From an uncultured Candidatus Saccharibacteria bacterium (lineage in GTDB: Bacteria > Patescibacteriota > Minisyncoccia > UBA6257 > 1-14-0-10-44-23): a stretch of 64,000 nt of DNA. The notes beneath the pieces were generated by a model. The model searched no databases, had not been told where the DNA came from, and was given only the letters and a program-made list of their open reading frames with translations. A program made the position numbers and the translations under genes. The stretch is from positions 191,066 to 255,065 of the forward strand of contig CAZJVT010000002.1 in assembly GCA_964549935.1 (NCBI GenBank), written 5' to 3'. This document shows, one piece after another, positions 1 through 64,000 of this stretch (positions within the stretch are counted from its first letter, which is position 1; each line of letters opens with the position of its first letter).

Positions 1-1670
1 CAGAGATCCCCTATCAGGTAAACAAGAGCGAGCTGCTGATGCGCATGGCCGAGCTCGTTACCGACAAAAAAATCGAGGGCGTCCGCGACATCCGCGACGA
101 AAGCGACAAGCACGGTATGAGCATCATCATCGAGCTCAAAAACGACGCCAACCCGCAAAAGATTTTGAACCAGTTGTTTGAATACACTGATTTGCAAAAG
201 AACTTTGCGGTCAACATGGTCGCACTTGGCGACGGCGGACTGCAGCCGCAGACGATGTCGCTTAAAGACATGCTCGTAGCCTTTATCGAACACCGTAAAC
301 TCGTCGTAAAGCGCCGCGCTGAATTTGACCTACGTAAAGCCAAAGAGCGTGAGCATATCTTAGAAGGTTTGGAGAAGGCACTCTCGAACATCGACAAAAT
401 CATCGCCCTGATTCGTAAAGCCGAAAACCGCGAGGAGGCGCACACCAACTTGATGAAGACCTTCAAGTTTAGCGACTTGCAGGCCACCGCCATTTTGGAC
501 ACCAAACTTGCAACGCTCGCCAGCCTGGAGCGCTTTAAGATTGAAGACGAATTGAAACAAAAGCGCGCACTCATCGAAGAGCTCGAGAGCCTGCTTAAGA
601 GCACGGCCAAGATTTTGACGGTCATCAAAAACGAGCTCAAAGAGGTCAAAGAAAAGTTTGGCGACGAGCGTCGCACCCGCGTAATCAGCGGCGGCATCAA
701 AGACTTCGCCGAGGAGGACTTAATCGCCAACGAAGAAACGATCATTACCCTCTCGCAGAGCGGCTACATCAAGCGTGTTCCACCGGGTAGCTTTAAAACG
801 CAGAATCGCGGAGGCAAAGGCCTTATTGGCTCCGACGTGGCCGACGACGACTTTATTTCGCACATCAAGTTCTCGCACACCCACGACAATATCTTGTTCT
901 TCACGGACCGTGGCCGCGTCTTCCAAACCAAAGTCTGGGAACTTCCGGCTGCCAGCCGTCAGAGCAAAGGTAAGCCGGTACACAACTTCCTGGAGATGCC
1001 GCTCGAGGAGCGCGTTAACGCCATCGTTACCTATCCGAACGATGTCAAAGGCAAAGATTTGACGAAGGAGTTCCTGGTGATGACGACCGTTCAGGGCATG
1101 ATCAAGAAAACCGCGCTCGCCGAGTTCCAAAACGTCCGCCGCTCCGGCATCATCGCCATTGGACTCCATAAAGACGACACCTTGCAGTGGGTTACCCGCT
1201 CAAACGGTGGCGACGAGATAATCATCACTACCCACGACGGTCAATCAATCCGCTTCCCGGAGAAGCAGGTTCGCCCGATGGGTCGTACCGCCAGCGGTGT
1301 TACCGCTATCAAGCTCAAAGGTAAAGACTTTGTCAGCTCGATGAACGTCATTACCAAAGAGCAGGCCAAGGACTTTAAGTTACTTGTCGTGATGAGCAAC
1401 GGTTACGGTAAACAAACGCCGCTTTCGCAGTACCGCGTCCAGAGCCGCTCCGGATCAGGTATTAAGACCGCCGAGGTTACTGCTAAGACCGGCGCCGTTA
1501 TGGATGCTCGCGTTATCAGCGAAGAAAAGGAGCTTATCGCCCTCTCCGCCAAAGGTCAGGTCATCCGTACCGACATCGCCTCGATTCGCATCGCCAGTCG
1601 CGCGACGCAGGGCGTCAGAATAATGAACGTAGAGAGCGGAGATCATGTCATCGGGGTAATCTGCTTCTAG
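1..1670 (+). CDS. gyrA: DNA gyrase subunit A, C-terminal portion (5' end lies outside window)
   Basis: ORF 39..1670 stays open in frame back to the window start (..IPYQVNKSELLMRMAELVTDKKIEGVRDIRDESDKHGM..), typical of GyrA after the coiled-coil, followed by C-terminal beta-pinwheel repeats. Confidence 0.9.
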   Translation, partial: EIPYQVNKSELLMRMAELVTDKKIEGVRDIRDESDKHGMSIIIELKNDANPQKILNQLFEYTDLQKNFAVNMVALGDGGLQPQTMSLKDMLVAFIEHRKLVVKRRAEFDLRKAKEREHILEGLEKALSNIDKIIALIRKAENREEAHTNLMKTFKFSDLQATAILDTKLATLASLERFKIEDELKQKRALIEELESLLKSTAKILTVIKNELKEVKEKFGDERRTRVISGGIKDFAEEDLIANEETIITLSQSGYIKRVPPGSFKTQNRGGKGLIGSDVADDDFISHIKFSHTHDNILFFTDRGRVFQTKVWELPAASRQSKGKPVHNFLEMPLEERVNAIVTYPNDVKGKDLTKEFLVMTTVQGMIKKTALAEFQNVRRSGIIAIGLHKDDTLQWVTRSNGGDEIIITTHDGQSIRFPEKQVRPMGRTASGVTAIKLKGKDFVSSMNVITKEQAKDFKLLVVMSNGYGKQTPLSQYRVQSRSGSGIKTAEVTAKTGAVMDARVISEEKELIALSAKGQVIRTDIASIRIASRATQGVRIMNVESGDHVIGVICF

Positions 1671-1695
1671 GACTTAAACCTAAAAACATACTCAC

Positions 1696-1727
1696 AAAGC
1701 CGCCTCGTTAAAAGGCGGCTTTGTGTT
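1696..1727 (+). terminator. Rho-independent terminator-like hairpin after gyrA
   Basis: aaagccgcc-tcgttaaa-aggcggcttt stem-loop followed by a T-rich run. Confidence 0.5.
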
Positions 1728-1739
1728 ATCATTAACTCT

Positions 1740-3053
1740 ATGCCTCCGCGTTTTACTCGTACGCAAATTGTTATTGCCGGCATTGTTCTGGCAATCATAC
1801 TGCTCGTCATCCTCATCGCCACCGGCATTATCCCGGGCCTTCGGCAAAAACAAACCGGTGACAAGTTAACCGGCGATCTCACCGTTTGGGGAGTTTTTGA
1901 TGATGAGGTCGCCATCAACAGCACCCTCATAACCGAATTCCGCAACAAACACCCTCAGGTAAACATCACCTATAAAAAAATTGACGAGCGCAGCTATGAA
2001 AGCGATCTCGTTAATGCGCTTGCCGCCGGCACAGGTCCGGATGTATTCATGGTTCAAAACACCTGGCTGCCGAAGCATTACAACAAGCTCTCGCCTCGTG
2101 ATCCAAAGCAGTTCAATCTGGTTAACTTCGGTGAGCTATACCCGCAGGTCGTAGTCAAAGATTTTTCGAAGGACGGCAAAGTTTATGCCATGCCGCTGTA
2201 TGTCGACACGCTTGCGTTGCTTTACAACAAAAACTTGTTTGACGCCGCCGGTATTGCCCAGGTTCCAAAGAGCTGGGACGACCTGGTAAACGCGATCCCA
2301 CTACTGCGCCGATTAGATGACGGCGGTCGGATTTCACAAGCCGCAGCGGCTATCGGTGGCAGTACTCGTACGATTAACGGCGCCAACGACTTGCTCTTCC
2401 AGCTGATGATGCAGTTCGGTTCACAGATGACCAATGAACAACACACCTCGGCTAACTTCGGCTATTCCGGCAAGCAGGCGCTGGATTACTACTTAAGCTT
2501 CGGCAACCAGCGCAGCCCGGCATACACCTGGGATTACGGCGTCCACTATTCAATCGATGCCTTCGCCGAAGAATCAGTGGCAATGCTTTTTAATTATGGG
2601 TATCAACTCCAGCAACTAAAAGAAAAAAATCCCTTCCTGCAAATTGGCGTCGCGCCGATGCTACAAAAAACGGGTACGACGAAGCCTATCACCTACGCAA
2701 ACTACTTCGGCTTGGGCGTTTCGGCGACGAGCAAAAACAAAACACTTTCTTGGCTCTTCGTCGACGAGGCAACCGTTGATCCTGCAACGAATGCAAAATA
2801 TTTAAACGCCACCCACCGATCCCCCGCGCTACGATCACTGATTGCGACTTCGATGAACGACCCGGAGGTTGGCGTGTTTGCCAGGCAGGCTCTCCAGGCC
2901 AACTCCTGGTACCAGGGCGACAGCACCGAAGTTAACAGTACGTTTACCTCTATGCTAGACTTAATCGTAAGCGGCCAATTGAGCACGAGCCGCGCCCTTG
3001 ACCAGGCGGAACAGCTCGTAACCGAGTCTTTGCGCAAAACCTCGGGCCAATAA
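1740..3053 (+). CDS. Extracellular solute-binding protein (ABC sugar-uptake type, SBP family 1)
   Basis: N-terminal transmembrane anchor followed by a solute-binding-protein-like domain (TVWGVFDDE.., GTGPDVFMVQNTWLPK, YAMPLYVDTLALLYNKNLF); 437 aa. Confidence 0.65.
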   Translation: MPPRFTRTQIVIAGIVLAIILLVILIATGIIPGLRQKQTGDKLTGDLTVWGVFDDEVAINSTLITEFRNKHPQVNITYKKIDERSYESDLVNALAAGTGPDVFMVQNTWLPKHYNKLSPRDPKQFNLVNFGELYPQVVVKDFSKDGKVYAMPLYVDTLALLYNKNLFDAAGIAQVPKSWDDLVNAIPLLRRLDDGGRISQAAAAIGGSTRTINGANDLLFQLMMQFGSQMTNEQHTSANFGYSGKQALDYYLSFGNQRSPAYTWDYGVHYSIDAFAEESVAMLFNYGYQLQQLKEKNPFLQIGVAPMLQKTGTTKPITYANYFGLGVSATSKNKTLSWLFVDEATVDPATNAKYLNATHRSPALRSLIATSMNDPEVGVFARQALQANSWYQGDSTEVNSTFTSMLDLIVSGQLSTSRALDQAEQLVTESLRKTSGQ

Positions 3054-3054
3054 T

Positions 3055-3537
3055 ATGAAACTTCGACCAGCCAAACTCTCGCTCGCGATTTTACTGCTAA
3101 GTAGTATTTTAGTGACGGCAACTCCAGCCATTGTCGCGGCGGCAGATTTAGATGTTAACCCGGCAACGACCAGCTTGGCTAACGGCATTATGCCTGCTTG
3201 CGACCCGGGTTACAGCGATTTAAAGGGTGGGACGATAGGGCCAAAGGGCCTCCCTGCCTGCGGCGTGACGCAAGCCCTTCAGCTTATCTATAACATCATA
3301 AAATACGTTACTTACATCATCATCCCTATCGCCGTATTGCTCATTGGTTACGCCGGGTTTACGATTATGACCTCCGCCGGAGAGGCTGAAAAGATAAGTC
3401 AGGCGAAACACATGATCCAGCTCCTGGCTATTGGCATCGCTATTATTCTTCTCTCGACACTTATCGTTCAGTACGTATTTAAAGCAGTTGGCGTGCAGTC
3501 GACTAATATAACTAATATCACGCCGGGTGCGAAATAA
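3055..3537 (+). CDS. TrbC/VirB2-like T4SS-type pilin, paralog 1
   Basis: signal peptide, two hydrophobic helices, conserved core YAGFTIMTSAGEAEKISQAKHMI; the mature N-terminal region carries a Cys pair. Confidence 0.6.
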   Translation: MKLRPAKLSLAILLLSSILVTATPAIVAAADLDVNPATTSLANGIMPACDPGYSDLKGGTIGPKGLPACGVTQALQLIYNIIKYVTYIIIPIAVLLIGYAGFTIMTSAGEAEKISQAKHMIQLLAIGIAIILLSTLIVQYVFKAVGVQSTNITNITPGAK

Positions 3538-3538
3538 T

Positions 3539-3886
3539 ATGAAATGGCTCACCTCGATTTTCTTGCTTCTTGGAACTAAGCTCGCTTTTGCCGCAGACAA
3601 AGTCACTCTTCCCAATCCCCTCTGCCCTGAAAATGATCCGACCTGTAAAACCTCTCTCCCGGATATCATTCACAGCGTTTTTCATTTTTTGGCAATCGAC
3701 ATTGGCCCGCTTGTGGTCATCATTTTCGTACTTGTTGGCGCCTACCAGATGATTTTTAGCGGCGGCGAAGCGGAAAAATTCACAAAAGGTAAAACTACTA
3801 TCGTTTACACCGTCGTCGGTTACGCCGTCCTCTTAATGGCCAATGGTATTGCCGCGATTATCCAAACAATCTTAACCGGTAAGTAA
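3539..3886 (+). CDS. TrbC/VirB2-like T4SS-type pilin, paralog 2
   Basis: start taken as the ATG at 3539 (the ORF-track start at 3527 is GTG); motif AYQMIFSGGEAEKFTKGKTTIVYTVVGYAVL. Confidence 0.6.
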   Translation: MKWLTSIFLLLGTKLAFAADKVTLPNPLCPENDPTCKTSLPDIIHSVFHFLAIDIGPLVVIIFVLVGAYQMIFSGGEAEKFTKGKTTIVYTVVGYAVLLMANGIAAIIQTILTGK

Positions 3887-3889
3887 TAC

Positions 3890-4234
3890 ATGCAAACTAT
3901 GAAAAGACTTGCAGCAAGACTGACTGTGCTCGCCTTGACCTCAGCCCCACTTCTTGCCTTCGCCCAAGACGTCGGCGATGACGGGTTGCCGAAAACGACG
4001 AAGGATGTTATGACCATACTCGGCCGAATCGGCGACTGGCTTTTTACCGGACTGCTCATTATAAGTGTTATAATGTTGATAGTAGCCGGATACAAGTATT
4101 TGTTCTCACAAGGAAGCGAAGAGCAGACGACCTCGGCAAAAAATACTATTGTTTATGCGGTTATTGCCCTAGCGGTGGCAATGCTAGCCGGTGGAATCCC
4201 GTATCTCGTCAAGTCAATCCTTCAAGTTAAATAA
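3890..4234 (+). CDS. TrbC/VirB2-like T4SS-type pilin, paralog 3
   Basis: signal peptide; motif GYKYLFSQGSEEQTTSAKNTIVYAVIALAVAML. Confidence 0.6.
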   Translation: MQTMKRLAARLTVLALTSAPLLAFAQDVGDDGLPKTTKDVMTILGRIGDWLFTGLLIISVIMLIVAGYKYLFSQGSEEQTTSAKNTIVYAVIALAVAMLAGGIPYLVKSILQVK

Positions 4235-4256
4235 AAATAAATAACATTAATATCGT

Positions 4257-4679
4257 ATGAAGAAATTATTGACAGCTCTCGCGCTCGCTGGAATTACGCT
4301 AAGTTTCGCCGCACCTCTCGTCCTTGCTCAACCGGCGGGATCAATTACCTGCCCTACGGGCATCTCTGTTTCGGCTGGCACGCCCTGCCCATTACCAGAC
4401 AAAATCCTTGGCGGCGACGTAACAAATCTTGGCGGTGGCAGCTTTGTTGCTTTACTTCAGACGATTACTAACTGGATGTTTACTTTCCTGCTAGTGTTCG
4501 CTGTAATCATCTTCATCTACGCAGCTTATAAGTATCTTTTCTCTGGAGGCAACGAAGAAGGCACAACTGCCGCAAAGAACTACCTCATTTATGGCGTTAT
4601 CGCTATCGCAGTTGCGATGATGGCAAAAGGTATAACCTTTATCGTCGCCGAACTCTTAGGAGCAACGACTACGAAATAG
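4257..4679 (+). CDS. TrbC/VirB2-like T4SS-type pilin, paralog 4
   Basis: signal peptide; CPTGISVSAGTPCP Cys pair; motif AYKYLFSGGNEEGTTAAKNYLIYGVIAIAVAMM. Confidence 0.6.
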   Translation: MKKLLTALALAGITLSFAAPLVLAQPAGSITCPTGISVSAGTPCPLPDKILGGDVTNLGGGSFVALLQTITNWMFTFLLVFAVIIFIYAAYKYLFSGGNEEGTTAAKNYLIYGVIAIAVAMMAKGITFIVAELLGATTTK

Positions 4680-4704
4680 TTTTTTTTCTGTAACTGTATC
4701 CACT

Positions 4705-4728
4705 AAAAACCGCCTTCGGGCGGTTTTT
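4705..4728 (+). terminator. Rho-independent terminator after pilin paralog 4
   Basis: aaaaaccgcc-ttcg-ggcggttttt perfect hairpin followed by a T-run; the high-GC block starts immediately downstream. Confidence 0.7.
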
Positions 4729-4838
4729 AGCTTGATATAAAAACGACAGAAGCCCGGCCGGTGACATCCTCCCTTTTGGGGAGGAGCACCGAACCGGGCT
4801 TCAACTGCGCGTCGCCTTACGTCGACGCGCGAACGACT

Positions 4839-5387
4839 CTACCAGGCTTCTACGCTGAAGCGCTGGTTCACGGCCCTGACCTGAACGTAGAACGTCCCGG
4901 TCGAAGTCGTATCCCAAGCTATCCCGGCCCGAGCTTCGAATGGGTTGCCGTCCCCATTCTCAAGCAGGACCTGATAGCCCAGGTTGTCCGGCGCTCGAAT
5001 CTTGAAGCGCATGCCGCCGGAGACATGCACTCTGACCCACTGCCCGGGAAGCAGTGCGTCGGGAAACGACTTTTCTCCCGGAGAGTCCAGCGTCACGCTC
5101 GCGACCGGAACTTCCGGCGGAGTGTGCGCTTTCGGTGTGTGACTCGCCGCCACACCGACTGCGGCTTCCTTCTTGACTGCCTGCTCGACCGTGAAGTCGT
5201 GCGGCAGTTCAGGTGCAGTGGGTTTCCGGCTCTGGTAGAGCAGGTAGACCGCCGCGCCAATCAGCGCCCCCCAGAGGAGAAAGTACCTCAAGAGAACGAC
5301 CGCCCCCGGAAACGGGGGTTCCATCCCCTTCGGCAGCCGCCCTGCGGACTCCGCCTCGGGCGTAGCAGCATGTGCGTCGCCGCTCAT
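4839..5387 (-). CDS. Hypothetical membrane-anchored protein (high-GC cassette A, gene 2)
   Basis: 182 aa with one transmembrane helix (VVLLRYFLLWGALIGAAVYLLY); about 65% GC; its start overlaps the stop of the upstream gene by 4 bp, suggesting translational coupling. Confidence 0.55.
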   Translation of the reverse strand: MSGDAHAATPEAESAGRLPKGMEPPFPGAVVLLRYFLLWGALIGAAVYLLYQSRKPTAPELPHDFTVEQAVKKEAAVGVAASHTPKAHTPPEVPVASVTLDSPGEKSFPDALLPGQWVRVHVSGGMRFKIRAPDNLGYQVLLENGDGNPFEARAGIAWDTTSTGTFYVQVRAVNQRFSVEAW

Positions 5388-7216
5388 CGCGTACCTCCTC
5401 TTCTGCCAGCGAGTTCGCGCAGCGTCACGATGACGTCAGCGCCGATGCCGTTCGCGGTCACGATCTCCTCGTGAACATCCCGCTTCACGACACCGTCTTC
5501 GGCCAGGACAGCCTCTCTCGCCTTCTGCTTGATCTCGTCGCTCACTCCTGCGAAGGCAGTGAGCGCCTCCAGGTCCGTCACCTTGTCCGGTGACGCCCAG
5601 CGAGCCATGCGCAGCACCCGATTATTGGTCGTAACCAGGTCGGCGCCGGCCTTGTTCTCGGCTTCCAGTCGCTTGAGATCTTTCTGGATGAGAGCGACCG
5701 AACGAGCAACAAGAATCTCAAGCCACTTCCCGGTGGGCATGAGCTTGGTCAGGTTCAACCGCGTGATGATCACGCCGAAGACCTTGACCTTGATGTGCGC
5801 CCGCCCCTGCTCGAGGGCGTCCGCCATCTGATCCCGCGCCCAGAGGTAAGCCTCGAGGCGCTGGCCAACAAACTGCTTGGCCGCGGCCAGGTCACGGTAT
5901 CCCATCCCGGCCACGACCGCGAGGATCTTGGCCTTGACGGCGTCGATCGTCTTGAAGTCGGATCCCTTGAGATCCTCCTCCTTGACGTCTTCGCGGTGCC
6001 AGAGGCGCACCAGGAACGTCGGTACGCCCGGGACGACCTCCTTGGGCTTCGCCAGGAACTTGCGCTTCGCCTTCGCGACGCGCTTCTCCTCGGCGCGAAC
6101 CTCCACGGGAGTCGTGGGTGCGACAGGCGGGACAGGCGAGACGAACACGAGGTCCGCGCCCAACTCATTCGCACCGAGATGGTGCTCGTGAGCCCAGTGC
6201 GCGATGTGCCCCGTGATGACCGGCCAGAATTGATCCGGATACAGCTCCTTGACGATCGCCAAGGCGCCGCGACGGATTGCTCCGGGGACCTCCTCGCCGT
6301 ACTGCGGCCCGCTTGTGGGCGAGCGCAGCCACCGACGATACGACTCATTGAGCTGGTCGATCAGCTTCGGCAAAACGCCGGCAATGAACCCCTCATGCTT
6401 GAACGGCAAGAGACGGTTCGAGTCAGCCATGATGCCGATGCCCAAGTTGCCCGTGAAGGTGCTGTCCTCCGGGCCGAGAATCGGTTCCTCCTTGGAACCG
6501 ATGCAGGGATTGAAGTCCCCACCACTTACGTCCACCGGCTCCGGCTTGAACAGCCACCAGAGCAGCGGAATGCGAGCGCGACCTTCGAGAGGCTTGATCG
6601 CCGAAAGCATGATCCCGTTGAAGTCCAGGAATGCCTTCGTTTCCGGGTGTGATACCGAAAACCGCGCATACCCCTCGAACTTGTACGCGTCGTACAAGAC
6701 CCAGGAGATGATCGGAGCCGCGACGAGCGCCAGAGGCAACCAAGCCCCCATCGCCAGACACAGCACGATCGCGATTACAGTCCCCACCACGAAGCAAACA
6801 GTCCGAGCCCGCGCGTCGAACTCGGCGAGAATCGGGCCGAACTCCAGATGCGGGATCACGTCGTGGTGACCTCCCCCGCCAGGATGTTCGTCGTCATCGC
6901 CGAGTTCGGCGTGAGCACAGTGCCCCCGCGAACAGTTGATCGCCTCCTGCAGATGCGTGAGTGGTGGCCAGAGCCACCCCATCGCGCGCCCGACGTTGAA
7001 GGACAGCGGTGCGCCGGGCGGCGCAGCCGTACCGCGCATCTGCCACCAGCGAACCAGAGTATAGACGTTCAGCCCGATCGCCACGAAGGCGCCGAGCAGG
7101 CACGCCAGCTTCACCCAGGGATTCATCGTTCCGCGATCGGAGATCGCAGCGTACAACGAGTACGCAGCGCCGACGAACGCAGCGACGAGACCAACGAGCT
7201 TCAGGATTCTACGCAT
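5384..7216 (-). CDS. Hypothetical multi-pass membrane protein with His/Asp-rich loop and C-terminal coiled/SPFH-like region (high-GC cassette A, gene 1)
   Basis: 610 aa; N-terminal transmembrane helices; HAELGDDDEHPGGGGHHD loop; C-terminal region with IKVKVFGVIITRLNLTKL and KDLKRLEAENKAGADL, reminiscent of band-7/SPFH; about 65% GC; spurious antisense ORFs appear across it. Confidence 0.55.
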   Translation of the reverse strand: MRRILKLVGLVAAFVGAAYSLYAAISDRGTMNPWVKLACLLGAFVAIGLNVYTLVRWWQMRGTAAPPGAPLSFNVGRAMGWLWPPLTHLQEAINCSRGHCAHAELGDDDEHPGGGGHHDVIPHLEFGPILAEFDARARTVCFVVGTVIAIVLCLAMGAWLPLALVAAPIISWVLYDAYKFEGYARFSVSHPETKAFLDFNGIMLSAIKPLEGRARIPLLWWLFKPEPVDVSGGDFNPCIGSKEEPILGPEDSTFTGNLGIGIMADSNRLLPFKHEGFIAGVLPKLIDQLNESYRRWLRSPTSGPQYGEEVPGAIRRGALAIVKELYPDQFWPVITGHIAHWAHEHHLGANELGADLVFVSPVPPVAPTTPVEVRAEEKRVAKAKRKFLAKPKEVVPGVPTFLVRLWHREDVKEEDLKGSDFKTIDAVKAKILAVVAGMGYRDLAAAKQFVGQRLEAYLWARDQMADALEQGRAHIKVKVFGVIITRLNLTKLMPTGKWLEILVARSVALIQKDLKRLEAENKAGADLVTTNNRVLRMARWASPDKVTDLEALTAFAGVSDEIKQKAREAVLAEDGVVKRDVHEEIVTANGIGADVIVTLRELAGRRGGTR

Positions 7217-7698
7217 CTCTGTCTCCTCGACCCGCCTATGGCGGGTCAGAATATCTGACCCGCACCGCGGGCCTCGGTTTGGGTCCCGAGACCCTTTACC
7301 CGCGTCACAACAAGTGACGTTAGGGTCCCTCGTCTCCTGCTACCCCGCAATGGGGCAGGCCACGAAACAGGGATTTTGGGATCGATCATCGATTTTCGAC
7401 CCCAAAACTCCTGCTTCGTGCTTCAGAACACGAGAGATCCCTCAAAACCTAAGTTTTAAGGGCTTTTTAGCCCTCCTCCAATGAGGTTAAGGCGCTGTCA
7501 AAGAGCGGTCTTTACTGAACATATAGTATAGCATACTAATACTAATTTGTCAAGTATTAGGCGCTTTTTGCACTTTTTGGTCAATCAGTAAAAATCACGA
7601 ACAAATAAGCTCAAGTTTATCCACTGCCCTGCTCAAAAATAACTTCACGTATGTTATACTGAATGTAACGAATTAATTTTTACTATTAAAAACATCGT

Positions 7699-8046
7699 AT
7701 GAAGAAAACGTTACTCGCTCTTAGCACTATCGCAATGGTCGGACTGACTCCGCTCGCCGCTTTTGCAGTTGATATTCCGGCTACCACACCTGGCCCGGGC
7801 ATCCGCAGCTTCGAAGGCATTCTTAATGTGCTCGACACCGTCATCAACTGGATGTTCACGCTCCTGCTCGTTATGGCAGTAGTTATGATCATTTACGCCG
7901 CGTTTAGCTACTTGACCGCCGGCGGTGACGAGGAGAAGGTTGGCAAGGCGCACAAGGCTATCATCTACGCCGTCGTCGCTATCGCCGTCGCCTTCCTCTC
8001 AAAGGGCATCTCGTTCGTCGTCGCACAGCTTTTGGGGCAAGGATAG
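7699..8046 (+). CDS. TrbC/VirB2-like T4SS-type pilin, paralog 5
   Basis: signal peptide; motif AFSYLTAGGDEEKVGKAHKAIIYAVVAIAVAFL; separated from paralogs 1-4 by the high-GC insert. Confidence 0.6.
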   Translation: MKKTLLALSTIAMVGLTPLAAFAVDIPATTPGPGIRSFEGILNVLDTVINWMFTLLLVMAVVMIIYAAFSYLTAGGDEEKVGKAHKAIIYAVVAIAVAFLSKGISFVVAQLLGQG

Positions 8047-8142
8047 TACGTGTAACGTTAGACGTGAAACTTGCAACTTTCAAAACCGCGACGCCAGTCG
8101 CGGTTTTGATTTTGGGGCGAAAATAAGCGATACTACAACAAT

Positions 8143-8223
8143 GCTGGGGTGGCGAAATGGCAGACGCATCAGCCTTAGGAGCTGAAGCCGCGAGGCATGT
8201 GGGTTCAAGTCCCACCCCCAGCA
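8143..8223 (+). tRNA. tRNA-Leu (anticodon TAG)
   Basis: manual fold: acceptor GCTGGGG/CCCCAGC; anticodon stem TCAGC/GCTGA with loop CTTAGGA; 13-nt variable arm; T-arm GTGGG-TTCAAGT-CCCAC; discriminator A; CCA not encoded. Confidence 0.8.
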
Positions 8224-8371
8224 CAAAAACCAAAACACGGCCTTTAGGTCGTTCTTTGGTTTTTGTGCTTAGATGGACTTGAATCGTCGGACCGGAAATT
8301 TTCAGTATAAAATTTCGGGGAGAGGGTGCCCAGACCAACTGGGCGCGACGGCGCACAGTTGAGTCGAGGGC

Positions 8372-8390
8372 AAGTCCCACCCCCAGCACC
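8372..8390 (+). repeat. 19-bp direct repeat of the tRNA-Leu 3' end (att-like)
   Basis: caagtcccacccccagcac at 8372..8390 matches tRNA positions 8205..8223 exactly; the copy is followed by cca. Confidence 0.6.
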
Positions 8391-8464
8391 AACGAAAAAG
8401 TCCGGTCTTTGCTGGTTCTTTTTTGTCTTTGAGCTGACTAACTGTCGACTGACTAACCGACAAC

Positions 8465-9385
8465 TCATCTCCTCTGCCCGTGAAATTTCTTATGCACATC
8501 TCCTAATTGTTTGTTGGTCAGGTGCGTGTAAATTTGCGTCGTCGAGATATTGCTGTGGCCCAGCAGCTCCTGCACACTGCGCAGGTCGGCGCCATTTACG
8601 AGTAGGTCGGTGGCAAACAAGTGGCGCAGCTTGTGTGGCGTAACGTGCTCCGCGATGCCGGCCTTACGAGTGTAGTAATTAACCAGACGCTGCACAGCGC
8701 GCGGCGTGATCTTACCGATAACTTTTGGCGGTTTTTGCGACTTCTTGGGAACCTTACTTAAACTCACAAACATCCACTCGAGCGCGTCCCCGCGCTTATC
8801 CAAATACTTTTTAATCGTGGCCTTGCAGCTATCTGAAAAAAACACGACGCGCAGCTTCTCTCCCTTGCCGCGCACAGTAATCTCGCCGCGACTTAAGTCG
8901 AGATAACGGCTAAGCCCGCAGAGCTCAGAGACACGCAGCCCGGTTGAAAAAAGCGTCTCTAATACCGCTCGGTCGCGCAGCGCACGCAATCCCTCCCCTT
9001 CGGGTGCGCTCATCAGGCGCTCAAAGTCGCGATACTCCGGGATAGCAATCTGCCTTTGGGCAATCTTTGGTAACTCGATCTTATCGGCAGCTAAGACTTT
9101 ATAATCATGCTTGGCCAGATACTTTAAAAAGCTACGCAGCGCAATGACGTAGTAATTTTGAGTCACCTTTTTCATCGTTCCACCCCGGCCACTATCCATT
9201 GTCGACATTTTTACACGAAATGATTTCACGGCACGCTCGGTAATGTCCGACTCTGACTTAATCCCTGCGTCCTTTAAAAACACCTTGAGATAGTGCTCGT
9301 AGTTGCGCCGTGTTTTAGGCGACCGGCCCTTTTCGACGGTCAGATAGTCTAAGTAGTCTTGCAGGAGCTCCTCAATTTTCGCCAT
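8465..9385 (-). CDS. Tyrosine recombinase, XerC/XerD-family integrase
   Basis: 306 aa; C-terminal catalytic motifs LRHLFATDLLVNGADLRSVQELLGHSNISTTQIYTHL; N-terminal SAM-like domain; lies next to the tRNA-Leu direct repeat. Confidence 0.8.
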   Translation of the reverse strand: MAKIEELLQDYLDYLTVEKGRSPKTRRNYEHYLKVFLKDAGIKSESDITERAVKSFRVKMSTMDSGRGGTMKKVTQNYYVIALRSFLKYLAKHDYKVLAADKIELPKIAQRQIAIPEYRDFERLMSAPEGEGLRALRDRAVLETLFSTGLRVSELCGLSRYLDLSRGEITVRGKGEKLRVVFFSDSCKATIKKYLDKRGDALEWMFVSLSKVPKKSQKPPKVIGKITPRAVQRLVNYYTRKAGIAEHVTPHKLRHLFATDLLVNGADLRSVQELLGHSNISTTQIYTHLTNKQLGDVHKKFHGQRR

Positions 9386-9504
9386 ACACTAAGTATACCG
9401 CAGATGTGTCGTAAAATATTCCCGGGCTTCGTGAGCGGCAAAAGACTATGTTACAGCGTACTAGTACACGGTAACATAGCAGAAAAATATTTCCGTCGCT
9501 TTAA

Positions 9505-10248
9505 TTAGTGAGTTATCTCTATCCGGACCGGATCAGGATGGAACTCCAGTTCGGTATCGGTATACACAATGAGTGGTGGCAGCACGAACTGCGCAGGCTG
9601 CTCGCCGGCGATTCGGATAACCCGCTCGGGATGCGCATGTCCACCTGTGGCGGGTAGCCCAGCCTGGATACGCTTAACCTGGTAGGCCTTAAGCTTTCGC
9701 TCGAGCGCCTCCCCTAGCCCGCCGGAAAGTAATGACTCCAAAAACTTTTTAAATGCCGAAGCGGTTTTGTGTCTGTGGCGCAGGTCGCCTTCGTAGAGAG
9801 GCTTACCGGCGAGCCAGCTTTTATTCGCCGCAAAGAACTCGGCCAGCTTAGCATCGCTGCCATACACGGGCGCAAGCCCGGCGTACATCCGCTGCCAGTA
9901 TTCATTCTTCTGCAAAGACAGCTTATACGTCGCAGGAGTGACAAAGTGGTTTAAACAAATCTTATCACTGGCCGCGACGGAGTGGTCGAGCTTGCTGCGC
10001 CGCCAGCCGAAGAGACCAAAAAGAATCGCGGCAAAGAACCTGGCTGTAAAAATCCGCCCGGCGCGCGCACCGATTAAAACGTCGAAGTCACTCTCCTCGT
10101 CCACGTTGCCTATTGCCATTGAACCGCTACCAAAAGCAAACTCAACAAACGGAATGTGTCGAAACAGCCCGGTCTTTTTTAAAAACCGCGCCCACTTTTT
10201 GTCGTACAGCAGCTGCTGGTCAACTTCATTCTTACTTTCTGCCTCCAT
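9505..10248 (-). CDS. Nucleotidyltransferase-fold (Pol-beta superfamily) protein
   Basis: GSGSMAIGNVDEESDFDVLIG matches the GS-x(9-13)-DxD nucleotidyltransferase signature; 247 aa. Confidence 0.55.
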   Translation of the reverse strand: MEAESKNEVDQQLLYDKKWARFLKKTGLFRHIPFVEFAFGSGSMAIGNVDEESDFDVLIGARAGRIFTARFFAAILFGLFGWRRSKLDHSVAASDKICLNHFVTPATYKLSLQKNEYWQRMYAGLAPVYGSDAKLAEFFAANKSWLAGKPLYEGDLRHRHKTASAFKKFLESLLSGGLGEALERKLKAYQVKRIQAGLPATGGHAHPERVIRIAGEQPAQFVLPPLIVYTDTELEFHPDPVRIEITH

Positions 10249-10660
10249 ACAAATTCAAAAATTCGTCCCTGAACATAATTGCCCAATGCACCTCACGAGC
10301 TTCATTGGGAAAAACGCGCGCCTTATCTTCTGGCGAAATTGGTCCTCGAATATGGAAACCAAACCGCTCAATCAGCTCTGGATGCTCGGCAACTATCCAT
10401 GACGTTGTTGTGACTGCTTTCGCCTCGGCGAAGGCCGGATCGTCTCTCATTTGCCCAGCTAAAATTCGCATTCCGTCGAGAACGTTAGCGATTTTTTCCT
10501 TGGTTGAGAAATCGAACATGGGAGCAAGATGGAGCGCGATACCTTTTCCTCCGTCTTTAAACTCCCGAATATGATAACCGAGCACCTCATTTAGCCGCAC
10601 AAAAGTCGGGTGTCTTTCAAAAAAGGCGTCTCTAGTTGATCCCGGCCGTGGCTCTGCCAT
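10232..10660 (-). CDS. Hypothetical protein, partner of the nucleotidyltransferase
   Basis: 142 aa; 17-bp overlap with the downstream nucleotidyltransferase gene; no recognisable motif. Confidence 0.45.
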   Translation of the reverse strand: MAEPRPGSTRDAFFERHPTFVRLNEVLGYHIREFKDGGKGIALHLAPMFDFSTKEKIANVLDGMRILAGQMRDDPAFAEAKAVTTTSWIVAEHPELIERFGFHIRGPISPEDKARVFPNEAREVHWAIMFRDEFLNLYGGRK

Positions 10661-10664
10661 ATTT

Positions 10665-11750
10665 TTATTCCTCTACTGCTGGCTTTTCTAATGCTTTAAC
10701 TTCAAAGCCGACGCCCTCGCCGGTAATGCGCATCACGTCCTTGTCTACCTTGCCGAGCTCTTTGTACGCCGCGTTGTAGTGATTGACCGTCGTACTCATC
10801 GCGTTGCCGAGCTTGAGCATATAGTCTTCGTGGGCCTTCCAGTGCTTCTGGAGCTCGCCGATACGCTTAACAATGTCCTGGGTCGCCTGTTCGATCTTAA
10901 AGGCTTTAAGGCCATACAAGACCGATTGCAGATAGGCAGCGAAGGTCGTCGGCGAGACGATAATCACCTTCTTTTCGTTATAGGCGTAATCGATAAGGTT
11001 GCGGGTGTTGACCTTAACGGCGCCAACCTCATTAACGAGCAGGTCGTAGTAAATCCCTTCGGCCGGGATAAACATAAAGGCAAACGGCAATGTCCCCTCC
11101 TCGGAGCGGATGTACTTTGCGGTCTCGTCGATGCGCTTTTTTAAATCATTTTTAAAATCTTTTTCGAGCTCCTCGCGCTGCTTGTCGTCAATTGCCTGCG
11201 TCACGCGGTTGTAGTTGTCGAGACTGAACTTTGCGTCGACAGGAATGATGCCGTCTTTCGTAATTATCGCGGCGTCGACAACCTCTCCGTTTTTAAACGG
11301 ATACTGCATTTTATACGAACCCGGCGGCAGAATGTTGCTCAAGATGAGTTCTAGAGAGGCCTCACCGAGGTTGCCGCGCTGCTTTTGGTGCTTCAAAACT
11401 TTTTCGAGGTTCGCGAGCTGCTCGGCAATCGTCATAAACTGCTTCGTCTGCTCGTTGGTCTTCGTCTGCTCACGAGTAACGTCTACCAGCGACTTGTTCA
11501 TCTGCTCGCTGATTTCACGCAGGAGTTGCTGACTCTGACTAAACTGGTGCCGCACGCTCTCGGTCATTTCTTTACGGCTCTCCCCGAGCTTGCTATCAAC
11601 CGCCTGGGTAAGTTGCATCAGCTGCTGCTGAAGCAGCAGCATGCCCTCACCCTCTTCTTTGGGCGCGGCAGAACGACGCATATATATAAGAAGGATAGCA
11701 AAGCCACCGATAAGAACGAGCAATAAAATGCCGAAATAAACAGGGGTCAT
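10665..11750 (-). CDS. rmuC: DNA recombination protein RmuC
   Basis: N-terminal transmembrane helix, long coiled coil, C-terminal RmuC nuclease-like region (VDAAIITKDGIIPVDAKF..FAFMFIPAEGIYYDLL); 361 aa. Confidence 0.7.
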   Translation of the reverse strand: MTPVYFGILLLVLIGGFAILLIYMRRSAAPKEEGEGMLLLQQQLMQLTQAVDSKLGESRKEMTESVRHQFSQSQQLLREISEQMNKSLVDVTREQTKTNEQTKQFMTIAEQLANLEKVLKHQKQRGNLGEASLELILSNILPPGSYKMQYPFKNGEVVDAAIITKDGIIPVDAKFSLDNYNRVTQAIDDKQREELEKDFKNDLKKRIDETAKYIRSEEGTLPFAFMFIPAEGIYYDLLVNEVGAVKVNTRNLIDYAYNEKKVIIVSPTTFAAYLQSVLYGLKAFKIEQATQDIVKRIGELQKHWKAHEDYMLKLGNAMSTTVNHYNAAYKELGKVDKDVMRITGEGVGFEVKALEKPAVEE

Positions 11751-12106
11751 ACTTTTAGTATAGCTCCATTTGAATAAATAAACGAAAACCCGCCTGAGCC
11801 ATGCATATCTTGACGACCTTTTTCCTTAACGACCCTGGCCGAAGTGATTTCCCCCACTTTGATATGCCTTGCCACTATTGCAGGAAATAGTGCCTGCGCA
11901 AAACATATCGCTGCGAGATGATCGAAACGGCTATTCCGAGTCGCCGGTCATGCTGATCTCCCCACCTCCTGACTACCCATAGGTCACTCGTCAAGCTTAG
12001 GAAAGGTGCGATGGCCCAAACGGGCTATCCCTATTATAAAGCTCACCGCGGAAAAGGCAAATGGCTTAAAATCGCAAACTGTTATTTAAGAGTGAATAAG
12101 TACCTC

Positions 12107-12679
12107 TTACCTTGCGAGGTAGATAATAAAGCCAACGGCGATCGTGTTGATAACGAAGGAAACGAGCATAATGTAGCGCATTCGCAGGTGCGTAAGTCCC
12201 ATCATGCTAAGGCCAAGTTCATCCGGCAGTGGTGAGGCTATAACAAGGGCGCCGAAAAAGATTGCGGCAACTCGGATGAGCCACGAGGAGGCAAATTTTT
12301 CGAATGTCCCATGTGTCCTTTTGACGAGATACTCGAAAAGCTCATCGAGCATGCTGACTTTAACGGCGGCGATTAATCCGGCGTCGCCCAGCATCGCTCC
12401 CACTCCCCCCAGGAGCGCGATACTGTAGAGTGGCAGCGCGCCATCACGGGCAAGAACGATAAAAATTGCCAACGAGAGTGGCGTCGTTGAAAACGAAGTG
12501 AAGCAAAGCCCCCCGATAAAGGCCATCAGCAGCAGCCACCCGCCGCCAAGAGCCGCCCACTTATCGAGTAATCCGGAAACGACAAGCAGGTATGATGCCG
12601 TAATTATAAACGCAACGAGCACAAAGTAGGTCATGTGCCGCAGCGTGAAAATCTTTTTAAAAATTTGCCCTGTTGTCAT
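12107..12679 (-). CDS. DedA/VTT-family-like integral membrane protein
   Basis: 190 aa with 4-5 transmembrane helices and Gly-rich membrane segments; family assignment is tentative. Confidence 0.4.
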   Translation of the reverse strand: MTTGQIFKKIFTLRHMTYFVLVAFIITASYLLVVSGLLDKWAALGGGWLLLMAFIGGLCFTSFSTTPLSLAIFIVLARDGALPLYSIALLGGVGAMLGDAGLIAAVKVSMLDELFEYLVKRTHGTFEKFASSWLIRVAAIFFGALVIASPLPDELGLSMMGLTHLRMRYIMLVSFVINTIAVGFIIYLAR

Positions 12680-12720
12680 ATCTGTTTCCTGTTAGTACAG
12701 CCGTTTGAATACCCGGTCGC

Positions 12721-14271
12721 TTACGCTTCAAGCAACGGCAACAGGCTCGTTCCGGTCATTTCGGCGGGCTTTGGGATTTTGAGCAAATCTAAAATCGTCG
12801 GCGCAACGTCAGAAAGAATACCAATGGCACCTTCGGCGGAGACCTGCGCCATCCGTGCCTCATGCTTAAACTCCGGACCGACAACGTAGATAGGCACCGG
12901 GCTCGGATCGTGGGTCGTCTCCGGGCTGCCCGTCATTGCGTCTAGCATCACCTCAACATTGCCGTGATCTGCAGTCACGACTAAGTAGCTCCCCGTCTCC
13001 TCGCAGGCTTTGACGATGCGCCCGAGCTGCTCGTCGACGGTCTGGGCGGCAATAATGGCGGCGTTAAAGTTTCCGGTATGTGCAACCATGTCGGCGTTGG
13101 CAAAGTTTAAAACGACAACGTCATACGTGTGATTAGCAATCGCATCGACAACCTGGTCGGCAATCGCCGCAGCCATCATCTGGGGTTCTAAGTCGTGCCG
13201 CTCGACGTTACGCGAAGGAATCAAAACTTTATTCTGCCCCGGGAACTGCTCGTCGCGATATCCGTTAAAAAAATACGTCACGTGGGCATACTTTTCCGTC
13301 TCGGCAATTGAAAGTTGCTTAAGTCCGGCGTCTGAAAGAACTTTGCCAAGCGGCTGACTGACGTCCTCCGGCGGAAAAGCGACCGGCACCTTAAACGTCT
13401 TTGTATATTCGGTCATCGTCGCGACAAACAGATTCTCAAACTTCTTAACTGGGAACTTGTCGAAATCCTTTTCTATAAAGGAAGCGGCGATTTGGCGGAT
13501 GCTGTCTTCACGAAAATCACAAAAAACTAACGCATCGCCGTCGACAATTGGATGCCCTATGGCAATCGGCAAAAAGTACTCATCACTTTGGTCTATCTCG
13601 TAAAACTTCCCAACCGCCTTATCAACGGGCACATCTGTCGGCGCGAGATTTCCGACCATTGCATCGTAGGCTTTCTGCGTACGATCCCAGTGACTATCGC
13701 GATCAAGCGCAAAGTGACGCCCGGTGAGACTCGCCAAGGTGCCAACGCCGGCATTAGCCGTCACCTCGCTCAACTTCGTCAAAAGCTGCAATACAGAATG
13801 CGGCCTACTGTCCTTGCCGTCAGCGAACAAATGCAAATTAACTTGTTTCACACCGTTTGCCGCCGCGACTTCAATCAGGGTCTGCAAATGCTCAAAAGCT
13901 GCATGAATAGTCCCCTCGGTCAAAAGGCTGGCGATATTTAAAGCCGAATTATTTTTCTTAACATGCTCGAAGGCCTGCAAAAAAACAGGATTCTTCTGAA
14001 ACTCCCCGCGCTGTATAGCCAGTGTGATACGCGGATAGTGTTGATACAAAACCTTCCCGGCGCCAATTGTCAGGTGGCCGACTTCAGAGTTGCCGACATC
14101 GGTCCATGGCAGCCCCACAGAGATACCGGAAGCCTGGAGTGATCCAGCTAAGTAGTGCTGGCTAAGATATGGGATAGTCGAAAGGCTCGCCTTGGCAAGC
14201 GGATTCGTAAAATCCTGTTTCCCTACTCCCCAGCCGTCTAAAATTGCTAAAACCAACATCGGTCGCTCCAT
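12721..14271 (-). CDS. gpmI: 2,3-bisphosphoglycerate-independent phosphoglycerate mutase
   Basis: 516 aa; LAILDGWGVG N-terminus and VTADHGNVEVMLD metal-binding motif. Confidence 0.85.
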   Translation of the reverse strand: MERPMLVLAILDGWGVGKQDFTNPLAKASLSTIPYLSQHYLAGSLQASGISVGLPWTDVGNSEVGHLTIGAGKVLYQHYPRITLAIQRGEFQKNPVFLQAFEHVKKNNSALNIASLLTEGTIHAAFEHLQTLIEVAAANGVKQVNLHLFADGKDSRPHSVLQLLTKLSEVTANAGVGTLASLTGRHFALDRDSHWDRTQKAYDAMVGNLAPTDVPVDKAVGKFYEIDQSDEYFLPIAIGHPIVDGDALVFCDFREDSIRQIAASFIEKDFDKFPVKKFENLFVATMTEYTKTFKVPVAFPPEDVSQPLGKVLSDAGLKQLSIAETEKYAHVTYFFNGYRDEQFPGQNKVLIPSRNVERHDLEPQMMAAAIADQVVDAIANHTYDVVVLNFANADMVAHTGNFNAAIIAAQTVDEQLGRIVKACEETGSYLVVTADHGNVEVMLDAMTGSPETTHDPSPVPIYVVGPEFKHEARMAQVSAEGAIGILSDVAPTILDLLKIPKPAEMTGTSLLPLLEA

Positions 14272-14497
14272 ATAGACTATAGTATACCCTGCCGCCCTCC
14301 CCTTTGGTAGATGTTTGTACGGAGATTCTTATACAAGACAACAAAAAATATTTTCCCGCAACGCATTTTACAAATATTCCGCTTTCGCCTATACTAACGA
14401 AGACAGTTTCTCATTAATTACTTAGTTAATTTTCTATTCCCTCAAGCTTTCATGGTCACTCTTTTGACTGCGAACATCGTGCGGGACCTTATCACTT

Positions 14498-16024
14498 ATG
14501 GAAATTCTATCCAACCCACTGGTTTGGGTCTTTTTAGTTGTCGGGGCAGCAGCAGGCTTCTTTGTCAGTAAGTCGCGTGGCTCAAAAACAGCCGCATCCG
14601 TAGATGCGGAAATTAAAGTTAAGCTCGCCGAGTCGGAAAAGAAGGCCGAGCACCTTGTCGCTGACGCCAAATTAAAGGCGGCGGAGGTCTTAAACGAAGG
14701 CCAGAAGGCGGAACGTGAGCGCAAAGAAAAGCTCGACAAAGTTGAAGAGCGTCTTTTAAAGCGCGAGGAGACCCTAGAGTCCCAGGCCGGTAGCTTAACG
14801 AGCCGTGAGAACAAGTTGCAGGAGGAGCTCAAGAAAATCGACACACTCAAAGCCGACGCTGAGGCTGCCAACGTTAAAGCCGTCGCCCACCTCGAAAAGA
14901 TTACCGGTATGAAAGCCGAGGAGGCGAAGTCGATGATCATGAAGGACATCACCGAGCGTTACAAGGCGGACATGGTCGCTACTATCCAAAAAGTTGAACA
15001 CGAGCGCCGCGATGAGATCGAGAAGAAGGCTTCAGAGATTATCACCACCTCGCTGATGCGCTACGCCCGCAGCCAGGTCGCCGACGTGACCACCTCGGTC
15101 TTCCACCTCCCGAGCGAGGACATCAAGGGCAAAATCATCGGCCGCGAAGGACGCAACATCAAAGCCCTTGAGCGAGCCACCGGCGTGGAAATCATCATTG
15201 ACGAGGCTCCGGAGTCTATCATCCTCTCTTCGTTTGACCCGCTCCGCCGCGAGATTGCCCGTATGACGCTCGATAAAATGATTAAGGACGGCCGCATCCA
15301 GCCGGCGCGTATCGAGGAGACCGTCGAGGCCTGCAAGACCGAACTCATCCGCCGCATGCAGGAAATTGGCGAACAGGCCACCCTTGAAGTCGGTATCACC
15401 GGCTTCCCGAAAGAGATTCTGCAGCTGCTTGGCCGCCTGCACTTCCGCACCAGCTACGGGCAGAACGTCTTAATGCACTCCGTGGAAATGGCACACATCG
15501 CCGGCATGGTCGCCCGCGAGCTCGGCTGTAACGTCGATATCGCCAAGAAGGGTGCGCTCGTCCACGACATCGGTAAGGCCATCAGTCACGAAGTCGAAGG
15601 CACACACGTCGAACTCGGCCGCAAGATCCTCGCCAAGTACGGTGTTGAACAGGCTGTCATTACCGCAATGGAGAGCCACCACGAGGACTACCCGTTCTCT
15701 TCTCCGGAGGCCTACATCGTTACTATGGCCGACATTCTCTCGGCAGCCCGTCCGGGAGCTCGCCGTGATACAGTTGAGCAGTACATCAAACGCCTTAAGG
15801 ACTTAGAAGAAATCACCAGCAAGTTTGATGGCGTAAAGCAGGCCTATGCCCTCTCCGCCGGCCGCGAGATCCGCGTCTTCGTTGTACCGGAGAAGATCGA
15901 CGACTTCGCAGCGCTCGAAATGGCACGCAACATCGCCAACAAGATCCAAACCGACATGAAGTACCCCGGCGAAATCAAAGTAAACGTAATCCGAGAAACC
16001 CGAGCAGTCGAATACGCAAGATAG
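14498..16024 (+). CDS. rny: Ribonuclease Y
   Basis: N-terminal transmembrane helix and coiled coil; KH domain (GREGRNIKALERATGVEIIID); HD domain (HSVEMAHIAGMVARELG..VHDIGKA); 508 aa. Confidence 0.9.
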   Translation: MEILSNPLVWVFLVVGAAAGFFVSKSRGSKTAASVDAEIKVKLAESEKKAEHLVADAKLKAAEVLNEGQKAERERKEKLDKVEERLLKREETLESQAGSLTSRENKLQEELKKIDTLKADAEAANVKAVAHLEKITGMKAEEAKSMIMKDITERYKADMVATIQKVEHERRDEIEKKASEIITTSLMRYARSQVADVTTSVFHLPSEDIKGKIIGREGRNIKALERATGVEIIIDEAPESIILSSFDPLRREIARMTLDKMIKDGRIQPARIEETVEACKTELIRRMQEIGEQATLEVGITGFPKEILQLLGRLHFRTSYGQNVLMHSVEMAHIAGMVARELGCNVDIAKKGALVHDIGKAISHEVEGTHVELGRKILAKYGVEQAVITAMESHHEDYPFSSPEAYIVTMADILSAARPGARRDTVEQYIKRLKDLEEITSKFDGVKQAYALSAGREIRVFVVPEKIDDFAALEMARNIANKIQTDMKYPGEIKVNVIRETRAVEYAR

Positions 16025-16173
16025 AATCTATACTCTCGGCCCGCACGATTTGTGCGGGCCGAGAACGTTTCCGGGTTGCATCTTATCCACATAAGCTAAA
16101 AACCTCGCTATTGCGTGTTTTCTCGACGCTCGTGTATAATTCCTGCATTAACAACTTAAAAAATAATTTCTCT

Positions 16174-16449
16174 ATGAAGAAAGACGACTTGGTTGAAGCG
16201 CTCTACAAAGGAGCTTCGCTCCCGACGAAGAAGCAGGCCGGCGAAATCGTTGACTGGTTCTTTGACACTATTACGAACGCTCTCAAGAAGGGTGACGAAG
16301 TCGGTATCACCGGCTTTGGAACTTTTAAGGCTGTGAAGCGTGCTGCTCGCCAGGGTCGCAACCCTAAGACCGGTGAGAAGATGCAGATCAAGGCCTCGGT
16401 TGTTCCTAAGTTCAAGGCTGGCAAGCTCCTCAAGGACGCCGTTAAGTAA
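16174..16449 (+). CDS. hup: DNA-binding protein HU
   Basis: MKKDDLVEALYK..GFGTFKAVKRAARQGRNPKTGEKMQIKASVVPKFKAGKLLKDAV; the ORF-track start at 16111 is an upstream in-frame extension. Confidence 0.85.
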   Translation: MKKDDLVEALYKGASLPTKKQAGEIVDWFFDTITNALKKGDEVGITGFGTFKAVKRAARQGRNPKTGEKMQIKASVVPKFKAGKLLKDAVK

Positions 16450-16500
16450 GAAGGACTTATTCACACTTTTGGCTTCAAAACCAAAACTGTGGTATACTAG

Positions 16501-16546
16501 AAATCAGTCAAGGACCTGCTCTGTGAGGGAGCAGGTTTTTGATTTC
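16501..16546 (+). terminator. Rho-independent terminator after hup
   Basis: cctgctc-tgtgagg-gagcagg followed by ttttt, nested inside an outer aaatcag..tgatttct inverted repeat. Confidence 0.65.
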
Positions 16547-16573
16547 TAGTCCCCTTTTACGTATACTTACCTT

Positions 16574-16795
16574 ATGACAATTACACATGGCACTAAAAAG
16601 TTTTTGAAAGGCACGCTTATCTTTATCATCGCTGCTAGCATGGTACTCCTCTACCTCGCCCCTATCTTTAGCGGACCGGTAGCGGCACCGCAGCAGCAGC
16701 TCCCCACCCAGCCAACGCAGGCTCCGACCGGCTTTATCGGACCAATGGGCTCACCAAGCGTCAAGGGGCCAACCGCTCCCCCGTCTTTGAAATAA
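16574..16795 (+). CDS. Small hypothetical membrane protein (Pro/Gln-rich C-terminus)
   Basis: 73 aa with one transmembrane helix; weak support. Confidence 0.3.
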   Translation: MTITHGTKKFLKGTLIFIIAASMVLLYLAPIFSGPVAAPQQQLPTQPTQAPTGFIGPMGSPSVKGPTAPPSLK

Positions 16796-16942
16796 GCTTG
16801 CAAGAGTCGCCAAATCTGATAGAATATCTCCTATGTCGCCCTTGTTAGTGAAGCGGGGTTGACCAAGCTGAAACAGTTGCCGACCCAGCCTCTGCTGTCT
16901 CCTGCGGGCCTCGCCCGCCGTAGCCAGCTACTGCTGGCGAAG

Positions 16943-17013
16943 GCGGGTATCATATAACGGTATTATGTGACCTTGCCAAGGTCAAAACACGGGTTCGACT
17001 CCCGTTACCCGCT
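16943..17013 (+). tRNA. tRNA-Gly (anticodon GCC)
   Basis: acceptor GCGGGTA/TACCCGC; anticodon stem TGACC/GGTCA with loop TTGCCAA; T-arm ACGGG-TTCGACT-CCCGT; discriminator T. Confidence 0.8.
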
Positions 17014-17032
17014 CAATTAAAAATAAACAAAT

Positions 17033-17872
17033 ATGACTCAAGAACTTCCGACTGCAACCGTGCGTCCGATGCTTGAAAATCCTACGACCCTTCTTAAGAA
17101 GGCTTGGCAGCTGATGCTTGCTAATGCCGGCGTTCTTTTTACATTAAGTCTTGCTCCGTTAGTTTTTGCTTTTTTCGTCGGTCTTTTAGCGGCCGGCTCA
17201 AAGCCTGCTACGGTTATCGGCGGGATCATTGCGGGCATCGTCCACGTTCTGACGGCAATTGCTGTCATAGCGGTACTCAATGCTCGATCAACCGGCGAGA
17301 CGAAAACTATTAGCCAAGCCTATAAAGTCGCTCTCGAACGGTTCCTCCCGCTTGTTTTGACGGGCCTACTCATTGGCCTAGCTAGCTTCGGCGGCATGCT
17401 CATCTTTCTTCTCCCGGGAATACTTATAGTTATTTGGGCTTCGTTTGCTACTTACATCGTCGTACTCGAGGAAATCTCCGGTCTCAAGGCATTCGTAAGA
17501 AGCGCTGCATACGTTAAAGACTACTGGGCTGCAATTTTTGGCCGCAATCTCTTCGTTGGTTTTCTGGCGATGCTGCCAATGATTGCTTTTTTCATCGTTA
17601 AGTTGATTGTGATCGGCGCGCAGACAAAAACCCCTGGGATGGATGCAGTCTTTAACTCGCTATACAGTTTTGCTATTACCCCGCTGCTCGCCTGCTACAG
17701 TTACCTCCTATATCGCAACATTATCCAAATCAAAGGTACTGAGCCGGTAGCACCGGCAAAGGCGCGTGGCGTAGTCATCACCTTCGCAATCATTGGCATT
17801 GTACTCGTAATCGCATTCGTCGGCCTAGCCGTCTCCGGACTAGGCACGCAACCGGCGATGCCGCTGCAATAG
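17033..17872 (+). CDS. Hypothetical integral membrane protein
   Basis: 279 aa with about 7 transmembrane helices. Confidence 0.5.
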   Translation: MTQELPTATVRPMLENPTTLLKKAWQLMLANAGVLFTLSLAPLVFAFFVGLLAAGSKPATVIGGIIAGIVHVLTAIAVIAVLNARSTGETKTISQAYKVALERFLPLVLTGLLIGLASFGGMLIFLLPGILIVIWASFATYIVVLEEISGLKAFVRSAAYVKDYWAAIFGRNLFVGFLAMLPMIAFFIVKLIVIGAQTKTPGMDAVFNSLYSFAITPLLACYSYLLYRNIIQIKGTEPVAPAKARGVVITFAIIGIVLVIAFVGLAVSGLGTQPAMPLQ

Positions 17873-17880
17873 CCCGATCT

Positions 17881-19128
17881 ATGCGTTTTTTGTTCGACGC
17901 AGTATCAACTGAAATCGCACATTACAAATCGTTTGCCTCTAAAAGTAAATCCCTGCTGATTTCAGTCTTGCTACGTGCACTTGCCCAGCCTTTTTTTGCC
18001 GTCTTCCTAAACGCCTTCCTCTGGAAAGAAAGCAAAACGTTTCTTGCTTTAGCGACCTACAATATTGCCTTCTTTATTGGCATCCCATTCGGCTTCCTAC
18101 TTAACGGACTGCTACTGCGTCGCATCGCTCCGGCAAAACTCTATGCCTTTAGCATGATTGCCGAAAGCCTGATTATCGGCACGCTGATTTTTTCCCACGA
18201 GACCAGCCTCCCATTCCTACTGCTCTTCGGCGTACTTTACGGAGTGATGGCCGGTCTTTACTGGGCCAACCGCAATACGATAGAACTCCAGTTTGTCGAT
18301 AACAATGACCGCCACTACTTTAACTCTTTCCAAAGCGCCGCGGCATCAATTATTGGCATCGTTTTGCCGTTTGCGATTGGCTGGCTCCTAGTACTCGGAG
18401 AAAAAACTGGCCTCTACACAACGCATCACGCCTATGAATTTCTAGTCTTAATCGCCGTCGTCATCCTGCTCTTTGCCGGCAAGGTCCTGCTGCGACGCGA
18501 TGGCGAGATAACTCGTTCCAGTAGGATATTCATGAGCGAACGCAGTCACCTTTGGAAGAAAATGGAGCTCACCTGCTTTTTAATCGGTTTTAGTGACGCA
18601 GTCACCTCGTTTATGCCGGCGCTGATGATTTTGTATCTTGTCGGCAACGAGAGTGCGCTCGGCACCATAACCTCAATCTCCGCGATTGTCGGAGCCATTG
18701 GCATTTATATTATTGGCAGGGTTACGCTGCCGTCACACCGGCCAATGCTGGCAAAAACTGCTATCGTCGTACTTATCGCAAGCTCAATTATGTTTGCCGT
18801 CTTCTACTCCCCGCTCGCGGCGATCCTCTTTAATATCGGCATCGCAATCTATGAACTTTTCTTCTCAAATAGTCACAATACAATCGTGTTCCGCACCATT
18901 GAATATGATCAAAAAGACGCAACACTACATTACGCGCACCTCGTTGATCGCGAGTTCTTTTTAAACGCCGGCCGGGTTGCAGGAGGTATTATTTTCGTCG
19001 CCCTTGTTCTTGCCTTTTCGCCAGACACCGCGTTGCGCTTTAGCCCAATTATTCTGGCTCTGACCCAGCTACCGCTCATCTACCTGTTCCCGTACATCTT
19101 TAACCACCACAAGCAGGGTTCAAAGTAG
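17881..19128 (+). CDS. Multi-pass membrane transporter (MFS-like)
   Basis: 415 aa with about 12 transmembrane helices; family assignment tentative. Confidence 0.45.
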   Translation: MRFLFDAVSTEIAHYKSFASKSKSLLISVLLRALAQPFFAVFLNAFLWKESKTFLALATYNIAFFIGIPFGFLLNGLLLRRIAPAKLYAFSMIAESLIIGTLIFSHETSLPFLLLFGVLYGVMAGLYWANRNTIELQFVDNNDRHYFNSFQSAAASIIGIVLPFAIGWLLVLGEKTGLYTTHHAYEFLVLIAVVILLFAGKVLLRRDGEITRSSRIFMSERSHLWKKMELTCFLIGFSDAVTSFMPALMILYLVGNESALGTITSISAIVGAIGIYIIGRVTLPSHRPMLAKTAIVVLIASSIMFAVFYSPLAAILFNIGIAIYELFFSNSHNTIVFRTIEYDQKDATLHYAHLVDREFFLNAGRVAGGIIFVALVLAFSPDTALRFSPIILALTQLPLIYLFPYIFNHHKQGSK

Positions 19129-19136
19129 CCCGGACG

Positions 19137-19180
19137 GTATACCCCCACACCAACCTATCGGTTGGTGTGGGGGTATACTT
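19137..19180. repeat. Perfect 19-bp-stem hairpin GTATACCCCCACACCAACC/GGTTGGTGTGGGGGTATAC (copy 1)
   Basis: inverted repeat with a 4-nt loop between the transporter stop and the pilin-like gene start; the arm sequence recurs at 27626..27712. Confidence 0.7.
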
Positions 19181-19186
19181 ATCTAT

Positions 19187-20914
19187 ATGCAGAAACTCTC
19201 TAGCCGGCGGGGCTTTACCCTGCTCGAGCTTCTTATAACCATCGGGATTATCGCCGGACTCGCAACTGTGACTATCGTGGCCATTAATCCGAAGCGCAAC
19301 TTCAGCCAAGCTCAAAATACCGCTCGCCAAGGAGATTTACAAAAGATTCTGGGCGCCTTAAATCAATATGCGATAGAAAAAAACGGCTCCTTCCCTGCAG
19401 GGGTTACAACTACACTGCAAATGTTGGGCACGGCGACCTCGAGCTGCAATGTTGTTTGCGGACCGGATGCGCTGGTTACAATTGTAAGTAACTTTATCGA
19501 CAATAGCCTGCAAACCTTTGCCTCCGGAACACTTGCTAACACGCAGTGGAATCCCGCAACGAATGCCCTCGAACTTACGAATGCCGGGCTAACCGCCAAA
19601 ACCGGAACTTATACCAGCTCAATAAAAGATGCGAACGCTAGCCAAAACTGGACTACCCTTACCTGGACGCCGTATGCGCCATATAACAAAGAGTTACCGA
19701 ATGCCGCCGCGACAGAGACCGGCTACGTCACCGGTAATGCGGCAATGCCCGGCAATAAATTGCTGATGCATATGAACGAATCAAGCGGTGCCATCGTAGA
19801 CTCGTCCGGAAACAATCTTAACGGAACCGTAAACGGGGGCATCACCTACAACGTGACGGGGAAATTAAAAACTGCTCTCTCCTGGTCAGGCAGCAACAAC
19901 AACTATGTCTCCATAGCCAATAACGCCAATCTCAACCTGCCAAACACCGGCGGCAGCGTTGTCTTGTGGATGCAGCCAACTATCAACCTGGCTGCCAACA
20001 CCGGTATGGGCGTCATCCGCAAGCCTGACTATGGCGGCAACCTCAATACTCCCGGCGGCTACGGCATCGAAATCTTCCGCGCAGTCAGCAACGGGCCCCA
20101 AAACATAAAAGCACACCTCGGCTGGAACAACGGAGGGGCGAACTCGCAGCAAACGCTGGTTGGTGCGACGAATCTTGTAAGCGGTAGCTGGTATCACGTT
20201 GCGCTCACCTGGAATGCAACTACTATGACAATCTACGTCAACGGTGCGCAAGACACTTCGGCAGCTAGGGTTAACGGCCAACTCAACTGGGCCAGCAACA
20301 CCGCCAACCTGGACATAGCCCGCAACTCCAACTCCATCAGCAGTAACCGCGCCTGGTACGCCGGTGCGCTCGACGAAATAGCGCTCTTTAACCGCATGCT
20401 TACGGCGACGGAGGTGAACGATTTCTATAAACGTGGCTCGCTAAAGCTTCGGCAGCAGGTGCGCTCTTGCGACGACGCGCTCTGCGCCGGTGAGATTTTC
20501 ATCGGTCCCGGCGGAACCGGCGCCACATATTATGATGACCTGAACAACACGACAAATGCCCCGCCGAGCATGACGCTTTCTAATCTTGCCACCAACCGCT
20601 ATTTCCAATACAAAACTTACTTTGACACAGACACCGCCTCCTACGGCCCCGGGCTTTCAAGCATCAGCGGGGCTAATAATGGCAGCGGCACTATGAATAC
20701 AACCTCGACAGCGACGACCGCCAACAGCTGCCTCAACCTCGCACCAACCTTTGTGCCGAGCTACCTCCCCTCAATGCCGTTTGACCCGCTCGTCGGCTCG
20801 CTAGCAAAAACATATTACGCTGTTCAGAGCATCGATAACGGAGCAAATGGCATAGGCCTGATCATTCGCGCCTGTTATCCTGAACTCGGTCAACCGATAG
20901 AGACTAGACAATAA
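19187..20914 (+). CDS. Type IV pilin-like protein with prepilin N-methylation motif and LamG/ConA-like domain
   Basis: N-terminus RRGFTLLELLITIGIIAGLA (class III signal peptide); central region ..SGSWYHVALTWNATTMTIYVNGAQ.. lectin/LamG-like; 575 aa. Confidence 0.7.
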   Translation: MQKLSSRRGFTLLELLITIGIIAGLATVTIVAINPKRNFSQAQNTARQGDLQKILGALNQYAIEKNGSFPAGVTTTLQMLGTATSSCNVVCGPDALVTIVSNFIDNSLQTFASGTLANTQWNPATNALELTNAGLTAKTGTYTSSIKDANASQNWTTLTWTPYAPYNKELPNAAATETGYVTGNAAMPGNKLLMHMNESSGAIVDSSGNNLNGTVNGGITYNVTGKLKTALSWSGSNNNYVSIANNANLNLPNTGGSVVLWMQPTINLAANTGMGVIRKPDYGGNLNTPGGYGIEIFRAVSNGPQNIKAHLGWNNGGANSQQTLVGATNLVSGSWYHVALTWNATTMTIYVNGAQDTSAARVNGQLNWASNTANLDIARNSNSISSNRAWYAGALDEIALFNRMLTATEVNDFYKRGSLKLRQQVRSCDDALCAGEIFIGPGGTGATYYDDLNNTTNAPPSMTLSNLATNRYFQYKTYFDTDTASYGPGLSSISGANNGSGTMNTTSTATTANSCLNLAPTFVPSYLPSMPFDPLVGSLAKTYYAVQSIDNGANGIGLIIRACYPELGQPIETRQ

Positions 20915-20943
20915 ATAACTTTGACAGCGCTCTCGAGCCAAGC

Positions 20944-21075
20944 CTAGGTCAGCAGATTAACAATGACGAGAATGAGCGCGATGACAATCAGCGCGTGTAT
21001 TAAGCCACCGCCGACATTAAAACTGAAGCCAAGGAGCCAGAGAATAAATAAGATAACAATAATCGTCCAAAGCAT
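20944..21075 (-). CDS. Small membrane protein of the GGGLIH-motif family (below ORF-track cutoff)
   Basis: hand-translated 43 aa MLWTIIVILFILWLLGFSFNVGGGLIHALIVIALILVIVNLLT; resembles lmo0937/DUF5670-type small hydrophobic proteins. Confidence 0.4.
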   Translation of the reverse strand: MLWTIIVILFILWLLGFSFNVGGGLIHALIVIALILVIVNLLT

Positions 21076-21086
21076 AGATTTATTTA

Positions 21087-21620
21087 CTAAGCTGCAACAA
21101 CCGGCGTGGTCCGATTGTAGAGTTGTTTTAATTTTTCTAATCCGCGATGCACCTGAACAGCCATCGCATTTCTTGTCTGCCCGGTAAGTAATGCCATCTC
21201 TGCGAGCGATAAGTCTTGGATATAACGCATTCGAATCACCTTGCCATACTTTTCCGGCAGCTGCTTAATCAGCTCCATGGCGTCTTTGCCGTCGATTTGG
21301 TCAAAAATATTTCCTGTATTTTTTGCGGCCGGCTCGAAACCTTTCTCGAGTAAACCATCCAGCGAAACTGTTTTACGCTTGCGATACTCGTCAACAATCA
21401 GATTGTTGAGCACGTGGTACAAGAACGCCTTCATAACTTCTATCTTCCCTCCCTTAACTAGGTAGGTCCAGGTTTTTACAAAAGTCTCCTGGACAAGGTC
21501 TCCGCCGAGCGCTTGATCGTGCAGCTTGAAGAATGAGTGCTGATTGAGCGCCTTCTGATGATCGGTGTGCGCCGTGGCCAGCAAAGCGCGCTGCTCTATC
21601 TCCTGTAGGTGATTCATCAT
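21087..21620 (-). CDS. ECF-type RNA polymerase sigma factor (sigma-70 family)
   Basis: region 2 (FVKTWTYLV..VLNNLIVDEYRKRK) and region 4 (IQDLSLAEMALLTGQTRNAMAVQVHRGLEKLK); 177 aa. Confidence 0.75.
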   Translation of the reverse strand: MMNHLQEIEQRALLATAHTDHQKALNQHSFFKLHDQALGGDLVQETFVKTWTYLVKGGKIEVMKAFLYHVLNNLIVDEYRKRKTVSLDGLLEKGFEPAAKNTGNIFDQIDGKDAMELIKQLPEKYGKVIRMRYIQDLSLAEMALLTGQTRNAMAVQVHRGLEKLKQLYNRTTPVVAA

Positions 21621-21872
21621 AGTGGTAACACTTAGGCCGTACTAGAAGAGGTTCTATTACAGCGTCATTACAGGTATATGGCGGACGAAGCCATATGTCG
21701 GAGGTTGATAGCGGCCAGAAAGCCTTCTATCGCTAGGCTGCAACCATAGCACGCATACTAGAAACCTCCTAATCCAGACGAAAAGAACTCATTACAAAAA
21801 CGTTGCAGAATTGCCGGGGCAGACCGGCTCTATTCCCTCGTAATAGTATGAATCTCTAAACGGCTTATAAGT

Positions 21873-22451
21873 ATGAACAAAAATATCAGAAAAGCAGCGG
21901 GCGAAAAAGATCTGCATGGCACGGAATTTGCCGAAAAAGTCTGGAAAGAGAGCTGGGCTTACATCCGGACGGTTGTAGACACAGTGCGCGAGCCATTTTT
22001 AATCTTAGATAAGGACCTACGCGTTATGGCCGCGAACGAGTCTTTCTATAGAACCTTTCAAGTCGATCTCAAGGATACCGAAGATAAACTCGTATATGAG
22101 CTTGGTAATGGGCAATGGGACATCCCGGCGCTGCGCAAACTACTCGAGGACATCCTTCCAAAGAACACCTTCTTTAAGGGGTTCGAGGTTTCGCATGAGT
22201 TTCCGCATATCGGCCGCAAAGTGATGATTCTCAATGCTCGTCGGACATATCGCGACGACTCAACTTCTACTTTCTTCCCTCCTATTATTCTTTTGGCGAT
22301 GGAAGACGTCACGGAGATGATGGCTGTCGCAGAAAAGCTAGCGGTACATGCAGCTCACTTCGAGACATTGATGCTTGATAGAACTCAAAATCTAGACATT
22401 CAAATGCGCGGACTAGAACGCCAGATTAACGAACTCAAACGTAAAGCGTAA
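21873..22451 (+). CDS. PAS domain protein
   Basis: REPFLILDKDLRVMAANESFYRTFQV..GQW.. PAS fold; C-terminal coiled coil; divergently transcribed from the sigma factor gene. Confidence 0.55.
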   Translation: MNKNIRKAAGEKDLHGTEFAEKVWKESWAYIRTVVDTVREPFLILDKDLRVMAANESFYRTFQVDLKDTEDKLVYELGNGQWDIPALRKLLEDILPKNTFFKGFEVSHEFPHIGRKVMILNARRTYRDDSTSTFFPPIILLAMEDVTEMMAVAEKLAVHAAHFETLMLDRTQNLDIQMRGLERQINELKRKA

Positions 22452-22704
22452 TATCAAACGCTGCTCATCGGCACTACTAGCGGTAGGGGTTGGTTGTTTA
22501 TATAGCAAACATTTTCTCAACACAAACTCTAAATAAACAGCCCCTACCAATTAGGTTCATGACGAAGAAGTTTTGTAATAAAAAAGAAGCGCCTTCGTCT
22601 TCGCTTGTAGAGGTTAAACCCGTTTGTAGTCTCCCCAGAAAAAAGTAATGAGATTAATAAAAGTCGAAGGTTTAACCGATATAAACAATTAAAGCAAACA
22701 TATT

Positions 22705-23388
22705 ATGATAAAAAAAATAAACTTTAAACGCATCGGTTTGCTTTCGTCTATCCCGGTCCTTGCCATCGTCACATCTCTCGCAAGCATCGGCATTGCGAAT
22801 GCAGCAATTACTTCTACCCTTGATTTGGGCGCGAGCGGCTCACAGGTTACCGAACTCCAGCAGTTCTTAGCGACAGACGTCAACATCTACCCGTCGGGAC
22901 TCGTAACCGGCTACTTCGGACCGCTTACGCAGGCTGGCGTGAAACGTTTCCAGGCGGCACAAGGCATCGTTTCCTCCGGATCTCCATCAACGACCGGCTA
23001 TGGTCGCGTTGGACCGAGCACGATGGCCCGCATTAACAGCCTGCTTGGCGTAGGCAACCAGTACTCATGGGACCCGGCGCCGTCTCTTTCGAACCCAGTG
23101 ATTCAGGTTACTAACAGCAGTGTGACCATTAGCTGGACGACTAATGAGGCAACAATCGGCGAAGTCTTCTACAGTGCAACCCCGCTTCAGTCTGATGAGG
23201 CAACCGGCCCGCACCAGAAGCCATATGTAAGTGGCACTCGTGTTACCGAAAACGGCGGCTACCAAATCACTCACATGGTCAACATCCAGGGCTTGCAGTC
23301 AGGCACAACCTACTACTTCTTAACTCGTGGAGTTGATAGTGGCGACAATCTGAGCATGACCTGGCCGAGCAGCTTCCGTACCAACTAA
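22705..23388 (+). CDS. Secreted protein with peptidoglycan-binding domain and FN3-like domain
   Basis: signal peptide; LQQFLA..GYFGPLTQAGVKRFQAAQGI PG_binding_1-like; C-terminal beta-rich region. Confidence 0.55.
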   Translation: MIKKINFKRIGLLSSIPVLAIVTSLASIGIANAAITSTLDLGASGSQVTELQQFLATDVNIYPSGLVTGYFGPLTQAGVKRFQAAQGIVSSGSPSTTGYGRVGPSTMARINSLLGVGNQYSWDPAPSLSNPVIQVTNSSVTISWTTNEATIGEVFYSATPLQSDEATGPHQKPYVSGTRVTENGGYQITHMVNIQGLQSGTTYYFLTRGVDSGDNLSMTWPSSFRTN

Positions 23389-23648
23389 ACGGAATCAGTA
23401 AAAGCCTGGGGAGGCAAACACCAAAAACTACCGATTAAATCGGTAGTTTTTGTTTGATAAAATCTGGGGAGGAACCCTTCGACGGACTCAGGGCAAGTCG
23501 CCCTCGACTCTTGGCCGCGTCGTCACGCGGCCAAGGTCTGGGCACCGTCTCCCTCTTTTTTCTTACTAGAAAAACGAGGTCCGACGATTCGATTCCTTCC
23601 GCGAAAATTACAAAACAAAAACACGGCTAAAGCCGGTTTTTTGTTTTG

Positions 23649-23720
23649 TGCTCTCGGAAGGAATCGAACCTTCATTTGCCACTTCGCAGGCGGCTGTCCT
23701 ATCCATTGAACGACAAGAGC
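23649..23720 (-). tRNA. tRNA-Arg (anticodon GCG)
   Basis: reverse complement GCTCTTGTCGTTCAATGGATAGGACAGCCGCCTGCGAAGTGGCAAATGAAGGTTCGATTCCTTCCGAGAGC(A); anticodon loop CTGCGAA. Confidence 0.75.
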
Positions 23721-23897
23721 ATGTATTACTATCACTAACTATGTAAAAACGCCGCACTCCTGCCCGCCACTACTCGCACCCGACAACAAGACATACAAAC
23801 AAGAGGGTGTCCATTGAACGACAAGAGCTTTCCTAACTGAGCCGATAAAGGCGCAGTAATGGTTTTTAATTTTATACGAAAAGCGTCAAAAAGGCAA

Positions 23898-24407
23898 CTA
23901 TAACCCGAACAAACGCATAAAGAACTCGACGGGGCCTATCTGGTACTCAAATTCAGGAGTTTGCCACTGGTCCGCCAAAAAATCCCGTACCTTCCTGCCC
24001 TGTTCGTGTGGCATCAGGATGCGGCGAAACCGTGGGCGAGTTTTACGAAATACCAGCACGAGCTCACACCACGGAACAACGTCCTGTGATTCGCCGTGAT
24101 CGGTGATGTCAAATTTAGCCAACTCCTGCGGCCGACAAATGAGCTCATCACTGACCCAGAGGCCGGAGATATCGACGCGGTACTTTGCCGTGAGAGAACG
24201 ACTACGTTTTGTACCAACCAAAATAAAGAACTCAACCAAAAGGACGAAAATAAAAAACGGGATGTCGCGCCTTACAAATGCAACGATCCCGAGTATAAAA
24301 GCAGCAAAAAGAGTGAAACTGTGCCAAGCGGCTCTGCGGCCGGCTTTCCTAAAGTCCGGCGCCAGCCAGTGGATTTCCTGAACTTGCATGATGCTTAAGC
24401 ATAGCAA
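23898..24407 (-). CDS. Hypothetical membrane protein, tandem paralog 1 (two transmembrane helices plus PH-like soluble domain)
   Basis: 169 aa; shares architecture and ELVLVFRK..ILMP segment with the adjacent 179-aa protein. Confidence 0.5.
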   Translation of the reverse strand: MLCLSIMQVQEIHWLAPDFRKAGRRAAWHSFTLFAAFILGIVAFVRRDIPFFIFVLLVEFFILVGTKRSRSLTAKYRVDISGLWVSDELICRPQELAKFDITDHGESQDVVPWCELVLVFRKTRPRFRRILMPHEQGRKVRDFLADQWQTPEFEYQIGPVEFFMRLFGL

Positions 24408-24445
24408 GAGAAGCCCGGCAAGGCAATATCTACGGGCTTAAAACG

Positions 24446-24985
24446 CTACAGTCCAATTCGCCTGAGCAAGATTTCCGAAAGCCGCTCTTCGTACGCAAAC
24501 TCCGGGAGCTTAGATCCGATTGCGCGATCTACTTCAACAGCAATTGAACGCGGCATTAATATTTTTATATACTGCGCTGCTTTCTTTTTAGGCCTCAAAA
24601 CAAGCTCAACAAATCCCGTAGTTCGGTCATCAAGAACAGCAAAGGCAGCCAGATCAGAAAATCGATATACCAAACGATCATCAACGCTCACACCCTCATT
24701 CGTGATTTCATAACCGTAGAGCCTGGGCTTCTGCCTAGCAATAAAAAGTACCGTCACCTCCCCAATCGCAACAAATAAGAGAAACAAAAAATTCCGAACG
24801 TACAGCGCAAATAGCGCTACGACAATTGCAACGCCCAAGCTGACGAGGTACCACTTTGCGCTGCGCTCAACATAGTGGAACTCGGGCGAGGACCAGACGA
24901 GTTCTTGTTCGTTCGTAGTAGGCTCCATACCAAAAGTATACTCTATCTCCACTGCAAGAGGTACCTTTTGAGATGCGCCCTGCAA
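24446..24985 (-). CDS. Hypothetical membrane protein, tandem paralog 2
   Basis: 179 aa; ..ELVLRPKKKAAQYIKILMP..; paralog of 23898..24407. Confidence 0.5.
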   Translation of the reverse strand: MQGASQKVPLAVEIEYTFGMEPTTNEQELVWSSPEFHYVERSAKWYLVSLGVAIVVALFALYVRNFLFLLFVAIGEVTVLFIARQKPRLYGYEITNEGVSVDDRLVYRFSDLAAFAVLDDRTTGFVELVLRPKKKAAQYIKILMPRSIAVEVDRAIGSKLPEFAYEERLSEILLRRIGL

Positions 24986-25002
24986 TGGTGTATCATACCC
25001 CT

Positions 25003-26172
25003 ATGAGTAAGTGTTACTACTGCGGCAACAATCCGATTCCGCACCAATTTGCCAAAGCCAATGATGCAATGGCCAGCATCGTTGAGCCGTTCGACCGTTT
25101 CGCTCACCTGATCGGTCTTCACCGCTTAGTTGATTCACAATTCGTTCGAGTGATCGGGCCGATTATGTCCGGACTGACAAAAATTGGCATCGTAAAATTC
25201 AATGATGACGTCAGCAAGGCGAAGTCCTCGCGTTCAAAAGTAATTTGGGAGGAGGCGCAGCGGCGTGGAATCCCGATGCAACAACTGGTGATTTTTGGCA
25301 GCCACAGCGACTTCTACCGGGCGACCATAAACGGGACTCTCTACTACTTCGAAAGCCTACCCATCCCTCCGTCAGCCGACACGAGTGCGAACCAGTGGCT
25401 GGACGACAAAATGAAACTCAAAGAACGCCTTTTGGCGGCCGGTTTGCCGGCGGCGCGAGGCGGCGGCTTCCGCACATGGGCGGATATGAAACGCGTGTTC
25501 AAGATGCTGAAAAAGCCCGTTATTATCAAGCCGGCGCTGGGTTCTCGCGGTAGACACACAACTACATACATTTATGACGAAAAGCAGCTTAAAAAGGCGT
25601 TTAGGGTCGGCAAACAGATAACCGAGAAGCTGGTCATGGAGGAGCACCTGATTGGCAGCGTCTACCGGGCAACTATCGTGGATGGCCAGCTCGTTGGCGT
25701 GCTGCGAGGCGACCCACCGCGAATTACCGGCGACGGCAAACACACCATCGAGGAACTTGTTGAGCTCAAAAATCAAGCTAAACATGAGCTGGTTAAACCG
25801 GTAGAAATCACTCCGTATATCGAAGAATTTTTGAGCCGCAATAACTACGCCTTGGAGACAGTTTTGCCGAAGGGCAAGGCGATAGACCTGATGGAAAAAA
25901 TCGGCATTGGCTACGGCGGATACAAGGCCGAAGAAATTACTATCACACACCCCGAGACCAAGCGGATTCTTGAGGAAGCCGGCAAAGTTGTCAACTTCCC
26001 CGTGATGGGCTTTGACTTCATCATTCCGGACATCACCCGCCACCCGGACGAACAAGACTGGGGCATTATCGAATGCAACTCTCTCCCCTTTATCGACCTC
26101 CACCACTTCCCTCTCGAGGGCGCGCCGGTTAATGTCGCTGGCTACGTCTGGGATCTTTGGGCCAAATACTAA
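25003..26172 (+). CDS. ATP-grasp domain protein with N-terminal Cys motif
   Basis: VIIKPALGSRGRHTTTYIYDEKQLKKAF and EEHLIGSVYRATIVDGQLVGV are typical ATP-grasp segments; N-terminus MSKCYYCG; start chosen at 25003 to avoid overlapping the divergent neighbour (ORF track gives 24973). Confidence 0.55.
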   Translation: MSKCYYCGNNPIPHQFAKANDAMASIVEPFDRFAHLIGLHRLVDSQFVRVIGPIMSGLTKIGIVKFNDDVSKAKSSRSKVIWEEAQRRGIPMQQLVIFGSHSDFYRATINGTLYYFESLPIPPSADTSANQWLDDKMKLKERLLAAGLPAARGGGFRTWADMKRVFKMLKKPVIIKPALGSRGRHTTTYIYDEKQLKKAFRVGKQITEKLVMEEHLIGSVYRATIVDGQLVGVLRGDPPRITGDGKHTIEELVELKNQAKHELVKPVEITPYIEEFLSRNNYALETVLPKGKAIDLMEKIGIGYGGYKAEEITITHPETKRILEEAGKVVNFPVMGFDFIIPDITRHPDEQDWGIIECNSLPFIDLHHFPLEGAPVNVAGYVWDLWAKY

Positions 26173-26259
26173 GTAAGTATTGAACGGGAAGGAAAAGTGG
26201 TACCATTGTGTAGTAATGTACACACGGTAGATTATTAACATTTTTATACTTATTACTTT

Positions 26260-27534
26260 ATGAAACGAGGCCTCATCGTCTTAGTATCAGCCACTGCGGC
26301 TCTTCTGTGCGCAGCATCCACTGCCCTTGCAGCGCCAGCGCTTAGTCAATCATCCGTCACTGTTGGCATAGGTCAGTCAACGGTTATAACCGCCCAGAAC
26401 CCAGTTACCCAAATTTACCGACTTAGCAACTCCAATCCGGATATTGCCGACCTACTCATAAACGAGTCTCAAATCACAATAACCGGCCGACAGTCCGGTT
26501 CAACTGCAATGAGCATCTGCTACGTTACGAGCAGCTCTGATTGCGCGGCACTTTCGGTCACTGTTACCACCGGACAGACAACTAATACTACGAACAATAG
26601 CGGAGGTCTTTCGTTCAATCCCCAAAATCCGACCATTATGCCCGGGCAGACGCTCCCGGTTACTATCTCCGGAGGCTCCGGCTACTTTGTGAGCAGTAAT
26701 TCAAACCCGGATATGGTCCCGGCATCAATCAACGGCAACCAAGTAAGTGTTTCCGGAAACCAAGTCGGCGCCTCAACAATTACGATTTGTTCGTCGACGA
26801 ATGTCTGCAGTGCGCTCAAAGTAACCGTAAGTACAAGTGCCGGCAGCACAACCGGAGTGACATTTAGTCCAACAAATCCCACCCTTGCTGTCGGCCAAAC
26901 GCTGAGCGTAAGCATCGGCGGACAAAGCTCGACCTACTTCATCTCGCTTAATTCAGCCCCGAGCCTCGTGCAAGCAACCATTAATGCAAACAACGTAAAC
27001 ACCTTAGTCCTCTACGGACTTGGCACAGGCTCGGCCTCAATCACCGTCTGCGGAAATTCAGGAGGATGCACCACGCTGCCGATTACAATAACCGGGACAG
27101 CCGCGACAACCCCAATCGCCCCAACCCCTACTCCTGTAACCACGCCGCCGGTAAACACAGGCGTCTCTTTACTCTCGGTGATTCAGGCGATGCAGGTTCA
27201 ACTCGCCCAGCTTCTGGCCCAGGTCCAGACAATGGCAACTGCTCTTAACCAGCTCGCAGCAAGCACAGGCGCAACTGTCTCTCCTAGTACAAATGCCGGC
27301 AGCGCTACAATAACTAAATTTACCTTCACTCAACTTCTCGATATCAATTCAGAAGGTGCCGAAGTCACCGCTCTACAGAAGAGATTGACCGAGCTTGGTC
27401 TTTACTCGGGTCCAATCACCGGCCGCTTCGGTGCGCTCACTCAGGCTGCGGTTAAGAAATTCCAGACACTTCACGGTATCGACGCCAAAGGCTTCGTAGG
27501 ACCGGAAACGCGCGCGACACTGAACGCACAGTAA
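26260..27534 (+). CDS. Secreted protein with four tandem Ig-like repeats and C-terminal peptidoglycan-binding domain
   Basis: signal peptide; about 90-aa repeats (SNSNPD..I.G.Q.G..TI..C.......C.AL.VTV) x4; Pro/Thr linker; C-terminal LQKRLTELGLYSGPITGRFGALTQAAVKKFQ. Confidence 0.6.
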   Translation: MKRGLIVLVSATAALLCAASTALAAPALSQSSVTVGIGQSTVITAQNPVTQIYRLSNSNPDIADLLINESQITITGRQSGSTAMSICYVTSSSDCAALSVTVTTGQTTNTTNNSGGLSFNPQNPTIMPGQTLPVTISGGSGYFVSSNSNPDMVPASINGNQVSVSGNQVGASTITICSSTNVCSALKVTVSTSAGSTTGVTFSPTNPTLAVGQTLSVSIGGQSSTYFISLNSAPSLVQATINANNVNTLVLYGLGTGSASITVCGNSGGCTTLPITITGTAATTPIAPTPTPVTTPPVNTGVSLLSVIQAMQVQLAQLLAQVQTMATALNQLAASTGATVSPSTNAGSATITKFTFTQLLDINSEGAEVTALQKRLTELGLYSGPITGRFGALTQAAVKKFQTLHGIDAKGFVGPETRATLNAQ

Positions 27535-27557
27535 CCTGTAGATTTTTGCTGATTAAA

Positions 27558-27585
27558 TAAAAACAGCCCGCAAGGGCTGTTTTTA
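27558..27585 (+). terminator. Rho-independent terminator
   Basis: aaaaacagccc-gcaa-gggctgttttt. Confidence 0.65.
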
Positions 27586-27625
27586 GTGGGCCTAGTGGCC
27601 TTTTAAGTGTCCAGTCATAGATTTA

Positions 27626-27712
27626 GTATACCCCCACACCAACAAACGCGCGAATGGTTTATCCACAGCACAATATAACCCAACAAAACCGCCTTGTTGG
27701 TGTGGAGGTATA
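27626..27712. repeat. GTATACCCCCACACCAACA ... TGTTGGTGTGGAGGTATAC inverted repeat (copy 2, 48-nt spacer)
   Basis: same arm sequence as the 19137..19180 hairpin; lies between convergent genes. Confidence 0.65.
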
Positions 27713-27736
27713 CCACTTCTTTCAGGGGCCTGTGGA

Positions 27737-28669
27737 TTACTTCAGCCGACAGAGCGTCTTAACGGCGGCGATATCAGTCGCAGTCAGCTTCTCATTGGTC
27801 CCGGCGTTTAAACGATACATAATAGCTTTCGGGTCCTCCACGTGCTCAAGGCCAAGCGCGTGCCCCAGCTCATGCGCCAAAACACGAACGAGTTTTGTCT
27901 GATTATCATACTGATAAATATCAATCTCTGTTCCCGTAGCATCACGCTTATATATCCCCTCGTTGAAAACCTCACCCCGGGTTGCGCCTATCTCATTGTA
28001 CTGCTCAACATGTAAATTCAGATTAGCCGCCACCTGATTGAGCGAAACCACTAAAGCATTAATGTCTGCAACCTCCGCATTAAGAGCCACCTGCTTAGCC
28101 TTAAGTTGCGCAGACTCTGCCTGCAGGGCCTGTTGTTGGGCTTGTAGTTGCTCGTACGCCCCCTTCGGTGCTCCACCTTTTTTGTTCCACTGCTCAACCT
28201 GCTGATTAAAGGCCTCCTGCTTTTGGTTGAAAGCATCGAGCATAGCCGTGAAAGCCGCTTTATCAATTTGATACTGCGCATTAAGCTTTGTATATTCTGC
28301 CTTCATAGCCTCATAAGACACCTTCGTGTCTTTGACCGTTCCACCAATCGTCTGCAGCTGCTGCGTTACCTGCTGGCGATTGTCGTAGACCAAATTGATT
28401 TTTAAGGCACCGCCATCTTTGTACTCGAATAAAGGCTTGCCGACCGGCTTCTCCCAGATAGCCTCCGCCTGACTAACGGCAGACAAAAATGCTTCTCTCG
28501 AAATCCCAAATTTTGTGTCGAACTGCCCGAGACTGTACTCAATCGGCGCCGAACACGGCGCAAACTCATTTTGCAGCTGACGTAAAAATACGCCGAGCGG
28601 CGTACGGAAGTAGTATCCGACCCCCCCAACAACAATGACCATTGCAAGTACATTAAAAAACTTTTTCAT
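27737..28669 (-). CDS. Matrixin-like zinc metalloprotease, membrane-anchored or secreted
   Basis: HExxHxxGxxH motif AHELGHALGLEH; start taken at MKKFFNVLAMVIVVGG (ATG at 28669); the ORF-track N-terminal extension to 28882 is rejected; central Gln-rich coiled coil. Confidence 0.7.
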   Translation of the reverse strand: MKKFFNVLAMVIVVGGVGYYFRTPLGVFLRQLQNEFAPCSAPIEYSLGQFDTKFGISREAFLSAVSQAEAIWEKPVGKPLFEYKDGGALKINLVYDNRQQVTQQLQTIGGTVKDTKVSYEAMKAEYTKLNAQYQIDKAAFTAMLDAFNQKQEAFNQQVEQWNKKGGAPKGAYEQLQAQQQALQAESAQLKAKQVALNAEVADINALVVSLNQVAANLNLHVEQYNEIGATRGEVFNEGIYKRDATGTEIDIYQYDNQTKLVRVLAHELGHALGLEHVEDPKAIMYRLNAGTNEKLTATDIAAVKTLCRLK

Positions 28670-28673
28670 AGCC

Positions 28674-29534
28674 TTATTCTTCGCTCTCCCTAATACGAAC
28701 CGAAAACTTAGGGTCATCGGCGTACTTCTCCGCCCGAGCATTGATTCGATACTTATCGCGCATCTCAGCAAGCGGTAGCGAGGAATCGATAAGGCCGATC
28801 TTTTGTGCAAGCTCGTCCGAATAAGCAGGCATGAGGACTTTAAAACTAAATGGAATGCGACCCGGCACGATCTCGTTGGCATGCGTGACGATATTAGTCG
28901 TGCAGGTGTTTGTCAGCGTGTTATAAAACTCCGGCTCGGTCGCCAGCTTGTTCGCGCGGCTGAGCATCGAGACAAAGAGCTTGCGCATATTCTCTTTCGT
29001 CGTCTTAACAGGATACAAAAATACCTGGTCCTTTCGGTAATTTGAGCGCAGTTTAATAACGTCATTCTCATCGGCAATGACATAGACTAACTCATACTGA
29101 CGTAGTAGTCCTTTAACCGCATCAAACATCTCCCCTTTCTCCTTGCGAATCTCAACCGAAATCGCCACGTACTGGTCGCCGGCGAAACCGAACGAGAGCA
29201 GCGTGTGCGCTGCGCCGGCACCGTGACCGGAAAACGGCTCCACCATAAACCAGACCGACTCCAGTTTATTTAAATCAAATGTTTTGTCGTAATAGCGAAC
29301 ATCGTAGTCGCTCGTCGTGCGGTACTTAATGTTGCGAATATTGGTAATCGCTACCTTATCGCCGTCAAAAGTCGCCCGAGCAAGCACCTGCTCATCATTG
29401 GTCCAGTCACGGTTGAGTGAAGGTCGTACAATCAGCGAAAAAACAAAATACAAAAAAGCGATGCCGAGAACCGGCAACCCTACCCATTTCCCCACCCAAC
29501 ACAAGAATCGATATAGTCTTCTAACTGCGGCCAT
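28674..29534 (-). CDS. Hypothetical membrane-anchored protein (DUF4105/Lnb-like?)
   Basis: 286 aa; N-terminal transmembrane helix; FSGHGAGAAHTLLSF segment; family assignment tentative. Confidence 0.4.
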   Translation of the reverse strand: MAAVRRLYRFLCWVGKWVGLPVLGIAFLYFVFSLIVRPSLNRDWTNDEQVLARATFDGDKVAITNIRNIKYRTTSDYDVRYYDKTFDLNKLESVWFMVEPFSGHGAGAAHTLLSFGFAGDQYVAISVEIRKEKGEMFDAVKGLLRQYELVYVIADENDVIKLRSNYRKDQVFLYPVKTTKENMRKLFVSMLSRANKLATEPEFYNTLTNTCTTNIVTHANEIVPGRIPFSFKVLMPAYSDELAQKIGLIDSSLPLAEMRDKYRINARAEKYADDPKFSVRIRESEE

Positions 29535-29567
29535 TTAGTAACGATACCACAAGGTTTCCCGCTTGAC

Positions 29568-29585
29568 ATACCCCCAGGGGGGTAT
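29568..29585. promoter_or_regulatory. CsoR-type operator palindrome ATACCCCCAGGGGGGTAT within the csoR promoter
   Basis: GC-rich palindrome flanked by TTGACA (29564..29569) and TATACT (29585..29590), 12 bp upstream of the csoR start codon. Confidence 0.6.
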
Positions 29586-29596
29586 ATACTCCGGAT

Positions 29597-29860
29597 ATGA
29601 CTATTCAAAAACAAAAATTGATTCGCCGACTAAAAATCGTCGAGGGCCAGATCCGTGGGTTACAGAAAATGATTTCTGAAGACAAGTACTGCATAGACGT
29701 TATTACCCAAACCTCTGCCGTGAAACAGGCGCTTTCCAACATCGAAGACGCCCTCATGGAAAGCCACCTCGGCCACTGCGCTATCAACCAAATTAAAAGC
29801 GGACAAACAGACAAAGCTGTCCGTGAAATTCTGAAAGTTTATACTTTAAAACGTAAATAA
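29597..29860 (+). CDS. csoR: CsoR/RcnR-family copper-sensing transcriptional repressor
   Basis: 87 aa; the metal-ligand pattern ..YC..H..HC.. (YCIDVITQ, HLGHC) is typical of the DUF156/CsoR family. Confidence 0.8.
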   Translation: MTIQKQKLIRRLKIVEGQIRGLQKMISEDKYCIDVITQTSAVKQALSNIEDALMESHLGHCAINQIKSGQTDKAVREILKVYTLKRK

Positions 29861-29915
29861 TTAATTTGATGACGGTCAAATTATCCTGAGTCACCAGACG
29901 AAGGATCTACCTACT

Positions 29916-32228
29916 ATGAATCACGACCAAACTTTTGATATCAAAGGAATGCATTGTGCGTCGTGCTCTGCCATTATCGAAAAAACGCTCAAGAAACAAC
30001 CCGGCGTTATTTCTGCGCAGGCAAATTACGGCACCGAAAAGGCAAAGGTTTCGTTTGACGACGGCAAGATAAGCGCAGAGCAGCTATCAAAGAGCGTTGA
30101 GCCACTCGGATACTCGCTCGTCATGCCGAAGATGCCAACGCCGGGCTCGGCGTCCTCAATGGGCATGTCGGAAGACGAGCACGCGGCACACCTCGGGCTC
30201 AACCAATCCAAAGATGAGAAGTTGCTCGAACTAAAGGCCGTAAAACGCAAAGTTCAGTCAGTTATCCCGCTGGCGGCCTTTAGTATTTTTATCATGGCCT
30301 GGGATGCGCTGGCGCAGTTCAAGGTGGTCCTCCCTCCCCCGGAGATATGGGAAACCTTTTTCCACCATCTGCTACCAATCTTCGCAACCTATACCCTCTT
30401 TGTCGTAGGCACCCCCTACCTGATGGGTGTTTACCGCTTCCTCCGTTACCGTAAAGCAAATATGGATACCTTGATTGGTATCGGCACGCTGGCCGCCTTT
30501 CTGTACAGCTTTGTTCTTACTGCCTTCGAGAATGCCCTACGCCCCTTCTTGGACGTGGGCCAGACTTATTACGACGTCGCCATCGTGGTCATCGCGTTTA
30601 TTACGCTCGGTAAATACCTGGAGATGCGATCGAAAATTAAAACCGGAGATGCTATAGAAAAACTCTTAAACCTTCAGGCCAAAACGGCTCTCGTTATCCG
30701 CGACGGGCACGAAATCGAATTACCTATCGGCGCAGTCAAGCACGGCGACCTGCTGATAGTTAAATCCGGCACAAAAATCCCGGTTGATGGCGTCATCACA
30801 GAAGGCTCCTCGTTTGTCGACGAATCAATGATGACCGGCGAGCCAATGCCGGTTGAGAAGAAATCCGGCGATTCAGTCGTGGCTGGCACACTCAACACCT
30901 CCGGAAGCTTTACGTTTAAGGCAACGAAGGTCGGCTCCGAGACTCTCCTCTCGCACATCATCAAAATGGTGGAGGAGGCCCAAAGCAGCAAAGCACCGAT
31001 TCAGGCGCTTGCCGACAAAATCTCGGCTATCTTCGTACCCATCGTTATCGCTATCGCCTTTTTAACCCTCATACTCTGGATTATTATCGGCAGCCAGTCG
31101 TTCGGCTTTGCTCAAGCACTCTCCTACGGGCTGACCTCATTCGTTGGAATTCTCGTCATTGCCTGTCCCTGCGCTCTTGGCTTAGCAACACCAACAGCGA
31201 TTATCGTCGGCGTCGGTAAAGGCGCGCGAGAAGGTATCCTTATTAAGGATGCGGCGACGCTGCAGGAACTCCACAAAGTAACTGTACTCGTCGTCGACAA
31301 AACCGGCACGATTACCAAGGGCAAACCGGAACTCACCGCGCTTGAACCACTTGGTGATCTTTCTGAAGAAAAAATACTCGCTCTCCTTGCGGCGCTGGAA
31401 AGTCGCTCTGAACACCCGATTGCCCACGCCATCCTCTCTGCTGCTAAAGCACGCGGTATTGCATCAGCAAGTGTAGAAAACTTTGAAATGCTCAAAGGCA
31501 AAGGCGTGAAGGCAACGATTGGAGGTGTCGAGTACTTCGCTGGCAATGCACTCCTCATAAAAGAACTTGGGCTTACCTTTACTACCACCTCGCTCGATCG
31601 CGGCGCTAAAGAGGGCAAAACGCCTATCATCCTCGCAACTGCAAAGCAGGTTATTGGAGTAGCTCTCGTGAGCGATGCAATTAAGCCGGAGGCCAAAGAG
31701 GCGGTCGCCAAACTCCACAAGCTTGGCGTTAAGGTTATTATGGCCACTGGTGATAACGACGATACCGCCCGCTTTATTGCCAAGCAGGTTGGGATTGATG
31801 AGGTTATCGCGCATGCTCTGCCACAAGATAAGTTGGCTAAGATTAAAGAGCTCCAAAGTCAGGGTTTTGTCGTGGCTATGGCCGGTGACGGCGTCAACGA
31901 CGCTCCGGCGCTTGCGCAGGCCAATGTGGGCATTGCAATGGCAACCGGCACAGACGCGGCCATTGAGTCTGCGGGCATCACTCTGCTTAACGGCGATCTT
32001 TCTCGCCTCGCGAAAGCCATTCGGCTTTCGAAGCTGACGATGCGCGGTATAAAACAAAATCTTTTTTGGGCGTTTATTTATAACGTCGTCGGGATTCCTC
32101 TCGCCAGCGGCTTGTTTTTCCCCTTCTTCGGCTGGCTGCTCTCCCCTGTCTTTGCCGGCGCGGCGATGGCCTTCTCGAGCGTCTCAGTTGTCGCCAACTC
32201 ATTACGATTAAAAACTAAGAAATTATAG
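29916..32228 (+). CDS. copA: Copper-translocating P1B-type ATPase
   Basis: N-terminal HMA domain ([11 protein letters not shown]), CPC motif ([11 protein letters not shown]), DKTGTIT phosphorylation site, [10 protein letters not shown]; 770 aa. Confidence 0.9.
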
Positions 32229-32230
32229 TT

Positions 32231-33241
32231 ATGCAAACCTATACCTTCCATGTTCACGGTATGCATTGTAACGCGTGTGTACTGCTTACTGAAGAAAATT
32301 TAAAGGAGGCTCTCGGCGTCTCGGCAGTCAAAGCCAATCTTGCAAATCACACCGTCATCGTAACCGGAGAATTTACAGAACCAGCCGTAGAAATAGCTAA
32401 GCGGCTTTCGAAGTTGATGCCCGAGGGCTACTCTATCTCACTTGAAAAGCAAATCATCAAACCGAAGTGGCAGGAGTTTACCTATGCCCTGCCGATAGCA
32501 GTGGTGCTTATCGCCGGATTTTATTTCCTCCAAAAAGCTAATCTGGTCAACCTTATAGGTAGCGGCACCGTAAGTTACGGCACGGCGCTCCTGGTCGGCC
32601 TCATCGCCTCGGTATCGAGCTGCCTGGCAATTGTGGGTGGGCTCGTCCTCTCACTTTCCGCGAATTACGCCAAAGATGGTTCGCGCGTAAAACCGCAACT
32701 CCTTTTCCACATTGGGAGACTTGGCGGCTTCTTCGTCCTTGGTGGTCTGATCGGCCTCCTCGGTAAGTCTTTCGCGCTTGGAGCAACCGGTTCGGTCATT
32801 CTCGGCATCATCGTCGCCGTCGTGATGCTCATTCTCGGCATTAACCTACTCGATGTCTGGCACGGGGCCAAACGTCTTCAGCTTGCGATGCCTAAGGCCT
32901 TCACGCGCCGAGCCTTTGGCAGCAAGGCAACACAGGTATACGCCCCGCTCCTGCTCGGTCTTGCCACTTTCTTCCTCCCCTGTGGGTTCACCCAGTCAAT
33001 GCAGGTGTATACGCTTTCGACAGGAGGCTTCCTCGCCGGCGGACTGACAATGCTCGTCTTCGCACTTGGCACACTACCGATGCTCGCCCTGCTTTCATTC
33101 AGCTCGATGAATATTATGCAAAAGTCCTGGAATGGCGTCTTCTTTAAAACTGCCGGCCTTATCGTCATCGCCCTCGCAGTGTTTAATCTGATTAACTCAT
33201 TAGTGGTTGCCGGCATTATCGATCCCGTGTTTAACTTTTAA
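32231..33241 (+). CDS. HMA-domain fusion to a multi-pass permease (TauE/SafE- or CcdA-like)
   Basis: N-terminal HVHGMHCNACV HMA domain followed by about 6-7 transmembrane helices; 336 aa. Confidence 0.55.
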   Translation: MQTYTFHVHGMHCNACVLLTEENLKEALGVSAVKANLANHTVIVTGEFTEPAVEIAKRLSKLMPEGYSISLEKQIIKPKWQEFTYALPIAVVLIAGFYFLQKANLVNLIGSGTVSYGTALLVGLIASVSSCLAIVGGLVLSLSANYAKDGSRVKPQLLFHIGRLGGFFVLGGLIGLLGKSFALGATGSVILGIIVAVVMLILGINLLDVWHGAKRLQLAMPKAFTRRAFGSKATQVYAPLLLGLATFFLPCGFTQSMQVYTLSTGGFLAGGLTMLVFALGTLPMLALLSFSSMNIMQKSWNGVFFKTAGLIVIALAVFNLINSLVVAGIIDPVFNF

Positions 33242-33263
33242 CAGAGAACCTATTAATAATCTA

Positions 33264-33662
33264 AATATGGTTGATAAAAAAATTGGAGCCTCAATAATCA
33301 TCAGTGTCGCTATCATAGCTGGAGCGCTATTTCTCGCCGGTGGCAGCTCGCGCCAAGACGCCGGGGTTCAGGCGCAGCAAGCGACGATAGTAGACGGCAA
33401 ACAAATTGTCGACATCACCGCCCGCGGCGGCTACTCCCCTCGTCTTGTGAAAGCGAAGGCCGGCGTGCCGACCACGATTCGAGTAACAACTAAAGATACC
33501 TACGACTGTTCCGTCAGCCTCGTCATCCCGAAGTTAAGCTACAAGAAATTCCTCGGCCCAACCGGCACAGAAGAAATCGCAATTTCACCGGACCAAGCAA
33601 AAGGGACCTACAACGGCTTGTGCAGCATGGGAATGTATTCGTTTAAGGTAGTTTTTGAGTAA
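33264..33662 (+). CDS. Membrane-anchored cupredoxin-like protein
   Basis: signal/anchor then beta-rich domain ending GTYNGLCSMGMYSFKVVFE; last gene of the copper operon; start at MVDKK (ORF track starts at 33207). Confidence 0.45.
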   Translation, partial: NMVDKKIGASIIISVAIIAGALFLAGGSSRQDAGVQAQQATIVDGKQIVDITARGGYSPRLVKAKAGVPTTIRVTTKDTYDCSVSLVIPKLSYKKFLGPTGTEEIAISPDQAKGTYNGLCSMGMYSFKVVFE

Positions 33663-33672
33663 CCACACGGGA

Positions 33673-33915
33673 CTACTCTCCTTCCATCGCTTTAAGTTTG
33701 GTGTAATAATCCGGGATTTCTTTGAGATGAGCCCAGGCGATTTTGCCGGTCATCATCAAGTTGTCATTCGTGACATTGGTAACCGGATCTTTAAGCCCGT
33801 GTTCCAGCTCGACGGCAAGCCCCATTCGAAACTGCTCGATGTTAACGTCTGTCCACTTGATACCAAGTTGCTCGCCTATTTGCCGCGCTTCATCTAGCGT
33901 AAATTCTCTTTTCAT
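33673..33915 (-). CDS. Hypothetical small protein
   Basis: 80 aa, no recognisable motif. Confidence 0.4.
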   Translation of the reverse strand: MKREFTLDEARQIGEQLGIKWTDVNIEQFRMGLAVELEHGLKDPVTNVTNDNLMMTGKIAWAHLKEIPDYYTKLKAMEGE

Positions 33916-33972
33916 AGAGAGGACTTCGCCGCGCCCGACAGAGTGCCGGGCGCGGATTAACGACCTTTAAAA

Positions 33973-34251
33973 CTACTGCCCGTGCGACATCTTGTGCACC
34001 TTGTTCCAGAGCCAGCCAAACGCGCAACCCATTATGTAACCAATGATGCCGGTAATGATGAGTAACATCAGCGCTGAGCCGAAGTTAAACGGCATTACCT
34101 GGTACACCGGCGTAATCATATGCAGGTTGAAGATCCAGTCCATAAACGGCTGGGCAAGCCCGATGAGAATCATCACCGCCCAGGTCGCATGAAACAGAAT
34201 CATAAAACCAGAAAACACCAATCCCACCTTGTGTGGACGAATCGGAGTCAT
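33973..34251 (-). CDS. Hypothetical small membrane protein
   Basis: 92 aa with 2-3 transmembrane helices. Confidence 0.45.
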   Translation of the reverse strand: MTPIRPHKVGLVFSGFMILFHATWAVMILIGLAQPFMDWIFNLHMITPVYQVMPFNFGSALMLLIITGIIGYIMGCAFGWLWNKVHKMSHGQ

Positions 34252-34336
34252 GTAATTATATGAGAGAAATTAGTTCGACCTTTAGATCGAGGCCTCAACC
34301 AATCTAAGCACTTTCAGTATACTCCCGCTTTTACTG

Positions 34337-34654
34337 CTAGACAATTTGCAGCGAAACAGTGATTGTATCCCCGTTCATCACGCCCTCCTTTTTGCGTACG
34401 CTGGCTTTAATTGGCAGGATGTACGTTTCTGATTGTTTGTGCGGGAACATCGAGGTATCCCAACTGGTGCCGACTTGTCCTGAGCCCGGCCGAAGGATCG
34501 TCGCCCTCACCCGCACAGCGCCCCACCCCCTGCGTTCCTTACCCTGTTGCGCCTTTGCGACGAGCGCCGCCTCTTTTTTAGGCAACGAAACAAAATGCCA
34601 GGCGGCATCACCAGGATAGAGCCAAACTTTTGCTTTGAAACTTAGTTTTCGCAT
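34337..34654 (-). CDS. DUF1905-family protein
   Basis: KVWLYPGDAAWHFVSLPK is the characteristic N-terminus of DUF1905; 105 aa. Confidence 0.55.
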   Translation of the reverse strand: MRKLSFKAKVWLYPGDAAWHFVSLPKKEAALVAKAQQGKERRGWGAVRVRATILRPGSGQVGTSWDTSMFPHKQSETYILPIKASVRKKEGVMNGDTITVSLQIV

Positions 34655-35061
34655 TACGCCTTCATCTCCGCACGGTGCAGTCCAAAGAGGTTGCCGTCCA
34701 AGTCTTTGCAGTAGGCCATCTCGCCAACACCCGGAATTGCAAACTTTGGCAACGCAATCGTCGCGCCGGCGGCTACCGCCTTTTTTAAAGTCTCATCAAC
34801 GTCTGCAACTACCATCGTGCAAACAAAGCCGTTAACCGGCGCATCAGCCGCCGGCGCCGGACCGCGGCGCTTTACGAGCCCGCCGTTAATCCCGTCCGTT
34901 CCCTTTTCGCCGGTAATAATGCCCCAGTAAATCTCGGCCGGCTTGTCGCCCATTGCCGGAATCGGCCACTCGCTAAAGGTCCAGCCAAAGACTGCTTTAT
35001 AAAAGGCCATCGCGCGCTGCTCATCGGCAACGTGAATCTCGAAATGTGCAGGTCGGTTCAT
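34654..35061 (-). CDS. VOC/glyoxalase-family protein
   Basis: HFEIHVADEQRAMAFYKAVFGW..CKDLDGNLFGLH; 135 aa. Confidence 0.7.
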   Translation of the reverse strand: MNRPAHFEIHVADEQRAMAFYKAVFGWTFSEWPIPAMGDKPAEIYWGIITGEKGTDGINGGLVKRRGPAPAADAPVNGFVCTMVVADVDETLKKAVAAGATIALPKFAIPGVGEMAYCKDLDGNLFGLHRAEMKA

Positions 35062-35140
35062 AGTGTTTATAGGGTTAATTTCTTTTAGTATACACTAAAT
35101 GCCTTTGAGCGAGATCGGCTCCTTCCGCGCGGCCTCTTTC

Positions 35141-35968
35141 CTACGAAAAACCGAGCAGCTTCCCAAGACTATTCTTACCTTTTGCTTCGAGGAGCTCCTT
35201 GAGACGAGGGATTTCTTCCTGCATCAACGCTTCGCCGGTCAAAATTTTGTCTTGCCCATTCACGAAGTCATACCACTTGTTAGACCTTGAATCCAAATTG
35301 ACGACAATGTCAGCCTCTTTCGACTGATACAGAGCTAAGTAGTGACGCATGATATTCATAGAGTCATTCGCGATACCCACCAAGCCCGAACTCGAATCAT
35401 CATGAGCATTGTGATTATCAAGATTTACGGCAATAACAATATCTGCCCCCATCTTTCTCGCACTTCCCACTGGAACTGGCGCCCCAACTCCTCCGTCAAC
35501 TAAAAGTTTGCCGTCTATTTCGACCGGCTGAAAAACTAAGGGTAAAGAGATACTCGCTCGAATAGCACTTGCCATGTCCCCTTTATCCAAAACAACGACC
35601 TCGCCTGTTTTAATATCAATAGCAGTTGCAGAAAATGGGATTCGACAATCCTTAAAATCTGCTACTGCTAAGTTACTTTCAACAAAAGATTTTATCTTGT
35701 CTCCTTTCATAAACCCTTGCCCAACGCGAGGGTCGAGCAAAGCAAGCATATCTCTGCTGGTCATTTTCAAAACAATTTCTTCGATTTTTCCTATGGCGAG
35801 TCCGGATGCGTAAAGACCGCCGATTATCGCGCCGATACTCGAACCGGCGATATAGTCGATAGGAATGTTATTCTTTTCGAGCGCTTTAATAACGCCAATA
35901 TGAGCTAGCCCCCTAGCTGCTCCGCTGCCAAGAGCCAATCCAATTTTTGGCCGATCTCCTTTTCGCAT
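35141..35968 (-). CDS. Patatin-like phospholipase
   Basis: GSGAARG oxyanion motif, GSSIG nucleophile elbow, DGG catalytic Asp; 275 aa. Confidence 0.8.
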   Translation of the reverse strand: MRKGDRPKIGLALGSGAARGLAHIGVIKALEKNNIPIDYIAGSSIGAIIGGLYASGLAIGKIEEIVLKMTSRDMLALLDPRVGQGFMKGDKIKSFVESNLAVADFKDCRIPFSATAIDIKTGEVVVLDKGDMASAIRASISLPLVFQPVEIDGKLLVDGGVGAPVPVGSARKMGADIVIAVNLDNHNAHDDSSSGLVGIANDSMNIMRHYLALYQSKEADIVVNLDSRSNKWYDFVNGQDKILTGEALMQEEIPRLKELLEAKGKNSLGKLLGFS

Positions 35969-36009
35969 AAAGTGCTTTCAATCCGCTATGTCCCGAATCA
36001 AGTTAAAAT

Positions 36010-36099
36010 TGGCGGAGGCGGGAGGATTCGAACCTCCGGAACGGTTTCCCGTTCAACTTCTTAGCAGGAAGCTGCATTCGACCGCTCTGCCACGCCTCC
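36010..36099 (-). tRNA. tRNA-Ser (anticodon GCT), CCA encoded
   Basis: reverse complement GGAGGCGTGGCAGAGCGGTCGAATGCAGCTTCCTGCTAAGAAGTTGAACGGGAAACCGTTCCGGAGGTTCGAATCCTCCCGCCTCCGCCA; long variable arm; anticodon loop CTGCTAA. Confidence 0.8.
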
Positions 36100-36149
36100 G
36101 TGTAGAGCAAAGTAAGAATACTTGATTGTTCGCTTATGGTCAATCAATC

Positions 36150-36177
36150 AAAAATATATCATATATGATATATTTTT
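36150..36177. repeat. Perfect 28-bp AT-rich palindrome AAAAATATATCATATATGATATATTTTT (copy 1)
   Basis: about 50 bp upstream of tRNA-Ser and 165 bp upstream of the ABC exporter; near-identical copy at 53390..53418. Confidence 0.7.
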
Positions 36178-36341
36178 AGGCATTCAAAAAACCCGACTCC
36201 GCGAAAATCTGTAACTCTTCCCCTCTTCTGCCGGCTCTTGATTGATACCTACCGGACCCCTCTGGCACGAGAAGCAATAAACATTTATACTTGTTGAGCT
36301 TAAATTTTCTGCCCCTCTTCTAATAAATACTACTTCTAGCT

Positions 36342-37319
36342 ATGTCCAAACCAATCATCGAAATCAAAAATCTGAAGCAGTCCTTTGGCGAGGTCGCGGT
36401 TTTAGGCGGCATAAGCCTGTCGGTAGAAAAAGGCACAATGCTGGCCCTTCTCGGCCCAAACGGCGCCGGCAAAACGACGACTGTCCGCATCTTGAGTACG
36501 CTCTTGAAACCGGACTCCGGCGAGGTGCTAGTAAACGGTTTTGATGTCGTCAAACAAGCCAATGAGGTGCGCCACACTATTGGACTAACCGGTCAGTACG
36601 CTGCGCTCGACGAGCTGCTCTCCGGTCGCGAAAACTTAGAAATGATGGGACGACTCTACCACCTCGGGAAACAAAAAAGTGCCGAGCGCGCCGTCGAGCT
36701 CCTCACTCGTTTCGAACTTACTGACGCCGCGGACCGTTCTGTCAAAACCTACTCTGGTGGTATGCGCCGTCGACTCGACCTGGCGGTCAGTTTAATCGCT
36801 GCTCCCCCGGTTCTTTTCTTGGATGAGCCGACGACGGGGTTAGATCCGCGCAGCCGCCTGACGATGTGGGCAATTATTGATGAGCTGAAGAAAAAAGGCA
36901 CGACAATTCTTTTAACCACGCAGTACTTAGAAGAGGCCGACAAACTGGCGGACAAAATTGCCGTGCTCGACAAGGGCGCGATTATCGCCCTCGGCACCGC
37001 CAACGAATTAAAAGCGAAAGTAGGTAACGAGCGTACGGAGATTGTCATCAAAACTCTGGCGGACTTCCCTCGTGCGAAAAAGCTCTTTACTACCGAAGGC
37101 GTTATCCACGACGAGGCGCGCCGCAGTATCAGCATCCCTTCAGACGGCAGCGTCAGCTCCATCAAAAACATTTTAGATGTACTTAGCCGCGAAACTATCG
37201 AAATCGATACGATGTCTGTACACAAACCGACGCTCGACGACGTCTTCTTAGAACTCACGGGTCACGGCGCACAAGCACCCGAAGGCAGTGACGCGACTGA
37301 AAGTACTAAAACTCTCTAG
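36342..37319 (+). CDS. ABC transporter ATP-binding protein (ABC-2 / DrrA-like)
   Basis: Walker A GPNGAGKTT, signature YSGGMRRRL, Walker B LLFLDEPTTGLD; 325 aa. Confidence 0.85.
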   Translation: MSKPIIEIKNLKQSFGEVAVLGGISLSVEKGTMLALLGPNGAGKTTTVRILSTLLKPDSGEVLVNGFDVVKQANEVRHTIGLTGQYAALDELLSGRENLEMMGRLYHLGKQKSAERAVELLTRFELTDAADRSVKTYSGGMRRRLDLAVSLIAAPPVLFLDEPTTGLDPRSRLTMWAIIDELKKKGTTILLTTQYLEEADKLADKIAVLDKGAIIALGTANELKAKVGNERTEIVIKTLADFPRAKKLFTTEGVIHDEARRSISIPSDGSVSSIKNILDVLSRETIEIDTMSVHKPTLDDVFLELTGHGAQAPEGSDATESTKTL

Positions 37320-37322
37320 CTT

Positions 37323-38114
37323 ATGAATACTCCTACCACGCACTCAAACGTCTACTGGTTGCTCTCCGACACCTGGGTACTTATCCGCCGCAGCTTGAAG
37401 CACATTACCAAAAATCCGGACCAGCTTTTCGGCCTGACGATTCAGCCGATTATGTTTATGCTCCTCTTCCGTTACGTCTTTGGCGGTGCGATTCAAACCA
37501 GCGGCACCTCATACGTCAACTTCCTCGTCGCGGGTATTCTTATCCAAATGGCGGCCTTCGGCGCGCTGACCACCTCCCTCTCCGTCGCGACAGACATCCG
37601 CCGCGGCATCGTCGACCGTTTTAAGTCACTGCCAATCGCCAGCTTCGCCGTCGTCTTCGGCCACGTCGTCGGTGACCTGTTCCGCAACATACTCTCCGCG
37701 ATAGTGATGATCACCGTCGCCTTCTTTGTCGGCTTCCGCCCGGAGGCCTCGTTTACGGACTGGCTGCTTATCGTCGGCATCCTTATGCTCTTTACCTTCG
37801 CCTTTAGCTGGATAGCCGCTATTATGGGTCTTCTGGCTAAAAGCGTAGAGGCGGTGCAGTGGCTTGGCTTCCTCGTCGTCTTCCCGCTGACCTTTGCTAG
37901 TGCCGCCTTCGTACCAACCAGCACGATGCCGACGGTCTTACGCGTCTTCGCCGAAAACCAACCGGTTACTCAAGTTATCGAAGCCATCCGCGCGCTAATG
38001 GTCGGCACGCCAATTGGTAATTACGGACTCCTCGCCGCTCTCTGGTGTATTGGCATCATTATCGTGGCGATGCCGCTTGCCGCCTATATCTTCAAGAACC
38101 GCGTCGTGAAGTAG
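37323..38114 (+). CDS. ABC-2 family transporter permease
   Basis: 263 aa, 6 transmembrane helices, directly downstream of the ATPase. Confidence 0.75.
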   Translation: MNTPTTHSNVYWLLSDTWVLIRRSLKHITKNPDQLFGLTIQPIMFMLLFRYVFGGAIQTSGTSYVNFLVAGILIQMAAFGALTTSLSVATDIRRGIVDRFKSLPIASFAVVFGHVVGDLFRNILSAIVMITVAFFVGFRPEASFTDWLLIVGILMLFTFAFSWIAAIMGLLAKSVEAVQWLGFLVVFPLTFASAAFVPTSTMPTVLRVFAENQPVTQVIEAIRALMVGTPIGNYGLLAALWCIGIIIVAMPLAAYIFKNRVVK

Positions 38115-38187
38115 CAGCAAGTAAAAAAATATTATCTTAAAACCACCTCGCCCTCGGATCCGAAGACCCGAGGGCGAGAGTGCGGCG

Positions 38188-38451
38188 TCAGTTGCCGTTC
38201 CAGTTACGCGGAAATCGCTTCTTGACCCTTACGACCGAGACGCGCGTTCGTCCTCCTGGCAGCGTGCCCTTGGCGTCGAACTGCCGGATTCCCGCGGAAA
38301 CGGCCAGCGTAATGCCGGAGCGCTCGCCCACGAGGTCCACGATCAGACCGCCAGGCTTCACTCCTGCTTCGAGAGCGCCCCACCCTTCGCCGTAGCGACG
38401 AAGTTGCTCTGCTCCCTCTCTGGAGATGTACACCTTAGGCAGGTCTGTCAT
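38188..38451 (-). CDS. Hypothetical small protein (high-GC cassette B)
   Basis: 87 aa; about 62% GC; AGGAGG ribosome-binding site 5 nt upstream of the ATG; flanked by a GC-rich hairpin ctcgccctcgg..ccgagggcgag. Confidence 0.45.
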   Translation of the reverse strand: MTDLPKVYISREGAEQLRRYGEGWGALEAGVKPGGLIVDLVGERSGITLAVSAGIRQFDAKGTLPGGRTRVSVVRVKKRFPRNWNGN

Positions 38452-38558
38452 CGGCTCCTCCTGGTTTTGTGACGCATTGGCAGAATACTAAAATAAGCAG
38501 ACTGCGTCAATAAATTTGATATTTTATCGATTTTCTGGTATTTTTAGTACATTCTGAT

Positions 38559-40007
38559 ATGTCGGCAACTACTCCAAAACTTGAAAAGCGCTCTCCTGTC
38601 GTCGTTGTGATGGGTCACGTAGACCACGGCAAAACCACGCTCTTAGACACCATCCGCAAGAGCAACGTCGCAGCTAAGGAGGCCGGGGGTATTACCCAGG
38701 CCGTTGGTGCCTACGAAATCATCCACTCCGGCAACCGCATCACCTTTATCGACACCCCGGGACACGAGGCGTTTACAAAGATGCGTAGCCGCGGTGCCTC
38801 AATCGCCGATATCGCCATTCTCGTCGTCGCCGCTGACGATGGCGTGAGCGAACAGACCAAAGACGCTATCCGCATCATCAAGGAGACCAAGCTCCCCTAC
38901 GTCGTTGCGATTAACAAGATTGATAAGGAGGGAGCGGATGTTTTGAAAGTTAAAAACGGACTCGCGCAAGAAGAAATCTTCGTCGAAGGCTTTGGCGGCG
39001 ACGTCTCCTGTCAGGAGATCTCGGCCAAAACCGGCCAGGGTATCACCGACCTGCTCGACATCATTACGCTCACCGCCGAAGTCGAGGGTTTGACCTACGA
39101 CCCGGCTGCGCCGGCCACCGGATTTGTCCTCGAGGCCTTTATGAACGCCCAGACCGGTATCACCGCCAGCGTCGTGCTTAAAAACGGCACCCTCAAGGCG
39201 GGTGAGGAAATCGGTACCGCCACCACGCGCGGCAAGGTCCGCGGTTTGCGCACCTTCGCCGGTAAGGCTGAAAAAGAAATGACTCCGAGCGCACCGGCCG
39301 TCATCTTAGGCTTTGAAACTATCCCCCGCGCCGGCGAGGCTTTTGGTACCGGAGCCGCAATGCCGAAACTTGTTGCCCAGGCCGGCAAAGAAATGCCGAC
39401 GCAGGCCGAATACGAACAGAAGCGCTTGTCCTTCGTCGTCAAAGCAGACGTCGCCGGTTCACTCGAGGCCTTAATGGACCAGATTAAAAAGATTAAGACG
39501 CCGGATCACACCACGCGCGTAACTATTCTTGGCGAAGGCGTTGGCGACATTACCGATGGCGATGCGAAGCTCGCCGGCTCAACCGGTTCCTTCATCGTCG
39601 GCTTTAACGTCAAGCAAACCCCGGCGGCTAAAACCTTAATCAGCTCACAAAAAATCAAAGTCTTCTCGTCCAAAATTATTTACGAGCTCTTAAAAGAAAT
39701 CGAAGAGGAGTTTAGCGGACGCAAGAAGCAAATAGTCGTCGGTGACCTGGACATCCTCAAGGTCTTTGATCAGAAAAACAACGGTGCTCAAATTATCGGT
39801 GGCAAAGTCGTCGCCGGCCTCATCAAGAATCAAAGCACCGTCGAGGTACACCGCGGCGACAAAGAGCTCGGCACCGGCCGTATTGCCAACCTCCAGCAGA
39901 GTAAAAAAGACGTCGAATCAGTCGCTATGGGCCTGGAGTGCGGTATGCTCTTTAGCTCACAGGTTATGATCGAAAAGGGAGACCATCTCATTTCTCGTCC
40001 GGACTAG
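38559..40007 (+). CDS. infB: Translation initiation factor IF-2 (short form lacking N-terminal domains)
   Basis: GTPase motifs [28 protein letters not shown]; 482 aa. Confidence 0.9.
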
Positions 40008-40101
40008 GACGAGAAATGAATTTCCAATTATCAATTTCCAATTTCTAATTAATTTTGGAATTGACCAATTGAACACTTAATTGAAAATTGTAAATTAAGA
40101 A

Positions 40102-40494
40102 TTGAAAATTAATGAACCTATGCAGTATCCTCCAAAGCCCTACAAGCGTAATGTCCGCGTCAACGAACTCATCCAGCAGGAGCTGGGTAAACTTATTTTG
40201 CGCGATATCGAGCTTACCGGCGGCATCATGACGATTACCGGCGTGGATGTCACCGAAAAGCTGGATTACGCTCGCGTCAAAGTCAGCGTCCTCCCCGCTT
40301 CACTCGAACGAAAGGCTCTTGGCTTGCTCCAAGACAACGTCGGCCGCCTGCAACACACCTTACTGCGCGTCATCAACATCAAGCCGATGCCGCACTTACA
40401 GTTTGAGATTGATAAAGGCGCCGAGGTAGCAGCAAAGATGGAAAAAGTATTCATGGAGGGAGAGGCCAGTGGTGAGATTGAAAAAGAAGCGTAA
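40102..40494 (+). CDS. rbfA: Ribosome-binding factor A
   Basis: RVNELIQQELGKLIL..VTEKLDYARVKVSVL..KPMPHLQFEID; start may be the internal Met at 40120. Confidence 0.8.
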   Translation: MKINEPMQYPPKPYKRNVRVNELIQQELGKLILRDIELTGGIMTITGVDVTEKLDYARVKVSVLPASLERKALGLLQDNVGRLQHTLLRVINIKPMPHLQFEIDKGAEVAAKMEKVFMEGEASGEIEKEA

Positions 40495-40516
40495 AACCGC
40501 TACTCTATACTCTATT

Positions 40517-40590
40517 GGCGCAGTGGTGAAGTAGTCTAACACCGCGGTCTGCAAAACCGCTATTCGTGGGTGCAAATCCCACCTGCGCCT
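40517..40590 (+). tRNA. tRNA-Cys (anticodon GCA)
   Basis: GGCGCAG acceptor; anticodon stem GCGGT/ACCGC with loop CTGCAAA; T-arm GTGGG-TGCAAAT-CCCAC; discriminator T. Confidence 0.8.
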
Positions 40591-40630
40591 CCCTTGCCTC
40601 GCTGCAGTATTTCGCGTTGGCAGGACACCC

Positions 40631-40714
40631 GCCCGGGTGGCGGAACTGGCAGACGCAGAGGACTTAAGATCCTCCGGTATTTATACCTTGTGGGTTCGAT
40701 TCCCACCCCGGGCA
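40631..40714 (+). tRNA. tRNA-Leu (anticodon TAA)
   Basis: GCCCGGG acceptor; anticodon stem GAGGA/TCCTC with loop CTTAAGA; long variable arm; T-arm GTGGG-TTCGATT-CCCAC; discriminator A. Confidence 0.8.
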
Positions 40715-40717
40715 CAT

Positions 40718-41098
40718 ATGAACCAAGGAAGCGCAGTCGGAATTTTATATAAAGATGGCAAGGTGCTTGTTGAGCGTCGCCAGGCACACGAAAAGTTCTA
40801 CCCGGGTGCTGTCATGTTCCCGGGCGGGAGCATTGAAGACGACGAAACCCCGGAGCAGGGTCTTTTGCGCGAGATGCATGAGGAGCTTGGCATCACTATC
40901 AAAGCCTATCGCCCAGTTGGCATTTTTTATCACGCCGATGGACACAAGATAAATACCTTTCTCGTAACTGACTGGGAAGGCTCCCCTACAGCGCTCGAAG
41001 CCGCAGAAGTTTTTTGGATCTCCGACCCGGCAGAGATAACCGACGAAAAAAATCAAGAAATGTACCAGGCTGCCATTGAAAAAGCAGATATGCTATAG
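40718..41098 (+). CDS. NUDIX hydrolase
   Basis: Nudix box GGSIEDDETPEQGLLREMHEELGI; start at MNQGSAVG (ATG 40718) just after tRNA-Leu; the ORF-track extension to 40637 overlaps the tRNA and is rejected. Confidence 0.75.
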   Translation: MNQGSAVGILYKDGKVLVERRQAHEKFYPGAVMFPGGSIEDDETPEQGLLREMHEELGITIKAYRPVGIFYHADGHKINTFLVTDWEGSPTALEAAEVFWISDPAEITDEKNQEMYQAAIEKADML

Positions 41099-41213
41099 TT
41101 CCCCTACTATGTGGTTAGCACTTGGTCAGCTCAAAGGCGATTTTCCTAAGTAGGCAGTTTCCGCTGTCTCCGGCCGTTACCAAACGGCTTATTAAGCCTA
41201 CTTACTAATCACT

Positions 41214-41936
41214 ATGACTAAACTACTCTATTTAGAAAACTGGAACACGCTCACCTCACAAGCACTCATTACTGAAATCACGACCTATCAAGACAAACCG
41301 GCGCTCGTCCTCGACCAAACCGTCTTCTATCCACAAGGCGGCGGTCAGCCCTGGGACACGGGCACCATTGCCGGGCCACAGGGCACCTTTGACGTTCAAG
41401 CAGTGCGATTTGATAATGGCATCGTCTACCACCTTGGCGCCTTTACCTCCGGCACAATGCAAGCCGGCGAAACCGTTACCTGCAGTGTCGACCCGGACCG
41501 ACGCAACCTTAATAACAGACTGCACTCCGGCGGTCACGTCTTGGATATGGGCGTGCTCCTGCTCAAACTCAACTGGATTCCGGGTAAGGGCTACCACTTC
41601 CCCGACGGTCCGTACGTTGAGTACGCCGGGAGCCTGAATGGGCTGGATAAAGAAAAATTAAAAGTTGATCTCGAGACGGCAGCCAACAAATTCGTAACTG
41701 AAAACCGGCCTACGAGCATCCGCTTTATGCCGAAAGAAAAAATGCACGAGGTCTGCCACCACGTGCCTGATTATCTGCCGGAGGGCAAGCCGGCCCGCGT
41801 CGTGATGTACGGCGATTTCGGCGTACCGTGCGGCGGCACACACGTGAATGCGCTTGGCGAAATTGGCCACCTGACTATTCGTAAAATTAAACAGGAAGGC
41901 GATAAAATCAGGGTCGGCTACGACGTGAGTCGGTAG
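41214..41936 (+). CDS. alaX: AlaX-type alanyl-tRNA editing protein (Ser-tRNA(Ala) deacylase-like)
   Basis: FYPQGGGQPWDTG plus HxxxH (HSGGH) and CGGTH zinc motifs of the AlaRS editing/second-additional domain; 240 aa. Confidence 0.75.
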   Translation: MTKLLYLENWNTLTSQALITEITTYQDKPALVLDQTVFYPQGGGQPWDTGTIAGPQGTFDVQAVRFDNGIVYHLGAFTSGTMQAGETVTCSVDPDRRNLNNRLHSGGHVLDMGVLLLKLNWIPGKGYHFPDGPYVEYAGSLNGLDKEKLKVDLETAANKFVTENRPTSIRFMPKEKMHEVCHHVPDYLPEGKPARVVMYGDFGVPCGGTHVNALGEIGHLTIRKIKQEGDKIRVGYDVSR

Positions 41937-42001
41937 CGTTGCGCTCCGGCCAGGCTTTTGGTAGGGTCAGGGAGTCCCTGGGCACCGACAAGGAGGTCAC
42001 G

Positions 42002-42754
42002 TTGCGCGTTATCAAGAAAGGCCCGCTGCTTCGAGTCGCCGCAGTGGCGACCGGCGGCGGATCAACCGTGAAGGCGGTCCTCGAGCAGTGTCTCCCCGGC
42101 GGTAGACTGCACGGCCTCGTGGAGGTCGCAGTCATCGTCGGGACCAGGCCTGGCATCGAGGCGCTGGAACGCCCGAAGCAGGTCGTCGGAATGGAACACG
42201 TCCCGACTCGCGTTGTCGAGCGCAAGCTCGGCACGAAGACGGAGGTCCGGTTCGGCAAAGAGCTGATGAAGGTCTTCAATCAGTTCGACGTCGACATGTT
42301 CGCGCTCCTGGGATGCATCCCGACGATCCCAGGAAACGTCCTGGAAAAGTTCGTCGGAACCAACCAGCACCCTGCCCCACCGCAGCGCTTCGGCGGGAAG
42401 GGCTGGCACGGCATCCTGCCCTACGCTGCACAGCTCTACTACGTCCAGGACCTGGGTGCCAAGCACCCTGCGATCGTGGTGTCGCAGTGGGTCGCACCCG
42501 AAGTGGACGGTGGCAGCGTGATCCACTACGGGGAGGTCCCCATCCTCGACGGGGACACCCCGGAAGCGCTCCGCGACCGAGGACTGCCTGTCGAATGGGC
42601 GGTTCAGGTCGAGACGCTTCGGCGTCTCGCGACGGACACGGCCGAAGAAACGCCGTGCCCCTACAGTTGCACCCCGATGTCAGGAACCCGGGCGGGGGTC
42701 GCACTCGAGAATGCCAAGGCGCGTGCCTTGGCCGAGTACGGCCACCACAAGTAA
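42002..42754 (+). CDS. Formyltransferase-family protein (PurN/Fmt-like), high-GC cassette C
   Basis: VAAVATGGGSTVKAVLEQ plus NQHPAPPQRFGGKGWHGI resemble the PurN GS-N-LQAL and N-HPSLLP-F-G motifs; about 65% GC; AAGGAGG ribosome-binding site then TTG at 42002 (the ORF track opens at 41939, 2 bp after the alaX stop). Confidence 0.5.
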   Translation: MRVIKKGPLLRVAAVATGGGSTVKAVLEQCLPGGRLHGLVEVAVIVGTRPGIEALERPKQVVGMEHVPTRVVERKLGTKTEVRFGKELMKVFNQFDVDMFALLGCIPTIPGNVLEKFVGTNQHPAPPQRFGGKGWHGILPYAAQLYYVQDLGAKHPAIVVSQWVAPEVDGGSVIHYGEVPILDGDTPEALRDRGLPVEWAVQVETLRRLATDTAEETPCPYSCTPMSGTRAGVALENAKARALAEYGHHK

Positions 42755-42823
42755 CGGAGGAGAGCCTCGAGCTCCGGGGCGCCGACAGGCGCCCCGGAGA
42801 CTCACTTCAAAAAGATTTAAACA

Positions 42824-42856
42824 CAAAACCCGCCTTTCGGCGGGTTTTGTGTTTTC
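42824..42856. terminator. Bidirectional Rho-independent terminator
   Basis: aaacccgcc-tttc-ggcgggttttgtgtttt. Confidence 0.65.
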
Positions 42857-42860
42857 TTAC

Positions 42861-43337
42861 CTAATCAACGTTGTACTTAACGGTTACCTCCACTACCCGC
42901 TTACCCCAGGCAAGCGCAGCAGAGTGACTAGTCATCCAGATATCGAAGTGCGGCTTATCCATCGTGAGGTTAGTAGCATGGTCAAACTTACGAGCCATAC
43001 GGTCACCACACGTGTAATCACGGCCGTTAATCGTCACCTTCGTACCGAACGCATACTCACGACTGCAAGCAACCATACCATCGTACACCTCATGACCGTT
43101 AGCGGCGATAAACGGATCACGGTCGGTCTGACCAATCTCCGAGTTATAAGCAGTAACAGTAGCGGTGAAATGCTCAACGACGGTCTTCGGCATCACCTTC
43201 TCAACGATAGCGGAAACCGCCTTGTTGATGGAGTCCGGTCCATACATACCGATTGAGGGCTGCGCAACCGCGGCCGGAATCGGGAGCATGGCAACGAGAG
43301 CCACTGCGACGAGAACCTTTGCGATTGTGTTTTTCAT
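42861..43337 (-). CDS. Secreted 3D-domain protein (MltA/YuiC-like cell-wall-binding)
   Basis: signal peptide; VTAYNSEIGQTDRDPFIAANG..DYTCGDRMARKFD..FDIWM conserved Asp triad; 158 aa. Confidence 0.65.
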   Translation of the reverse strand: MKNTIAKVLVAVALVAMLPIPAAVAQPSIGMYGPDSINKAVSAIVEKVMPKTVVEHFTATVTAYNSEIGQTDRDPFIAANGHEVYDGMVACSREYAFGTKVTINGRDYTCGDRMARKFDHATNLTMDKPHFDIWMTSHSAALAWGKRVVEVTVKYNVD

Positions 43338-43569
43338 AGTGTTTATAAGGGTTCCCGGGCCGAAAGGGCCCTTTCCCCCTCAAAATAAAAACCCCCACTT
43401 CTAGAGGCTTTATAGGTTCATTATAGCACCCTTTCCTGGTTTTGTCAATACCCCACAATATCTAGCAGAATCTGTCAACCTGATAGCCTAAAAAGCCTTA
43501 TAAAATAAGGGTTTTTGACACTCCCGGTAAAACCGGCCACTTAAGGACCCGAAAAACGCGCCTCGTCAG

Positions 43570-43983
43570 CTACTCCTCGTCTCTCAAAGAAACCCGTACT
43601 GGCCGGGAGGCCAGGATGGGCATTTTTATGCGTAAAACACCGTTTTTTATGGTTGCCTCGGCCTTATCGGCATCAATCTCAATCGGTAGACTAATCTCCC
43701 GCGCAAATGAGCCCCAGTGGCACTCGTCAATGACATAGTCATGCTTCTTAGTCCGGTGTTCGCGGTGTCGCTTCCCTTCAATCGTCACTATCGTCGGAGT
43801 AATTTCGATGTTGATGTCCTCGCTCCGCACACCACCAATCGGCGCCTCTAAAACGAGGGTTTTGTCGGTCTGGAATAGATCAATAGCCAGCTGCCCAACG
43901 GCATCGGCATCCTCCTCCACGTGCGCATAGATATGCGGTTCACGGGCAAGCTCATGTAAGAATTGTTTTACGTCGTCGGCCAT
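43570..43983 (-). CDS. Hsp20/alpha-crystallin-family small heat-shock protein
   Basis: alpha-crystallin domain ..FAREISLP..A.IKNGVLRIKMP; 137 aa. Confidence 0.8.
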   Translation of the reverse strand: MADDVKQFLHELAREPHIYAHVEEDADAVGQLAIDLFQTDKTLVLEAPIGGVRSEDINIEITPTIVTIEGKRHREHRTKKHDYVIDECHWGSFAREISLPIEIDADKAEATIKNGVLRIKMPILASRPVRVSLRDEE

Positions 43984-44001
43984 ACGTTTAGTATACCACT
44001 G

Positions 44002-44727
44002 CTATCCAGTTTTTGTTTTCACAATCCCATCCCGCTCTTCTTCTGTCCGCAACTCCTCAAAGTCTACTAGCAGGAAGAAAGCGATGATGGCCACAAAGAC
44101 CAGCGCCCAGCCGGCGGGCCCGTAAGCGAGCACGAGATAGTTAAATGCCGAGTGTAGGACGGTCGAGATGATAATACCGGCGATGATGTGCACGCCGAGC
44201 AGCTTGTTACGGATCCAGCCAACCGCCCAGTGGAATCCGATGATACCAGAAGCGACCGAGTGGAGCAGCGTTGCCCCCAAAAAGCGCAGCGCGACGACTT
44301 CGAAGGCTTTCAGACTTACAAACGCCGCCTGAACTCCCCCGCTATTAATCAGCGAGGCGATATTTTCAACTGCGGCAAACCCAAGCGCAGCGGTGATCAT
44401 AAAAATCATCGCATCGAGTGGCTGATTAAACGACTTCAGGCGACGAACGAGCAGAAACACGCCCAGAAACTTCAGCGTCTCCTCTACCCCCGCAAAAGCA
44501 ATGATCGCTCCGGTGGTGCGCGTCGAAAGACCGATGGAACCGAAGTACTTCGCTAAAAGCACCTGCACAAAAAGCGCAGCGAAGGTACAAATCGCACCAA
44601 CTAAAAACGCAAAAATAATATCAGAAAGGCGCTCCGCCTTTTCTTTTTCTTCCTGTTCAAAAAACGTCAGCCAAATAAGGCTCGGGGCAAGCCCAAGAGC
44701 AAACGCCAGTACGTAGCGTAAATCCAT
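44002..44727 (-). CDS. prsW: PrsW-family intramembrane metalloprotease
   Basis: motifs AGVEETLKF (EExxK), AAVENIAS (FxxxE) and HSAFNY (HxxxN) across about 8 transmembrane helices; 241 aa. Confidence 0.7.
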   Translation of the reverse strand: MDLRYVLAFALGLAPSLIWLTFFEQEEKEKAERLSDIIFAFLVGAICTFAALFVQVLLAKYFGSIGLSTRTTGAIIAFAGVEETLKFLGVFLLVRRLKSFNQPLDAMIFMITAALGFAAVENIASLINSGGVQAAFVSLKAFEVVALRFLGATLLHSVASGIIGFHWAVGWIRNKLLGVHIIAGIIISTVLHSAFNYLVLAYGPAGWALVFVAIIAFFLLVDFEELRTEEERDGIVKTKTG

Positions 44728-44832
44728 ACTTTTATTGTACCATTCGCGCCCTATTCTCCTTCAAATCAAAAAGGAGCGGTTTTGGTTTATTCTTCCTCGG
44801 GGTCTACGGAAGGATAAGCCAAAGCCACGACG

Positions 44833-47073
44833 CTAGCTCCACTCTTCAACCATCAAAAGCTCGCTCTTGCCGGGCCAAGTGGGCAGCTTGCTCCAAATCT
44901 CTTCGGTGACGTAAGGCATAAACGGGTGCAGCATCTTTAAGCACTCCTCAAAGACCTTCGTGAGCGTGGTGGCGGCCATATCCCTGTCTCCTTCGTCGGC
45001 ACCGGCCAGACGGGTTTTGTACTCCTCGATAAGCTTGTCAGCCACGGTGTGCCAGGTGTAGTGGTAGGCCGCCTCGGAGGCCAGGTGGAGCTTATACTCG
45101 TCTAAATCGCGAGCGACCTCGGCCTTCACTTTTTCGAGCTCGTGCAGTACCTCCTGGTCGCGGGCGGTTACGCCGGCGTTTGGATCAACCGAGTCGGTGT
45201 ACTGCAGAATGAACTTACCCATATTCCAGAGCTTAGTCGTAAAGTTGCGGTAGCCGCGGATTTTGTCTTCAGAAATAACCGGGTCGGTGCCGGCGGCGTT
45301 ACCGGAGACAAGCGCCATACGCACCGCGTCGGTACCGTACTCAGCAGAAACGCCGAGCGGGTCGATGACGTTGCCTTTGGACTTACTCATCTTTTGGCGT
45401 TCTTTGTCGCGCACGAGTCCGTGCAAATAGACCGTCTTAAACGGCACGCGACCAGTGCGGTAAATGCCCAGCATCGTCATGCGTGCCACCCAGAAGAACA
45501 AAATGTCCCAGCCGGTCTCCATGACGTCGGTCGGGTAAAACGAATCAAAATCACGCGAGACGGTTCCCATGCTCGTACCCTGCACGTGCTTTTTGCCTTC
45601 GGCATTGGCCGAAGCCATCAGCGTCGCAAACGGCCACTGGCCAGAACTAAACCAGGTATCAAACACGTCGGTCTCCGGCTCCCAGCCAATACCGTCTGGC
45701 TTCTGCTCGCCGACGTGAATCTGCTCACCCTTGTACCAGACCGGAATGCGGATACCCCACACTATCTGACGGCTGACGTTCCAGTCGCGCAGGTTTTCCA
45801 TCCAGCGAAGAAACTCAGTTTTAAAGCGATCGCTCACAAAACTAACCTCCCCTTTCTCGACTGCTGCGACAGCTAAATCACGCAGCGACTTACCAAGACG
45901 ATTGCTCGGCTTCGTCATAGCCACAAACCACTGCGGACGAATCTGCGGTTCAATCGCGGTATTACATTTGTAACAAACCGGCACGGCGTGCTTGCGCTGC
46001 TCGACGTTAACAAGTAGCCCTTTTTTGTTAAGCTTTTCGACGATAAGCGCGCGTGCCTTGCTGATGTGCTGCCCGGTAAACTCGCCAGCGATTGGCAGTA
46101 ACTTGCCCTGCCAGTCGATAATCTGCTCCTTCGGCAGATTGTGCCGCTGCGCGATTTCAAAGTCGGCGGCACTGTGCCAGGGCGTAATCGTCATCGCGCC
46201 GGTACCGAGCTCCATATCCATTGCCGCGTCCTTAATGAGGGTTGCTCGAATCGGGCCATTAATCCATTCCAGTTCAAATTCCTGGCCGTCTTTGTACTGC
46301 GCGTAGCGCTCATCGTCCGGATGCACCACGACGTACTTATCGCCAAACTTAGTCTCTGGGCGCGCAGTCGCAATAGTAAAAGGACCGTACTTGAGATAAT
46401 AAAACGGATCGGTCACCTCCGGCTGGGCGATTTCGAGTTCAGAGAGCGAGGTTTGGTGGCGAGCGCACCAGTTGATGATGCGGCTGCCACGGTAAATAAG
46501 GCCGTCGTCATAGAGCATCTTAAACGTCTCGTATACCACGCCGCGGATATCGTCATCTAAAGTAAACTTTTCGCGTGACCAGTCACACGAGGCACCGAGT
46601 GCGCGAATTTGACCTTCCATGTGAGCCTTGTTGGCGATAGTAAAATCTTTGATCTCCCCGTAGAGCTGATCGCGCGGAATCTCCCAAAACTTCCTCCCCT
46701 CCTTCTCCAACTTCTTTGTATACACCACCTGCGTTTCGAACCCGGCGTGATCGGCACCCGGAAGCCAAAGCGTCTTAAAGCCGCGCATACGCTTGTAGCG
46801 GATCATAATGTCCTGCGTGGTCACAAACAGCGCGTGCCCGATGTGTAGTGAGCCGTTCGCATTTGGCGGCGGCATGATAATCGTGAAACGTGGAGCGTCT
46901 GACGTGTAACGTTCAGAGGGCAGATTGTCCGGATTAAAGTAACCCGAATCCTCCCACTTTTGGTAGATTTCCGGCTCACGGTCCTTATATTCAAAATGCT
47001 TCGGGAGTTCCATGGCAGTAGATAGTGATGAGGCAATTTTAGCGGAAAATCGTTGGTTTTTATATATTGACAA
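44833..47073 (-). CDS. valS: Valine--tRNA ligase (short form)
   Basis: class I HIGH region PPPNANGSLHIGHAL, KMSKS region KMSKSKGNVIDP, ValRS-type TWFSSGQWPF; 746 aa; the true start may be the internal Met at 47013. Confidence 0.8.
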   Translation of the reverse strand: MSIYKNQRFSAKIASSLSTAMELPKHFEYKDREPEIYQKWEDSGYFNPDNLPSERYTSDAPRFTIIMPPPNANGSLHIGHALFVTTQDIMIRYKRMRGFKTLWLPGADHAGFETQVVYTKKLEKEGRKFWEIPRDQLYGEIKDFTIANKAHMEGQIRALGASCDWSREKFTLDDDIRGVVYETFKMLYDDGLIYRGSRIINWCARHQTSLSELEIAQPEVTDPFYYLKYGPFTIATARPETKFGDKYVVVHPDDERYAQYKDGQEFELEWINGPIRATLIKDAAMDMELGTGAMTITPWHSAADFEIAQRHNLPKEQIIDWQGKLLPIAGEFTGQHISKARALIVEKLNKKGLLVNVEQRKHAVPVCYKCNTAIEPQIRPQWFVAMTKPSNRLGKSLRDLAVAAVEKGEVSFVSDRFKTEFLRWMENLRDWNVSRQIVWGIRIPVWYKGEQIHVGEQKPDGIGWEPETDVFDTWFSSGQWPFATLMASANAEGKKHVQGTSMGTVSRDFDSFYPTDVMETGWDILFFWVARMTMLGIYRTGRVPFKTVYLHGLVRDKERQKMSKSKGNVIDPLGVSAEYGTDAVRMALVSGNAAGTDPVISEDKIRGYRNFTTKLWNMGKFILQYTDSVDPNAGVTARDQEVLHELEKVKAEVARDLDEYKLHLASEAAYHYTWHTVADKLIEEYKTRLAGADEGDRDMAATTLTKVFEECLKMLHPFMPYVTEEIWSKLPTWPGKSELLMVEEWS

Positions 47074-47167
47074 AGATAGTTTTTTTAATTAAAATACTTT
47101 CACGCGTTTTCGACGCGCCACCAAACTTCTCGCGACAACGCGATCGAAGCAACGAAGGGAGCCCTGA

Positions 47168-47527
47168 ATGCGTAACGGAAAGAAAGTCGTCCTGCACGTC
47201 GAGGACAAACTCCTGTATCAGGATCTGCTCGCGGCAGATCTTCGACGGTTCGCCGAGGTGATCAGGGCGTCATCAATCATCGAGGCGGAGGCCAAGTTCG
47301 CGGCCAACCAGGGCGTGATCGACGTCATCGTGATGGACGCCTGCGTCCCAGGCGAGACGCCAAACACGCTGCCCCTCGTGGCGCTCATCCGGCAGACCTT
47401 CAAGGGGCCGATGATCGCCTCCTCCGGTTTCCCCGGGTTCAGGAAGGACCTGATGGCTGTCGGATGTGACTCTGAATCTCCCAAGGAGGAGGTCGGAGCG
47501 GCAGTCCTCAGCGCTCTCGGCCTGTGA
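47168..47527 (+). CDS. Stand-alone receiver (REC/CheY-like) domain protein, high-GC cassette D
   Basis: KKVVLHVEDKLLYQDLL ... VIDVIVMDACVPGETP ... LPLVALIRQTF; about 62% GC; AAGGGAG ribosome-binding site; GC-rich terminator hairpins abut the tsaD stop. Confidence 0.55.
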   Translation: MRNGKKVVLHVEDKLLYQDLLAADLRRFAEVIRASSIIEAEAKFAANQGVIDVIVMDACVPGETPNTLPLVALIRQTFKGPMIASSGFPGFRKDLMAVGCDSESPKEEVGAAVLSALGL

Positions 47528-47597
47528 TAGGCCGGAGCCACCCAGCAACATAACGACTGGAGCAAGCGACTGGAGTCGCAGCTCCGGTCGTTCGCTT

Positions 47598-48626
47598 TTA
47601 CAACGTCATCGTTGAATCTGCTACAAACTTATACTTCTTTTTGCGGAGCTTGCCCATATAGGCTGCGGCGGCGATCATCGCGGCGTTGTCGGTGTTGTAC
47701 TCATTTTCCGGCGCGGCAAAGTTAATCCCCCACTTCGTGCAGTCGGCGGCGAGCTGTTTGCGCAACTCTTTGTTTGCGGCGACGCCACCACAAACAAACA
47801 CGGTGCGGGCGCCAAACTCACGAGCGGCACGCATCGTTTTTTTCACGAGCACATCTAACACGGCCTGCTGGAAACTGGCGGCGATGTTTTCTTTCTTCGT
47901 ATTCTTATGATCGCGGAGGTAATACAAAACCGAGGTTTTGATACCAGAAAAACTGAACTCGTAGTTCTTGTCTTTGAGCATCGGACGCGGAAACTCAATC
48001 GCCTTTGCGTCACCCTTAACGGCTAATTTTGAAATCTCCGGCCCACCCGGGTATGGCAACTTGAGCAGTCTCGCAACCTTGTCAAAAGCCTCACCTGCGG
48101 CGTCATCGCGCGTCTCCCCCAAATTAGTCCACTTCGTATATGAATCCATTTTTACTAAAATTGTGTGCCCCCCGCTCACTACTAATCCAATTGCGGGGAA
48201 GTCCAACTGTCTACTGTCTACTGACTGCTGTCTACTGTCTTTAGCGTTTAGTAAAACGCTAAAGACATGCCCCTCCATGTGATTAGCGCCAAGCAGCGGC
48301 TTCTTAAGGGTCTTGCTAAGCTCCTGCGCGAAGGTAATGCCCGCCCAGAGTGCCGGCTCAAGACCTGGACCGACGGTGACGGCGATAGCGTCAATCTCTT
48401 TAGCGGTTTTTGAAAGCCTGAGCTCGCTCAAAAGCTTTGGCAGGTTGGCAATGTGTTCGCGCTTGGCGATATTGGGCACTACCCCGCCCCACTCACGGTG
48501 CAACTCGATTTGCGAGTTAACCAGATTTTTTAAAACTTTAAACTGCGGATTTTTTATCCCGCCGGAGCACTCGACTATCGAGAGCGCTGTTTCATCGCAA
48601 CTTGTTTCAATTGATAGGATTTTCAT
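47598..48626 (-). CDS. tsaD: tRNA N6-adenosine threonylcarbamoyltransferase TsaD (Kae1/Gcp)
   Basis: MKILSIETSCDETALSIVE.., HMEGH.., VVSGGHT..; contains an 11-aa in-frame insertion DSRQQSVDSRQ encoded by a TAG-rich repeat. Confidence 0.85.
   Translation of the reverse strand: MKILSIETSCDETALSIVECSGGIKNPQFKVLKNLVNSQIELHREWGGVVPNIAKREHIANLPKLLSELRLSKTAKEIDAIAVTVGPGLEPALWAGITFAQELSKTLKKPLLGANHMEGHVFSVLLNAKDSRQQSVDSRQLDFPAIGLVVSGGHTILVKMDSYTKWTNLGETRDDAAGEAFDKVARLLKLPYPGGPEISKLAVKGDAKAIEFPRPMLKDKNYEFSFSGIKTSVLYYLRDHKNTKKENIAASFQQAVLDVLVKKTMRAAREFGARTVFVCGGVAANKELRKQLAADCTKWGINFAAPENEYNTDNAAMIAAAAYMGKLRKKKYKFVADSTMTL
48207..48264. repeat. TAG-rich repeat (gacagtagacagcagtcagtagacagtagacag on the coding strand) plus adjacent perfect 11-bp-stem hairpin, both inside the tsaD coding region
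   Basis: ctgtctactgtctactgactgctgtctactgtc followed by ctttagcgttt-agta-aaacgctaaag; same motif family as 51366..51402 and 52251..52355. Confidence 0.65.
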
Positions 48627-48634
48627 ACTGAACC

Positions 48635-48662
48635 AAAAACCCGGCACAGGGCCGGGTTTTTG
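48635..48662 (-). terminator. Rho-independent terminator after rpsI
   Basis: minus strand aacccggccc-tgtg-ccgggtttttggtt. Confidence 0.6.
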
Positions 48663-48674
48663 TTAAGACATTCT

Positions 48675-49133
48675 TTAACGCTTGGCCCACTGCGGAGCAC
48701 GTCGTGCCTTCTTGAGTCCGTACTTCTTACGCTCAACGTGGCGCGGATCGCGGGTCATGTGACCATCACGGCGGAGCGCTTTGCGGAGAGTTTCATCGTG
48801 AGAAACGAGCGCGCGAGCGATACCGTTGCGGATAGCGTCGGCCTGGGCCATAACGCCACCACCGCGAACGTGAGCCGAGACACCAAAAGCGTCAGTCATC
48901 TCAACAGTCTTAAGCGGGCCCATGATGACAGCCTGCAAGCGCGGCATCGGGAAGTACTTAGCGATATCCTTGCCGTTGACGGTAACTCCCGAGCTCTTCG
49001 GGAAGATACGAACGCTGGCGGTAGCGGTCTTGCGACCACCAACACCCTGTTTGTAGCGACCCTCAAAAGCACCGTTCTTTGTTACGTGGGTCTTCTCTGC
49101 TTTCTCTACTGTTTTTGTTTGTTTTGTAACCAT
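48675..49133 (-). CDS. rpsI: 30S ribosomal protein S9
   Basis: ..GGGVMAQADAIRNGIARAL.. and C-terminal KKYGLKKARRAPQWAKR. Confidence 0.9.
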   Translation of the reverse strand: MVTKQTKTVEKAEKTHVTKNGAFEGRYKQGVGGRKTATASVRIFPKSSGVTVNGKDIAKYFPMPRLQAVIMGPLKTVEMTDAFGVSAHVRGGGVMAQADAIRNGIARALVSHDETLRKALRRDGHMTRDPRHVERKKYGLKKARRAPQWAKR

Positions 49134-49183
49134 ATTTTTTCGATCGTAAATCGTGTAACGTTAAACGTTTTAAGTTTCACGTT

Positions 49184-49549
49184 CTACGCCTCTATCTTAA
49201 GACGGTTCATACGAAGCTGACGGAGCTTGTTTTTCGGAAGCATGTTAAAGACTGCGTACTCAACAATGCGCTCCGGAGTGCTCTTACGCATATCGGCAAC
49301 GTTCTTGGCGCGGAGGTGACCCTGGTAGCTCGTGTGGTGGTAGTACTCTTTCTGGAGCTCCTTGTTACCCGAGAACTTAACCTTGGCGGCGTTTTTGACG
49401 ACGACACGGTTCGTGCCAGAAAGGCGCGGCTCGTAGGCAGCTGAGGTCTTGCCCTGCAAGATAGCGGCAATCTTCGTCGCGAGACGACCAACGATCTGGC
49501 CCTCTCCGTCGATAACGTATTCAGTTTGCTTCACTTTAGCTTCGGTCAT
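49184..49549 (-). CDS. rplM: 50S ribosomal protein L13
   Basis: YVIDGEGQIVGRLATKIA..LQGK.. L13 signature. Confidence 0.9.
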   Translation of the reverse strand: MTEAKVKQTEYVIDGEGQIVGRLATKIAAILQGKTSAAYEPRLSGTNRVVVKNAAKVKFSGNKELQKEYYHHTSYQGHLRAKNVADMRKSTPERIVEYAVFNMLPKNKLRQLRMNRLKIEA

Positions 49550-49550
49550 A

Positions 49551-49895
49551 TTACTTTACAAATTTAATGGTCGCCATCTTGGTTCCATCGCGCATACGCT
49601 GGACAGCGTGCTTGCTGATAGACAAGTAACCACCGGTACGGTCCTTATACTTCGGAGCAATTTCGTAAAAAAGCTTTTCTGCAGCCTGCTTCGGAAGCAC
49701 CGCAAGCAAAGCACGCAGCTTGGCAACCTGGCCGGTTTTAGCGTAGGTGATGTAGCGCTCAACGAGCGGACGGATGTCCTTGGCGCGAGCCTCGGTTGTA
49801 ACCATCTCGCCGTACATAATCAAGCTCTGAGCGAGCTGCTTACGGAAAGCGCGGCGGCGGCCGGTTGTACGGGCAAATTTACGTTTGGAAATCAT
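49551..49895 (-). CDS. rplQ: 50S ribosomal protein L17
   Basis: KRKFARTTGRRRAFRKQLAQSLIMYGEM..T..AKDIRPLVE. Confidence 0.9.
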   Translation of the reverse strand: MISKRKFARTTGRRRAFRKQLAQSLIMYGEMVTTEARAKDIRPLVERYITYAKTGQVAKLRALLAVLPKQAAEKLFYEIAPKYKDRTGGYLSISKHAVQRMRDGTKMATIKFVK

Positions 49896-49927
49896 ACAGA
49901 GTGAAATGAGAAATAACGGATAAGGGA

Positions 49928-50725
49928 TTAGGCTTTCTTTTTAGCAGCTTTCTTTTTCGGCTTCTTGTCCTCCTCCCCTTCAGCCTCCGGAGCGGCAACT
50001 TCAGCAGTTGAAGCACCACCGAGCTGCTCGAGAGCCTTTGAGAAGTGCTCAGAAAGAATCGCCAAACCGTTGCGCAAAGCAGTCGCCGGAGCAACGCCAC
50101 CGTCGGTTTCGATCATCAAACGAACACGGTTGAAGTCGGTCTTGTCGCCGACACGCATGTTCTCGTTGGTCATGGTTACCTTCGTAACCGGTGAGAACAA
50201 AGCATCGAGCTGGATAACACCAACCGGCACAGTACCACCCGCCTTCAAAGTCTCAACCGGAACGTAACCGAGACCCTTCTCGATAGTCAGCTCCATTTCG
50301 AGCTCAACACCCTTCTTGGTGATAGTGGCGATCTTCTGGTCCTTGTTGACGACGGTCACGCGACCGGTCTCCTCGATATCAGCGGCGGTAACCTCGCCCT
50401 CCCCTTTGGCCTTCAAGACCAAAGTCTCCGGCTCGGTGAAACCTGACTCACCCGGGAATTCAAAGCGGACCTTCTTGAGGTTCAAGCAGATTTCAACAAC
50501 GTCTTGCATCACGCCCTCGATAGTCGAGAACTCGTGACCAACGCCTTTGATCTTCACAGAGGTGATAGCGGCACCAGGAAGTGAAGAAAGCAAAACGCGG
50601 CGGAGTGCGTTACCAATCGTCAAACCATAGCCACGGTAAAGACCCTCGATGTCAAAGACACCAACCTTCTCGTCTTCTGAGATCGTAACAACCTTCAAAT
50701 TCTCCGCCAAAGAAATTTTTTCCAT
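49928..50725 (-). CDS. rpoA: DNA-directed RNA polymerase subunit alpha (N-terminal domain only, Lys-rich tail)
   Basis: alpha-NTD motifs GYGLTIGNALRRVLLSSLPGAAITSVKIKGV.HEFSTIEGV; 265 aa ending in EEDKKPKKKAAKKKA with no alpha-CTD. Confidence 0.85.
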   Translation of the reverse strand: MEKISLAENLKVVTISEDEKVGVFDIEGLYRGYGLTIGNALRRVLLSSLPGAAITSVKIKGVGHEFSTIEGVMQDVVEICLNLKKVRFEFPGESGFTEPETLVLKAKGEGEVTAADIEETGRVTVVNKDQKIATITKKGVELEMELTIEKGLGYVPVETLKAGGTVPVGVIQLDALFSPVTKVTMTNENMRVGDKTDFNRVRLMIETDGGVAPATALRNGLAILSEHFSKALEQLGGASTAEVAAPEAEGEEDKKPKKKAAKKKA

Positions 50726-50741
50726 GTGTTTGGTTTAAGGT

Positions 50742-51365
50742 TTACTTGACAATCTTAGAATAATAATCTACAACCAGCGAAATGTCAAAGCCGGCGTCGA
50801 CATCCTTCGGAAGCATCTTGATAGTCCCCTCTAAGGTCTGCGGGTTGATAGTAAGCCAAACTGGGGTCTGAGCTTTCGTAGCACGCTCGGCAACGTCTTT
50901 GAAAATAGCCATATCCTTTGACTGCGGGCGAATCGTGATGACGTCACCGGCGCGCAGACGGGCTGACGGAGCACTGACGCGCTTGCCGTTAACGAAAATG
51001 TGACCGTGACCAACTGCCTGACGAGCAACGGAACGGCTCGGAGCGATACCAAGGCGGTAGACAACGTTGTCCAAGCGGCGCTCGAGCAGGTTGATGAGCG
51101 TCATACCGATACCGGTCTGGCTCTTCTTAGCGTCTTTAAAAGCGTTGCGGAGCTGGGTTTCGCGAAGACCGTAGGTGTAACGAACCTTTTGCTTCTCGGC
51201 GAGCTGCTTGCTGAATTCGCTACCGGCACGGCGGCGTGAAGCACCATGCTGACCCGGCTTGCTCGGACGGCGAGTGATGGCGGACTTCCCTGTTACCGAA
51301 CGGTTCGGCTTTAAGAACAGTGGCATCCCGAGGCGGCGTTCTTTTCGTGCGCGTGTATCAAACAT
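50742..51365 (-). CDS. rpsD: 30S ribosomal protein S4
   Basis: ..RLDNVVYRLGIAPSRSVARQAVGHGHIFVNGKRV.. Confidence 0.9.
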   Translation of the reverse strand: MFDTRARKERRLGMPLFLKPNRSVTGKSAITRRPSKPGQHGASRRRAGSEFSKQLAEKQKVRYTYGLRETQLRNAFKDAKKSQTGIGMTLINLLERRLDNVVYRLGIAPSRSVARQAVGHGHIFVNGKRVSAPSARLRAGDVITIRPQSKDMAIFKDVAERATKAQTPVWLTINPQTLEGTIKMLPKDVDAGFDISLVVDYYSKIVK

Positions 51366-51402
51366 ACTGGTAGTAGATAGTAGTTAGTAGACAGTAGTCA
51401 GG
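51366..51402. repeat. TAG-rich repeat copy in the rpsK-rpsD spacer
   Basis: tagtagatagtagttagtagacagtagtcagg. Confidence 0.6.
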
Positions 51403-51855
51403 TTAGATACGGCGAACTTTCTTTGGTTTCGGACCGTTGTGCGGGATCGGCGTAACGTCGTGGATAGAAAGAACATCGAAACCTTGGTTGACGAATGAGC
51501 GGACGGACGAGTCGCGGCCACCACCGATGCCATTGAGGAAGATGCTGACCTTCTGCAAGCCGGCCTTGCGGAGCTTTTCAGTGAGTGCGGCAACAACTTT
51601 ACTGGCGGCAAACGGAGTCGCCTTCTTCGGACCGCGGAAACCGAGTGAACCGGCGGTGCTCCAAGCAACGAGGTTACCCTTTTCGTCGGTGACGGAGATG
51701 ATCGTGTTGTTGTAGCTGGCCTTAACGTAGACGTTTCCCTTTTCGAACTTCTTCTTAACGTCTTTTGCGGAGGCCGCAACGACAGCACCCTCGATGGCGC
51801 TCGCCTGGTTAATTGCCTCTGCTTCAGTTTGTGTACCGACTTTCTTTTTACCCAT
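51403..51855 (-). CDS. rpsK: 30S ribosomal protein S11
   Basis: ..NNTIISVTDEKGNLVAWSTAGSLGFRG.KK.TPFAA.. Confidence 0.9.
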   Translation of the reverse strand: MGKKKVGTQTEAEAINQASAIEGAVVAASAKDVKKKFEKGNVYVKASYNNTIISVTDEKGNLVAWSTAGSLGFRGPKKATPFAASKVVAALTEKLRKAGLQKVSIFLNGIGGGRDSSVRSFVNQGFDVLSIHDVTPIPHNGPKPKKVRRI

Positions 51856-51866
51856 AGTACTAATTT

Positions 51867-52250
51867 TTACTTGAGTTCAACCTTACGCTTACCAGAACCG
51901 GCGGTCTTACGAGTGTTACCACGGACGGTACGCGAGTTGGTCTTGGTGCGCTGACCACGAACCGGAAGGTGGCGGGCGTGACGACTACCGCGGTAGGCGC
52001 CCATGTCTTTAAGCAATGAAATGTTCTGCTTGATAACGGAACGGAGCTCTCCTTCGATCTTCCAGTTCTTTTCGATGTACTCCTTAACCTTGTTAACCTC
52101 GGTCTGGTCAAGATCCTTGGCCTTCTTCCCCATCGGGATACCGACGGCTTCGATGATTTCAATGGCGCGAGCCGGGCCTACGCCGTAAATGTAGCGAAGT
52201 GCGACTTCGATTTTCTTGTTGTCAGGAATTGTAATACCGGCGATACGCAT
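51867..52250 (-). CDS. rpsM: 30S ribosomal protein S13
   Basis: MRIAGITIPDNKKIEVALRYIYGVGPARAIEI.. Confidence 0.9.
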   Translation of the reverse strand: MRIAGITIPDNKKIEVALRYIYGVGPARAIEIIEAVGIPMGKKAKDLDQTEVNKVKEYIEKNWKIEGELRSVIKQNISLLKDMGAYRGSRHARHLPVRGQRTKTNSRTVRGNTRKTAGSGKRKVELK

Positions 52251-52355
52251 GTTGGGTAGTAGTTAGTAGAAAGTAGACAGTAGTTAGGGTTGGTTATGCT
52301 AGTTTTTAGTAGTCTTTCCTGCTATCTACTGACTACTATCTACTAGCTCCTGCTT
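52251..52355. repeat. Two inverted TAG-rich repeat copies forming a long imperfect hairpin in the rpmJ-rpsM spacer
   Basis: tagtagttagtagaaagtagacagtagttag ... ctatctactgactactatctactag. Confidence 0.6.
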
Positions 52356-52469
52356 CTAGCCTTGGCGCTGTTTGTGCTTAGGAATCGAGCAAATAACGAA
52401 AATTCGACCGCGACGGCGGACGGTTTTACACTTCTGACACACTTTTTTGACCGATGAACGGACCTTCAT
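52356..52469 (-). CDS. rpmJ: 50S ribosomal protein L36
   Basis: [37 protein letters not shown] (37 aa); the ORF-track N-terminal extension is rejected. Confidence 0.9.
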
Positions 52470-52473
52470 ATAA

Positions 52474-52692
52474 TTAGAGTCTTCGAGATATTCTGCCACG
52501 CGTTTTATCGTATGGCGTAAATTCAATGACAACCCGGTCCCCAAGGGTGATTTTGATGTGGTACATCTTCATCTTCCCCGAGAGATGGCCTAAGGCCAAT
52601 GTGTTATCCGGTAGTTTGACGCGAAACATGGCACCAGGGAGAGCTTCTTCTACAATTCCCTCCACTGCGCGTACTGCTTTAGTGTCTGCCAT
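52474..52692 (-). CDS. infA: Translation initiation factor IF-1
   Basis: ..[54 protein letters not shown]. Confidence 0.9.
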
Positions 52693-52835
52693 TGATTGAG
52701 AGAGTATACACGAGAGCTAAAAAAGTGTCAACAGGAATCGAATAAGGAATAATGAATTAGGAATTAGGTTACAAACAACAGAGGCGGCACGGGACGTGCC
52801 GTCCTGTTGCCGCCCCAAGATGCTGAGCCGAAGTC

Positions 52836-53336
52836 CTACAACTGGCGGATCCGAATCGCGACGCCGAAGCAGATCGCAAGTCCGAACATGAGCGATGCCA
52901 GCGACAGCACAGGCTTACGGCTTACGCGGTCGTGCACCCAGTCGTGCCAGACATAGTCGACCAGCCTGTACCCGATTCCTGCCTGCACGATGAGCGCCGA
53001 CACGAGCACGATGGCTTCTTCGAGGTTCGGCATACGCTTCTCGTGCCAGGCGGCCCAGAGGGCCACGATGAACATGATGTAGCCTACGGGCATCATGAGC
53101 ACCCGGAACGTAGCGAAGAACTGCTCTCTGTGCTCCGCGACCTGGTGCTGGGTGAGCAGCAAGATCTCGAATCCCAGCAGCACGAACAGCATCGAGACGT
53201 TCTGCGCAACGAGCGCGCAGGCGGCGGCCAGAGCCACCATCCCGATGAAGTGCATCCAGTTACGCAGAAACACGTGCAGCGCCGAGACGTGCTTCACGTC
53301 AACGATGATCGGCCTACCGTCAATTTCAACCTGCAT
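52836..53336 (-). CDS. Hypothetical 4-transmembrane-helix membrane protein (high-GC cassette E)
   Basis: 166 aa; about 61% GC; AAGGGAG ribosome-binding site; GC-rich hairpin downstream (52780..52820); host-type AT palindrome upstream. Confidence 0.5.
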   Translation of the reverse strand: MQVEIDGRPIIVDVKHVSALHVFLRNWMHFIGMVALAAACALVAQNVSMLFVLLGFEILLLTQHQVAEHREQFFATFRVLMMPVGYIMFIVALWAAWHEKRMPNLEEAIVLVSALIVQAGIGYRLVDYVWHDWVHDRVSRKPVLSLASLMFGLAICFGVAIRIRQL

Positions 53337-53389
53337 CTCCCTTGCCCTCCCCTTGAAAGCCAGACGCCGCCGGACCTCCCGACGAACGG

Positions 53390-53418
53390 AAAATAATATA
53401 TCACATATGATATATTTT
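53390..53418. repeat. AT-rich palindrome AAAATAATATATCACATATGATATATTTT (copy 2)
   Basis: near-identical to the 36150..36177 palindrome; about 55 bp upstream of the cassette E start. Confidence 0.7.
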
Positions 53419-53494
53419 GTCCAATCGTAAAAAGACCCTTTAGCAGTCGGGCCTCTCCCTACGTTACACGCTACACGTTTTACATTAAACGAAT

Positions 53495-55186
53495 CTACTG
53501 TACTACCACCGTAATCTTTTCGGGTGCACTTGGGACGGTGTGAACGTAAAATGGCCAGAGCTCAACCTTCCCGCCGGTAATACCCGGGATTGCAAATATA
53601 AGCGTATTGAGTTGATCGTCCGGCTTACCGGCGAGTTGCTGACTAACTGCTTCCGGCGTGACAATACGCGAGAGCGAAACATTGTATTTTGCAACTACGA
53701 GCATTTTACCGGAAGCCAAAGCAACTGCTTTTGGATTTAAGGCGCCGTAGGTAAGCGTCTCTGTGTCAACTTTAAAATCGGGACCAACCGCGGTCGTCAC
53801 CCTATCCTGTAACAAACTTTTTACATCCGCATCGCGGAAGGCAAGAATCGAGAGCTGTGCCTCCGTCACGACACCGACGGTCCCCGCCGCATCAGCAACC
53901 GACTCAATAGTTTGCTTTGTGACGGAAACTCGGCTGGCACCGGCAAGCACAGTAAAACCGGCTGGGACGCTCGATGAAACTTTAGTATTTAAAGAAGCTG
54001 TAATTGTGTCGGCGCTTTCTTTCTTGGCAGCTGCGACATCCTTATCGGTCGGCACAGAGGTCTCGCCACTGAACCCGCCACTCGCCCCCTCCTTAAGTTC
54101 ACCGTAAAAACCATCATATTTGGGAGTTTTGGCAAAACCGGGAATCGATAAGCGCGGCGTCGGCCCAACGTTACCGGCGACTCCCGGTTTATCGGCGGCG
54201 ACTGCCACCTCTATGCTCGAGGGGGTAATTTTGCCGTTCGTGATTTGCGCACCCGGGATTGTCAGTCCGGAAGTGATGCGAAAAATAACGCCACCCGGAG
54301 TCACGAAACGGGTGTTGGCAACGATTGTCTGCGGCTGTGAGCTGTAAGCATTATAGACAGTCATTGTCCCGGTTGCCTTTCGATTGACAAACTGCTTACC
54401 GCTAACCGGTACGCGCTTTGTTACAGAATCTTTAATGACAAAAACTTGCCCCGGCACCCGCGCGCCAATCGGATCAACTTTCGCGAGCGCCTTGTCGACG
54501 CTCACGTTCCCATCAAAATTCCATGTCTTCTTTTCGGTCACGACCGTAATAGTCGCCTTCGGTAAAACAGCGGCAGCGACATACCAGACAACGCCGATGC
54601 CAATGACCGCGGCAATGCTAACCCACAATAAAAGCCCGCGGTGTTTCTTCTTGGCAGGGCGCTGCGGCTCGCCACGACGAACACGTTCCGGTACCTCTCC
54701 CGGAAACACCGGCTCTGCTCCATCGCCATCCGGTACTTCTTCGGCCTCGCTCTCCTCATCCGGCTCAGGACGGGCAGCCTTCTTGGCGCGAGACGGACGG
54801 CGGGCTGCGGTCTCTTCATCGTCAACAACGGAAACTTTTACCGAACGCTTCCCTGCCGGTCGGCGCGTTTTAGCGACAGGCACGGCACCGTCATCCTGTG
54901 AAACAGCTGCCTCTAAAATACCGAGTCCTGCTTTAGCGGCTCGCTCCCGAATAGCTAGATCTGCAGTTTCTACGACAACTTCACGACGCAACAAACTGGC
55001 CTCTCGTTTAACAAGTTTGAAATTTGTAACCGTCTGCCCAAAAAGTGCTCCTGGTGCAATCGCAAAAACAACGCTGTCCCCTTCAGCATCAATAAGCTGC
55101 TCTACGACGGAGGCAACGTCATCACCGCGCTTTACGATAATTCGTTTTGGTTCTGCCATGGCTATGAAAGTGTCCCGCTGATCCAA
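53495..55186 (-). CDS. Hypothetical bitopic membrane protein with large extracytoplasmic domain
   Basis: 563 aa; N-terminal cytoplasmic region about 190 aa (acidic, Lys/Arg-rich), one transmembrane helix (LLLWVSIAAVIGIGVVWYVAAAV), beta-rich C-terminal region. Confidence 0.5.
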   Translation of the reverse strand: MDQRDTFIAMAEPKRIIVKRGDDVASVVEQLIDAEGDSVVFAIAPGALFGQTVTNFKLVKREASLLRREVVVETADLAIRERAAKAGLGILEAAVSQDDGAVPVAKTRRPAGKRSVKVSVVDDEETAARRPSRAKKAARPEPDEESEAEEVPDGDGAEPVFPGEVPERVRRGEPQRPAKKKHRGLLLWVSIAAVIGIGVVWYVAAAVLPKATITVVTEKKTWNFDGNVSVDKALAKVDPIGARVPGQVFVIKDSVTKRVPVSGKQFVNRKATGTMTVYNAYSSQPQTIVANTRFVTPGGVIFRITSGLTIPGAQITNGKITPSSIEVAVAADKPGVAGNVGPTPRLSIPGFAKTPKYDGFYGELKEGASGGFSGETSVPTDKDVAAAKKESADTITASLNTKVSSSVPAGFTVLAGASRVSVTKQTIESVADAAGTVGVVTEAQLSILAFRDADVKSLLQDRVTTAVGPDFKVDTETLTYGALNPKAVALASGKMLVVAKYNVSLSRIVTPEAVSQQLAGKPDDQLNTLIFAIPGITGGKVELWPFYVHTVPSAPEKITVVVQ

Positions 55187-56409
55187 CGAGCTCGCTGCTT
55201 TGCTGTTTTAGTAACCAACGCAACATGCAGTCCGGCGACCACCTGCACGGCAGTCGTAATCGCTGTATCGTATGAAGCGGCAAGACCGCCCCGCGGTACG
55301 TTCTTGTTATAGTGTACCACAGGAATTGCATCAGTGAGTACGATATACGGAGAAGTAATGCCGAGCGTTCGCATCAATTTATCTTGGCTTAATAGTGGCG
55401 GAAGCGGAACGACGCTGTGCAAATACACAGGCATATTTTTCTTTGTTCGCCGCGCTTCTATTGTATGCATCAGCACGGCAAACTCCGCGTGCAGTGCCTC
55501 TTCAATGGCATGCGCGACGACAGCCGAAACCTGCCGCATCGCATATCGATTTATGATTTCCGGAGCCGTCTCAATAGGAACTCCGAATTGCTTGGCGACA
55601 CTACCAAAAACTCCAGCCGTTCCCCAAAGCACAGTATCAATGAACGTGACAACGCCCTCGGCGACTGAATAAATTCCGGTTTGTACTGGCCCGACGTCGA
55701 GAAATAGCGCCGGCTCTTTTGCAATGAGAGCAGCCTGCCCAGCCCAAAATCCGGAACGCTCGACGACGGAGATAATCCGTTCCGGAGTCAGTACCCCGAC
55801 AACTTGCTGCCATGGCTCACTTCGTACAAAAGTTTCCCGCAGCAAGCAACTAATAACATGCGAACGAAAGCCAATAGGACTTATAACCTTGTGGTTATCG
55901 AGCTTGAGCTGCATCACATCGACGTCGGCAAGCTTCAATTGCGAATCCTGGACCTTCAAAAATCTGGCCGCGATGAGCCGGTCTTGCTGAAAAAGCTGCC
56001 ATACGCCATGGCGTACGGCGTTCTCGAGTTCCGGCATGGTAATCTCCGCATTCCAGTCAGCACGCTGCAGCGAAACAATCCCCTGCATCAGCACGGCTTC
56101 GTGAGTATCAAAAATAACAATCGCTTGGGATTCTTCCGGAATATCAAGTGCTTCAATGAGTGCTTCTACGACTTGCGCATATGCCCCTGCGCTGAAACGA
56201 GCCGGAGCGGACATTATTTTTGTCCGTTCGACCGAGCAGGTGCTGTCGCTGGCAACACCCACTAACGTAACGCGGGCAAACTCTGCGTAAAGCTCAAAAA
56301 CTGCGTAACGCGAATGAGAAGAACCTTGATCTTCTTTTTCCTTTGATTCTTTTTTCTCTTCCTTTGTAGACATAAGCGTTCGCCTTTGCGGTATAACACC
56401 AACGAGCAT
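55162..56409 (-). CDS. Actin-fold ATPase-like protein (FtsA/PilM-like?)
   Basis: FLDVGPVQTGIYSV resembles the phosphate-2 DxGxxxT motif; 25-bp overlap with the downstream membrane protein; family assignment weak. Confidence 0.35.
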   Translation of the reverse strand: MLVGVIPQRRTLMSTKEEKKESKEKEDQGSSHSRYAVFELYAEFARVTLVGVASDSTCSVERTKIMSAPARFSAGAYAQVVEALIEALDIPEESQAIVIFDTHEAVLMQGIVSLQRADWNAEITMPELENAVRHGVWQLFQQDRLIAARFLKVQDSQLKLADVDVMQLKLDNHKVISPIGFRSHVISCLLRETFVRSEPWQQVVGVLTPERIISVVERSGFWAGQAALIAKEPALFLDVGPVQTGIYSVAEGVVTFIDTVLWGTAGVFGSVAKQFGVPIETAPEIINRYAMRQVSAVVAHAIEEALHAEFAVLMHTIEARRTKKNMPVYLHSVVPLPPLLSQDKLMRTLGITSPYIVLTDAIPVVHYNKNVPRGGLAASYDTAITTAVQVVAGLHVALVTKTAKQRARWISGTLS

Positions 56410-56441
56410 ATACTATCTCTATCAACAATACACCTTTACCT

Positions 56442-58406
56442 ATGCTTCTTAAAATATCACGCTTCTGCCTCATCGCCTCGCTTGCAGCCGTCCTGCTCGT
56501 AAACAAATCATTCTTTTTCCCGTTCATTACCGGCAAACAGGTTTTCTTCCGCTTCTGGGTTGAGCTTGCACTCGCCTTTTTTATTTTCCATCTCATTCGA
56601 GCTCTCCTCGCGAAACACCAATCTCATGCCCGTGAAACCTTAAAGGCAATAAGTAGACACCTCAAACACCCAATTGTGATTTGTTTGGCGATTCTTGGTA
56701 TCGCGCTCATTATCAGCGCGGTATTTAGCCCGACACCGAGCATGGCCTTCTGGTCAAACTATGAACGTGGCGATGGAACATTCCAGATTTTGCACTACAT
56801 ACTATTTGCAATCTTGCTCAAGCTACTCTTCGTTGACGACAAAAAATGGCACCAGCTCCTTGCCGCAAACATCATCATCAGCATCCCGGTGTGTTTTTAC
56901 GCCTTTGGCCAAATGTTCTCTAGCCCAAACTCGACAACGTTTGTCGCCGCCGGCAGCCGCGTGTCCGGCACGCTCGGCAACCCCTCCTACCTGGCCGCTT
57001 ACCTGATTTTCAATCTCGCTTTTATAACCTACTTCCTCCTGAAATCAAAAGACTCCTTCGTACGCCTGGGGTTGATTATGCTTGGCGCGGTACAAATTTT
57101 CCTAATGATCAAAGCTCAAACGCTTGGTGCCGCACTTGGAGTTTTCGTGGGTCTCGTCGTCTTCGCCGTACACCTCACATTCACGACTGATAATAAAAAA
57201 ATCTACAAAGCAGGACTTGCGGTCGGTGGTTTTGTTTTAGGACTTTCGCTACTGTTTATCGGGACCAGACAGTTTTCTTTCTGGCAACACATCCCCCTCT
57301 TCAACCGCATCACGGATATTAGCAAGGCATATGAAAACATCCAGCCACGCCTTTGGACGTGGAGCTCAGCGGTAAGCGGCGTTGCCGACCGGCCGCTGAC
57401 CGGCTGGGGTCCGGAAAATTTTGCAATCCCTTTTGACAGGCACTATGACCCGCTGCACTACGGGCAAGAGTCATTCTTCGATCGTACACACAACGTCTTT
57501 CTGCAATACCTCATCGACGGAGGCGTCCTTGCCTTCATCCCTTGGCTACTACTTTTCTATTTTTACTACCGTGGACTTCGTAAACGCGAGGCTTCAATAT
57601 GGAAAAGCGTGCTTATTGCTTTACCGGTTATGTACTTAGTCCAGGGCTTCTTCCTCTTTGACGTGCTGGCTATCTATCTTCCATTTTTTGTTCTGTTACT
57701 ATTCGCCATAAACACTAATCCCCCGCCAGATGACCGCCCGGCGCTTCCGGAGACACTACACGATATAACTCCTTTCTCCTACGTACTCATTGCGGCAACC
57801 GGCGTTGTCTTTTGCGTGCTCATCTACAAAACGGCCTATGCTCCCCTGCACCGCAACCGAATGATTATTGGCGCGCTCAACGATGGAGGCCAGCTCATTG
57901 CTGAACTGACAACCAAACACGAGGGCGGATTAAGCAAATCGCCTTCTGATGTATTTAACGAGCTGCATGCCGCTATTGAATATCCGTCACCAATCGGTCG
58001 CGGCGAGGCTGTCGAAATGTATCAAAAGTTCGCAGTTGATTTTCTCGGCTTGATGGCACAGGTTCCTGACGCTGCAAAAAATAAAAATATCCGAAACGAT
58101 GTTGCGACCATCATGACTGACCTCAATGCGACGATGGACAATAACGCGGGGCTAGTACCCGGCGTTAAAGATCGTTACGTTAATGCAACAGTTAATATTC
58201 GCGCTGGCGCTATTTTCAACATACCGGAATATATTCAGCGCGGCAGGAAAATGATCGAAGACGATCTTGCGGCGGCACCGAAGCGAATCGAACTAGTGAA
58301 AGTCCTGCTTGATCTTGGCGCGGCGACCAACGACAAGGCTCTTCTGGCAACATGGCAACCGGTTGCGGCGCAGCTTCGCCCGGACCTGTTCCGCGCAACG
58401 AAGTAG
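56442..58406 (+). CDS. O-antigen-ligase/Wzy-like polytopic membrane protein with C-terminal soluble domain
   Basis: about 12 transmembrane helices in the first 430 aa, then a 220-aa soluble tail; 654 aa. Confidence 0.4.
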   Translation: MLLKISRFCLIASLAAVLLVNKSFFFPFITGKQVFFRFWVELALAFFIFHLIRALLAKHQSHARETLKAISRHLKHPIVICLAILGIALIISAVFSPTPSMAFWSNYERGDGTFQILHYILFAILLKLLFVDDKKWHQLLAANIIISIPVCFYAFGQMFSSPNSTTFVAAGSRVSGTLGNPSYLAAYLIFNLAFITYFLLKSKDSFVRLGLIMLGAVQIFLMIKAQTLGAALGVFVGLVVFAVHLTFTTDNKKIYKAGLAVGGFVLGLSLLFIGTRQFSFWQHIPLFNRITDISKAYENIQPRLWTWSSAVSGVADRPLTGWGPENFAIPFDRHYDPLHYGQESFFDRTHNVFLQYLIDGGVLAFIPWLLLFYFYYRGLRKREASIWKSVLIALPVMYLVQGFFLFDVLAIYLPFFVLLLFAINTNPPPDDRPALPETLHDITPFSYVLIAATGVVFCVLIYKTAYAPLHRNRMIIGALNDGGQLIAELTTKHEGGLSKSPSDVFNELHAAIEYPSPIGRGEAVEMYQKFAVDFLGLMAQVPDAAKNKNIRNDVATIMTDLNATMDNNAGLVPGVKDRYVNATVNIRAGAIFNIPEYIQRGRKMIEDDLAAAPKRIELVKVLLDLGAATNDKALLATWQPVAAQLRPDLFRATK

Positions 58407-58417
58407 CCACTCGAGAA

Positions 58418-59218
58418 CTAAATAATCCAGCGGGAAAACATTGCTATAACCACCGCGGTCGCAAGAACAACAATAACGCTGTACCGCAAAAACGGACCTC
58501 GAAGCGTCCCGTGCAGATACTGCTCACTGGCCGAAGTTCCAATGACAGCGATCAAAGCAAGGATAGCTGCTACGTAGCCTACTGAAATCGGTAAAAGCCT
58601 TAAGGCCCAGGCCACTTCCACGAATTGCGTCGCAATAAGTGCGCTTGCAAATCGGACCAGCTTTTTATCGGCTTCGCCGTGCATCTTAAAGTATTCGGTT
58701 GAAAGCAAATACAAAAGTACGGCACCGATTATTGTCGCGCGAATTGGATGCGCACCGGATTGCCCGGCGACGAATAAGAGGCTAATCCCCCACACTAAGC
58801 CGGCGTGCAGCCCTTGGTACCAGCGGGAAACTTTTGCGACCAAGTTTTGCGCGACACATAAAAAGATGTAGCAAAGCACGGCAAAGATAAGCGCAAACAA
58901 GTGCTCCGGCAGGACGTGGTGTGGCGCCCAATGAGGTGTGACCAGGGTGAATCGAGACGGCATCAGTAAACCCAGCGATACAAGTGTTGTCCAGGCAATC
59001 GGCCCAACGAATGGCCGGGAAACCGGCGTGAAGAAAACGTAGATTGACCAAGATACAAAGAGTAGCAGCGAAAAAACAGAAAACGCCTGCGCCTGCACAT
59101 TAAGCAGTAGCAATCCGAAGGCCAGCGTCTTAATGCCGGCTCGCACCGGCGGACGACGCAAAAAAGTACGCAGCGGCAACGTCGCAGTAATAAATCTCTG
59201 TATCCGGGCCTGCCACAT
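58418..59218 (-). CDS. Hypothetical polytopic membrane protein
   Basis: 266 aa with 7-8 transmembrane helices. Confidence 0.5.
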   Translation of the reverse strand: MWQARIQRFITATLPLRTFLRRPPVRAGIKTLAFGLLLLNVQAQAFSVFSLLLFVSWSIYVFFTPVSRPFVGPIAWTTLVSLGLLMPSRFTLVTPHWAPHHVLPEHLFALIFAVLCYIFLCVAQNLVAKVSRWYQGLHAGLVWGISLLFVAGQSGAHPIRATIIGAVLLYLLSTEYFKMHGEADKKLVRFASALIATQFVEVAWALRLLPISVGYVAAILALIAVIGTSASEQYLHGTLRGPFLRYSVIVVLATAVVIAMFSRWII

Positions 59219-59224
59219 ACTCGC

Positions 59225-61921
59225 CTAAGCGACGCTGATCACCGGCTTGGCGTTACTAAATGCGATCTTCACCTTGTCTCCGTCTTTAATCTGACCGCGA
59301 ATCATTTTATCGGCCATGGCGTCTAAGATTGTTTTTTGAATCAACCGAGCAATCGGGCGTGCACCAAAGTCCGGATCAAATCCGTGTTCGACGATGTAAT
59401 CGCGGGCCGAGGCGTCGATAGCGACGTTGATACTGCGCTTCGCAAGCTTTTCTTTAATCAAAGCGAGCTGGATGTCGACGATTTTTTCGATATCCGTGCG
59501 GCGCAGACCGTTAAAGACGATGATTTCGTCAATGCGGTTTAAGAACTCCGGTTTAAAGCTGCTCTTGAGAGAGTCCTTCACGCGGTCCTTGAAACTCTCC
59601 TCTTGGCGGTCTATTTCTTTTTTCGCGCTCGTGCTAAAACCAAGCGTCGCCATATCCTTGAAGTAGTGGCTGCCGACGTTGCTCGTCAGAATAATGATCG
59701 TGTTCTTGAAGTTAACCGTTTTGCCGTGCGCATCAGTGAGACGACCATTGTCTAAGATTTGCAGCAATACATTGAACACCTCCGGGTGCGCCTTTTCAAT
59801 CTCATCAAACAGGATGAGGCTATACGGACGATGACGGATTGTTTCAGTGAGCTGTCCTCCCTCTTCGAAGCCGACGTAGCCCGGCGGGCTGCCAATAAGA
59901 CGGGAGACCGCGTGCTTTTCCATATACTCGCTCATATCCACGCGCACAATTGCCTTCTCGTCGTTAAACATCAAGCCGGCGAGACTACGGGCAAGCTCGG
60001 TTTTACCAACACCGGTCGGACCAAGGAACATAAAGCTGCCCAGCGGTCTGTCTTCGTGCGCAAGTCCAGCACGGGCGCGACGCAAAGCACCGGCAACGGC
60101 GGTAACCGCTTCGTCCTGGCCGACAACACGCTGATGCAACACCTCTTCAAGCTTAAGCATCTTCTCGGTATCACTTTCAAGCATCTTGGTAATCGGAATA
60201 CCGGTCCAGCGCGCAACGACGGCGGCGATGTCCTCTTCGTCGACGACCTCTTTAACAAAGGTCTCACCACTCACGCGCTTTTTCTTTTTTACATCAGCAT
60301 CCTCGCTGAAGTGCTTGTTTTCAAACGCCTTATACTCCTTTTCAGACTGCGGAAGCTCGCCATACAAAATCTGAGCAACGCGCTCCAGGTCTCCTCCGCG
60401 CTCCGCCTTCTCGGCTTCTTTCTTGAGCTGATCAATCCGCTTACGAAGATTGTGAAAGTTTTCAAGCGTCATCGTCTCGGCGCGCCACGAACCGGAGAGG
60501 TCGTCGTTACGCAACTTGAGCTTAGTAAGCTCGGTCTCAATCTCGGCTAAGCGCTTTTCCGGGCCGGTTGCCTTAACCGCCTTACTCTTGCGCTTCGTCG
60601 GTGTCACCTCGTTTGTTAATGCCTTTTTCTCGATTTCCAGACGCGTAATTTCGCGGCGAATCTTTTCTATTTCCGCCGGTGTACTCTCGGTCTCCATCTT
60701 TAAAGCCGCAGCCGCCTCGTCGATTAAATCAACGGCCTTGTCGGGTAGAAAGCGGTCGGTAATGTAGCGAGTCGACAAATTAACTGCAGCCACAATCGCC
60801 CGGTCGCTGATACGCAGCCCGTGGTGAATCTCATACTTTTCTTTGAGGCCGCGCAAAATCGAGATTGAATCCTCGATAGACGGCTCCTCTACCATAATCG
60901 GTGCAAAGCGGCGCTCAAGCGCTGAATCTTTTTCGATGTGCCGCTGATACTCACGAATCGTGGTCGCACCAATCGCGTGCAACTCACCGCGCGCCAAAGC
61001 CGGCTTTAAAAGATTCGAAGCATCGATAGCACCTTCGGCGGCACCGGCGCCGACAATCATATGAATCTCGTCGATAAACAAAATAATGCGGCCGGCGGAG
61101 TTTTGAACCTCCTTAATAAACGCTTTCAAGCGGTCTTCGAACTCGCCGCGGAACTTTGTGCCGGCGATCAGGCTACCCAAGTCGAGCGAAAGCACCTCCT
61201 TGCCTTTCAAAGTCTCCGGAACCTCTCCGGCGATAATCTTTTGCGCGAGGCCTTCAACGATGGCTGTTTTACCAACACCCGGTTCACCGATTAAGACCGG
61301 ATTATTCTTTGTGCGACGCGAAAGCACCTGAATCACGCGGCGCAGCTCCTCTTCGCGGCCGATAACCGGGTCGAGCTTCCCCTCCTTCGCCTTGGTTGTT
61401 AAATTCACGGCGTACTTTTCTAAAACCTGGAACTTACTCTCTGGTGTTTCATCCGTAACCCGCGTGCTGCCGCGTAGCTGTGCGAGGATTTTGATAAGCG
61501 CATCACGACGAACCCCGGCGCGCTCCAAAATAGCGCGGGCAGTCGTATCAACCTCCAACATCGCGAGTAACAAATGTTCACAAGAGACGAACTCGTCCTT
61601 CTGCGTGGCGGCAATTTTAGCGGCCTTCTCCAAAAGTCCCATCAGCTCCTGACTTAAGTAAAGCTGTCCGACGCCGCTGCCAAAAATCTTCGGCATCTCC
61701 TGCAACATCCGACGAACCTCGGCATCCAGCGCCTGGACATCGATGCCGGTTTTTTCAAGCATCGGGACAACCAGCGACTGCTGATCGTTTATCAGCGAAA
61801 CAAGTAAATGGATAGCCTTAAACTCACCGTGGTTATAGCTCCCGGCGAGTTCCTGGGCATTCTGAAGCGCCTCCTGCGCCTTTACAGTAAATCGATTGAA
61901 ATTCTTGTTATTCATTGCCAT
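59225..61921 (-). CDS. clpB: ATP-dependent chaperone ClpB
   Basis: N-domain, two AAA+ modules ([15 protein letters not shown]; [15 protein letters not shown]) separated by a long coiled-coil M-domain; 898 aa. Confidence 0.9.
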
Positions 61922-62013
61922 ATAGTGAGATTATACCATCCGTGTCAATAGTTTCTGCCGCGGGCACGCCACCGAATGATGGCGCGCCCGCAACAGTTGC
62001 GGCGGAGGTCGGA

Positions 62014-62337
62014 CTACAGTTCCTCGATGGCCAAGATGATCCGGGCGATCACCTCTTCTTTCGTGACCTCTCGAGTCCGCCCGTGCTGCCTGTGTGACTT
62101 CAGGGCAACGTGACCGTTGAATCCCGGGAAGTCGAGAACGCCTGCCGCACCCTCGAACATCCGAAGCTTCGGGCTTTCAGCAATCCTGAGTGCGGTCTGT
62201 CCGTCCTTGCAGACCAGGCCGATATCCAGGATGTTGCCGGCGATGATCTGGGCGGAAAGCACGACATCGTACCCTTGCTCACTGATCAGTCGCAGATACT
62301 GCTGCCAGCTAGGCTGGCTTCTTTTCACGACCTTCAT
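62014..62337 (-). CDS. Hypothetical small protein, possibly degenerate receiver-like (high-GC cassette F)
   Basis: 107 aa; about 58% GC; AAGGAGGTG ribosome-binding site directly upstream of the ATG. Confidence 0.4.
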   Translation of the reverse strand: MKVVKRSQPSWQQYLRLISEQGYDVVLSAQIIAGNILDIGLVCKDGQTALRIAESPKLRMFEGAAGVLDFPGFNGHVALKSHRQHGRTREVTKEEVIARIILAIEEL

Positions 62338-62394
62338 TGCGCACCTCCTTGTGCCGCGTTATATTAACACAGGAAACTGTTTTTGTCCAGAGCG

Positions 62395-63606
62395 TTACTT
62401 CCTCTCTTCTAACACAACGTTCAGGCTCAAGACTCTATCTCCTCGCTGCACAGTCAACGCTACCTTATCTCCGACGTTGTAGCGCTGGATTAGTGACACG
62501 AGCGAGTGACTACTATCAATTTTGACACCGTTTACATGTGTTATGACGTCTTCAGCGAGCACCCCCGCTTTGTCCGCCGGGGAACCCTTGATAACCGCCG
62601 GTCCACTCTCGTCACCGCGGATCAAGGCACCTTCCGTGACTTTGATATTGTCGCGCTTAGCGATTTCCTCGGTGAGCAGTATGTAGTGAACTCCAAGATA
62701 CGAAGCAGTTATCTTGCCACTCATCTTCACGGAGTTGATATCGCGCTTCACATTATTAATCGGCAGCGCAAACCCGATACTGTTAGCCCCGGAAACGACG
62801 GCGCTGTTAATACCGATGACCTCTCCGCGCAGATTGACGAGCGGACCGCCCGAATTGCCCGGATTGATAGCGGCATCAGTTTGAATAACGCCTTCTAAGT
62901 CCTCGCTGACGGCGTTGCCACCGGATGCGGTGATGTTACGCGCAAGACCGGAGACTATGCCAACCGAAACCGTATTACGGAACTCACCAAGCGCGTTACC
63001 GATTGCGATAACGGTCTGTCCGAGCCGAATTCCGTCAGAATCAGCGAGCGGGAGTGTCGGGAAGCTGCTCCCTTCTATCTTAATGATGGCTAAATCCTGA
63101 AGCGGGTCACGCGCTAAAACTTTTGCTTTGTATTTTTTCCCATCATTCGTAAAGACGGTGTAGCTCGCATCCTTGTCTGAAACGACATGCTTATTAGTTA
63201 CAATCATACCGTCGGCTGAAACGATAAAGCCGGAGCCACCCCCAATATCCTGCATCTTAGTCCCCTTTTGGCAGGGCTGATTGAACTGGAAGTTATCACC
63301 GCCAAAAAACTGCTGAAACTCCGGCGGTAAATTTGCGAACGGGTTAACCGGACAGTTTTCGATAACCGGAACATTTTTGCTGATCGTAATAGAAACAATC
63401 GCCGGCGAGACCTTATCAACGGTATCGATAATCGCCTGCTCGTATCCGACTTGAGACTGATACTTGGCAACCGCCTGGGTACTTGTAGCGGTCTGGCTAC
63501 CGCTCAAAAACTGCGCCCCGCGATTACCCTGCTGCGTTAGAATAACTCCACCAAAAACAATGAGTGCAATCGCCGCGAAAATATACGAAAAATGTATTTT
63601 TTTCAT
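62395..63606 (-). CDS. htrA: HtrA/DegP-family serine protease with PDZ domain
   Basis: signal/anchor; catalytic GSGFIV..TNKHVV.., D.A.IKI, GNSGGPLVNLRGEVIGINSAVVS; C-terminal PDZ; 403 aa. Confidence 0.85.
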   Translation of the reverse strand: MKKIHFSYIFAAIALIVFGGVILTQQGNRGAQFLSGSQTATSTQAVAKYQSQVGYEQAIIDTVDKVSPAIVSITISKNVPVIENCPVNPFANLPPEFQQFFGGDNFQFNQPCQKGTKMQDIGGGSGFIVSADGMIVTNKHVVSDKDASYTVFTNDGKKYKAKVLARDPLQDLAIIKIEGSSFPTLPLADSDGIRLGQTVIAIGNALGEFRNTVSVGIVSGLARNITASGGNAVSEDLEGVIQTDAAINPGNSGGPLVNLRGEVIGINSAVVSGANSIGFALPINNVKRDINSVKMSGKITASYLGVHYILLTEEIAKRDNIKVTEGALIRGDESGPAVIKGSPADKAGVLAEDVITHVNGVKIDSSHSLVSLIQRYNVGDKVALTVQRGDRVLSLNVVLEERK

Positions 63607-63747
63607 CCCAACAGAAATAAAAAATGTTTATAATGTTTTATTTACAAGCAAACCCTCGCGATAGACAAAACCCTGCAACATGAGAAAGGACCCATTTCTA
63701 ACGGGCAAGTAGTTTTTGTATCTATAGTATACAACCGAAGCCAAAAA

Positions 63748-64000
63748 TTATTTCAAGCCTTGTTTCTTGATTTCGCTAAGCACCTTCAGCGTCGCAGCAA
63801 TCTCGGCTTTGGTGGTCATTCTGCCTAAGCTAAACCGCAAACTGTTTTTTGCGCGCACGGTGTCGCAACCCATAGCCGAGAGCACGTGTGAAGGATCAAT
63901 GGAGCGAGCCGCGCAGGCCGAGCCTGAGGAAACCGCGATGCCTTGTAAATCAAGCGCGACGATAAGCTGCTCGCCGGAAACGCCCGGGAAGTAAACATTC
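63748..64000 (-). CDS. Cysteine desulfurase (IscS/NifS-like), C-terminal end only (gene continues beyond window)
   Basis: hand translation of minus strand ..DLQGIAVSSGSACAARSIDPSHVLSAMGCDTVRAKNSLRFSLGRMTTKAEIAATLKVLSEIKKQGLK*. Confidence 0.7.
   Translation of the reverse strand, partial: NVYFPGVSGEQLIVALDLQGIAVSSGSACAARSIDPSHVLSAMGCDTVRAKNSLRFSLGRMTTKAEIAATLKVLSEIKKQGLK

Follow-up and report, generated by a model that had tools for sequence, protein, structure and literature searches.

A chromosomal array of VirB2-like pilin genes behind a solute-binding-protein gene in a Patescibacterium

Arrays of divergent VirB2-like genes were described in the ultrasmall Patescibacteria between 2023 and 2025. 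Quinonero-Coronel et al. (2025, PMC12102498) reported 441 arrays of 2-11 such genes in 383 Patescibacteria assemblies, with a mean identity of 25% and a maximum of 54%, and found a pilin gene near virB4 in 1,135 of 1,948 assemblies. Among the Table S1 rows considered, those for Harrisonbacteria and most of those for Paceibacteria are scored VirB4-positive. In S. epibionticum ML1 the array is part of the T4SS locus SEML1_0006-0019 (Wang et al. 2023, PMC10633639) and is essential (PMC10633639, PMC12857230), and TM7x has a comparable "Sec-secreted array". The text of PMC12102498 cites the tandem virB2 paralogues of Bartonella and Anaplasma phagocytophilum, whose several divergent copies are interpreted as varying the surface or widening the host range; these, however, are diderm intracellular animal pathogens with a VirB/D4-type machine. 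Agrobacterium VirB2 (T-pilin), RP4 TrbC and F TraA are likewise small proteins with a two-helix hydrophobic hairpin behind a signal peptide, but are single-copy and belong to the transfer operons of diderm bacteria.

We analysed a 64-kb stretch of DNA (the window) that carries a further example of these arrays. It consists of five ORFs, P1 to P5, all on the plus strand. The features of the locus are as follows.

1693-1725, no strand assigned: G+C-rich hairpin of 13-14 bp between gyrA (ends at 1670) and the solute-binding-protein gene
1740-3053, plus strand: first gene of the operon, a membrane-anchored, extracellular solute-binding-protein homologue of 437 aa (SBP_bac_1/SBP_bac_8; Pfam 95 bits)
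3055-3537, plus strand: P1, pilin-like, 160 aa, with an exposed N-terminal segment of about 40 aa and Cys49/Cys69; PF18895 30.6 bits
3539-3886, plus strand: P2, pilin-like, 115 aa, Cys29/Cys36; PF18895 32.6 bits, TrbC 26.0 bits
3890-4234, plus strand: P3, pilin-like, 114 aa, no Cys; PF18895 38.1 bits, PF04956 TrbC 30.3 bits
4257-4679, plus strand: P4, pilin-like, 140 aa, exposed segment CPTGISVSAGTPCP; PF18895 34.1 bits
4705-4728, no strand assigned: intrinsic-terminator hairpin AAAAA-CCGCC-TTCG-GGCGG-TTTTT between the convergent P4 and X182, read from the sequence
4839-5387, minus strand: X182, single-pass membrane protein, GC 0.64
5384-7216, minus strand: X610, 610-aa membrane protein, GC 0.63, no homologue detected
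7361-7420, minus strand: perfect hairpin CACGAA...TTCGTG of 60 nt in the X610 leader, -36 kcal/mol
7525-7553, minus strand: promoter-like site TTGACA-17-TATACT (11/12, with TG) upstream of X610, same sequence in the related locus L003
7699-8046, plus strand: P5, 115 aa, no Cys; PF18895 41.5 bits; GC3 0.69, as in the housekeeping neighbours
8083-8114, plus strand: after P5, an intrinsic-terminator hairpin, CCGCGAC-GCCA-GTCGCGG, with a T run behind it, read from the sequence
8143-8224, plus strand: tRNA-Leu(UAG), which bounds the locus on the right

P1-P4 are spaced by 1-22 nt, and the stop codon of the solute-binding-protein gene lies 1 nt ahead of the P1 start. Because a hairpin precedes this gene and a terminator follows P4, we take the five genes as one operon; the array is its distal part, headed by the solute-binding-protein homologue just downstream of gyrA, from which the hairpin at 1693-1725, likely a bidirectional terminator, parts it. 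The binding protein is weakly similar to carbohydrate-binding equivalogs. P2 could also start at GTG 3527 (119 aa); we adopted ATG 3539 (115 aa), the start given by gene calling done independently on an identical contig. P5 stands apart with its own terminator. Four contiguous genes with a fifth 3 kb off fit the array definition of PMC12102498, though the two non-pilin genes that part P5 from the rest, rather than one, fall slightly outside its wording.

The first-pass annotation had proposed five pilin paralogs here, each with a signal peptide and two hydrophobic helices. The ORF coordinates agree with this, and each protein exceeds the curated gathering threshold of PF18895 T4SS_pilin (26.6 bits). 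Hydropathy finds in P1-P5 the architecture of that family, a Sec-type signal peptide whose N-terminal hydrophobic segment ends at an A-x-A-type site and two long hydrophobic segments joined by a short polar loop, and an AlphaFold model of P5 (mean pLDDT 79) is a helical hairpin with helices at 2-21, 38-73 and 78-111. The second-best Pfam family of P1-P3 is PF04956 TrbC/VirB2, the family of the classical conjugative pilins. Its cut-off of 27.9 bits is reached by P3 only, which counts against a pilin reading; P2 falls just under it, P1 scores 16.7 bits, and P4 and P5 have no match at E<=1. Lack of support from a T4SS pilin HMM, together with a better match to an unrelated family, had been named beforehand as grounds for abandoning the assignment; all five proteins pass PF18895 and no unrelated family outscores it. 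The best NCBIfam match of P1, P3, P4 and P5 is NF045849, the Mycoplasma ICE Mbov_0395 pilin-like family (E 1.5e-7 to 4.7e-4), and the alignment covers the whole hairpin. They are not members of it, since they score 19.8-31 bits against a cut-off of 40, but NF045849 proteins come from monoderm hosts of the MPF-FATA type, the type that probably gave rise to the Patescibacteria T4SS. The prepilin-peptidase/N-methylation motif of type IV pilus (T4P) pilins, PF07963 (N_methyl), has no match in P1-P5. It is present in another protein of the window, encoded at 19187-20914. A profile search of PDB sequences found no similarity to any solved pilin, and a fold search with the P5 model matched solved conjugative pilins (F, T, pED208 and archaeal Ced) without significance; such searches are uninformative because any helical hairpin matches.

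The five copies are 22-54% identical to one another and share only 8 invariant columns. Searched with an HMM built from them, the window's 332 ORFs yield exactly these five (E 1e-42 to 3e-51) and no sixth copy. The core motif originally proposed, Y-x-[FL]-x-[ST]-[AG]-G-[GSDN]-E-E-x(4)-AK-x(2)-I-[IVY]-Y, is absent from all five when searched as a regular expression and gives way to a looser one, [YF]-x-[YIM]-[LMI]-[FT]-[STA]-[AGQ]-G-[ESND]-[EA]-E-x4-[AG]-[KH]-x2-[IL]-[IVQ]-[YL], of which the conserved G-[ESND]-[EA]-E...[AG]-[KH] part lies in the inter-helix loop. Cys pairs were rightly noted in P1 (C49, C69) and P4 (C32, C44), but a third, in P2 (C29, C36), had been missed; P3 and P5 have none. 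The P4 pair is kept in the orthologue of the related locus L001. The array shares with those published for Patescibacteria its families (PF18895/PF04956), its phylum-level host group, its tandem layout, which there too is sometimes interrupted by a non-pilin gene, and its low copy-to-copy identity. Since 2-11-gene VirB2-like arrays are already on record (PMC12102498), it is not new in kind.

To these records the present analysis adds the recurrent gyrA/binding-protein/array layout, the contrast in rate between P5 and P1-P4, the placing of the array away from T4SS genes, and the gene pair that divides it. The genomes closest in synteny bear the labels Ca. Harrisonbacteria, Patescibacteria or Paceibacterota, and GyrA is 85-89% identical to theirs; the bacterium is of the Parcubacteria/Paceibacteria type, near Ca. 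Harrisonbacteria. Almost all of 79 related loci have arrays of 3-8 pilin genes. A solute-binding-protein homologue lies directly upstream in 67 of the 79, with a median of 3 nt between its stop codon and the first pilin, gyrA is nearby in 57 and a recombinase in 39; a reciprocal check of the binding-protein/array layout gave three of three. Across the clade, gyrA, binding protein, pilin array and Xer recombinase are vertically inherited together. The linkage of binding protein and array is not mentioned in the papers cited for these arrays. Unlike S. epibionticum, whose array sits within the T4SS cluster, this genome and 82 related Paceibacteria-type loci carry it by gyrA behind the solute-binding-protein gene.

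P1-P5 have positional orthologues in related genomes and are therefore real genes rather than chance ORFs. P5 is 72-73% identical to its orthologues, and its exposed segment 79-86% identical without indels; its 77 homologues all carry PF18895. The housekeeping neighbours are 75-89% identical to theirs. P1-P4, in contrast, evolve faster (38-64% identical, with indels), and their divergence and indels are concentrated in the segments predicted to be extracellular: the N-terminal segments are 25-54% identical and the cores 34-70%. The P1 orthologues are 52% and 41% identical, one of them bearing a Cys-rich N-terminal extension of about 270 aa, and in the relatives' pilins such extensions measure 100-330 aa. 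Hence the earlier description of a diversified repertoire with divergent exposed regions fits P1-P4 but not P5, which is the conserved core pilin and the most conserved member of the array. Antigenic or receptor variation may be one reading of the diversification among others.

The pair that divides the array, X182 and X610, is fast-evolving and GC-rich. X182 shows weak similarity to its positional counterparts in L001 and L003 (E 4e-6 and 1e-3). X610 has no match in Pfam, NCBIfam or PADLOC and matches itself alone among 5.8 billion clusters; its single-sequence AlphaFold model (pLDDT 39) is unusable. At its position sister genomes encode divergent SPFH/Band-7-like proteins, and for the equivalents in L001 (94%) and L003 membership of SPFH is supported. 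For X610 itself it is not: hhalign against these SPFH-like neighbours gave a probability of 0.2-0.3%. The hairpin in the X610 leader keeps its position in L003, with a covarying stem, and occurs as a variant in L001. Over the 7.2-7.7 kb intergenic region Rfam returned only a chance miRNA-hairpin match far below threshold.

The window was said to hold no VirB4, VirB6 or VirD4, and Pfam scans of roughly 50 of its ORFs, a few of which have no Pfam match at all, bear this out. In the 82 related loci, too, no gene within 10 kb of the array was recognised as one of the three, which counts against a T4SS reading, and the large ORFs of the 79 loci include no VirB4-like cluster. Our preferred explanation, which we consider probable, is that the locus is a chromosomal VirB2-like (PF18895) pilin array serving a pilus or conduit made by a T4SS encoded elsewhere. 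After signal-peptide cleavage the hairpins would lie in the membrane, both ends facing outward. A monoderm-type T4SS powered by VirB4, of the kind that most Paceibacteria encode, usually near dnaA, could then extract and polymerise them into a pilus or conduit where the host cell is contacted. P5 would be the bulk subunit and P1-P4 accessory subunits showing variable, disulfide-stabilised knobs for contact specificity, while the co-transcribed binding protein might share that surface, capturing ligands or partnering the filament. Against this explanation, a pilus of such type has not been seen in any Patescibacterium, and the literature calls the role of their T4SS unknown. Many database relatives, moreover, are single polypeptides of 2-8 fused hairpins, which is awkward for a simple model of one subunit at a time.

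The fused forms with 6-8 hairpins, and hence 12-16 membrane helices, would suit a different device: an oligomer embedded in the membrane, operating together with the co-transcribed solute-binding protein and without a T4SS, in uptake or in the envelope, the hairpins possibly taking the place of a permease. The first pilin begins no more than 50 nt past the binding-protein stop in 61 of the 67 loci, an ABC importer permease is absent from the window and not conserved near the arrays, and VirB4 is lacking within 10 kb of every related array. We nevertheless regard such an oligomer as unlikely. The family similarity is to TrbC/VirB2 and conjugative pilin-like proteins, Saccharimonadia carry the same kind of array within the T4SS cluster (PMC12857230, PMC10633639), virB4 is often found near a pilin gene (PMC12102498), and large Cys-rich extracellular extensions fit displayed subunits better than a permease. 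It is also quite doubtful, though conceivable, that the Paceibacteria operon of binding protein and pilin array, by gyrA and away from virB4, is a functional unit of its own, in which the binding protein would partner a VirB2-like filament or hairpin assembly (for example as a receptor or a part that captures cargo) as an apparatus for acquiring host nutrients or ligands rather than for secretion, with the 2-8-hairpin fusions as variants of the same device.

That the array is left over from a conjugative element or plasmid that integrated at tRNA-Leu is highly improbable: P5 is flanked by the tRNA and a tyrosine recombinase, 19 nt of the tRNA 3' end recur 165 nt downstream and a GC-rich gene pair splits the array, yet dozens of divergent genomes keep gyrA, binding protein, pilins and recombinase in this order, the recombinase scores as XerC/XerD/XerA type, the window has no relaxase or T4SS ATPase, and tblastn with P5 found no match in 72,556 plasmids or 50,697 phages, so that an ICE, plasmid or phage source was rejected. 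We likewise rejected an antigenic-variation cassette like Neisseria pilE/pilS or Anaplasma msp2, in which recombination exchanges silent donors with one expressed gene; there is very little room for it: several divergent copies do lie close together near a tyrosine recombinase gene, but each is complete with its own start codon and signal peptide, one-to-one positional orthology is kept between species, the copies share no DNA tracts (the longest direct repeat between them is 23 nt at 78% identity), and the Xer-like recombinase keeps its syntenic place throughout the clade.

The comparative data point to the subunit that is probably structural and to those that probably set contact specificity, and a link between the array and ligand capture is possible. 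The T4SS with its pilin array is among the few systems shown to be essential to the epibiotic life of a Patescibacterium. The locus described here is no new kind of system, but the comparative picture gives testable handles on it: one conserved pilin beside several fast-evolving ones with exposed, Cys-stabilised segments, a tightly coupled solute-binding-protein gene, and a stable chromosomal site away from virB4.

The window encodes five small pilin-like proteins, which we refer to as P1 to P5. The first-pass annotation had described five TrbC/VirB2-type pilin genes here, and open reading frames (ORFs) were found on the plus strand at each of the coordinates that it gave.

Layout of the pilin array in the window
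1693-1725, strong hairpin separating gyrA from the binding-protein gene
1740-3053, plus strand, binding protein, a 437 aa SBP_bac_1 (solute-binding protein) homologue with a membrane anchor
3055-3537, plus strand, P1, 160 aa
3527-3886 (GTG start) or 3539-3886 (ATG start), plus strand, P2, 119 or 115 aa
3890-4234, plus strand, P3, 114 aa
4257-4679, plus strand, P4, 140 aa
4705-4728, canonical terminator hairpin after P4
4839-5387, minus strand, X182, membrane protein between P4 and P5
5384-7216, minus strand, X610, membrane protein between P4 and P5
7699-8046, plus strand, P5, 115 aa
8083-8114, terminator of P5

The ATG start of P2 was preferred when genes were called independently on a contig with the same sequence as the window. 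Only 1 nt separates the stop codon of the binding-protein gene from the start of P1, and the gaps from P1 through to P4 are 1-22 nt. Each of the five proteins has a hydrophobic N-terminal segment, an A-x-A-type site and then two long hydrophobic stretches. All score above the curated threshold of PF18895 (T4SS_pilin; 30.6-41.5 bits against 26.6), which is also present in all 77 database homologues of P5. PF04956 (TrbC/VirB2) is a second family for P1-P3, with its own cut-off passed by P3 only, and among the NCBIfam models the Mycoplasma ICE 'pilin-like conjugal transfer protein' family matches best, at scores under its cut-off. The paralogues are 22-54% identical to each other, and an HMM built from them matched P1-P5 alone among 332 window ORFs. 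The core motif proposed earlier matches none of the five when taken literally; a relaxed form of this core does fit, with only 8 invariant alignment columns. Cysteine pairs are present in P1 and P4 as claimed, and also in P2; P3 and P5 have no cysteine. Because a profile of the five paralogues matched 54,818 clusters (50% identity level) at E<=1e-3, the pilin family is very large.

The window comes from an ordinary chromosomal region in an ultrasmall bacterium and carries the 3' end of gyrA and genes for an Xer-type recombinase, RmuC, RNase Y, HU, IF-2, ribosomal proteins, TsaD and tRNAs. The nearest syntenic genomes, with GyrA 85-89% identical, are labelled Ca. Harrisonbacteria, Patescibacteria or Paceibacterota. 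In agreement with the first-pass annotation, VirB4, VirB6 and VirD4 were not found in the window, and no further T4SS family was detected in it either. The only places there that could conceal a T4SS component are ORFs of 563, 415, 266, 190 and 279 aa without a Pfam match (53495-56409 on the minus strand, 58418-59218, 12107-12679 and 17033-17872). An NCBIfam scan covering the 563-, 415- and 279-aa ORFs gave no match for the first two and a far-sub-threshold one for the third. Two other genes are surface or type IV pilus related and distinct from the VirB2-like array: a 575-aa protein (19187-20914) has a type IV pilin N-methylation motif and a Laminin_G_3 lectin-like domain, and a 424-aa protein (26260-27534) has a T2SS-T3SS_pil_N domain and a peptidoglycan-binding domain. 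The window also contains a metal cluster (29597-33662) with a CsoR-type repressor (Trns_repr_metal), a cupredoxin-like protein and proteins of 770 and 336 aa, each of which by eye starts with a GMHC-x-x-C metal-binding motif. A 399-aa ATP-grasp protein (24973-26172), with no Pfam match at E<=0.001, resembles the ligase portion of cyanophycin synthetase, at E 1e-50 but far under the full-length cut-off. Inteins with a LAGLIDADG endonuclease domain occur in the GyrA (1,315 aa; L090 5910-9857) and DNA polymerase III alpha (L089 1-2117) of relatives; the gyrA fragment of the window has none.

Divergent VirB2-like arrays of 2-11 genes, with a mean identity of 25% and a maximum of 54%, have been described in 383 Patescibacteria assemblies (PMC12102498), and P1-P5 are a further example. 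We searched one genome per species with an alignment of the P5 family and obtained 79 loci, almost all with 3-8 tandem pilin ORFs. A binding-protein homologue lies near the array in 67 of the 79, gyrA upstream in 57 and an Xer-like recombinase downstream in 39. The start of the first pilin lies no more than 50 nt from the stop codon of the binding-protein gene in 61 of these 67 loci, with a median gap of 3 nt. Reciprocally, three binding-protein homologues (43-50% identical) picked without regard to pilins all have gyrA on one side and consecutive PF18895 genes on the other. Neither an ABC importer permease nor a VirB4-like gene is conserved near the 79 arrays, and P5 has no match in plasmid and phage collections. 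This neighbourhood pattern indicates an old, vertically inherited operon and not a mobile element. The linkage to the binding protein beside gyrA receives no mention in PMC12102498, PMC10633639, PMC12857230 or PMC11665869, and is the one possibly new part. Before the Xer-like recombinase gene of the window stands an exact copy (8371-8389) of the last 19 nt of tRNA-Leu(UAG) (8206-8224), 165 nt downstream of the original and followed by CA to give a CCA end; about 0.01 chance matches are expected, and the repeat resembles what is left of a tRNA 3' half or a former attachment site.

The X182/X610 pair has a GC content of 0.63-0.64 against 0.52 for the window. Its positional equivalents in the two closest genomes (L001 7763-9495; L003 7685-9378) are likewise GC-rich: across the three, GC is 0.59-0.64 and GC3 0.69-0.81 on a background of 0.49-0.52. 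Despite this, the larger gene has diverged past BLAST recognition between the three genomes; it is SPFH/Band-7-like in many loci, L001 and L003 included, and no homologue of X610 itself was detectable. Relatives at a greater distance have either the equivalent pair after their last pilin or an uninterrupted array, so the position of P5 beyond the pair results from a local rearrangement in this sublineage. The leader of about 300 nt, from a strong promoter-like site (7553-7525) to the X610 start, contains a perfect 60-nt hairpin on the minus strand (CACGAA...TTCGTG, 7361-7420, -36 kcal/mol). L003 keeps its position and closing bases (9486-9545) with a wholly different inner stem that is still complementary, and L001 has a variant. 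The hairpin belongs to no Rfam family and may be a structured regulatory leader.

By position, the pilins are one-to-one orthologues of those in L001 and L003.

Protein identity to the two closest genomes
P1: L001 52%, L003 41%
P2: L001 64%, L003 38%
P3: L001 62%, L003 29%
P4: L001 52%, L003 43%
P5: L001 72%, L003 73%
Housekeeping neighbours (GyrA, recombinase, RmuC): L001 75-85%, L003 84-89%

The predicted extracellular N-terminal segments of P1-P4 are 25-54% identical to their orthologues, with indels; for the exposed segment of P5 the identity is 79-86% and there are no indels. GC3 of P5 is 0.69, as in housekeeping genes, versus 0.49-0.53 for P1-P4. We infer that P5 is the core structural subunit and that P1-P4 are accessory subunits displaying variable knobs. 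The window organism and the L003 relative, with P5 73% and P1-P4 29-43% identical, were found in the same sequencing runs (Logan contigs L004-L008; SRR14271332, SRR14271336); thus two lineages that are related but differ strongly in their variable pilins coexist.

Many relatives of P1-P5 are poly-pilins, single polypeptides of 2-8 tandem pilin hairpins (e.g., P0078, 606 aa; P0079, 552 aa; P0081, 820 aa), which make up most of the best 150 of the 54,818 profile matches and receive no mention in PMC12102498. Each has one signal peptide, at the N-terminus, and an uninterrupted reading frame, and the topology is self-consistent since both ends of every hairpin are outside. Other pilins of relatives, usually one or two per array (L009, L011, L012, L016, L033, L036, L051, L055 and others), are extended at the N- or C-terminus by 100-330 extracellular residues rich in cysteine (up to 22).

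In S. epibionticum, which is genetically tractable, the array lies inside a T4SS cluster and is essential for epibiotic growth (PMC10633639; PMC12857230), and the T4SS role in Patescibacteria is still termed unknown (PMC11665869). Among the rows of Table S1 of PMC12102498 covered here, those of Harrisonbacteria and most of those of Paceibacteria are VirB4-positive. It is probable that the pilins are exported by Sec and held in the membrane as hairpins with both ends outside, from where a VirB4 machine encoded elsewhere would extract and polymerise them into a predicted pilus or conduit at host contact, with P5 as bulk subunit and P1-P4 as specificity subunits. A T4SS-independent membrane assembly acting with the binding protein would suit the tight coupling of the binding-protein and pilin genes, the lack of T4SS genes nearby and the occurrence of poly-pilins with 2-8 fused hairpins, but the family similarity of the pilins and the Saccharimonadia loci speak against it, and we regard it as unlikely. 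A recombination cassette for antigenic variation is very improbable, and so, for an operon that is old and vertically inherited, is the remnant of an integrative element. The fusion of hairpins in poly-pilins bears on the choice between a pilus subunit and a membrane oligomer as the nature of the module.

Follow-up and report, generated by a model that had tools for sequence, protein, structure and literature searches.

Phage morons are stand-alone promoter-gene-terminator units that have inserted between conserved genes (Cumby, Davidson & Maxwell 2012, PMC3594210). Hotspots of horizontal gene transfer (HGT), defined within species, are a small number of core-bounded intervals that hold accessory genes and turn over rapidly; many have no integrase, suggesting homologous recombination mediated by the flanks (Oliveira et al. 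2017, PMC5635113).

Six GC-rich blocks, A to F, are dispersed over 57 kb of the window (the whole 64,000-nucleotide stretch analysed here), each with its own promoter-like site. Like phage morons, they are units of one or two genes that have a promoter and a terminator of their own (here predicted), differ in GC content from their neighbours, hold diverse cargo that is mostly without assigned function, are extra DNA where related genomes have adjoining genes (compared for B to E), and have neither a mobility gene nor a target duplication. Unlike morons, these cassettes lie in the core chromosome of a member of the Patescibacteria (candidate phyla radiation, CPR) rather than in phage or prophage DNA; their GC content exceeds that of the host, their predicted translation-initiation mode differs from the host's, and they keep one composition across host lineages. 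As in HGT hotspots, the same core-bounded interval is refilled in different genomes, and by unrelated families. The differences are that these slots persist among hosts at 72-83% ValRS identity, the cargo is single-gene, the -35 region and terminator hairpin are kept while the coding sequence changes, and cargo composition is uniform across hosts. We read the blocks as moron-like accessory islets in conserved hotspot slots, belonging to a family-wide, compositionally coherent pool foreign to the core, and we give this reading an even chance of being right.

Bacteria usually carry foreign DNA that is richer in AT, not in GC, than their own. The sequence-only reading had described jumps to higher GC content in this window, and we recovered the steps where it had placed them. 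At the gene level, GC is 0.58-0.65 and GC3 0.69-0.84 for the seven ORFs in the six blocks; the backbone has a GC of about 0.52, and its 59 genes a GC3 of 0.43-0.73. Synonymous codon use is shifted in the cassettes for every amino acid. Moreover, the encoded proteins are richer in Gly, Ala, Arg and Pro (combined fraction 0.32 versus 0.26 for the backbone) and favour arginine over lysine (R/(R+K) 0.57 versus 0.41), and cassette leaders and terminators have GC 0.56-0.78 versus 0.46 for backbone non-coding DNA. The compositional shift is segment-wide, not just a matter of codons.

The cassettes share one dinucleotide signature across hosts. Block A and the pooled blocks B-F differ by a delta* of 0.042, whereas either set differs from the backbone by 0.14-0.17 and backbone differs from backbone by 0.071. 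Between the window cassettes and those of six other host lineages delta* is 0.039; between cassettes and every host backbone (seven lineages including the window) it is 0.14-0.19. The pool has about 60-65% GC, is depleted in TA and is enriched in GA/TC.

Translation signals divide along the same line. A strong Shine-Dalgarno (SD) site precedes all seven cassette genes (predicted anti-SD duplex dG <= -7.9 kcal/mol), and a 5-nt SD core precedes six of the seven versus none of 59 backbone genes (Fisher p ~4e-7). When the whole window was scanned blind, no true gene start with a strong SD turned up beyond the cassette genes. Many backbone genes have leaderless-looking starts, a signature confined to the backbone. 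The earlier picture of SD-led cassettes in an SD-poor backbone thus stands (7/7 versus 0/59 genes), and the SD-led versus leaderless dichotomy separates cassettes from core. The spacing claimed with it, AAGGAGG or AAGGGAG 5-8 nt before each start, does not hold throughout: every gene is SD-led, but the AAGGGAG of E abuts the ATG, and its functional SD is GGGGAGGG, 8-9 nt upstream. The units would be translated through SD/anti-SD pairing, and core mRNAs would start leaderless.

All six blocks have the same layout (Table 1): an AT-rich predicted sigma-70-type promoter, a GC-rich leader with an SD, one or more ORFs and a GC-rich hairpin. The switch from AT-rich to GC-rich DNA falls 0-12 nt past the predicted -10 box in 6/6 blocks. 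Judged from these signals, each block appears to be an autonomous transcription unit of one or two ORFs with its own predicted promoter and terminator. GC-rich hairpins concentrate in the blocks (4 of 10 lie within this 8.6% of the window, p = 0.008) but also occur outside them, which qualifies the first description. Blocks B and F are the weakest of the six.

Table 1. Predicted features of the six blocks (window positions; aa, amino acids)
Block	Feature	Positions	Strand	Composition or basis
A	Promoter-like site TTGACA-17-TATACT, in AT-rich DNA	7525..7553	-	motif scan and sequence
A	GC-rich leader, ~300 nt, highly structured, ending in SD GAGGAG (7223-7228)	7217..7518	-	
A	A2, 610-aa orphan protein, hydrophobic segments at N-terminus	5384..7216	-	GC 0.63, GC3 0.79
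A	A1, 182-aa protein, one hydrophobic segment; start overlaps A2 stop	4839..5387	-	
A	3' region: long imperfect GC hairpin (4749-4802), then T-run	4735..4838	-	
B	Promoter-like site TTGACG-17-TATTCT; -35 region conserved with relative L006	38482..38510	-	
B	Leader with SD AGGAGGAG (38455-38462) and 87-aa ORF (38188-38451)	38188..38481	-	
B	Predicted terminator: 15-bp GC stem and T-run	38136..38179	-	
C	Promoter-like site TTGCGC-17-TAGGGT (41939-41967) and leader, SD AAGGAGG (41990-41996)	41939..42001	+	
C	250-aa formyltransferase-fold protein, TTG start	42002..42754	+	
C	Own GC hairpin: 12 bp, no T-run	42772..42799	+	arm GC 0.92
D	Promoter-like site TTGACA-17-TAAAAT (47067-47095, overlaps valS start) and GC-rich leader, SD AAGGGAG (47155-47161)	47067..47167	+	
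D	119-aa orphan protein	47168..47527	+	
D	GC-rich 3' region, imperfect hairpins, ends at tsaD stop codon	47528..47597	+	
E	Promoter-like site TGGACA-17-TATATT (53395-53423) and GC-rich leader, SD GGGGAGGG (53345-53352)	53337..53423	-	
E	166-aa orphan protein, about four hydrophobic segments	52836..53336	-	GC3 0.84
E	3' region: GC hairpin (52785-52801) and T-rich tail	52775..52835	-	
F	Promoter-like site TGGACA-17-TAATAT (62361-62389) and short leader, SD AAGGAGG (62344-62350)	62338..62389	-	
F	107-aa orphan protein	62014..62337	-	
F	3' region with GC hairpin (61961-61990)	61950..62013	-	

Every block sits in an intergenic gap, as the sequence-only reading had seen. The GC-rich DNA of C begins directly after the alaX stop, the 3' region of D abuts the tsaD stop, and A lies inside an array of type IV secretion system (T4SS) pilin paralogs (PF18895). 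Their neighbours are core housekeeping genes (ribosomal-protein genes, infA/infB, tsaD, valS, clpB); the 746-aa neighbour of D is ValRS, a correction to the earlier annotation. Backbone terminators lie close by: one (4706-4728) adjoins the 3' region of A, and a bidirectional one (42819-42854) lies downstream of the C hairpin.

Could the blocks be high-GC pieces of foreign origin that assembly or binning joined into a CPR contig? The composition changes are abrupt and some per-run contigs stop at cassette edges. However, Logan assemblies of SRR14271331/32/36, made independently for each run, cross both junctions of B, C, E and F (for F in the order htrA-F-clpB) and the valS-D junction of D, in up to three runs. 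The five blocks are not chimeric, because independent per-run assemblies span these junctions, which answers the concern about junctions raised with the first description. The same architecture recurs in unrelated assemblies of relatives from other studies, and the insertions fall exactly in intergenic gaps with functional-looking signals. An artefact is already refuted for B, C, D, E and F, and its overall probability is negligible.

The cargo is largely orphan. A2 found only itself among 5.8 billion and 1.84 billion proteins, the latter representatives including assemblies of the runs that contain this genome, and it has no Pfam, NCBIfam, PADLOC or PHROG match. Its leader has a minimum free energy of -154 kcal/mol (z = -9.2, none of 200 shuffles equally stable) and matches no Rfam family; A1 has its own SD, GAGGAGG, at 5394-5400. 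C starts at TTG 42002, not at 41939 as first annotated. It had been called a PurN-like formyltransferase: the Formyl_trans_N domain is present (PF00551, 47.9 bits, gathering cutoff 26.1), but the PurN equivalog score of 46.6 bits is below the cutoff of 150 (150.1). D and F had been called receiver-like, an assignment that the searches do not support; a CheY-like fold for D is tentative. Neither matches Pfam or NCBIfam, the best PDB match of D is a receiver domain at a weak E = 0.31 (structure model pLDDT 39.8), and F has no receiver match in the PDB search. The coding status of B is the least certain of the seven because its codon periodicity is poor (GC1 0.66, GC2 0.51, GC3 0.69).

The slots are conserved and their occupancy varies. 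Core gene order is common to the relatives, which share only 72-83% ValRS identity. The gaps compared (upstream of infB, between tsaD and valS, and beside a 158-aa gene) are empty, hold an ortholog (46-49% identity) or hold an unrelated GC-rich, SD-led gene, so the same slots are found empty, with orthologs or with unrelated genes of the same composition in sibling genomes, the comparison first suggested as a check. Between tsaD and valS, three of seven genomes are filled: by D in the window, by an unrelated 135-aa gene in L006 and by a lysozyme-like gene in L086. The gap is only 8-48 bp in L007, L167, L168 and the contig of the 83%-identical ValRS P0013, where it is empty. The gap between a 550-aa gene and infA is 90 bp in L168. 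C is missing from L167 and L168 and among relatives has an ortholog only in L006, at the syntenic site (47-49% identity), where its element CTTTTGsTAGGGTCAGrGAGTCC is the same at 21 of 23 positions; E is missing from L007 and L168. An all-against-all comparison of occupants found no similarity except for two orthologous pairs. Intergenic sites shared with relatives have undergone gain, loss and replacement.

The slot upstream of infB is filled in all five relatives examined, with four unrelated genes among lineages. In no reading frame does the B gene resemble the one occupying this slot in L006 and L168. Nevertheless, the 28-nt hairpin of B recurs there, with 2 mismatches in L168 and 3 in L006: the -35 region and terminator are kept in the window, L006 and L168 while the coding sequence is swapped.

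Compositionally atypical HGT genes, in the model of Lawrence and Ochman, reportedly undergo amelioration. Like such genes, the cassettes have an atypical GC content, codon usage and dinucleotide signature confined to accessory genes. Unlike them, orthologous cassettes in diverged hosts are unameliorated: C and a B-type gene are as saturated at synonymous sites as core genes, and still have GC3 0.64-0.80 in hosts whose backbone GC3 is 0.45-0.60. Simple acquisition followed by amelioration does not predict this; continuing influx or active maintenance is required.

Maintenance could mean that the cassettes are ancient resident genes without ongoing transfer, their GC-rich, SD-led character actively upheld and their patchiness due to differential loss. 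RNA selection (for stability, structure or SD-dependent regulated translation) or GC-biased gene conversion are possible causes. The saturated orthologs at the same slots fit this, as do the coincidence of GC block and predicted transcript in 6/6 cassettes, the same signature in all host lineages and the failure to find an external donor; moreover, GC-outlier genes in other CPR loci are about five times more often SD-led. However, non-homologous genes occupy the same slot, so loss alone is insufficient. That amino-acid use and non-coding DNA are shifted as well speaks against selection at the codon level, conversion tracts would not leave compositional boundaries this sharp, and the kynureninase, PurN-like, Mu Gam and lysozyme families are atypical for CPR cores. 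We consider residence without transfer a serious competitor, though somewhat unlikely.

A high-GC organism living alongside, for instance an actinobacterium that hosts the epibiont, might have donated genes recently and repeatedly. Such transfer would explain why GC1/GC2/GC3, amino-acid use, SD leaders, hairpins without T-runs and the TAGGGT -10 box resemble those of a genome of about 63% GC. Rhodococcus is qualitatively alike (TA 0.47, GA/TC 1.27, GC 0.90). Its delta* to the cassettes, in a sample of one actinobacterial replicon and one actinophage, is 0.11, far above the cassette-to-cassette value of 0.04 and no better than Ensifer (0.10) or high-GC CPR loci (0.09). A2 has no homolog even in assemblies of the same sequencing runs, the sole homology-search match of C has 32% identity and lies on a 39% GC contig, and nothing on plasmids is more than 46% identical to the kynureninase of a relative's cassette. 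No closest homolog was actinobacterial at high identity. On these comparisons the pool source is not a sampled actinobacterium, and the actinobacterial donor first suggested, as speculation, is not supported. Nor does recent acquisition agree with the age of the orthologous cassettes or with slot borders conserved across relatives, and we regard such transfer as highly improbable. Searches for a donor or reservoir found none: phage, plasmid and viral collections were uninformative, no cassette relatives occurred in viral contigs, and PHROG gave no match apart from a weak formyltransferase one. Because the corresponding gaps of relatives are occupied by other genes with this same unusual composition, the cassettes form a swappable accessory set, not a recent borrowing from a known host. 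Of the two readings first offered, the second, in which dispersed accessory genes have distinct signals for their expression, comes closer, and the foreign-type composition and own expression signals support a distinct set of this kind.

How might units enter and leave? Like integron cassettes, they are small, mostly single-ORF and swappable, with an imperfect terminal hairpin. A dedicated site-specific system, integron-like or hairpin-targeted, would account for the GC hairpin at the end of every unit and for the terminator retained at the infB slot; tyrosine recombinases lie about 1 kb from A and beside the kynU cassette of L006, and a 25-nt direct repeat stands on both sides of the slot-B cassette of L006. 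However, the window has a single tyrosine recombinase, of Xer type (integron-integrase TIGR02249, 112 bits versus a cutoff of 265), no 3' end has attC cores (GTTRRRY, RYYYAAC), cassette ends share no 10-mer except the SD, and the window has no flanking repeats. Unlike integron cassettes, with their IntI, attI, Pc and attC consensus, the units are dispersed with their own promoters and do not form a promoterless array. We judge a site-specific system very unlikely.

Under the preferred reading, moron-like islets in hotspot slots, the core would be the syntenic, largely leaderless, SD-free genome of a Patescibacteria lineage in which units occupy a few slots, and pool members would be gained, lost and replaced there. 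DNA would be taken up, and units would then enter or be exchanged through recombination close to or at the conserved borders of the slots. We can only infer this recombination step because the cassettes are linked by no recombination machinery or end signature that we could find: no integrase, target-site duplication or shared end motif.

A bolder reading, which we think quite unlikely, is that a clade within the CPR keeps a long-lived, dedicated cassette system in which SD-translated, GC-rich units are exchanged among fixed slots and their composition is kept actively distinct from that of the leaderless core. The slots would then be "expression slots" with conserved promoter and hairpin elements at their borders. 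Candidate causes are transcript- or hairpin-based mobilisation, or tuning to a different expression context, for example a host cell contacted by the epibiont through its type IV secretion system. If true, the genome would have two tiers, each with its own translation-initiation regime.

Two initiation modes would coexist in this genome, and the leaderless/SD-led split tracks the core/accessory split. If general, a strong SD, high GC3 and a TA-depleted signature would give a simple core-versus-accessory rule for at least one CPR clade. The cargo, mostly orphan membrane or secreted proteins, provides candidates for host-interaction functions. The evolutionary puzzle is that accessory genes of diverged hosts keep one non-host composition despite synonymous saturation. 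Its solution could reveal an unsampled GC-rich reservoir that feeds ultra-small bacteria, which bears on their partners, or alternatively a new process that maintains composition or mobilises cassettes.

A 400-nt profile of the window, whose mean GC content is 51.8%, steps up to 0.60–0.68 at six places, which confirms the GC jumps that a sequence-only reading had located at cassette blocks A to F. The seven open reading frames (ORFs) of these blocks have a GC content of 0.58–0.65 and a GC content at third codon positions (GC3) of 0.69–0.84; GC3 is 0.43–0.73 in the 59 remaining core-type genes, the backbone. The claimed difference in start signals is also real. Every cassette ORF (7 of 7) has a Shine-Dalgarno (SD) sequence with a predicted anti-SD duplex energy of −7.9 kcal/mol or lower, whereas a 5-nt SD core precedes 0 of 59 backbone genes (Fisher p about 4e-7). 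Indeed, a blind scan for SD core, spacer, start and ORF on both strands of the window returned these seven ORFs, and no others, as true gene starts led by a strong SD. One further 100-aa ORF (GC 0.42) has AGGAG 7 nt upstream of its ATG; it lies across a divergent promoter region and is probably no real gene.

The composition shift of the cassettes is not confined to codons. G/C-ending codons are favoured for every amino acid, Gly, Ala, Arg and Pro together make up 0.32 of residues versus 0.26 in the backbone, and R/(R+K) is 0.57 versus 0.41. Moreover, cassette leaders and 3' regions have a GC content of 0.56–0.78, compared with 0.46 for backbone non-coding DNA. A copper/heavy-metal cluster in the window (HMA protein, P-type ATPase, HMA-DsbD_2 protein and cupredoxin) has backbone composition.

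The backbone looks different at its gene starts. A strict −10 box (TAYAMT) ends 4–9 nt before the start in 9 of 59 backbone genes, compared with 1% of control ATGs (p = 6e-9), and the looser TANNNT, seen at 0 of 7 cassette genes, is found at 20 of the 59 in the backbone. The position of these boxes, several of them TATACT or TATAAT, suggests that many core mRNAs are probably leaderless. The anti-SD is kept outside a subgroup of Parcubacteria (PMC9297842).

The six blocks share a layout. Oriented by gene, each has an AT-rich sigma-70-type promoter-like site, a GC-rich leader with the SD, the ORF or ORFs and a GC-rich hairpin. The switch from AT to GC falls 0–12 nt past the −10 hexamer in all six, and the block ends at the hairpin, so that the compositional island equals the predicted transcript. 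In cassette A the leader is exceptionally structured and packed with GC hairpins (MFE −154 kcal/mol, z = −9.2). No Rfam family matches it, and it could act in regulation or as a non-coding RNA. Five VirB2/TrbC-like pilin paralogs of type IV secretion (PF18895) form an array, and cassette A sits between the fourth and fifth.

Positions in the window of the cassette ORFs, their promoter-like sites and other features
Feature	Position	Strand	Detail
A1	4839-5387	-	182 aa
A2	5384-7216	-	610 aa
B	38188-38451	-	87 aa
C	42002-42754	+	250 aa
D	47168-47527	+	119 aa
E	52836-53336	-	166 aa
F	62014-62337	-	107 aa
Block A promoter-like site	7553-7525		TTGACA-17-TATACT
Block B promoter-like site	38510-38482		TTGACG-17-TATTCT
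Block C promoter-like site	41939-41967		TTGCGC-17-TAGGGT
Block D promoter-like site	47067-47095		TTGACA-17-TAAAAT
Block E promoter-like site	53423-53395		TGGACA-17-TATATT
Block F promoter-like site	62389-62361		TGGACA-17-TAATAT
Cassette A leader	7217-7518	-	~300 nt
Pilin paralog array	3055-4679, 7699-8046
tRNA-Leu(tag) final 18 nt	8207-8224
Exact repeat of tRNA-Leu 18-mer	8372-8389		165 nt downstream
Xer-type recombinase gene	8465-9385	-	TATACT/TATAAT box at start
Backbone gene	12721-14271		TATACT/TATAAT box at start
Backbone gene	19187-20914		TATACT/TATAAT box at start
Backbone gene	43570-43983		TATACT/TATAAT box at start
Backbone gene	59225-61921		TATACT/TATAAT box at start
Copper/heavy-metal cluster	29597-33662
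100-aa ORF, probably spurious	56294-56596	-	GC 0.42

The blocks are hardly products of faulty assembly or binning. The window lies within a 266,666-bp NCBI contig, and in independent per-run Logan assemblies (SRR14271331, -32 and -36) contigs cross the junctions on either side of B, C, E and F, as well as the one between valS and D; the chimera that the sequence-only reading had raised as a concern is ruled out at these junctions. Several per-run contigs (among L003, 912 bp; L002, 1363 bp; and L174) stop at or just past cassette edges, which could fit strain-level presence or absence of cassettes, or simply coverage.

Relatives were retrieved with ValRS, the 746-aa neighbour of D, and gene starts in the close ones were called manually, as longest-ORF calling errs on strand and start in GC-rich DNA. 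They share the core order infA - rpsM...rpsI - tsaD - valS - prsW - hsp20 - 160-aa gene - (nudix) - rbfA - infB, and the gaps between these conserved genes serve as slots that are either empty or occupied. The tsaD|valS slot holds D in the window, an unrelated SD-led 135-aa gene (GC 0.59) in opposite orientation in contig L006, and in L086 an SD-led gene for a destabilase-type lysozyme with a signal peptide (GC 0.64, 1185-1670); the gap is merely 8–48 bp in L007, L167, L168 and the P0013 contig (83% ValRS). Neither L007 nor L168 has anything in slot E. Slot C of L006 holds an ortholog of C (47–49% amino-acid identity) with matching architecture: the promoter/leader element CTTTTGsTAGGGTCAGrGAGTCC is more conserved than the coding sequence, and the backbone terminator 3' of the slot is identical. 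C is absent from L167, L168, L007 and the P0013 contig. Among siblings, C has its ortholog in L006, and other slots are empty or hold different genes.

The slot upstream of infB is filled in all relatives examined, always by a GC-rich, SD-led gene. The occupant is B (87 aa) in the window, and L006 and L168 share an orthologous gene of 143-147 aa (46% identity); L167 has an unrelated gene of 180 aa, and in L007 a gene of 145 aa lies in inverted orientation. A 28-nt terminator hairpin is common to the window, L006 and L168 (0–3 mismatches), and the −35 region to the window and L006. We can reject the idea that B decayed from the 143-147-aa gene: the leader and coding sequence of B resemble that gene in no reading frame, and beyond the flanks the DNA aligns no better than at random. 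The borders of this slot have been kept while its content was exchanged. Directly upstream of infB, CTAAAAATACCAGA is conserved in the window (38534-38547), L006 (21307-21320) and L167 (12125-12138), where it may serve infB as a promoter or regulatory element. The L006 cassette at this slot is bracketed by a 24-of-25-nt direct repeat, AGATTTTGyCGGTTTTAGCAAATTT (21318-21342 and 21905-21929), which has no equivalent in the window.

Other slots hold further GC-rich, SD-led genes, for an acyltransferase, a Mu Gam-like protein (7926-8504) and an 89-aa protein in L167, and for a kynureninase in L006 (6187-7503); a slot of the P0013 contig carries a LAGLIDADG endonuclease. The endonuclease, the Gam-like protein, the lysozyme and the kynureninase are unusual for core genomes of the candidate phyla radiation (CPR).

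Could a site-specific system move the cassettes between defined slots? We consider this improbable. In the window, no direct repeats or target-site duplications flank the cassettes and their ends share no motif except the SD. The sole recombinase is Xer-type, not an integron integrase, and an integron-like system is rejected. Next to its gene, the 3' end of tRNA-Leu(tag) is repeated exactly; two copies of this 18-mer occurred in 0 of 100 shuffles. The repeat looks like the att-like scar left by an integrative element unrelated to the cassettes.

The cassettes also share a dinucleotide signature. We compared them by delta*, the distance between dinucleotide relative abundances, in which base composition is normalised out. 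Block A lies 0.042 from pooled B–F, either lies 0.14–0.17 from backbone chunks, and these chunks average 0.071 among themselves. TA is depleted in cassettes (0.4 versus 0.81 in backbone), GA/TC is enriched (1.31 versus 0.99), and the GC-dinucleotide excess of the backbone is missing. Pooled cassettes of L006, L007, L086, L087, L167 and L168 (7.9 kb) lie only 0.039 from those of the window, whereas the backbones measured, those of L006, L007, L167 and L168, lie at 0.14–0.19. Every high-GC reference is farther from the cassettes than they are from one another: the closest is at 0.086, with Ensifer at 0.10, Rhodococcus at 0.11, Streptomyces phage phiC31 at 0.12, Deinococcus and Ralstonia at 0.14, and high-GC CPR loci at 0.09–0.14. 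The signature is thus partly a generic high-GC effect; its coherence across hosts is not. High-GC CPR were rejected as SD-using donors, since SD use is low in CPR loci at every GC level. SD-led starts are about 5 times as common among GC-outlier genes of CPR loci, a figure confounded by G-richness and based on crude ORF calls.

Homology searches point to no donor. A2 is an orphan that matched only itself among 5.8 billion sequences (word-index) and 1.84 billion representatives (exhaustive HMMER); in the same protein database C matched only itself and one further protein, 32% identical, on a 39% GC contig. This database misses some CPR genomes (the 47% C ortholog of L006 was absent from the results), and it includes assemblies of runs holding this genome. 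These gave no second A2 homolog, so a co-resident donor of A2 is unlikely. Direct transfer from an actinobacterial host, which the sequence-only reading had floated, fares badly against the lack of A2 homologs and the solitary match of C, and we regard it as very unlikely; Rhodococcus, the one actinobacterial replicon sampled for the signature, is no closer than high-GC CPR loci. Nor did a phage or plasmid source emerge: in a tblastn search of 50,697 phages all matches were generic (formyltransferase, Gam and kynU-like, at 24–35% identity), IMG/VR was negative for cassette relatives, and the only plasmid match was kynU, at 46% identity or less. Only C belongs to a family: its Formyl_trans_N domain bears out a formyltransferase, but the score is far below the PurN cut-off. 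D and F have no assigned family to confirm their earlier receiver label. A1, A2 and E contain hydrophobic segments. Among the cassette proteins PADLOC matched no defence cargo, and a PHROG search gave nothing useful.

How old are the cassettes? As a measure we took codon identity at residues conserved between orthologs minus the identity that codon usage by itself would give. This excess comes to +0.04 for C (window and L006) and +0.01 for the B-type gene (L168 and L006), near the −0.06 to +0.16 of flanking core genes, so the cassette orthologs are as saturated as the core; these two genes give no indication of having spread recently from one lineage to another. Nevertheless, GC3 of C is 0.80 in both hosts, against backbones of about 0.59 and about 0.52, and that of the B-type gene is 0.78 in L168, against about 0.45. 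Simple acquisition by horizontal gene transfer (HGT) followed by amelioration does not predict GC3 that lasts despite saturation. Perhaps each host received its own copy, at one and the same slot, from a GC-rich and so far unsampled reservoir with already diverged members. Alternatively, some process may hold cassette transcripts GC-rich. The main rival explanation, which we think rather doubtful, is of this kind: the cassettes would be resident genes kept at their composition by an active process.

As units the cassettes fit the definition of phage morons (PMC3594210) in all but context, and their distribution is like that of HGT hotspots on chromosomes, where turnover is rapid (PMC5635113). 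We therefore favour the view that they are moron-like accessory islets occupying conserved hotspot slots, drawn from a coherent GC-rich pool and SD-translated in an otherwise leaderless genome, and judge the chances of this reading to be about even. HGT and genomic islands are widespread in Patescibacteria (PMC12455944); our literature search found no published description of the cassette pattern. It is above all the common, non-host composition of the cassettes, and its persistence, that makes the finding of interest.

Follow-up and report, generated by a model that had tools for sequence, protein, structure and literature searches.

A two-gene membrane operon with a structured leader RNA, conserved in position inside the VirB2-type pilin array of one Patescibacteria clade

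Arrays of VirB2-type pilin genes occur widely among Patescibacteria. According to PMC12102498, an earlier report had found one such array to be essential for Ca. Southlakia epibionticum ML1, an epibiont that is in culture. Five pilin paralogs matching PF18895 are encoded in the 64,000-nucleotide stretch of DNA analysed here (the window), and a non-pilin unit, consisting of two translationally coupled genes on the minus strand, separates paralogs 4 and 5. Is this unit a cassette inserted into this genome, as the earlier note had proposed, or an inherited part of the pilin locus, and what might it encode? The reading preferred here, considered slightly more likely than not, is that the unit is an accessory operon belonging to the VirB2-type pilin locus and conserved within one Patescibacteria (CPR) clade, and not a recent insertion. 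The features of the locus are as follows:

3055..4730, plus strand: VirB2-type pilin paralogs 1-4 (PF18895 T4SS_pilin matches) with the pilin-4 terminator
4739..4830, minus strand: 3' end of the operon, with an 8-bp hairpin (4807-4830), then a GC-rich long hairpin (4749-4802) and U5 (4739-4743)
4839..5387, minus strand: gene 2, 182 aa, coupled to gene 1
5384..7216, minus strand: gene 1, 610 aa, recognised as an ORF with a coding signature
7217..7518, minus strand: structured 5' leader, ~300 nt, its start deduced from the promoter position
7223..7228, minus strand: Shine-Dalgarno sequence GAGGAG, 6 nt upstream of the gene 1 ATG
7323..7441, minus strand: three-way-junction core of the leader, with closing stem P1, long hairpin P2 and short hairpin P3
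7361..7420, minus strand: P2, a 24-bp hairpin with a sequence-conserved basal stem (CACGAAGCAGG / CCUGUUUCGUG) and a covarying distal stem
7525..7553, minus strand: sigma-70-type operon promoter (TTGACA, 17 nt, TGcTATACT as extended -10)
7699-8046, plus strand: pilin paralog 5 (PF18895 T4SS_pilin)
8143-8224, plus strand: tRNA-Leu(tag), right flank
8465-9385, minus strand: XerD-type recombinase, right flank

The two genes overlap in the ATGA at 5384-5387 and form an operon with its own promoter, a structured leader of ~300 nt and a terminator. The ORFs, the overlap, the deviant GC and the flanks of a self-contained membrane operon inside the pilin paralog array were thus all recovered as first described, as was the perfect terminator of pilin paralog 4 at the left of the block (12-bp stem, 4703-4730). 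The right-hand side had to be redrawn. The leader had been given as GC-rich and 480 bp long; 7217..7500 amounts to 284 nt, 482 bp is the length of the whole intergenic gap between gene 1 and pilin 5, and the GC content of the whole leader is only ~55%. In the AT-rich stretch taken for the pilin 5 promoter lies a minus-strand promoter of sigma-70 type that belongs to the operon itself; a promoter scan gave 11/12 matches for it. At the other end, the fold of 4731-4845 (minus strand) was computed at -59.7 kcal/mol (z = -6.2); this is the operon's intrinsic terminator, and it stands back-to-back with that of pilin 4. An integron gene cassette was considered for the hairpins at 4749-4830 and was rejected: the RYYYAAC...GTTRRRY core of an attC site is missing from them, and the neighbouring recombinase has the XerC/D domain set, not that of IntI. 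Logan contigs of three sequencing runs (SRR14271331, SRR14271332 and SRR14271336) matched window positions 3745-4944, 4120-5241, 1-7119 and 6206-8175 with 100% identity; both junctions are spanned by them, and the arrangement is therefore not an assembly chimera.

The two-gene block has 63% GC, compared with 52% for the window. When measured in 400-nt windows, GC stood at 0.60-0.67 over ~4800-7400 (whole-window mean 0.518, sd 0.043), with an abrupt step at ~4750 on the left and a gradual fall over 7350-7500 on the right. The frame of gene 1 was accepted as coding because its codon-position GC (.66/.44/.79) is constant along the ORF, and ORFs overlapping it in other frames were dismissed as high-GC artefacts.

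The gene pair was sought as a conserved neighbourhood in other genomes, a check that had been proposed, and was found in six related Patescibacteria genomes (L127, L130, L131, L132, L134 and L136), as a large and a small gene in the same slot and the same orientation, with XerD proteins 69-88% identical. These and the window make up the positional set (n=7). The right-hand boundary of the slot (7699..9385: pilin 5, tRNA-Leu, XerD) is kept, the relatives having the same neighbours. The pairs measure 610+182 aa in the window and 352+199, 416+198, 446+246, 417+160, 366+228 and 535+207 aa in the other six, and the 4-bp gene overlap is present in the window, L130, L132 and L136. The -35 and extended -10 boxes can be aligned in the window, L127, L130 and L131, and L134 and L136 carry variant forms; the leader is the best-conserved part of the module across the relatives. 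Since slot, orientation, small protein, promoter and leader are kept in the relatives, the module is an inherited, lineage-wide part of the locus, and the proposed insertion of a cassette into this genome is not upheld. A recently acquired islet or mobile cassette is likewise not supported: the slot is filled in 6/6 relatives, no terminal repeats, direct repeats or target duplications were found at the block, mobility genes are absent from it, and the adjacent recombinase is of the conserved XerD type with ordinary GC.

The sequence of the module has changed far more than its position. Between the window and L127, XerD is 87% and RmuC 84% identical, whereas the module proteins are at ~28%, which is noise level. 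The rate at which the two proteins evolve, or are exchanged, is far above that of the neighbouring genes. Their composition is also set apart in every genome: all 14 module genes of the seven genomes have GC of 0.59-0.66 and GC3 of 0.69-0.90, against a locus GC of 0.49-0.55. The earlier note had contrasted its cassette with a common housekeeping membrane complex present in related CPR genomes at uniform GC; presence in relatives and a weak homology to a membrane-scaffold family (see below) were indeed found, but the GC is not uniform, being raised in 7/7 genomes. The persistently high GC3 is not accounted for by simple vertical inheritance. In more distant CPR loci (L001 and L004/L060), higher-GC, Pfam-less ORFs were observed after the pilin arrays.

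These data bear on a history in which the module was acquired horizontally, recently or recurrently, at a recombination-prone site near tRNA-Leu/XerD, with different alleles imported into different genomes from a high-GC donor pool. Such a history is regarded as unlikely, even though GC and GC3 lie well above the host in all genomes, searches among billions of proteins gave no homologue of the window proteins, every locus has a tRNA-Leu gene no more than about 1 kb from the module and the higher-GC ORFs of L001 and L004/L060 add to the pattern. The similarities are moreover incongruent: XerD places L127 nearest the window (87%) and L132 more distant (75%), whereas the substrate-binding protein (SBP) and the small protein place L132 nearest (67% and 34%) and L127 farther (51% and 28%). 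Against acquisition, slot, orientation, promoter and leader RNA are all conserved across the genomes, which points to descent of the unit from a common ancestor and not to independent insertions; the promoter is host-like, no terminal repeats or target duplications were found at the block, and no second copy of the module turned up, whether in the rest of the window or in collections of phages, plasmids, viruses and metagenomes. The preferred reading of an accessory operon leaves room for allelic exchange of a homologous module.

A scan of the leader for RNA structure and against Rfam had been recommended. The minus-strand fold of 7217-7500 was computed at -152.9 kcal/mol (z = -10.4), and a second leader computation gave z = -14.6; coding windows of the same block lay at z -1 to -3.5, with one at -6. 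The leaders of 7/7 genomes, 188-324 nt in length, gave z values of -5.8 to -14.6. The same three-way junction was obtained in independent MFE folds of the window, L130, L131 and L127, and P2 plus P3 in those of L132 and L134. When P1 and P3 were aligned by hand, in a fold-derived alignment that is illustrative only, 18/23 pairs differed on both sides between genomes. The inverted repeat quoted for the leader is present, with 30-nt arms, at 7361-7420 and corresponds to P2. In the P2 alignment (six genomes), 95.6% of the cells are paired and 12/24 pairs are changed on both sides; 0/500 shuffles reached the observed values, slid controls paired at ~40%, and the same structure was returned by RNAalifold. 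None of the 4,227 Rfam families was matched, the window leader giving only chance-level scores at E <= 10, and in the loci of the six relatives tRNAs alone reached the gathering score. The leader is a previously undescribed structured RNA motif with covariation support, found in one CPR clade so far; as the RNA alignment holds six genomes and the family seven, the covariation statistics are to be taken as indicative rather than definitive.

The inverted repeat of P2 might act as DNA: a dimeric regulator could use it as an operator, or it could be a site of recombination or replication. Its 60 bp form a near-palindrome flanked by divergent promoters, and the basal arms are conserved in sequence like a protein-binding site. 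This option is nevertheless held to be very unlikely. Pairing in P2 is better in the sense (130/136 cells) than in the antisense direction (118/136), with fifteen G-U cells, and the covariance model scored the sense strand 13-36 bits above the antisense strand. The distal stem is free to change in sequence while complementarity is kept, the flanking helices P1 and P3 persist despite sequence differences, and the repeat lies downstream of a conserved promoter, inside a leader that is strongly structured in 7/7 genomes. In the full-length fold the Shine-Dalgarno sequence pairs with a CUCUUU close to the leader's 5' end (unpaired probability 0-0.3); occlusion of the ribosome-binding site is thus predicted for this genome, and the folds of the relatives are not consistent on this point.

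Neither protein could be assigned to a known family, in agreement with the first description: searches of both against Pfam, NCBIfam, PADLOC, PHROGs and PDB sequences gave no match, and searches against 5.8 billion clusters and 1.84 billion representatives returned self-matches only. Gene 2 encodes, as described, a 182-aa single-pass membrane protein, in which an acidic/His N-terminal tail is followed by one transmembrane helix (about 27-54), an Ala/Pro-rich linker and a C-terminal beta-sandwich of ~90 aa. This layout is common to all the small proteins, which are recognisably homologous across the genomes (gene 2 against the small proteins of L132, E 3e-9, and L127, E 2e-5; L130 against L131, E 4e-5). 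A profile of the small proteins retrieved nothing relevant from the PDB. The interpretation of gene 2 as an NfeD-type OB-like beta-barrel was rejected: 0/7 small proteins matched the NfeD profile (PF01957) at E <= 1, and the fold search does not give NfeD.

Gene 1 shows the N-terminal transmembrane helices and the metal-binding-like loop noticed earlier, with hydrophobic segments at 3-26, 33-56 and 135-175 (2 plus 2 helices), a Cys/His/Asp-rich loop CSRGHCAHAELGDDDEHPGGGGHHD at residues 94-123 and a large soluble domain thereafter. The SPFH/band-7 character guessed for it found indirect support in the relatives and no direct match: Band_7 was not detected in gene 1 with Pfam (whole protein E <= 1, per domain E <= 10), nor was anything found by hhalign with a small HflK/HflC/QmcA profile. 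Band_7 (PF01145) was matched by 4/7 large proteins (best E 1.7e-5) and is the only Pfam family matched by more than one member. The scores of L132 (19.4 bits), L130 (18.5) and L127 (12.5) lie below the curated threshold of 23.6 bits; their alignments cover profile positions ~4-167 of 176 and begin immediately after the membrane anchor. A weak link of gene 1 to the L130/L136 subgroup was obtained by two routes. With an HMM of the large proteins of L130 and L136 it was the top non-member among ~6,330 ORFs (E 3.7e-4, next 1.8), and BLASTP against the large protein of L136 gave two collinear HSPs (E 8e-4 and 2e-3); with a six-member HMM the signal was lost (E 2.5). A C-terminal GG motif is invariant in 7/7 large proteins. 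An AF2 single-sequence model of gene 1 was unusable (pLDDT 39). On sequence grounds gene 1 is probably a hyper-divergent SPFH/Band-7 protein, the link being transitive at E ~1e-3 to 1e-4.

It is also conceivable, if improbable, that the large proteins have a new fold and that the Band_7 matches are compositional or coiled-coil noise. The sub-threshold scores of L127, L130 and L132, the lack of any match for gene 1 and L131 and the hhalign probability of <1% would fit this. Noise is harder to reconcile with four members that each rank Band_7 top, at near-full profile coverage directly behind the membrane anchor, with the precomputed annotation of L136, which lists Band_7, and with a family-profile search of the PDB, in which stomatin chains, although weak (E about 2), were the sole coherent family. 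The grammar of the operon is, in addition, that of SPFH-partner pairs.

For the accessory operon, the following course is proposed. A host-type promoter would drive the ~300-nt three-way-junction leader, which would run into the two coupled genes and probably control expression after transcription start. Gene 1 would supply a polytopic membrane protein, most likely an extremely diverged SPFH/Band-7 protein, and gene 2 a single-pass partner with a small beta-sandwich, binding-type domain. By analogy with SPFH-partner operons such as qmcA-ybbJ, oligomers of the large protein may form a ring or cage attached to the membrane and enclose a patch of it, in or on which the small partner would sit. 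Since the position inside the pilin array is fixed, the patch could plausibly serve pilin or pilus handling or cell-surface contact; it is this position that suggests a link to the pilins. Counting against such a link, T4SS localisation in Agrobacterium was independent of SPFH proteins (PMC8656257).

Two bolder functions were weighed against this proposal. In one, the module is a new pilus-associated system in which a conserved RNA, read by a conserved host factor or by a signal linked to host contact, gates a membrane scaffold and a surface-binding partner, both kept hypervariable and distinct in composition through recurrent allelic exchange or diversifying selection, with the RNA and the flanking pilin genes as constant anchors of that exchange; in the epibiotic lifestyle it would then determine specificity or immunity and not be a housekeeping scaffold. 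This is speculative and is given a low probability. The other, an anti-phage or exclusion module (phage defence, superinfection or entry exclusion) whose divergence is driven by an arms race, is thought to be quite improbable. It would suit the extreme sequence turnover beside conserved neighbours, the membrane location of both proteins and the binding-type beta-sandwich of the small one, and the pilins themselves are described as highly variable in PMC12102498. The module is, on the other hand, fixed and single-copy in the locus and not part of a variable defence island, it is devoid of an enzymatic or effector domain, PADLOC and PHROGs gave no matches, and the BFVD fold matches were weak.

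With the accessory operon, a fixed two-gene unit is now defined inside a VirB2-type pilin array, and its hyper-divergent proteins are nonetheless held in place behind a conserved RNA. They are invisible to homology searches because divergence between near relatives is at noise level; synteny found homologues that searches of 15 billion proteins had overlooked. For the pilus system of this uncultured lineage, the pair offers candidates for a membrane scaffold and a surface-binding partner, the leader motif can be searched directly by covariance model, and high GC3 with hyper-divergence at a syntenic locus bears on how surface functions may be gained and diversified in reduced genomes.

The module was compared with known systems, the closest in layout being the SPFH-partner operons E. 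coli qmcA-ybbJ, B. subtilis floT(yuaG)-yuaF and Pyrococcus PH1511-PH1510. As in SPFH and NfeD-type operons, the gene for a large membrane-anchored protein precedes that for a small membrane protein with a beta domain at its C-terminus; qmcA-ybbJ shares the order, with the SPFH gene first, and the 4-bp stop/start overlap, and Band_7 is the sole recurrent family among the large proteins of the module. Unlike SPFH proteins, gene 1 lies below every SPFH threshold, has four predicted membrane helices and a Cys/His/Asp loop and is much longer (~250 aa of insertions), and gene 2 is not NfeD by sequence (0/7) or fold search. The operons also differ in the noise-level identity of the module proteins where the neighbours are 75-87% identical, in the high GC3 of all module genomes and in the long conserved leader RNA, a feature that SPFH operons are not known to have.

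In Pseudomonas aeruginosa, pilA is accompanied by group-specific accessory genes beside tRNA-Thr. These islands resemble the present locus as a variable accessory set of deviant composition in a tRNA-bounded pilin locus, with similarity incongruent between the left and the right flank. They belong to type IV pili, whereas the pilins here are VirB2-type; no glycosyltransferase or known pilin-modifying domain is found in the module, which is homologous across genomes and does not consist of unrelated alternatives. With the pilin arrays of PMC12102498 the window shares a non-pilin unit among PF18895 paralogs; the interrupting genes are not characterised in the available portion of that paper, whereas here they make up a defined module of two genes, equipped with a promoter, a leader RNA and a terminator of its own and lying on the opposite strand in a clade-conserved position. 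The leader, finally, resembles Rfam riboswitches, ribosomal-protein leaders and RNA thermometers in its long covarying structure between promoter and start codon, and Rfam cis-regulatory leaders in the Shine-Dalgarno occlusion predicted for this genome, and differs from them in belonging to 0/4,227 families. Unlike in riboswitch-type leaders, the helix sequence is conserved and the junction nucleotides are not; a protein or RNase target therefore fits better than a small-molecule pocket, and a conserved RNA-binding factor or RNase would be the likeliest sensor.

The high-GC block between pilin paralogs 4 and 5 reads as a complete transcription unit (promoter, leader, ribosome-binding site, two genes and terminator). 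Its elements are the following:

7553..7525, minus strand: operon promoter, sigma-70-type, TTGACA-17-TGcTATACT
5384..7216, minus strand: gene 1, ORF of 610 aa
4839..5387, minus strand: gene 2, ORF of 182 aa

A leader of approximately 300 nt lies between the promoter and gene 1, the ribosome-binding site of which is GAGGAG, and the two reading frames share an ATGA overlap. At the 3' end of the operon two hairpins, the second followed by U5, abut the terminator of pilin paralog 4 back-to-back. The GC content is 0.60-0.67 from approximately 4800 to 7400 (window mean 0.518, sd 0.043). In gene 1 the GC by codon position (.66/.44/.79) stays even along the whole ORF, so this frame was taken as the true one and the many overlapping ORFs as high-GC artefacts. 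Both flanks are VirB2-type pilins (PF18895); to the right of the pilin block follow tRNA-Leu and then a XerD-type recombinase, and elsewhere the window carries ordinary CPR chromosomal genes (GyrA, RNase Y, iPGM, ValRS, ClpB, IF-2). Both block junctions were recovered at 100% identity in Logan assemblies of three separate runs, and an assembly chimera is therefore ruled out. The ORFs, their overlap, the GC content and the reproduced junctions together confirm the coupled two-gene block described in the earlier note. Pilin 5 seems to have an extended -10 of the module type (TGtTATACT, approximately 7647-7656, in the upstream region 7636-7698), in which case the 482-bp gap would carry two divergent promoters of similar kind.

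Contigs of relatives were chosen via the neighbouring XerD-type recombinase (close relatives 69-92% identical). Six further genomes (GCA_964641225.1, GCA_034680565.1, GCA_040384425.1, GCA_023255625.1, the Logan assembly of SRR22077898, and GCA_040960315.1) share the order gyrA, solute-binding protein (SBP), pilin array, opposite-strand gene pair, optional last pilin, tRNA-Leu and XerD. The pair consists of a large and a small gene in each (352+199, 416+198, 446+246, 417+160, 366+228 and 535+207 aa), frequently with a 4-bp overlap. The search for a conserved gene neighbourhood was thus successful by synteny, and the route via XerD recovered module homologues that homology searches had missed. 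Because the same slot is filled in six further genomes, the block belongs, on gene order, to the inherited make-up of the locus in this clade and is no insertion peculiar to the window genome. The reading as a foreign insertion is supported only in part: the deviant GC holds and extends to all 14 module genes (GC 0.59-0.66, GC3 0.69-0.90; loci GC 0.49-0.55), but a cassette inserted into this genome is not supported. An "empty site" in L054, a relative with 67% SBP, was discarded, since its contig merely ends 250 bp past pilin 4. A transposon, IS or integron cassette was rejected (the block lacks terminal inverted repeats, target duplications and attC cores and has no second copy in the window), as was a tRNA-Leu island served by the neighbouring recombinase, which is of a highly conserved XerD type with ordinary GC, present in thousands of CPR genomes.

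In every genome a tRNA of 82-83 nt lies approximately 0.1-1 kb from the module promoter, and the last pilin gene between the two is present in some genomes and absent in others. The tRNAs adjoining the module, in the window and in the six loci of relatives that carry the gene pair, are:

Window, 8143-8224: tRNA-Leu
L127, 10958-11039: tRNA
L130, 12461-12543: tRNA
L131, 4675-4756: tRNA
L132, 11726-11807: tRNA
L134, 1051-1133: tRNA
L136, 12119-12200: tRNA

Between XerD and the module, L130 (10974-12368) has an extra 313-aa ORF (GC 0.62, no Pfam match) and a 114-aa ORF, so the slot evidently has room for further genes. Contig L128 (SRR14271332_98436) carries at 2105-2170 a leader hairpin of the L127 type, in a sister lineage with an L127-type XerD; run SRR14271332 holds this lineage as well as the window organism, and two module variants therefore coexist in one community. 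The run accessions, looked up in the literature, gave no environmental source. Behind the gyrA-SBP-pilin array of more distant CPR loci (L001 12365-14866; L004 5040-9039, identical to L060 13930-17929) higher-GC, Pfam-less ORFs were found, several of them membrane proteins; those of L001 and L004 were rejected as module relatives, being non-homologous. The GyrA of some relatives (L056 5794-9870 and L136 19367-20930; products of 1358 and 1292 aa) is interrupted by an intein bearing LAGLIDADG domains; the window GyrA has none.

The surface-related block evolves fast overall, and the module fastest. L127 is 87% identical to the window in XerD, 84% in RmuC, 73% in pilin 5 and 51% in SBP, with approximately 28% for the module proteins, a value at the noise level for global alignments. 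The corresponding values for L132 are 75% (XerD), 80% (RmuC), 73% (pilin 5), 67% (SBP) and 34% (small protein). Of these two loci, L127 is closest to the window in XerD, whereas L132 is closest in SBP and small protein. SBP, pilins and module on the left thus have a history different from that of the tRNA and XerD onward on the right, which points to recombination. The incongruent flanks (window 1740-3053 versus 8465-9385) suggest a recombination breakpoint that separates the pilins from the tRNA and XerD. The high GC3 may, as one possibility, stem from exchange with a high-GC allele pool; no donor was found. Recurrent horizontal replacement of the module is the rival to inheritance at the locus: the GC signature and the differing block histories are compatible with it, and the constant slot and gene order are what inheritance predicts. 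No homologue of the module proteins turned up in phages or plasmids (tblastn) or in the viral and metagenome contigs scanned, and the exact leader motifs were not found in viral contigs. A second high-GC island of the window (41750-43000, GC 0.63-0.65) holds a 271-aa ORF (41939..42754, plus strand) with a Formyl_trans_N domain and a module-like codon-position GC of.70/.45/.81.

The leader is, by alignment, the most conserved part of the module. In the aligned upstream regions the promoter, the 5' segment CUUUGACA and the basal arms of the long hairpin (CACGAARCAGG / CCUGUUUCGUG) are conserved among the genomes, and the distal stem varies in sequence with pairing kept (GGGGUCGA/UCGAUCCC, GUAGCCAA/UUGGUUAC, AUAGCUGA/UCAGCUAU). 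Over six genomes the 24-bp helix (7361..7420, minus strand, in the window) is 95.6% paired with 12 pairs altered on both sides; this pairing was reached by 0 of 500 shuffles, slid controls were approximately 40% paired, and RNAalifold recovered the same hairpin unaided. A palindrome acting at the DNA level is the rival reading of the inverted repeat; pairing was 118/136 on the antisense strand versus 130/136 on the sense strand, owing to fifteen G-U cells, and the covariance model scored the sense strand 13-36 bits above the antisense. In 1.1 Mb of sequence this model matched these loci only. An RNA structure is the reading followed here. In the independent MFE folds of four genomes the hairpin is part of a three-way junction, alongside a short second hairpin and closed by a further stem; two more genomes have both the long and the short hairpin but close them differently. 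The flanking junction helices vary in sequence between genomes, and their alignment, being taken from the folds, illustrates the structure and is no test of it. All seven leaders (188-324 nt) gave z values of -5.8 to -14.6. The structure and covariance scan proposed for the leader thus yielded what is, on covariation, a new structured RNA motif, with no match in Rfam. Readings as a retron (no reverse transcriptase) or a type III toxin-antitoxin system (no tandem repeats) were rejected. Conservation falls on the helix sequence and not on the junction nucleotides, so recognition by a protein or RNase seems likelier than a pocket for a small molecule. In the predicted full-length fold of the window leader the Shine-Dalgarno sequence is paired with CUCUUU near the 5' end; as this occlusion varies among relatives, it is treated as a hypothesis.

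Neither protein had been assignable by eye, and this held: searches of Pfam, NCBIfam, PADLOC, PHROGs and PDB sequences gave no match for gene 1 or gene 2, whole or per domain, and direct family assignment was abandoned. Among 5.8 billion clusters a word-indexed search matched both only to themselves, and the 1.84 billion representatives searched in full with HMMER (gene 1 only) contained no relative besides the protein itself. Gene 1 has hydrophobic helices at 3-26 and 33-56 and, at 135-175, a hydrophobic segment of double length, with a Cys/His/Asp-rich loop between hydrophobic helices. The soluble region that follows is 435 aa long and includes another His cluster (GHIAHWAHEHH) as well as a Pro-rich linker. 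Structure prediction, advised for both proteins, was usable for gene 2 (a single transmembrane helix joined by a disordered linker to a beta-sandwich of approximately 90 aa, pLDDT 70-83) but not for gene 1 (single-sequence AF2, pLDDT 39). The aligned small proteins begin with acidic, often His-rich tails (MSGDAHAATPE, MTEAHAPHAEEEHGHDADE, MSDSHGAHGGG), which resemble the loop and His cluster of gene 1, so that metal binding may be common to both proteins. The short C-terminal tail of each of the seven large proteins contains an invariant Gly-Gly (RRGGTR, LGGKR, RGGK, HGGSHH, KGGSK, HGGGH, TGGSTT; gene 1 end at window 5384-5410), possibly a signal for processing or assembly.

The small proteins are homologous to one another by pairwise comparison (gene 2 versus L132, 30% over 117 aa, E 3e-9; gene 2 versus L127, E 2e-5; L130 versus L131, E 4e-5) and have a common layout in 7/7 genomes. 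Significant pairwise similarity among the large proteins was confined to L130/L136 (E 1e-20) and L132/L134 (E 4e-50). The sole family matched by more than one of them was Pfam Band_7 (SPFH; 4/7, best E 1.7e-5), with L132 (E 0.0012), L130 (0.0022) and L127 (0.16) aligned over nearly the whole profile directly behind the membrane anchor; L136 was also flagged in a precomputed annotation table. A PDB search with a profile of all seven returned stomatin chains, weakly. With the L130 + L136 HMM, gene 1 ranked top (E 3.7e-4) among approximately 6,330 unrelated ORFs, the next of which reached 1.8, and BLASTP against the L136 large protein gave two collinear HSPs, one of which spans a G-R-A-x-I...G-V-I-I stretch aligned with the SPFH-domain end in relatives. 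The large proteins might alternatively have a non-SPFH fold: gene 1 itself lacks a Band_7 match, and an E. coli HflK/HflC/QmcA profile, together with hhalign, was blank both for gene 1 and for small alignments of the relatives. Given the Band_7 and stomatin matches and the HMM and BLASTP links, the family is rated SPFH-like with fair confidence and gene 1 a probable member. The SPFH/band-7-like region previously ascribed to gene 1 is thereby indirectly backed through its relatives, though not by a match of its own. NfeD, a partner of SPFH proteins, was rejected as the identity of the small protein (0/7 by sequence, none by fold search).

SPFH proteins are established membrane scaffolds that form rings or cages. 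By analogy, the large protein would be an SPFH-type membrane scaffold with the beta-sandwich partner as its client or adaptor, a function inferred for the module as a whole. A defence or exclusion role is the rival reading, with which the fast evolution of the surface-related block is compatible; PADLOC was blank for both proteins. Only its fixed position within the VirB2 array ties the module to pilus function. T4SS components of Agrobacterium co-fractionate with SPFH-containing membranes, yet are independent of those SPFH proteins (PMC8656257), and the precedent for a pilus link is therefore weak. With fair confidence, the pair represents a new, extremely diverged form of SPFH-type scaffold plus partner, and its arrangement matches that of SPFH-partner operons such as E. 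coli qmcA-ybbJ, in which the gene of an anchored SPFH-like protein comes first and is coupled to that of a small membrane protein bearing a beta domain.
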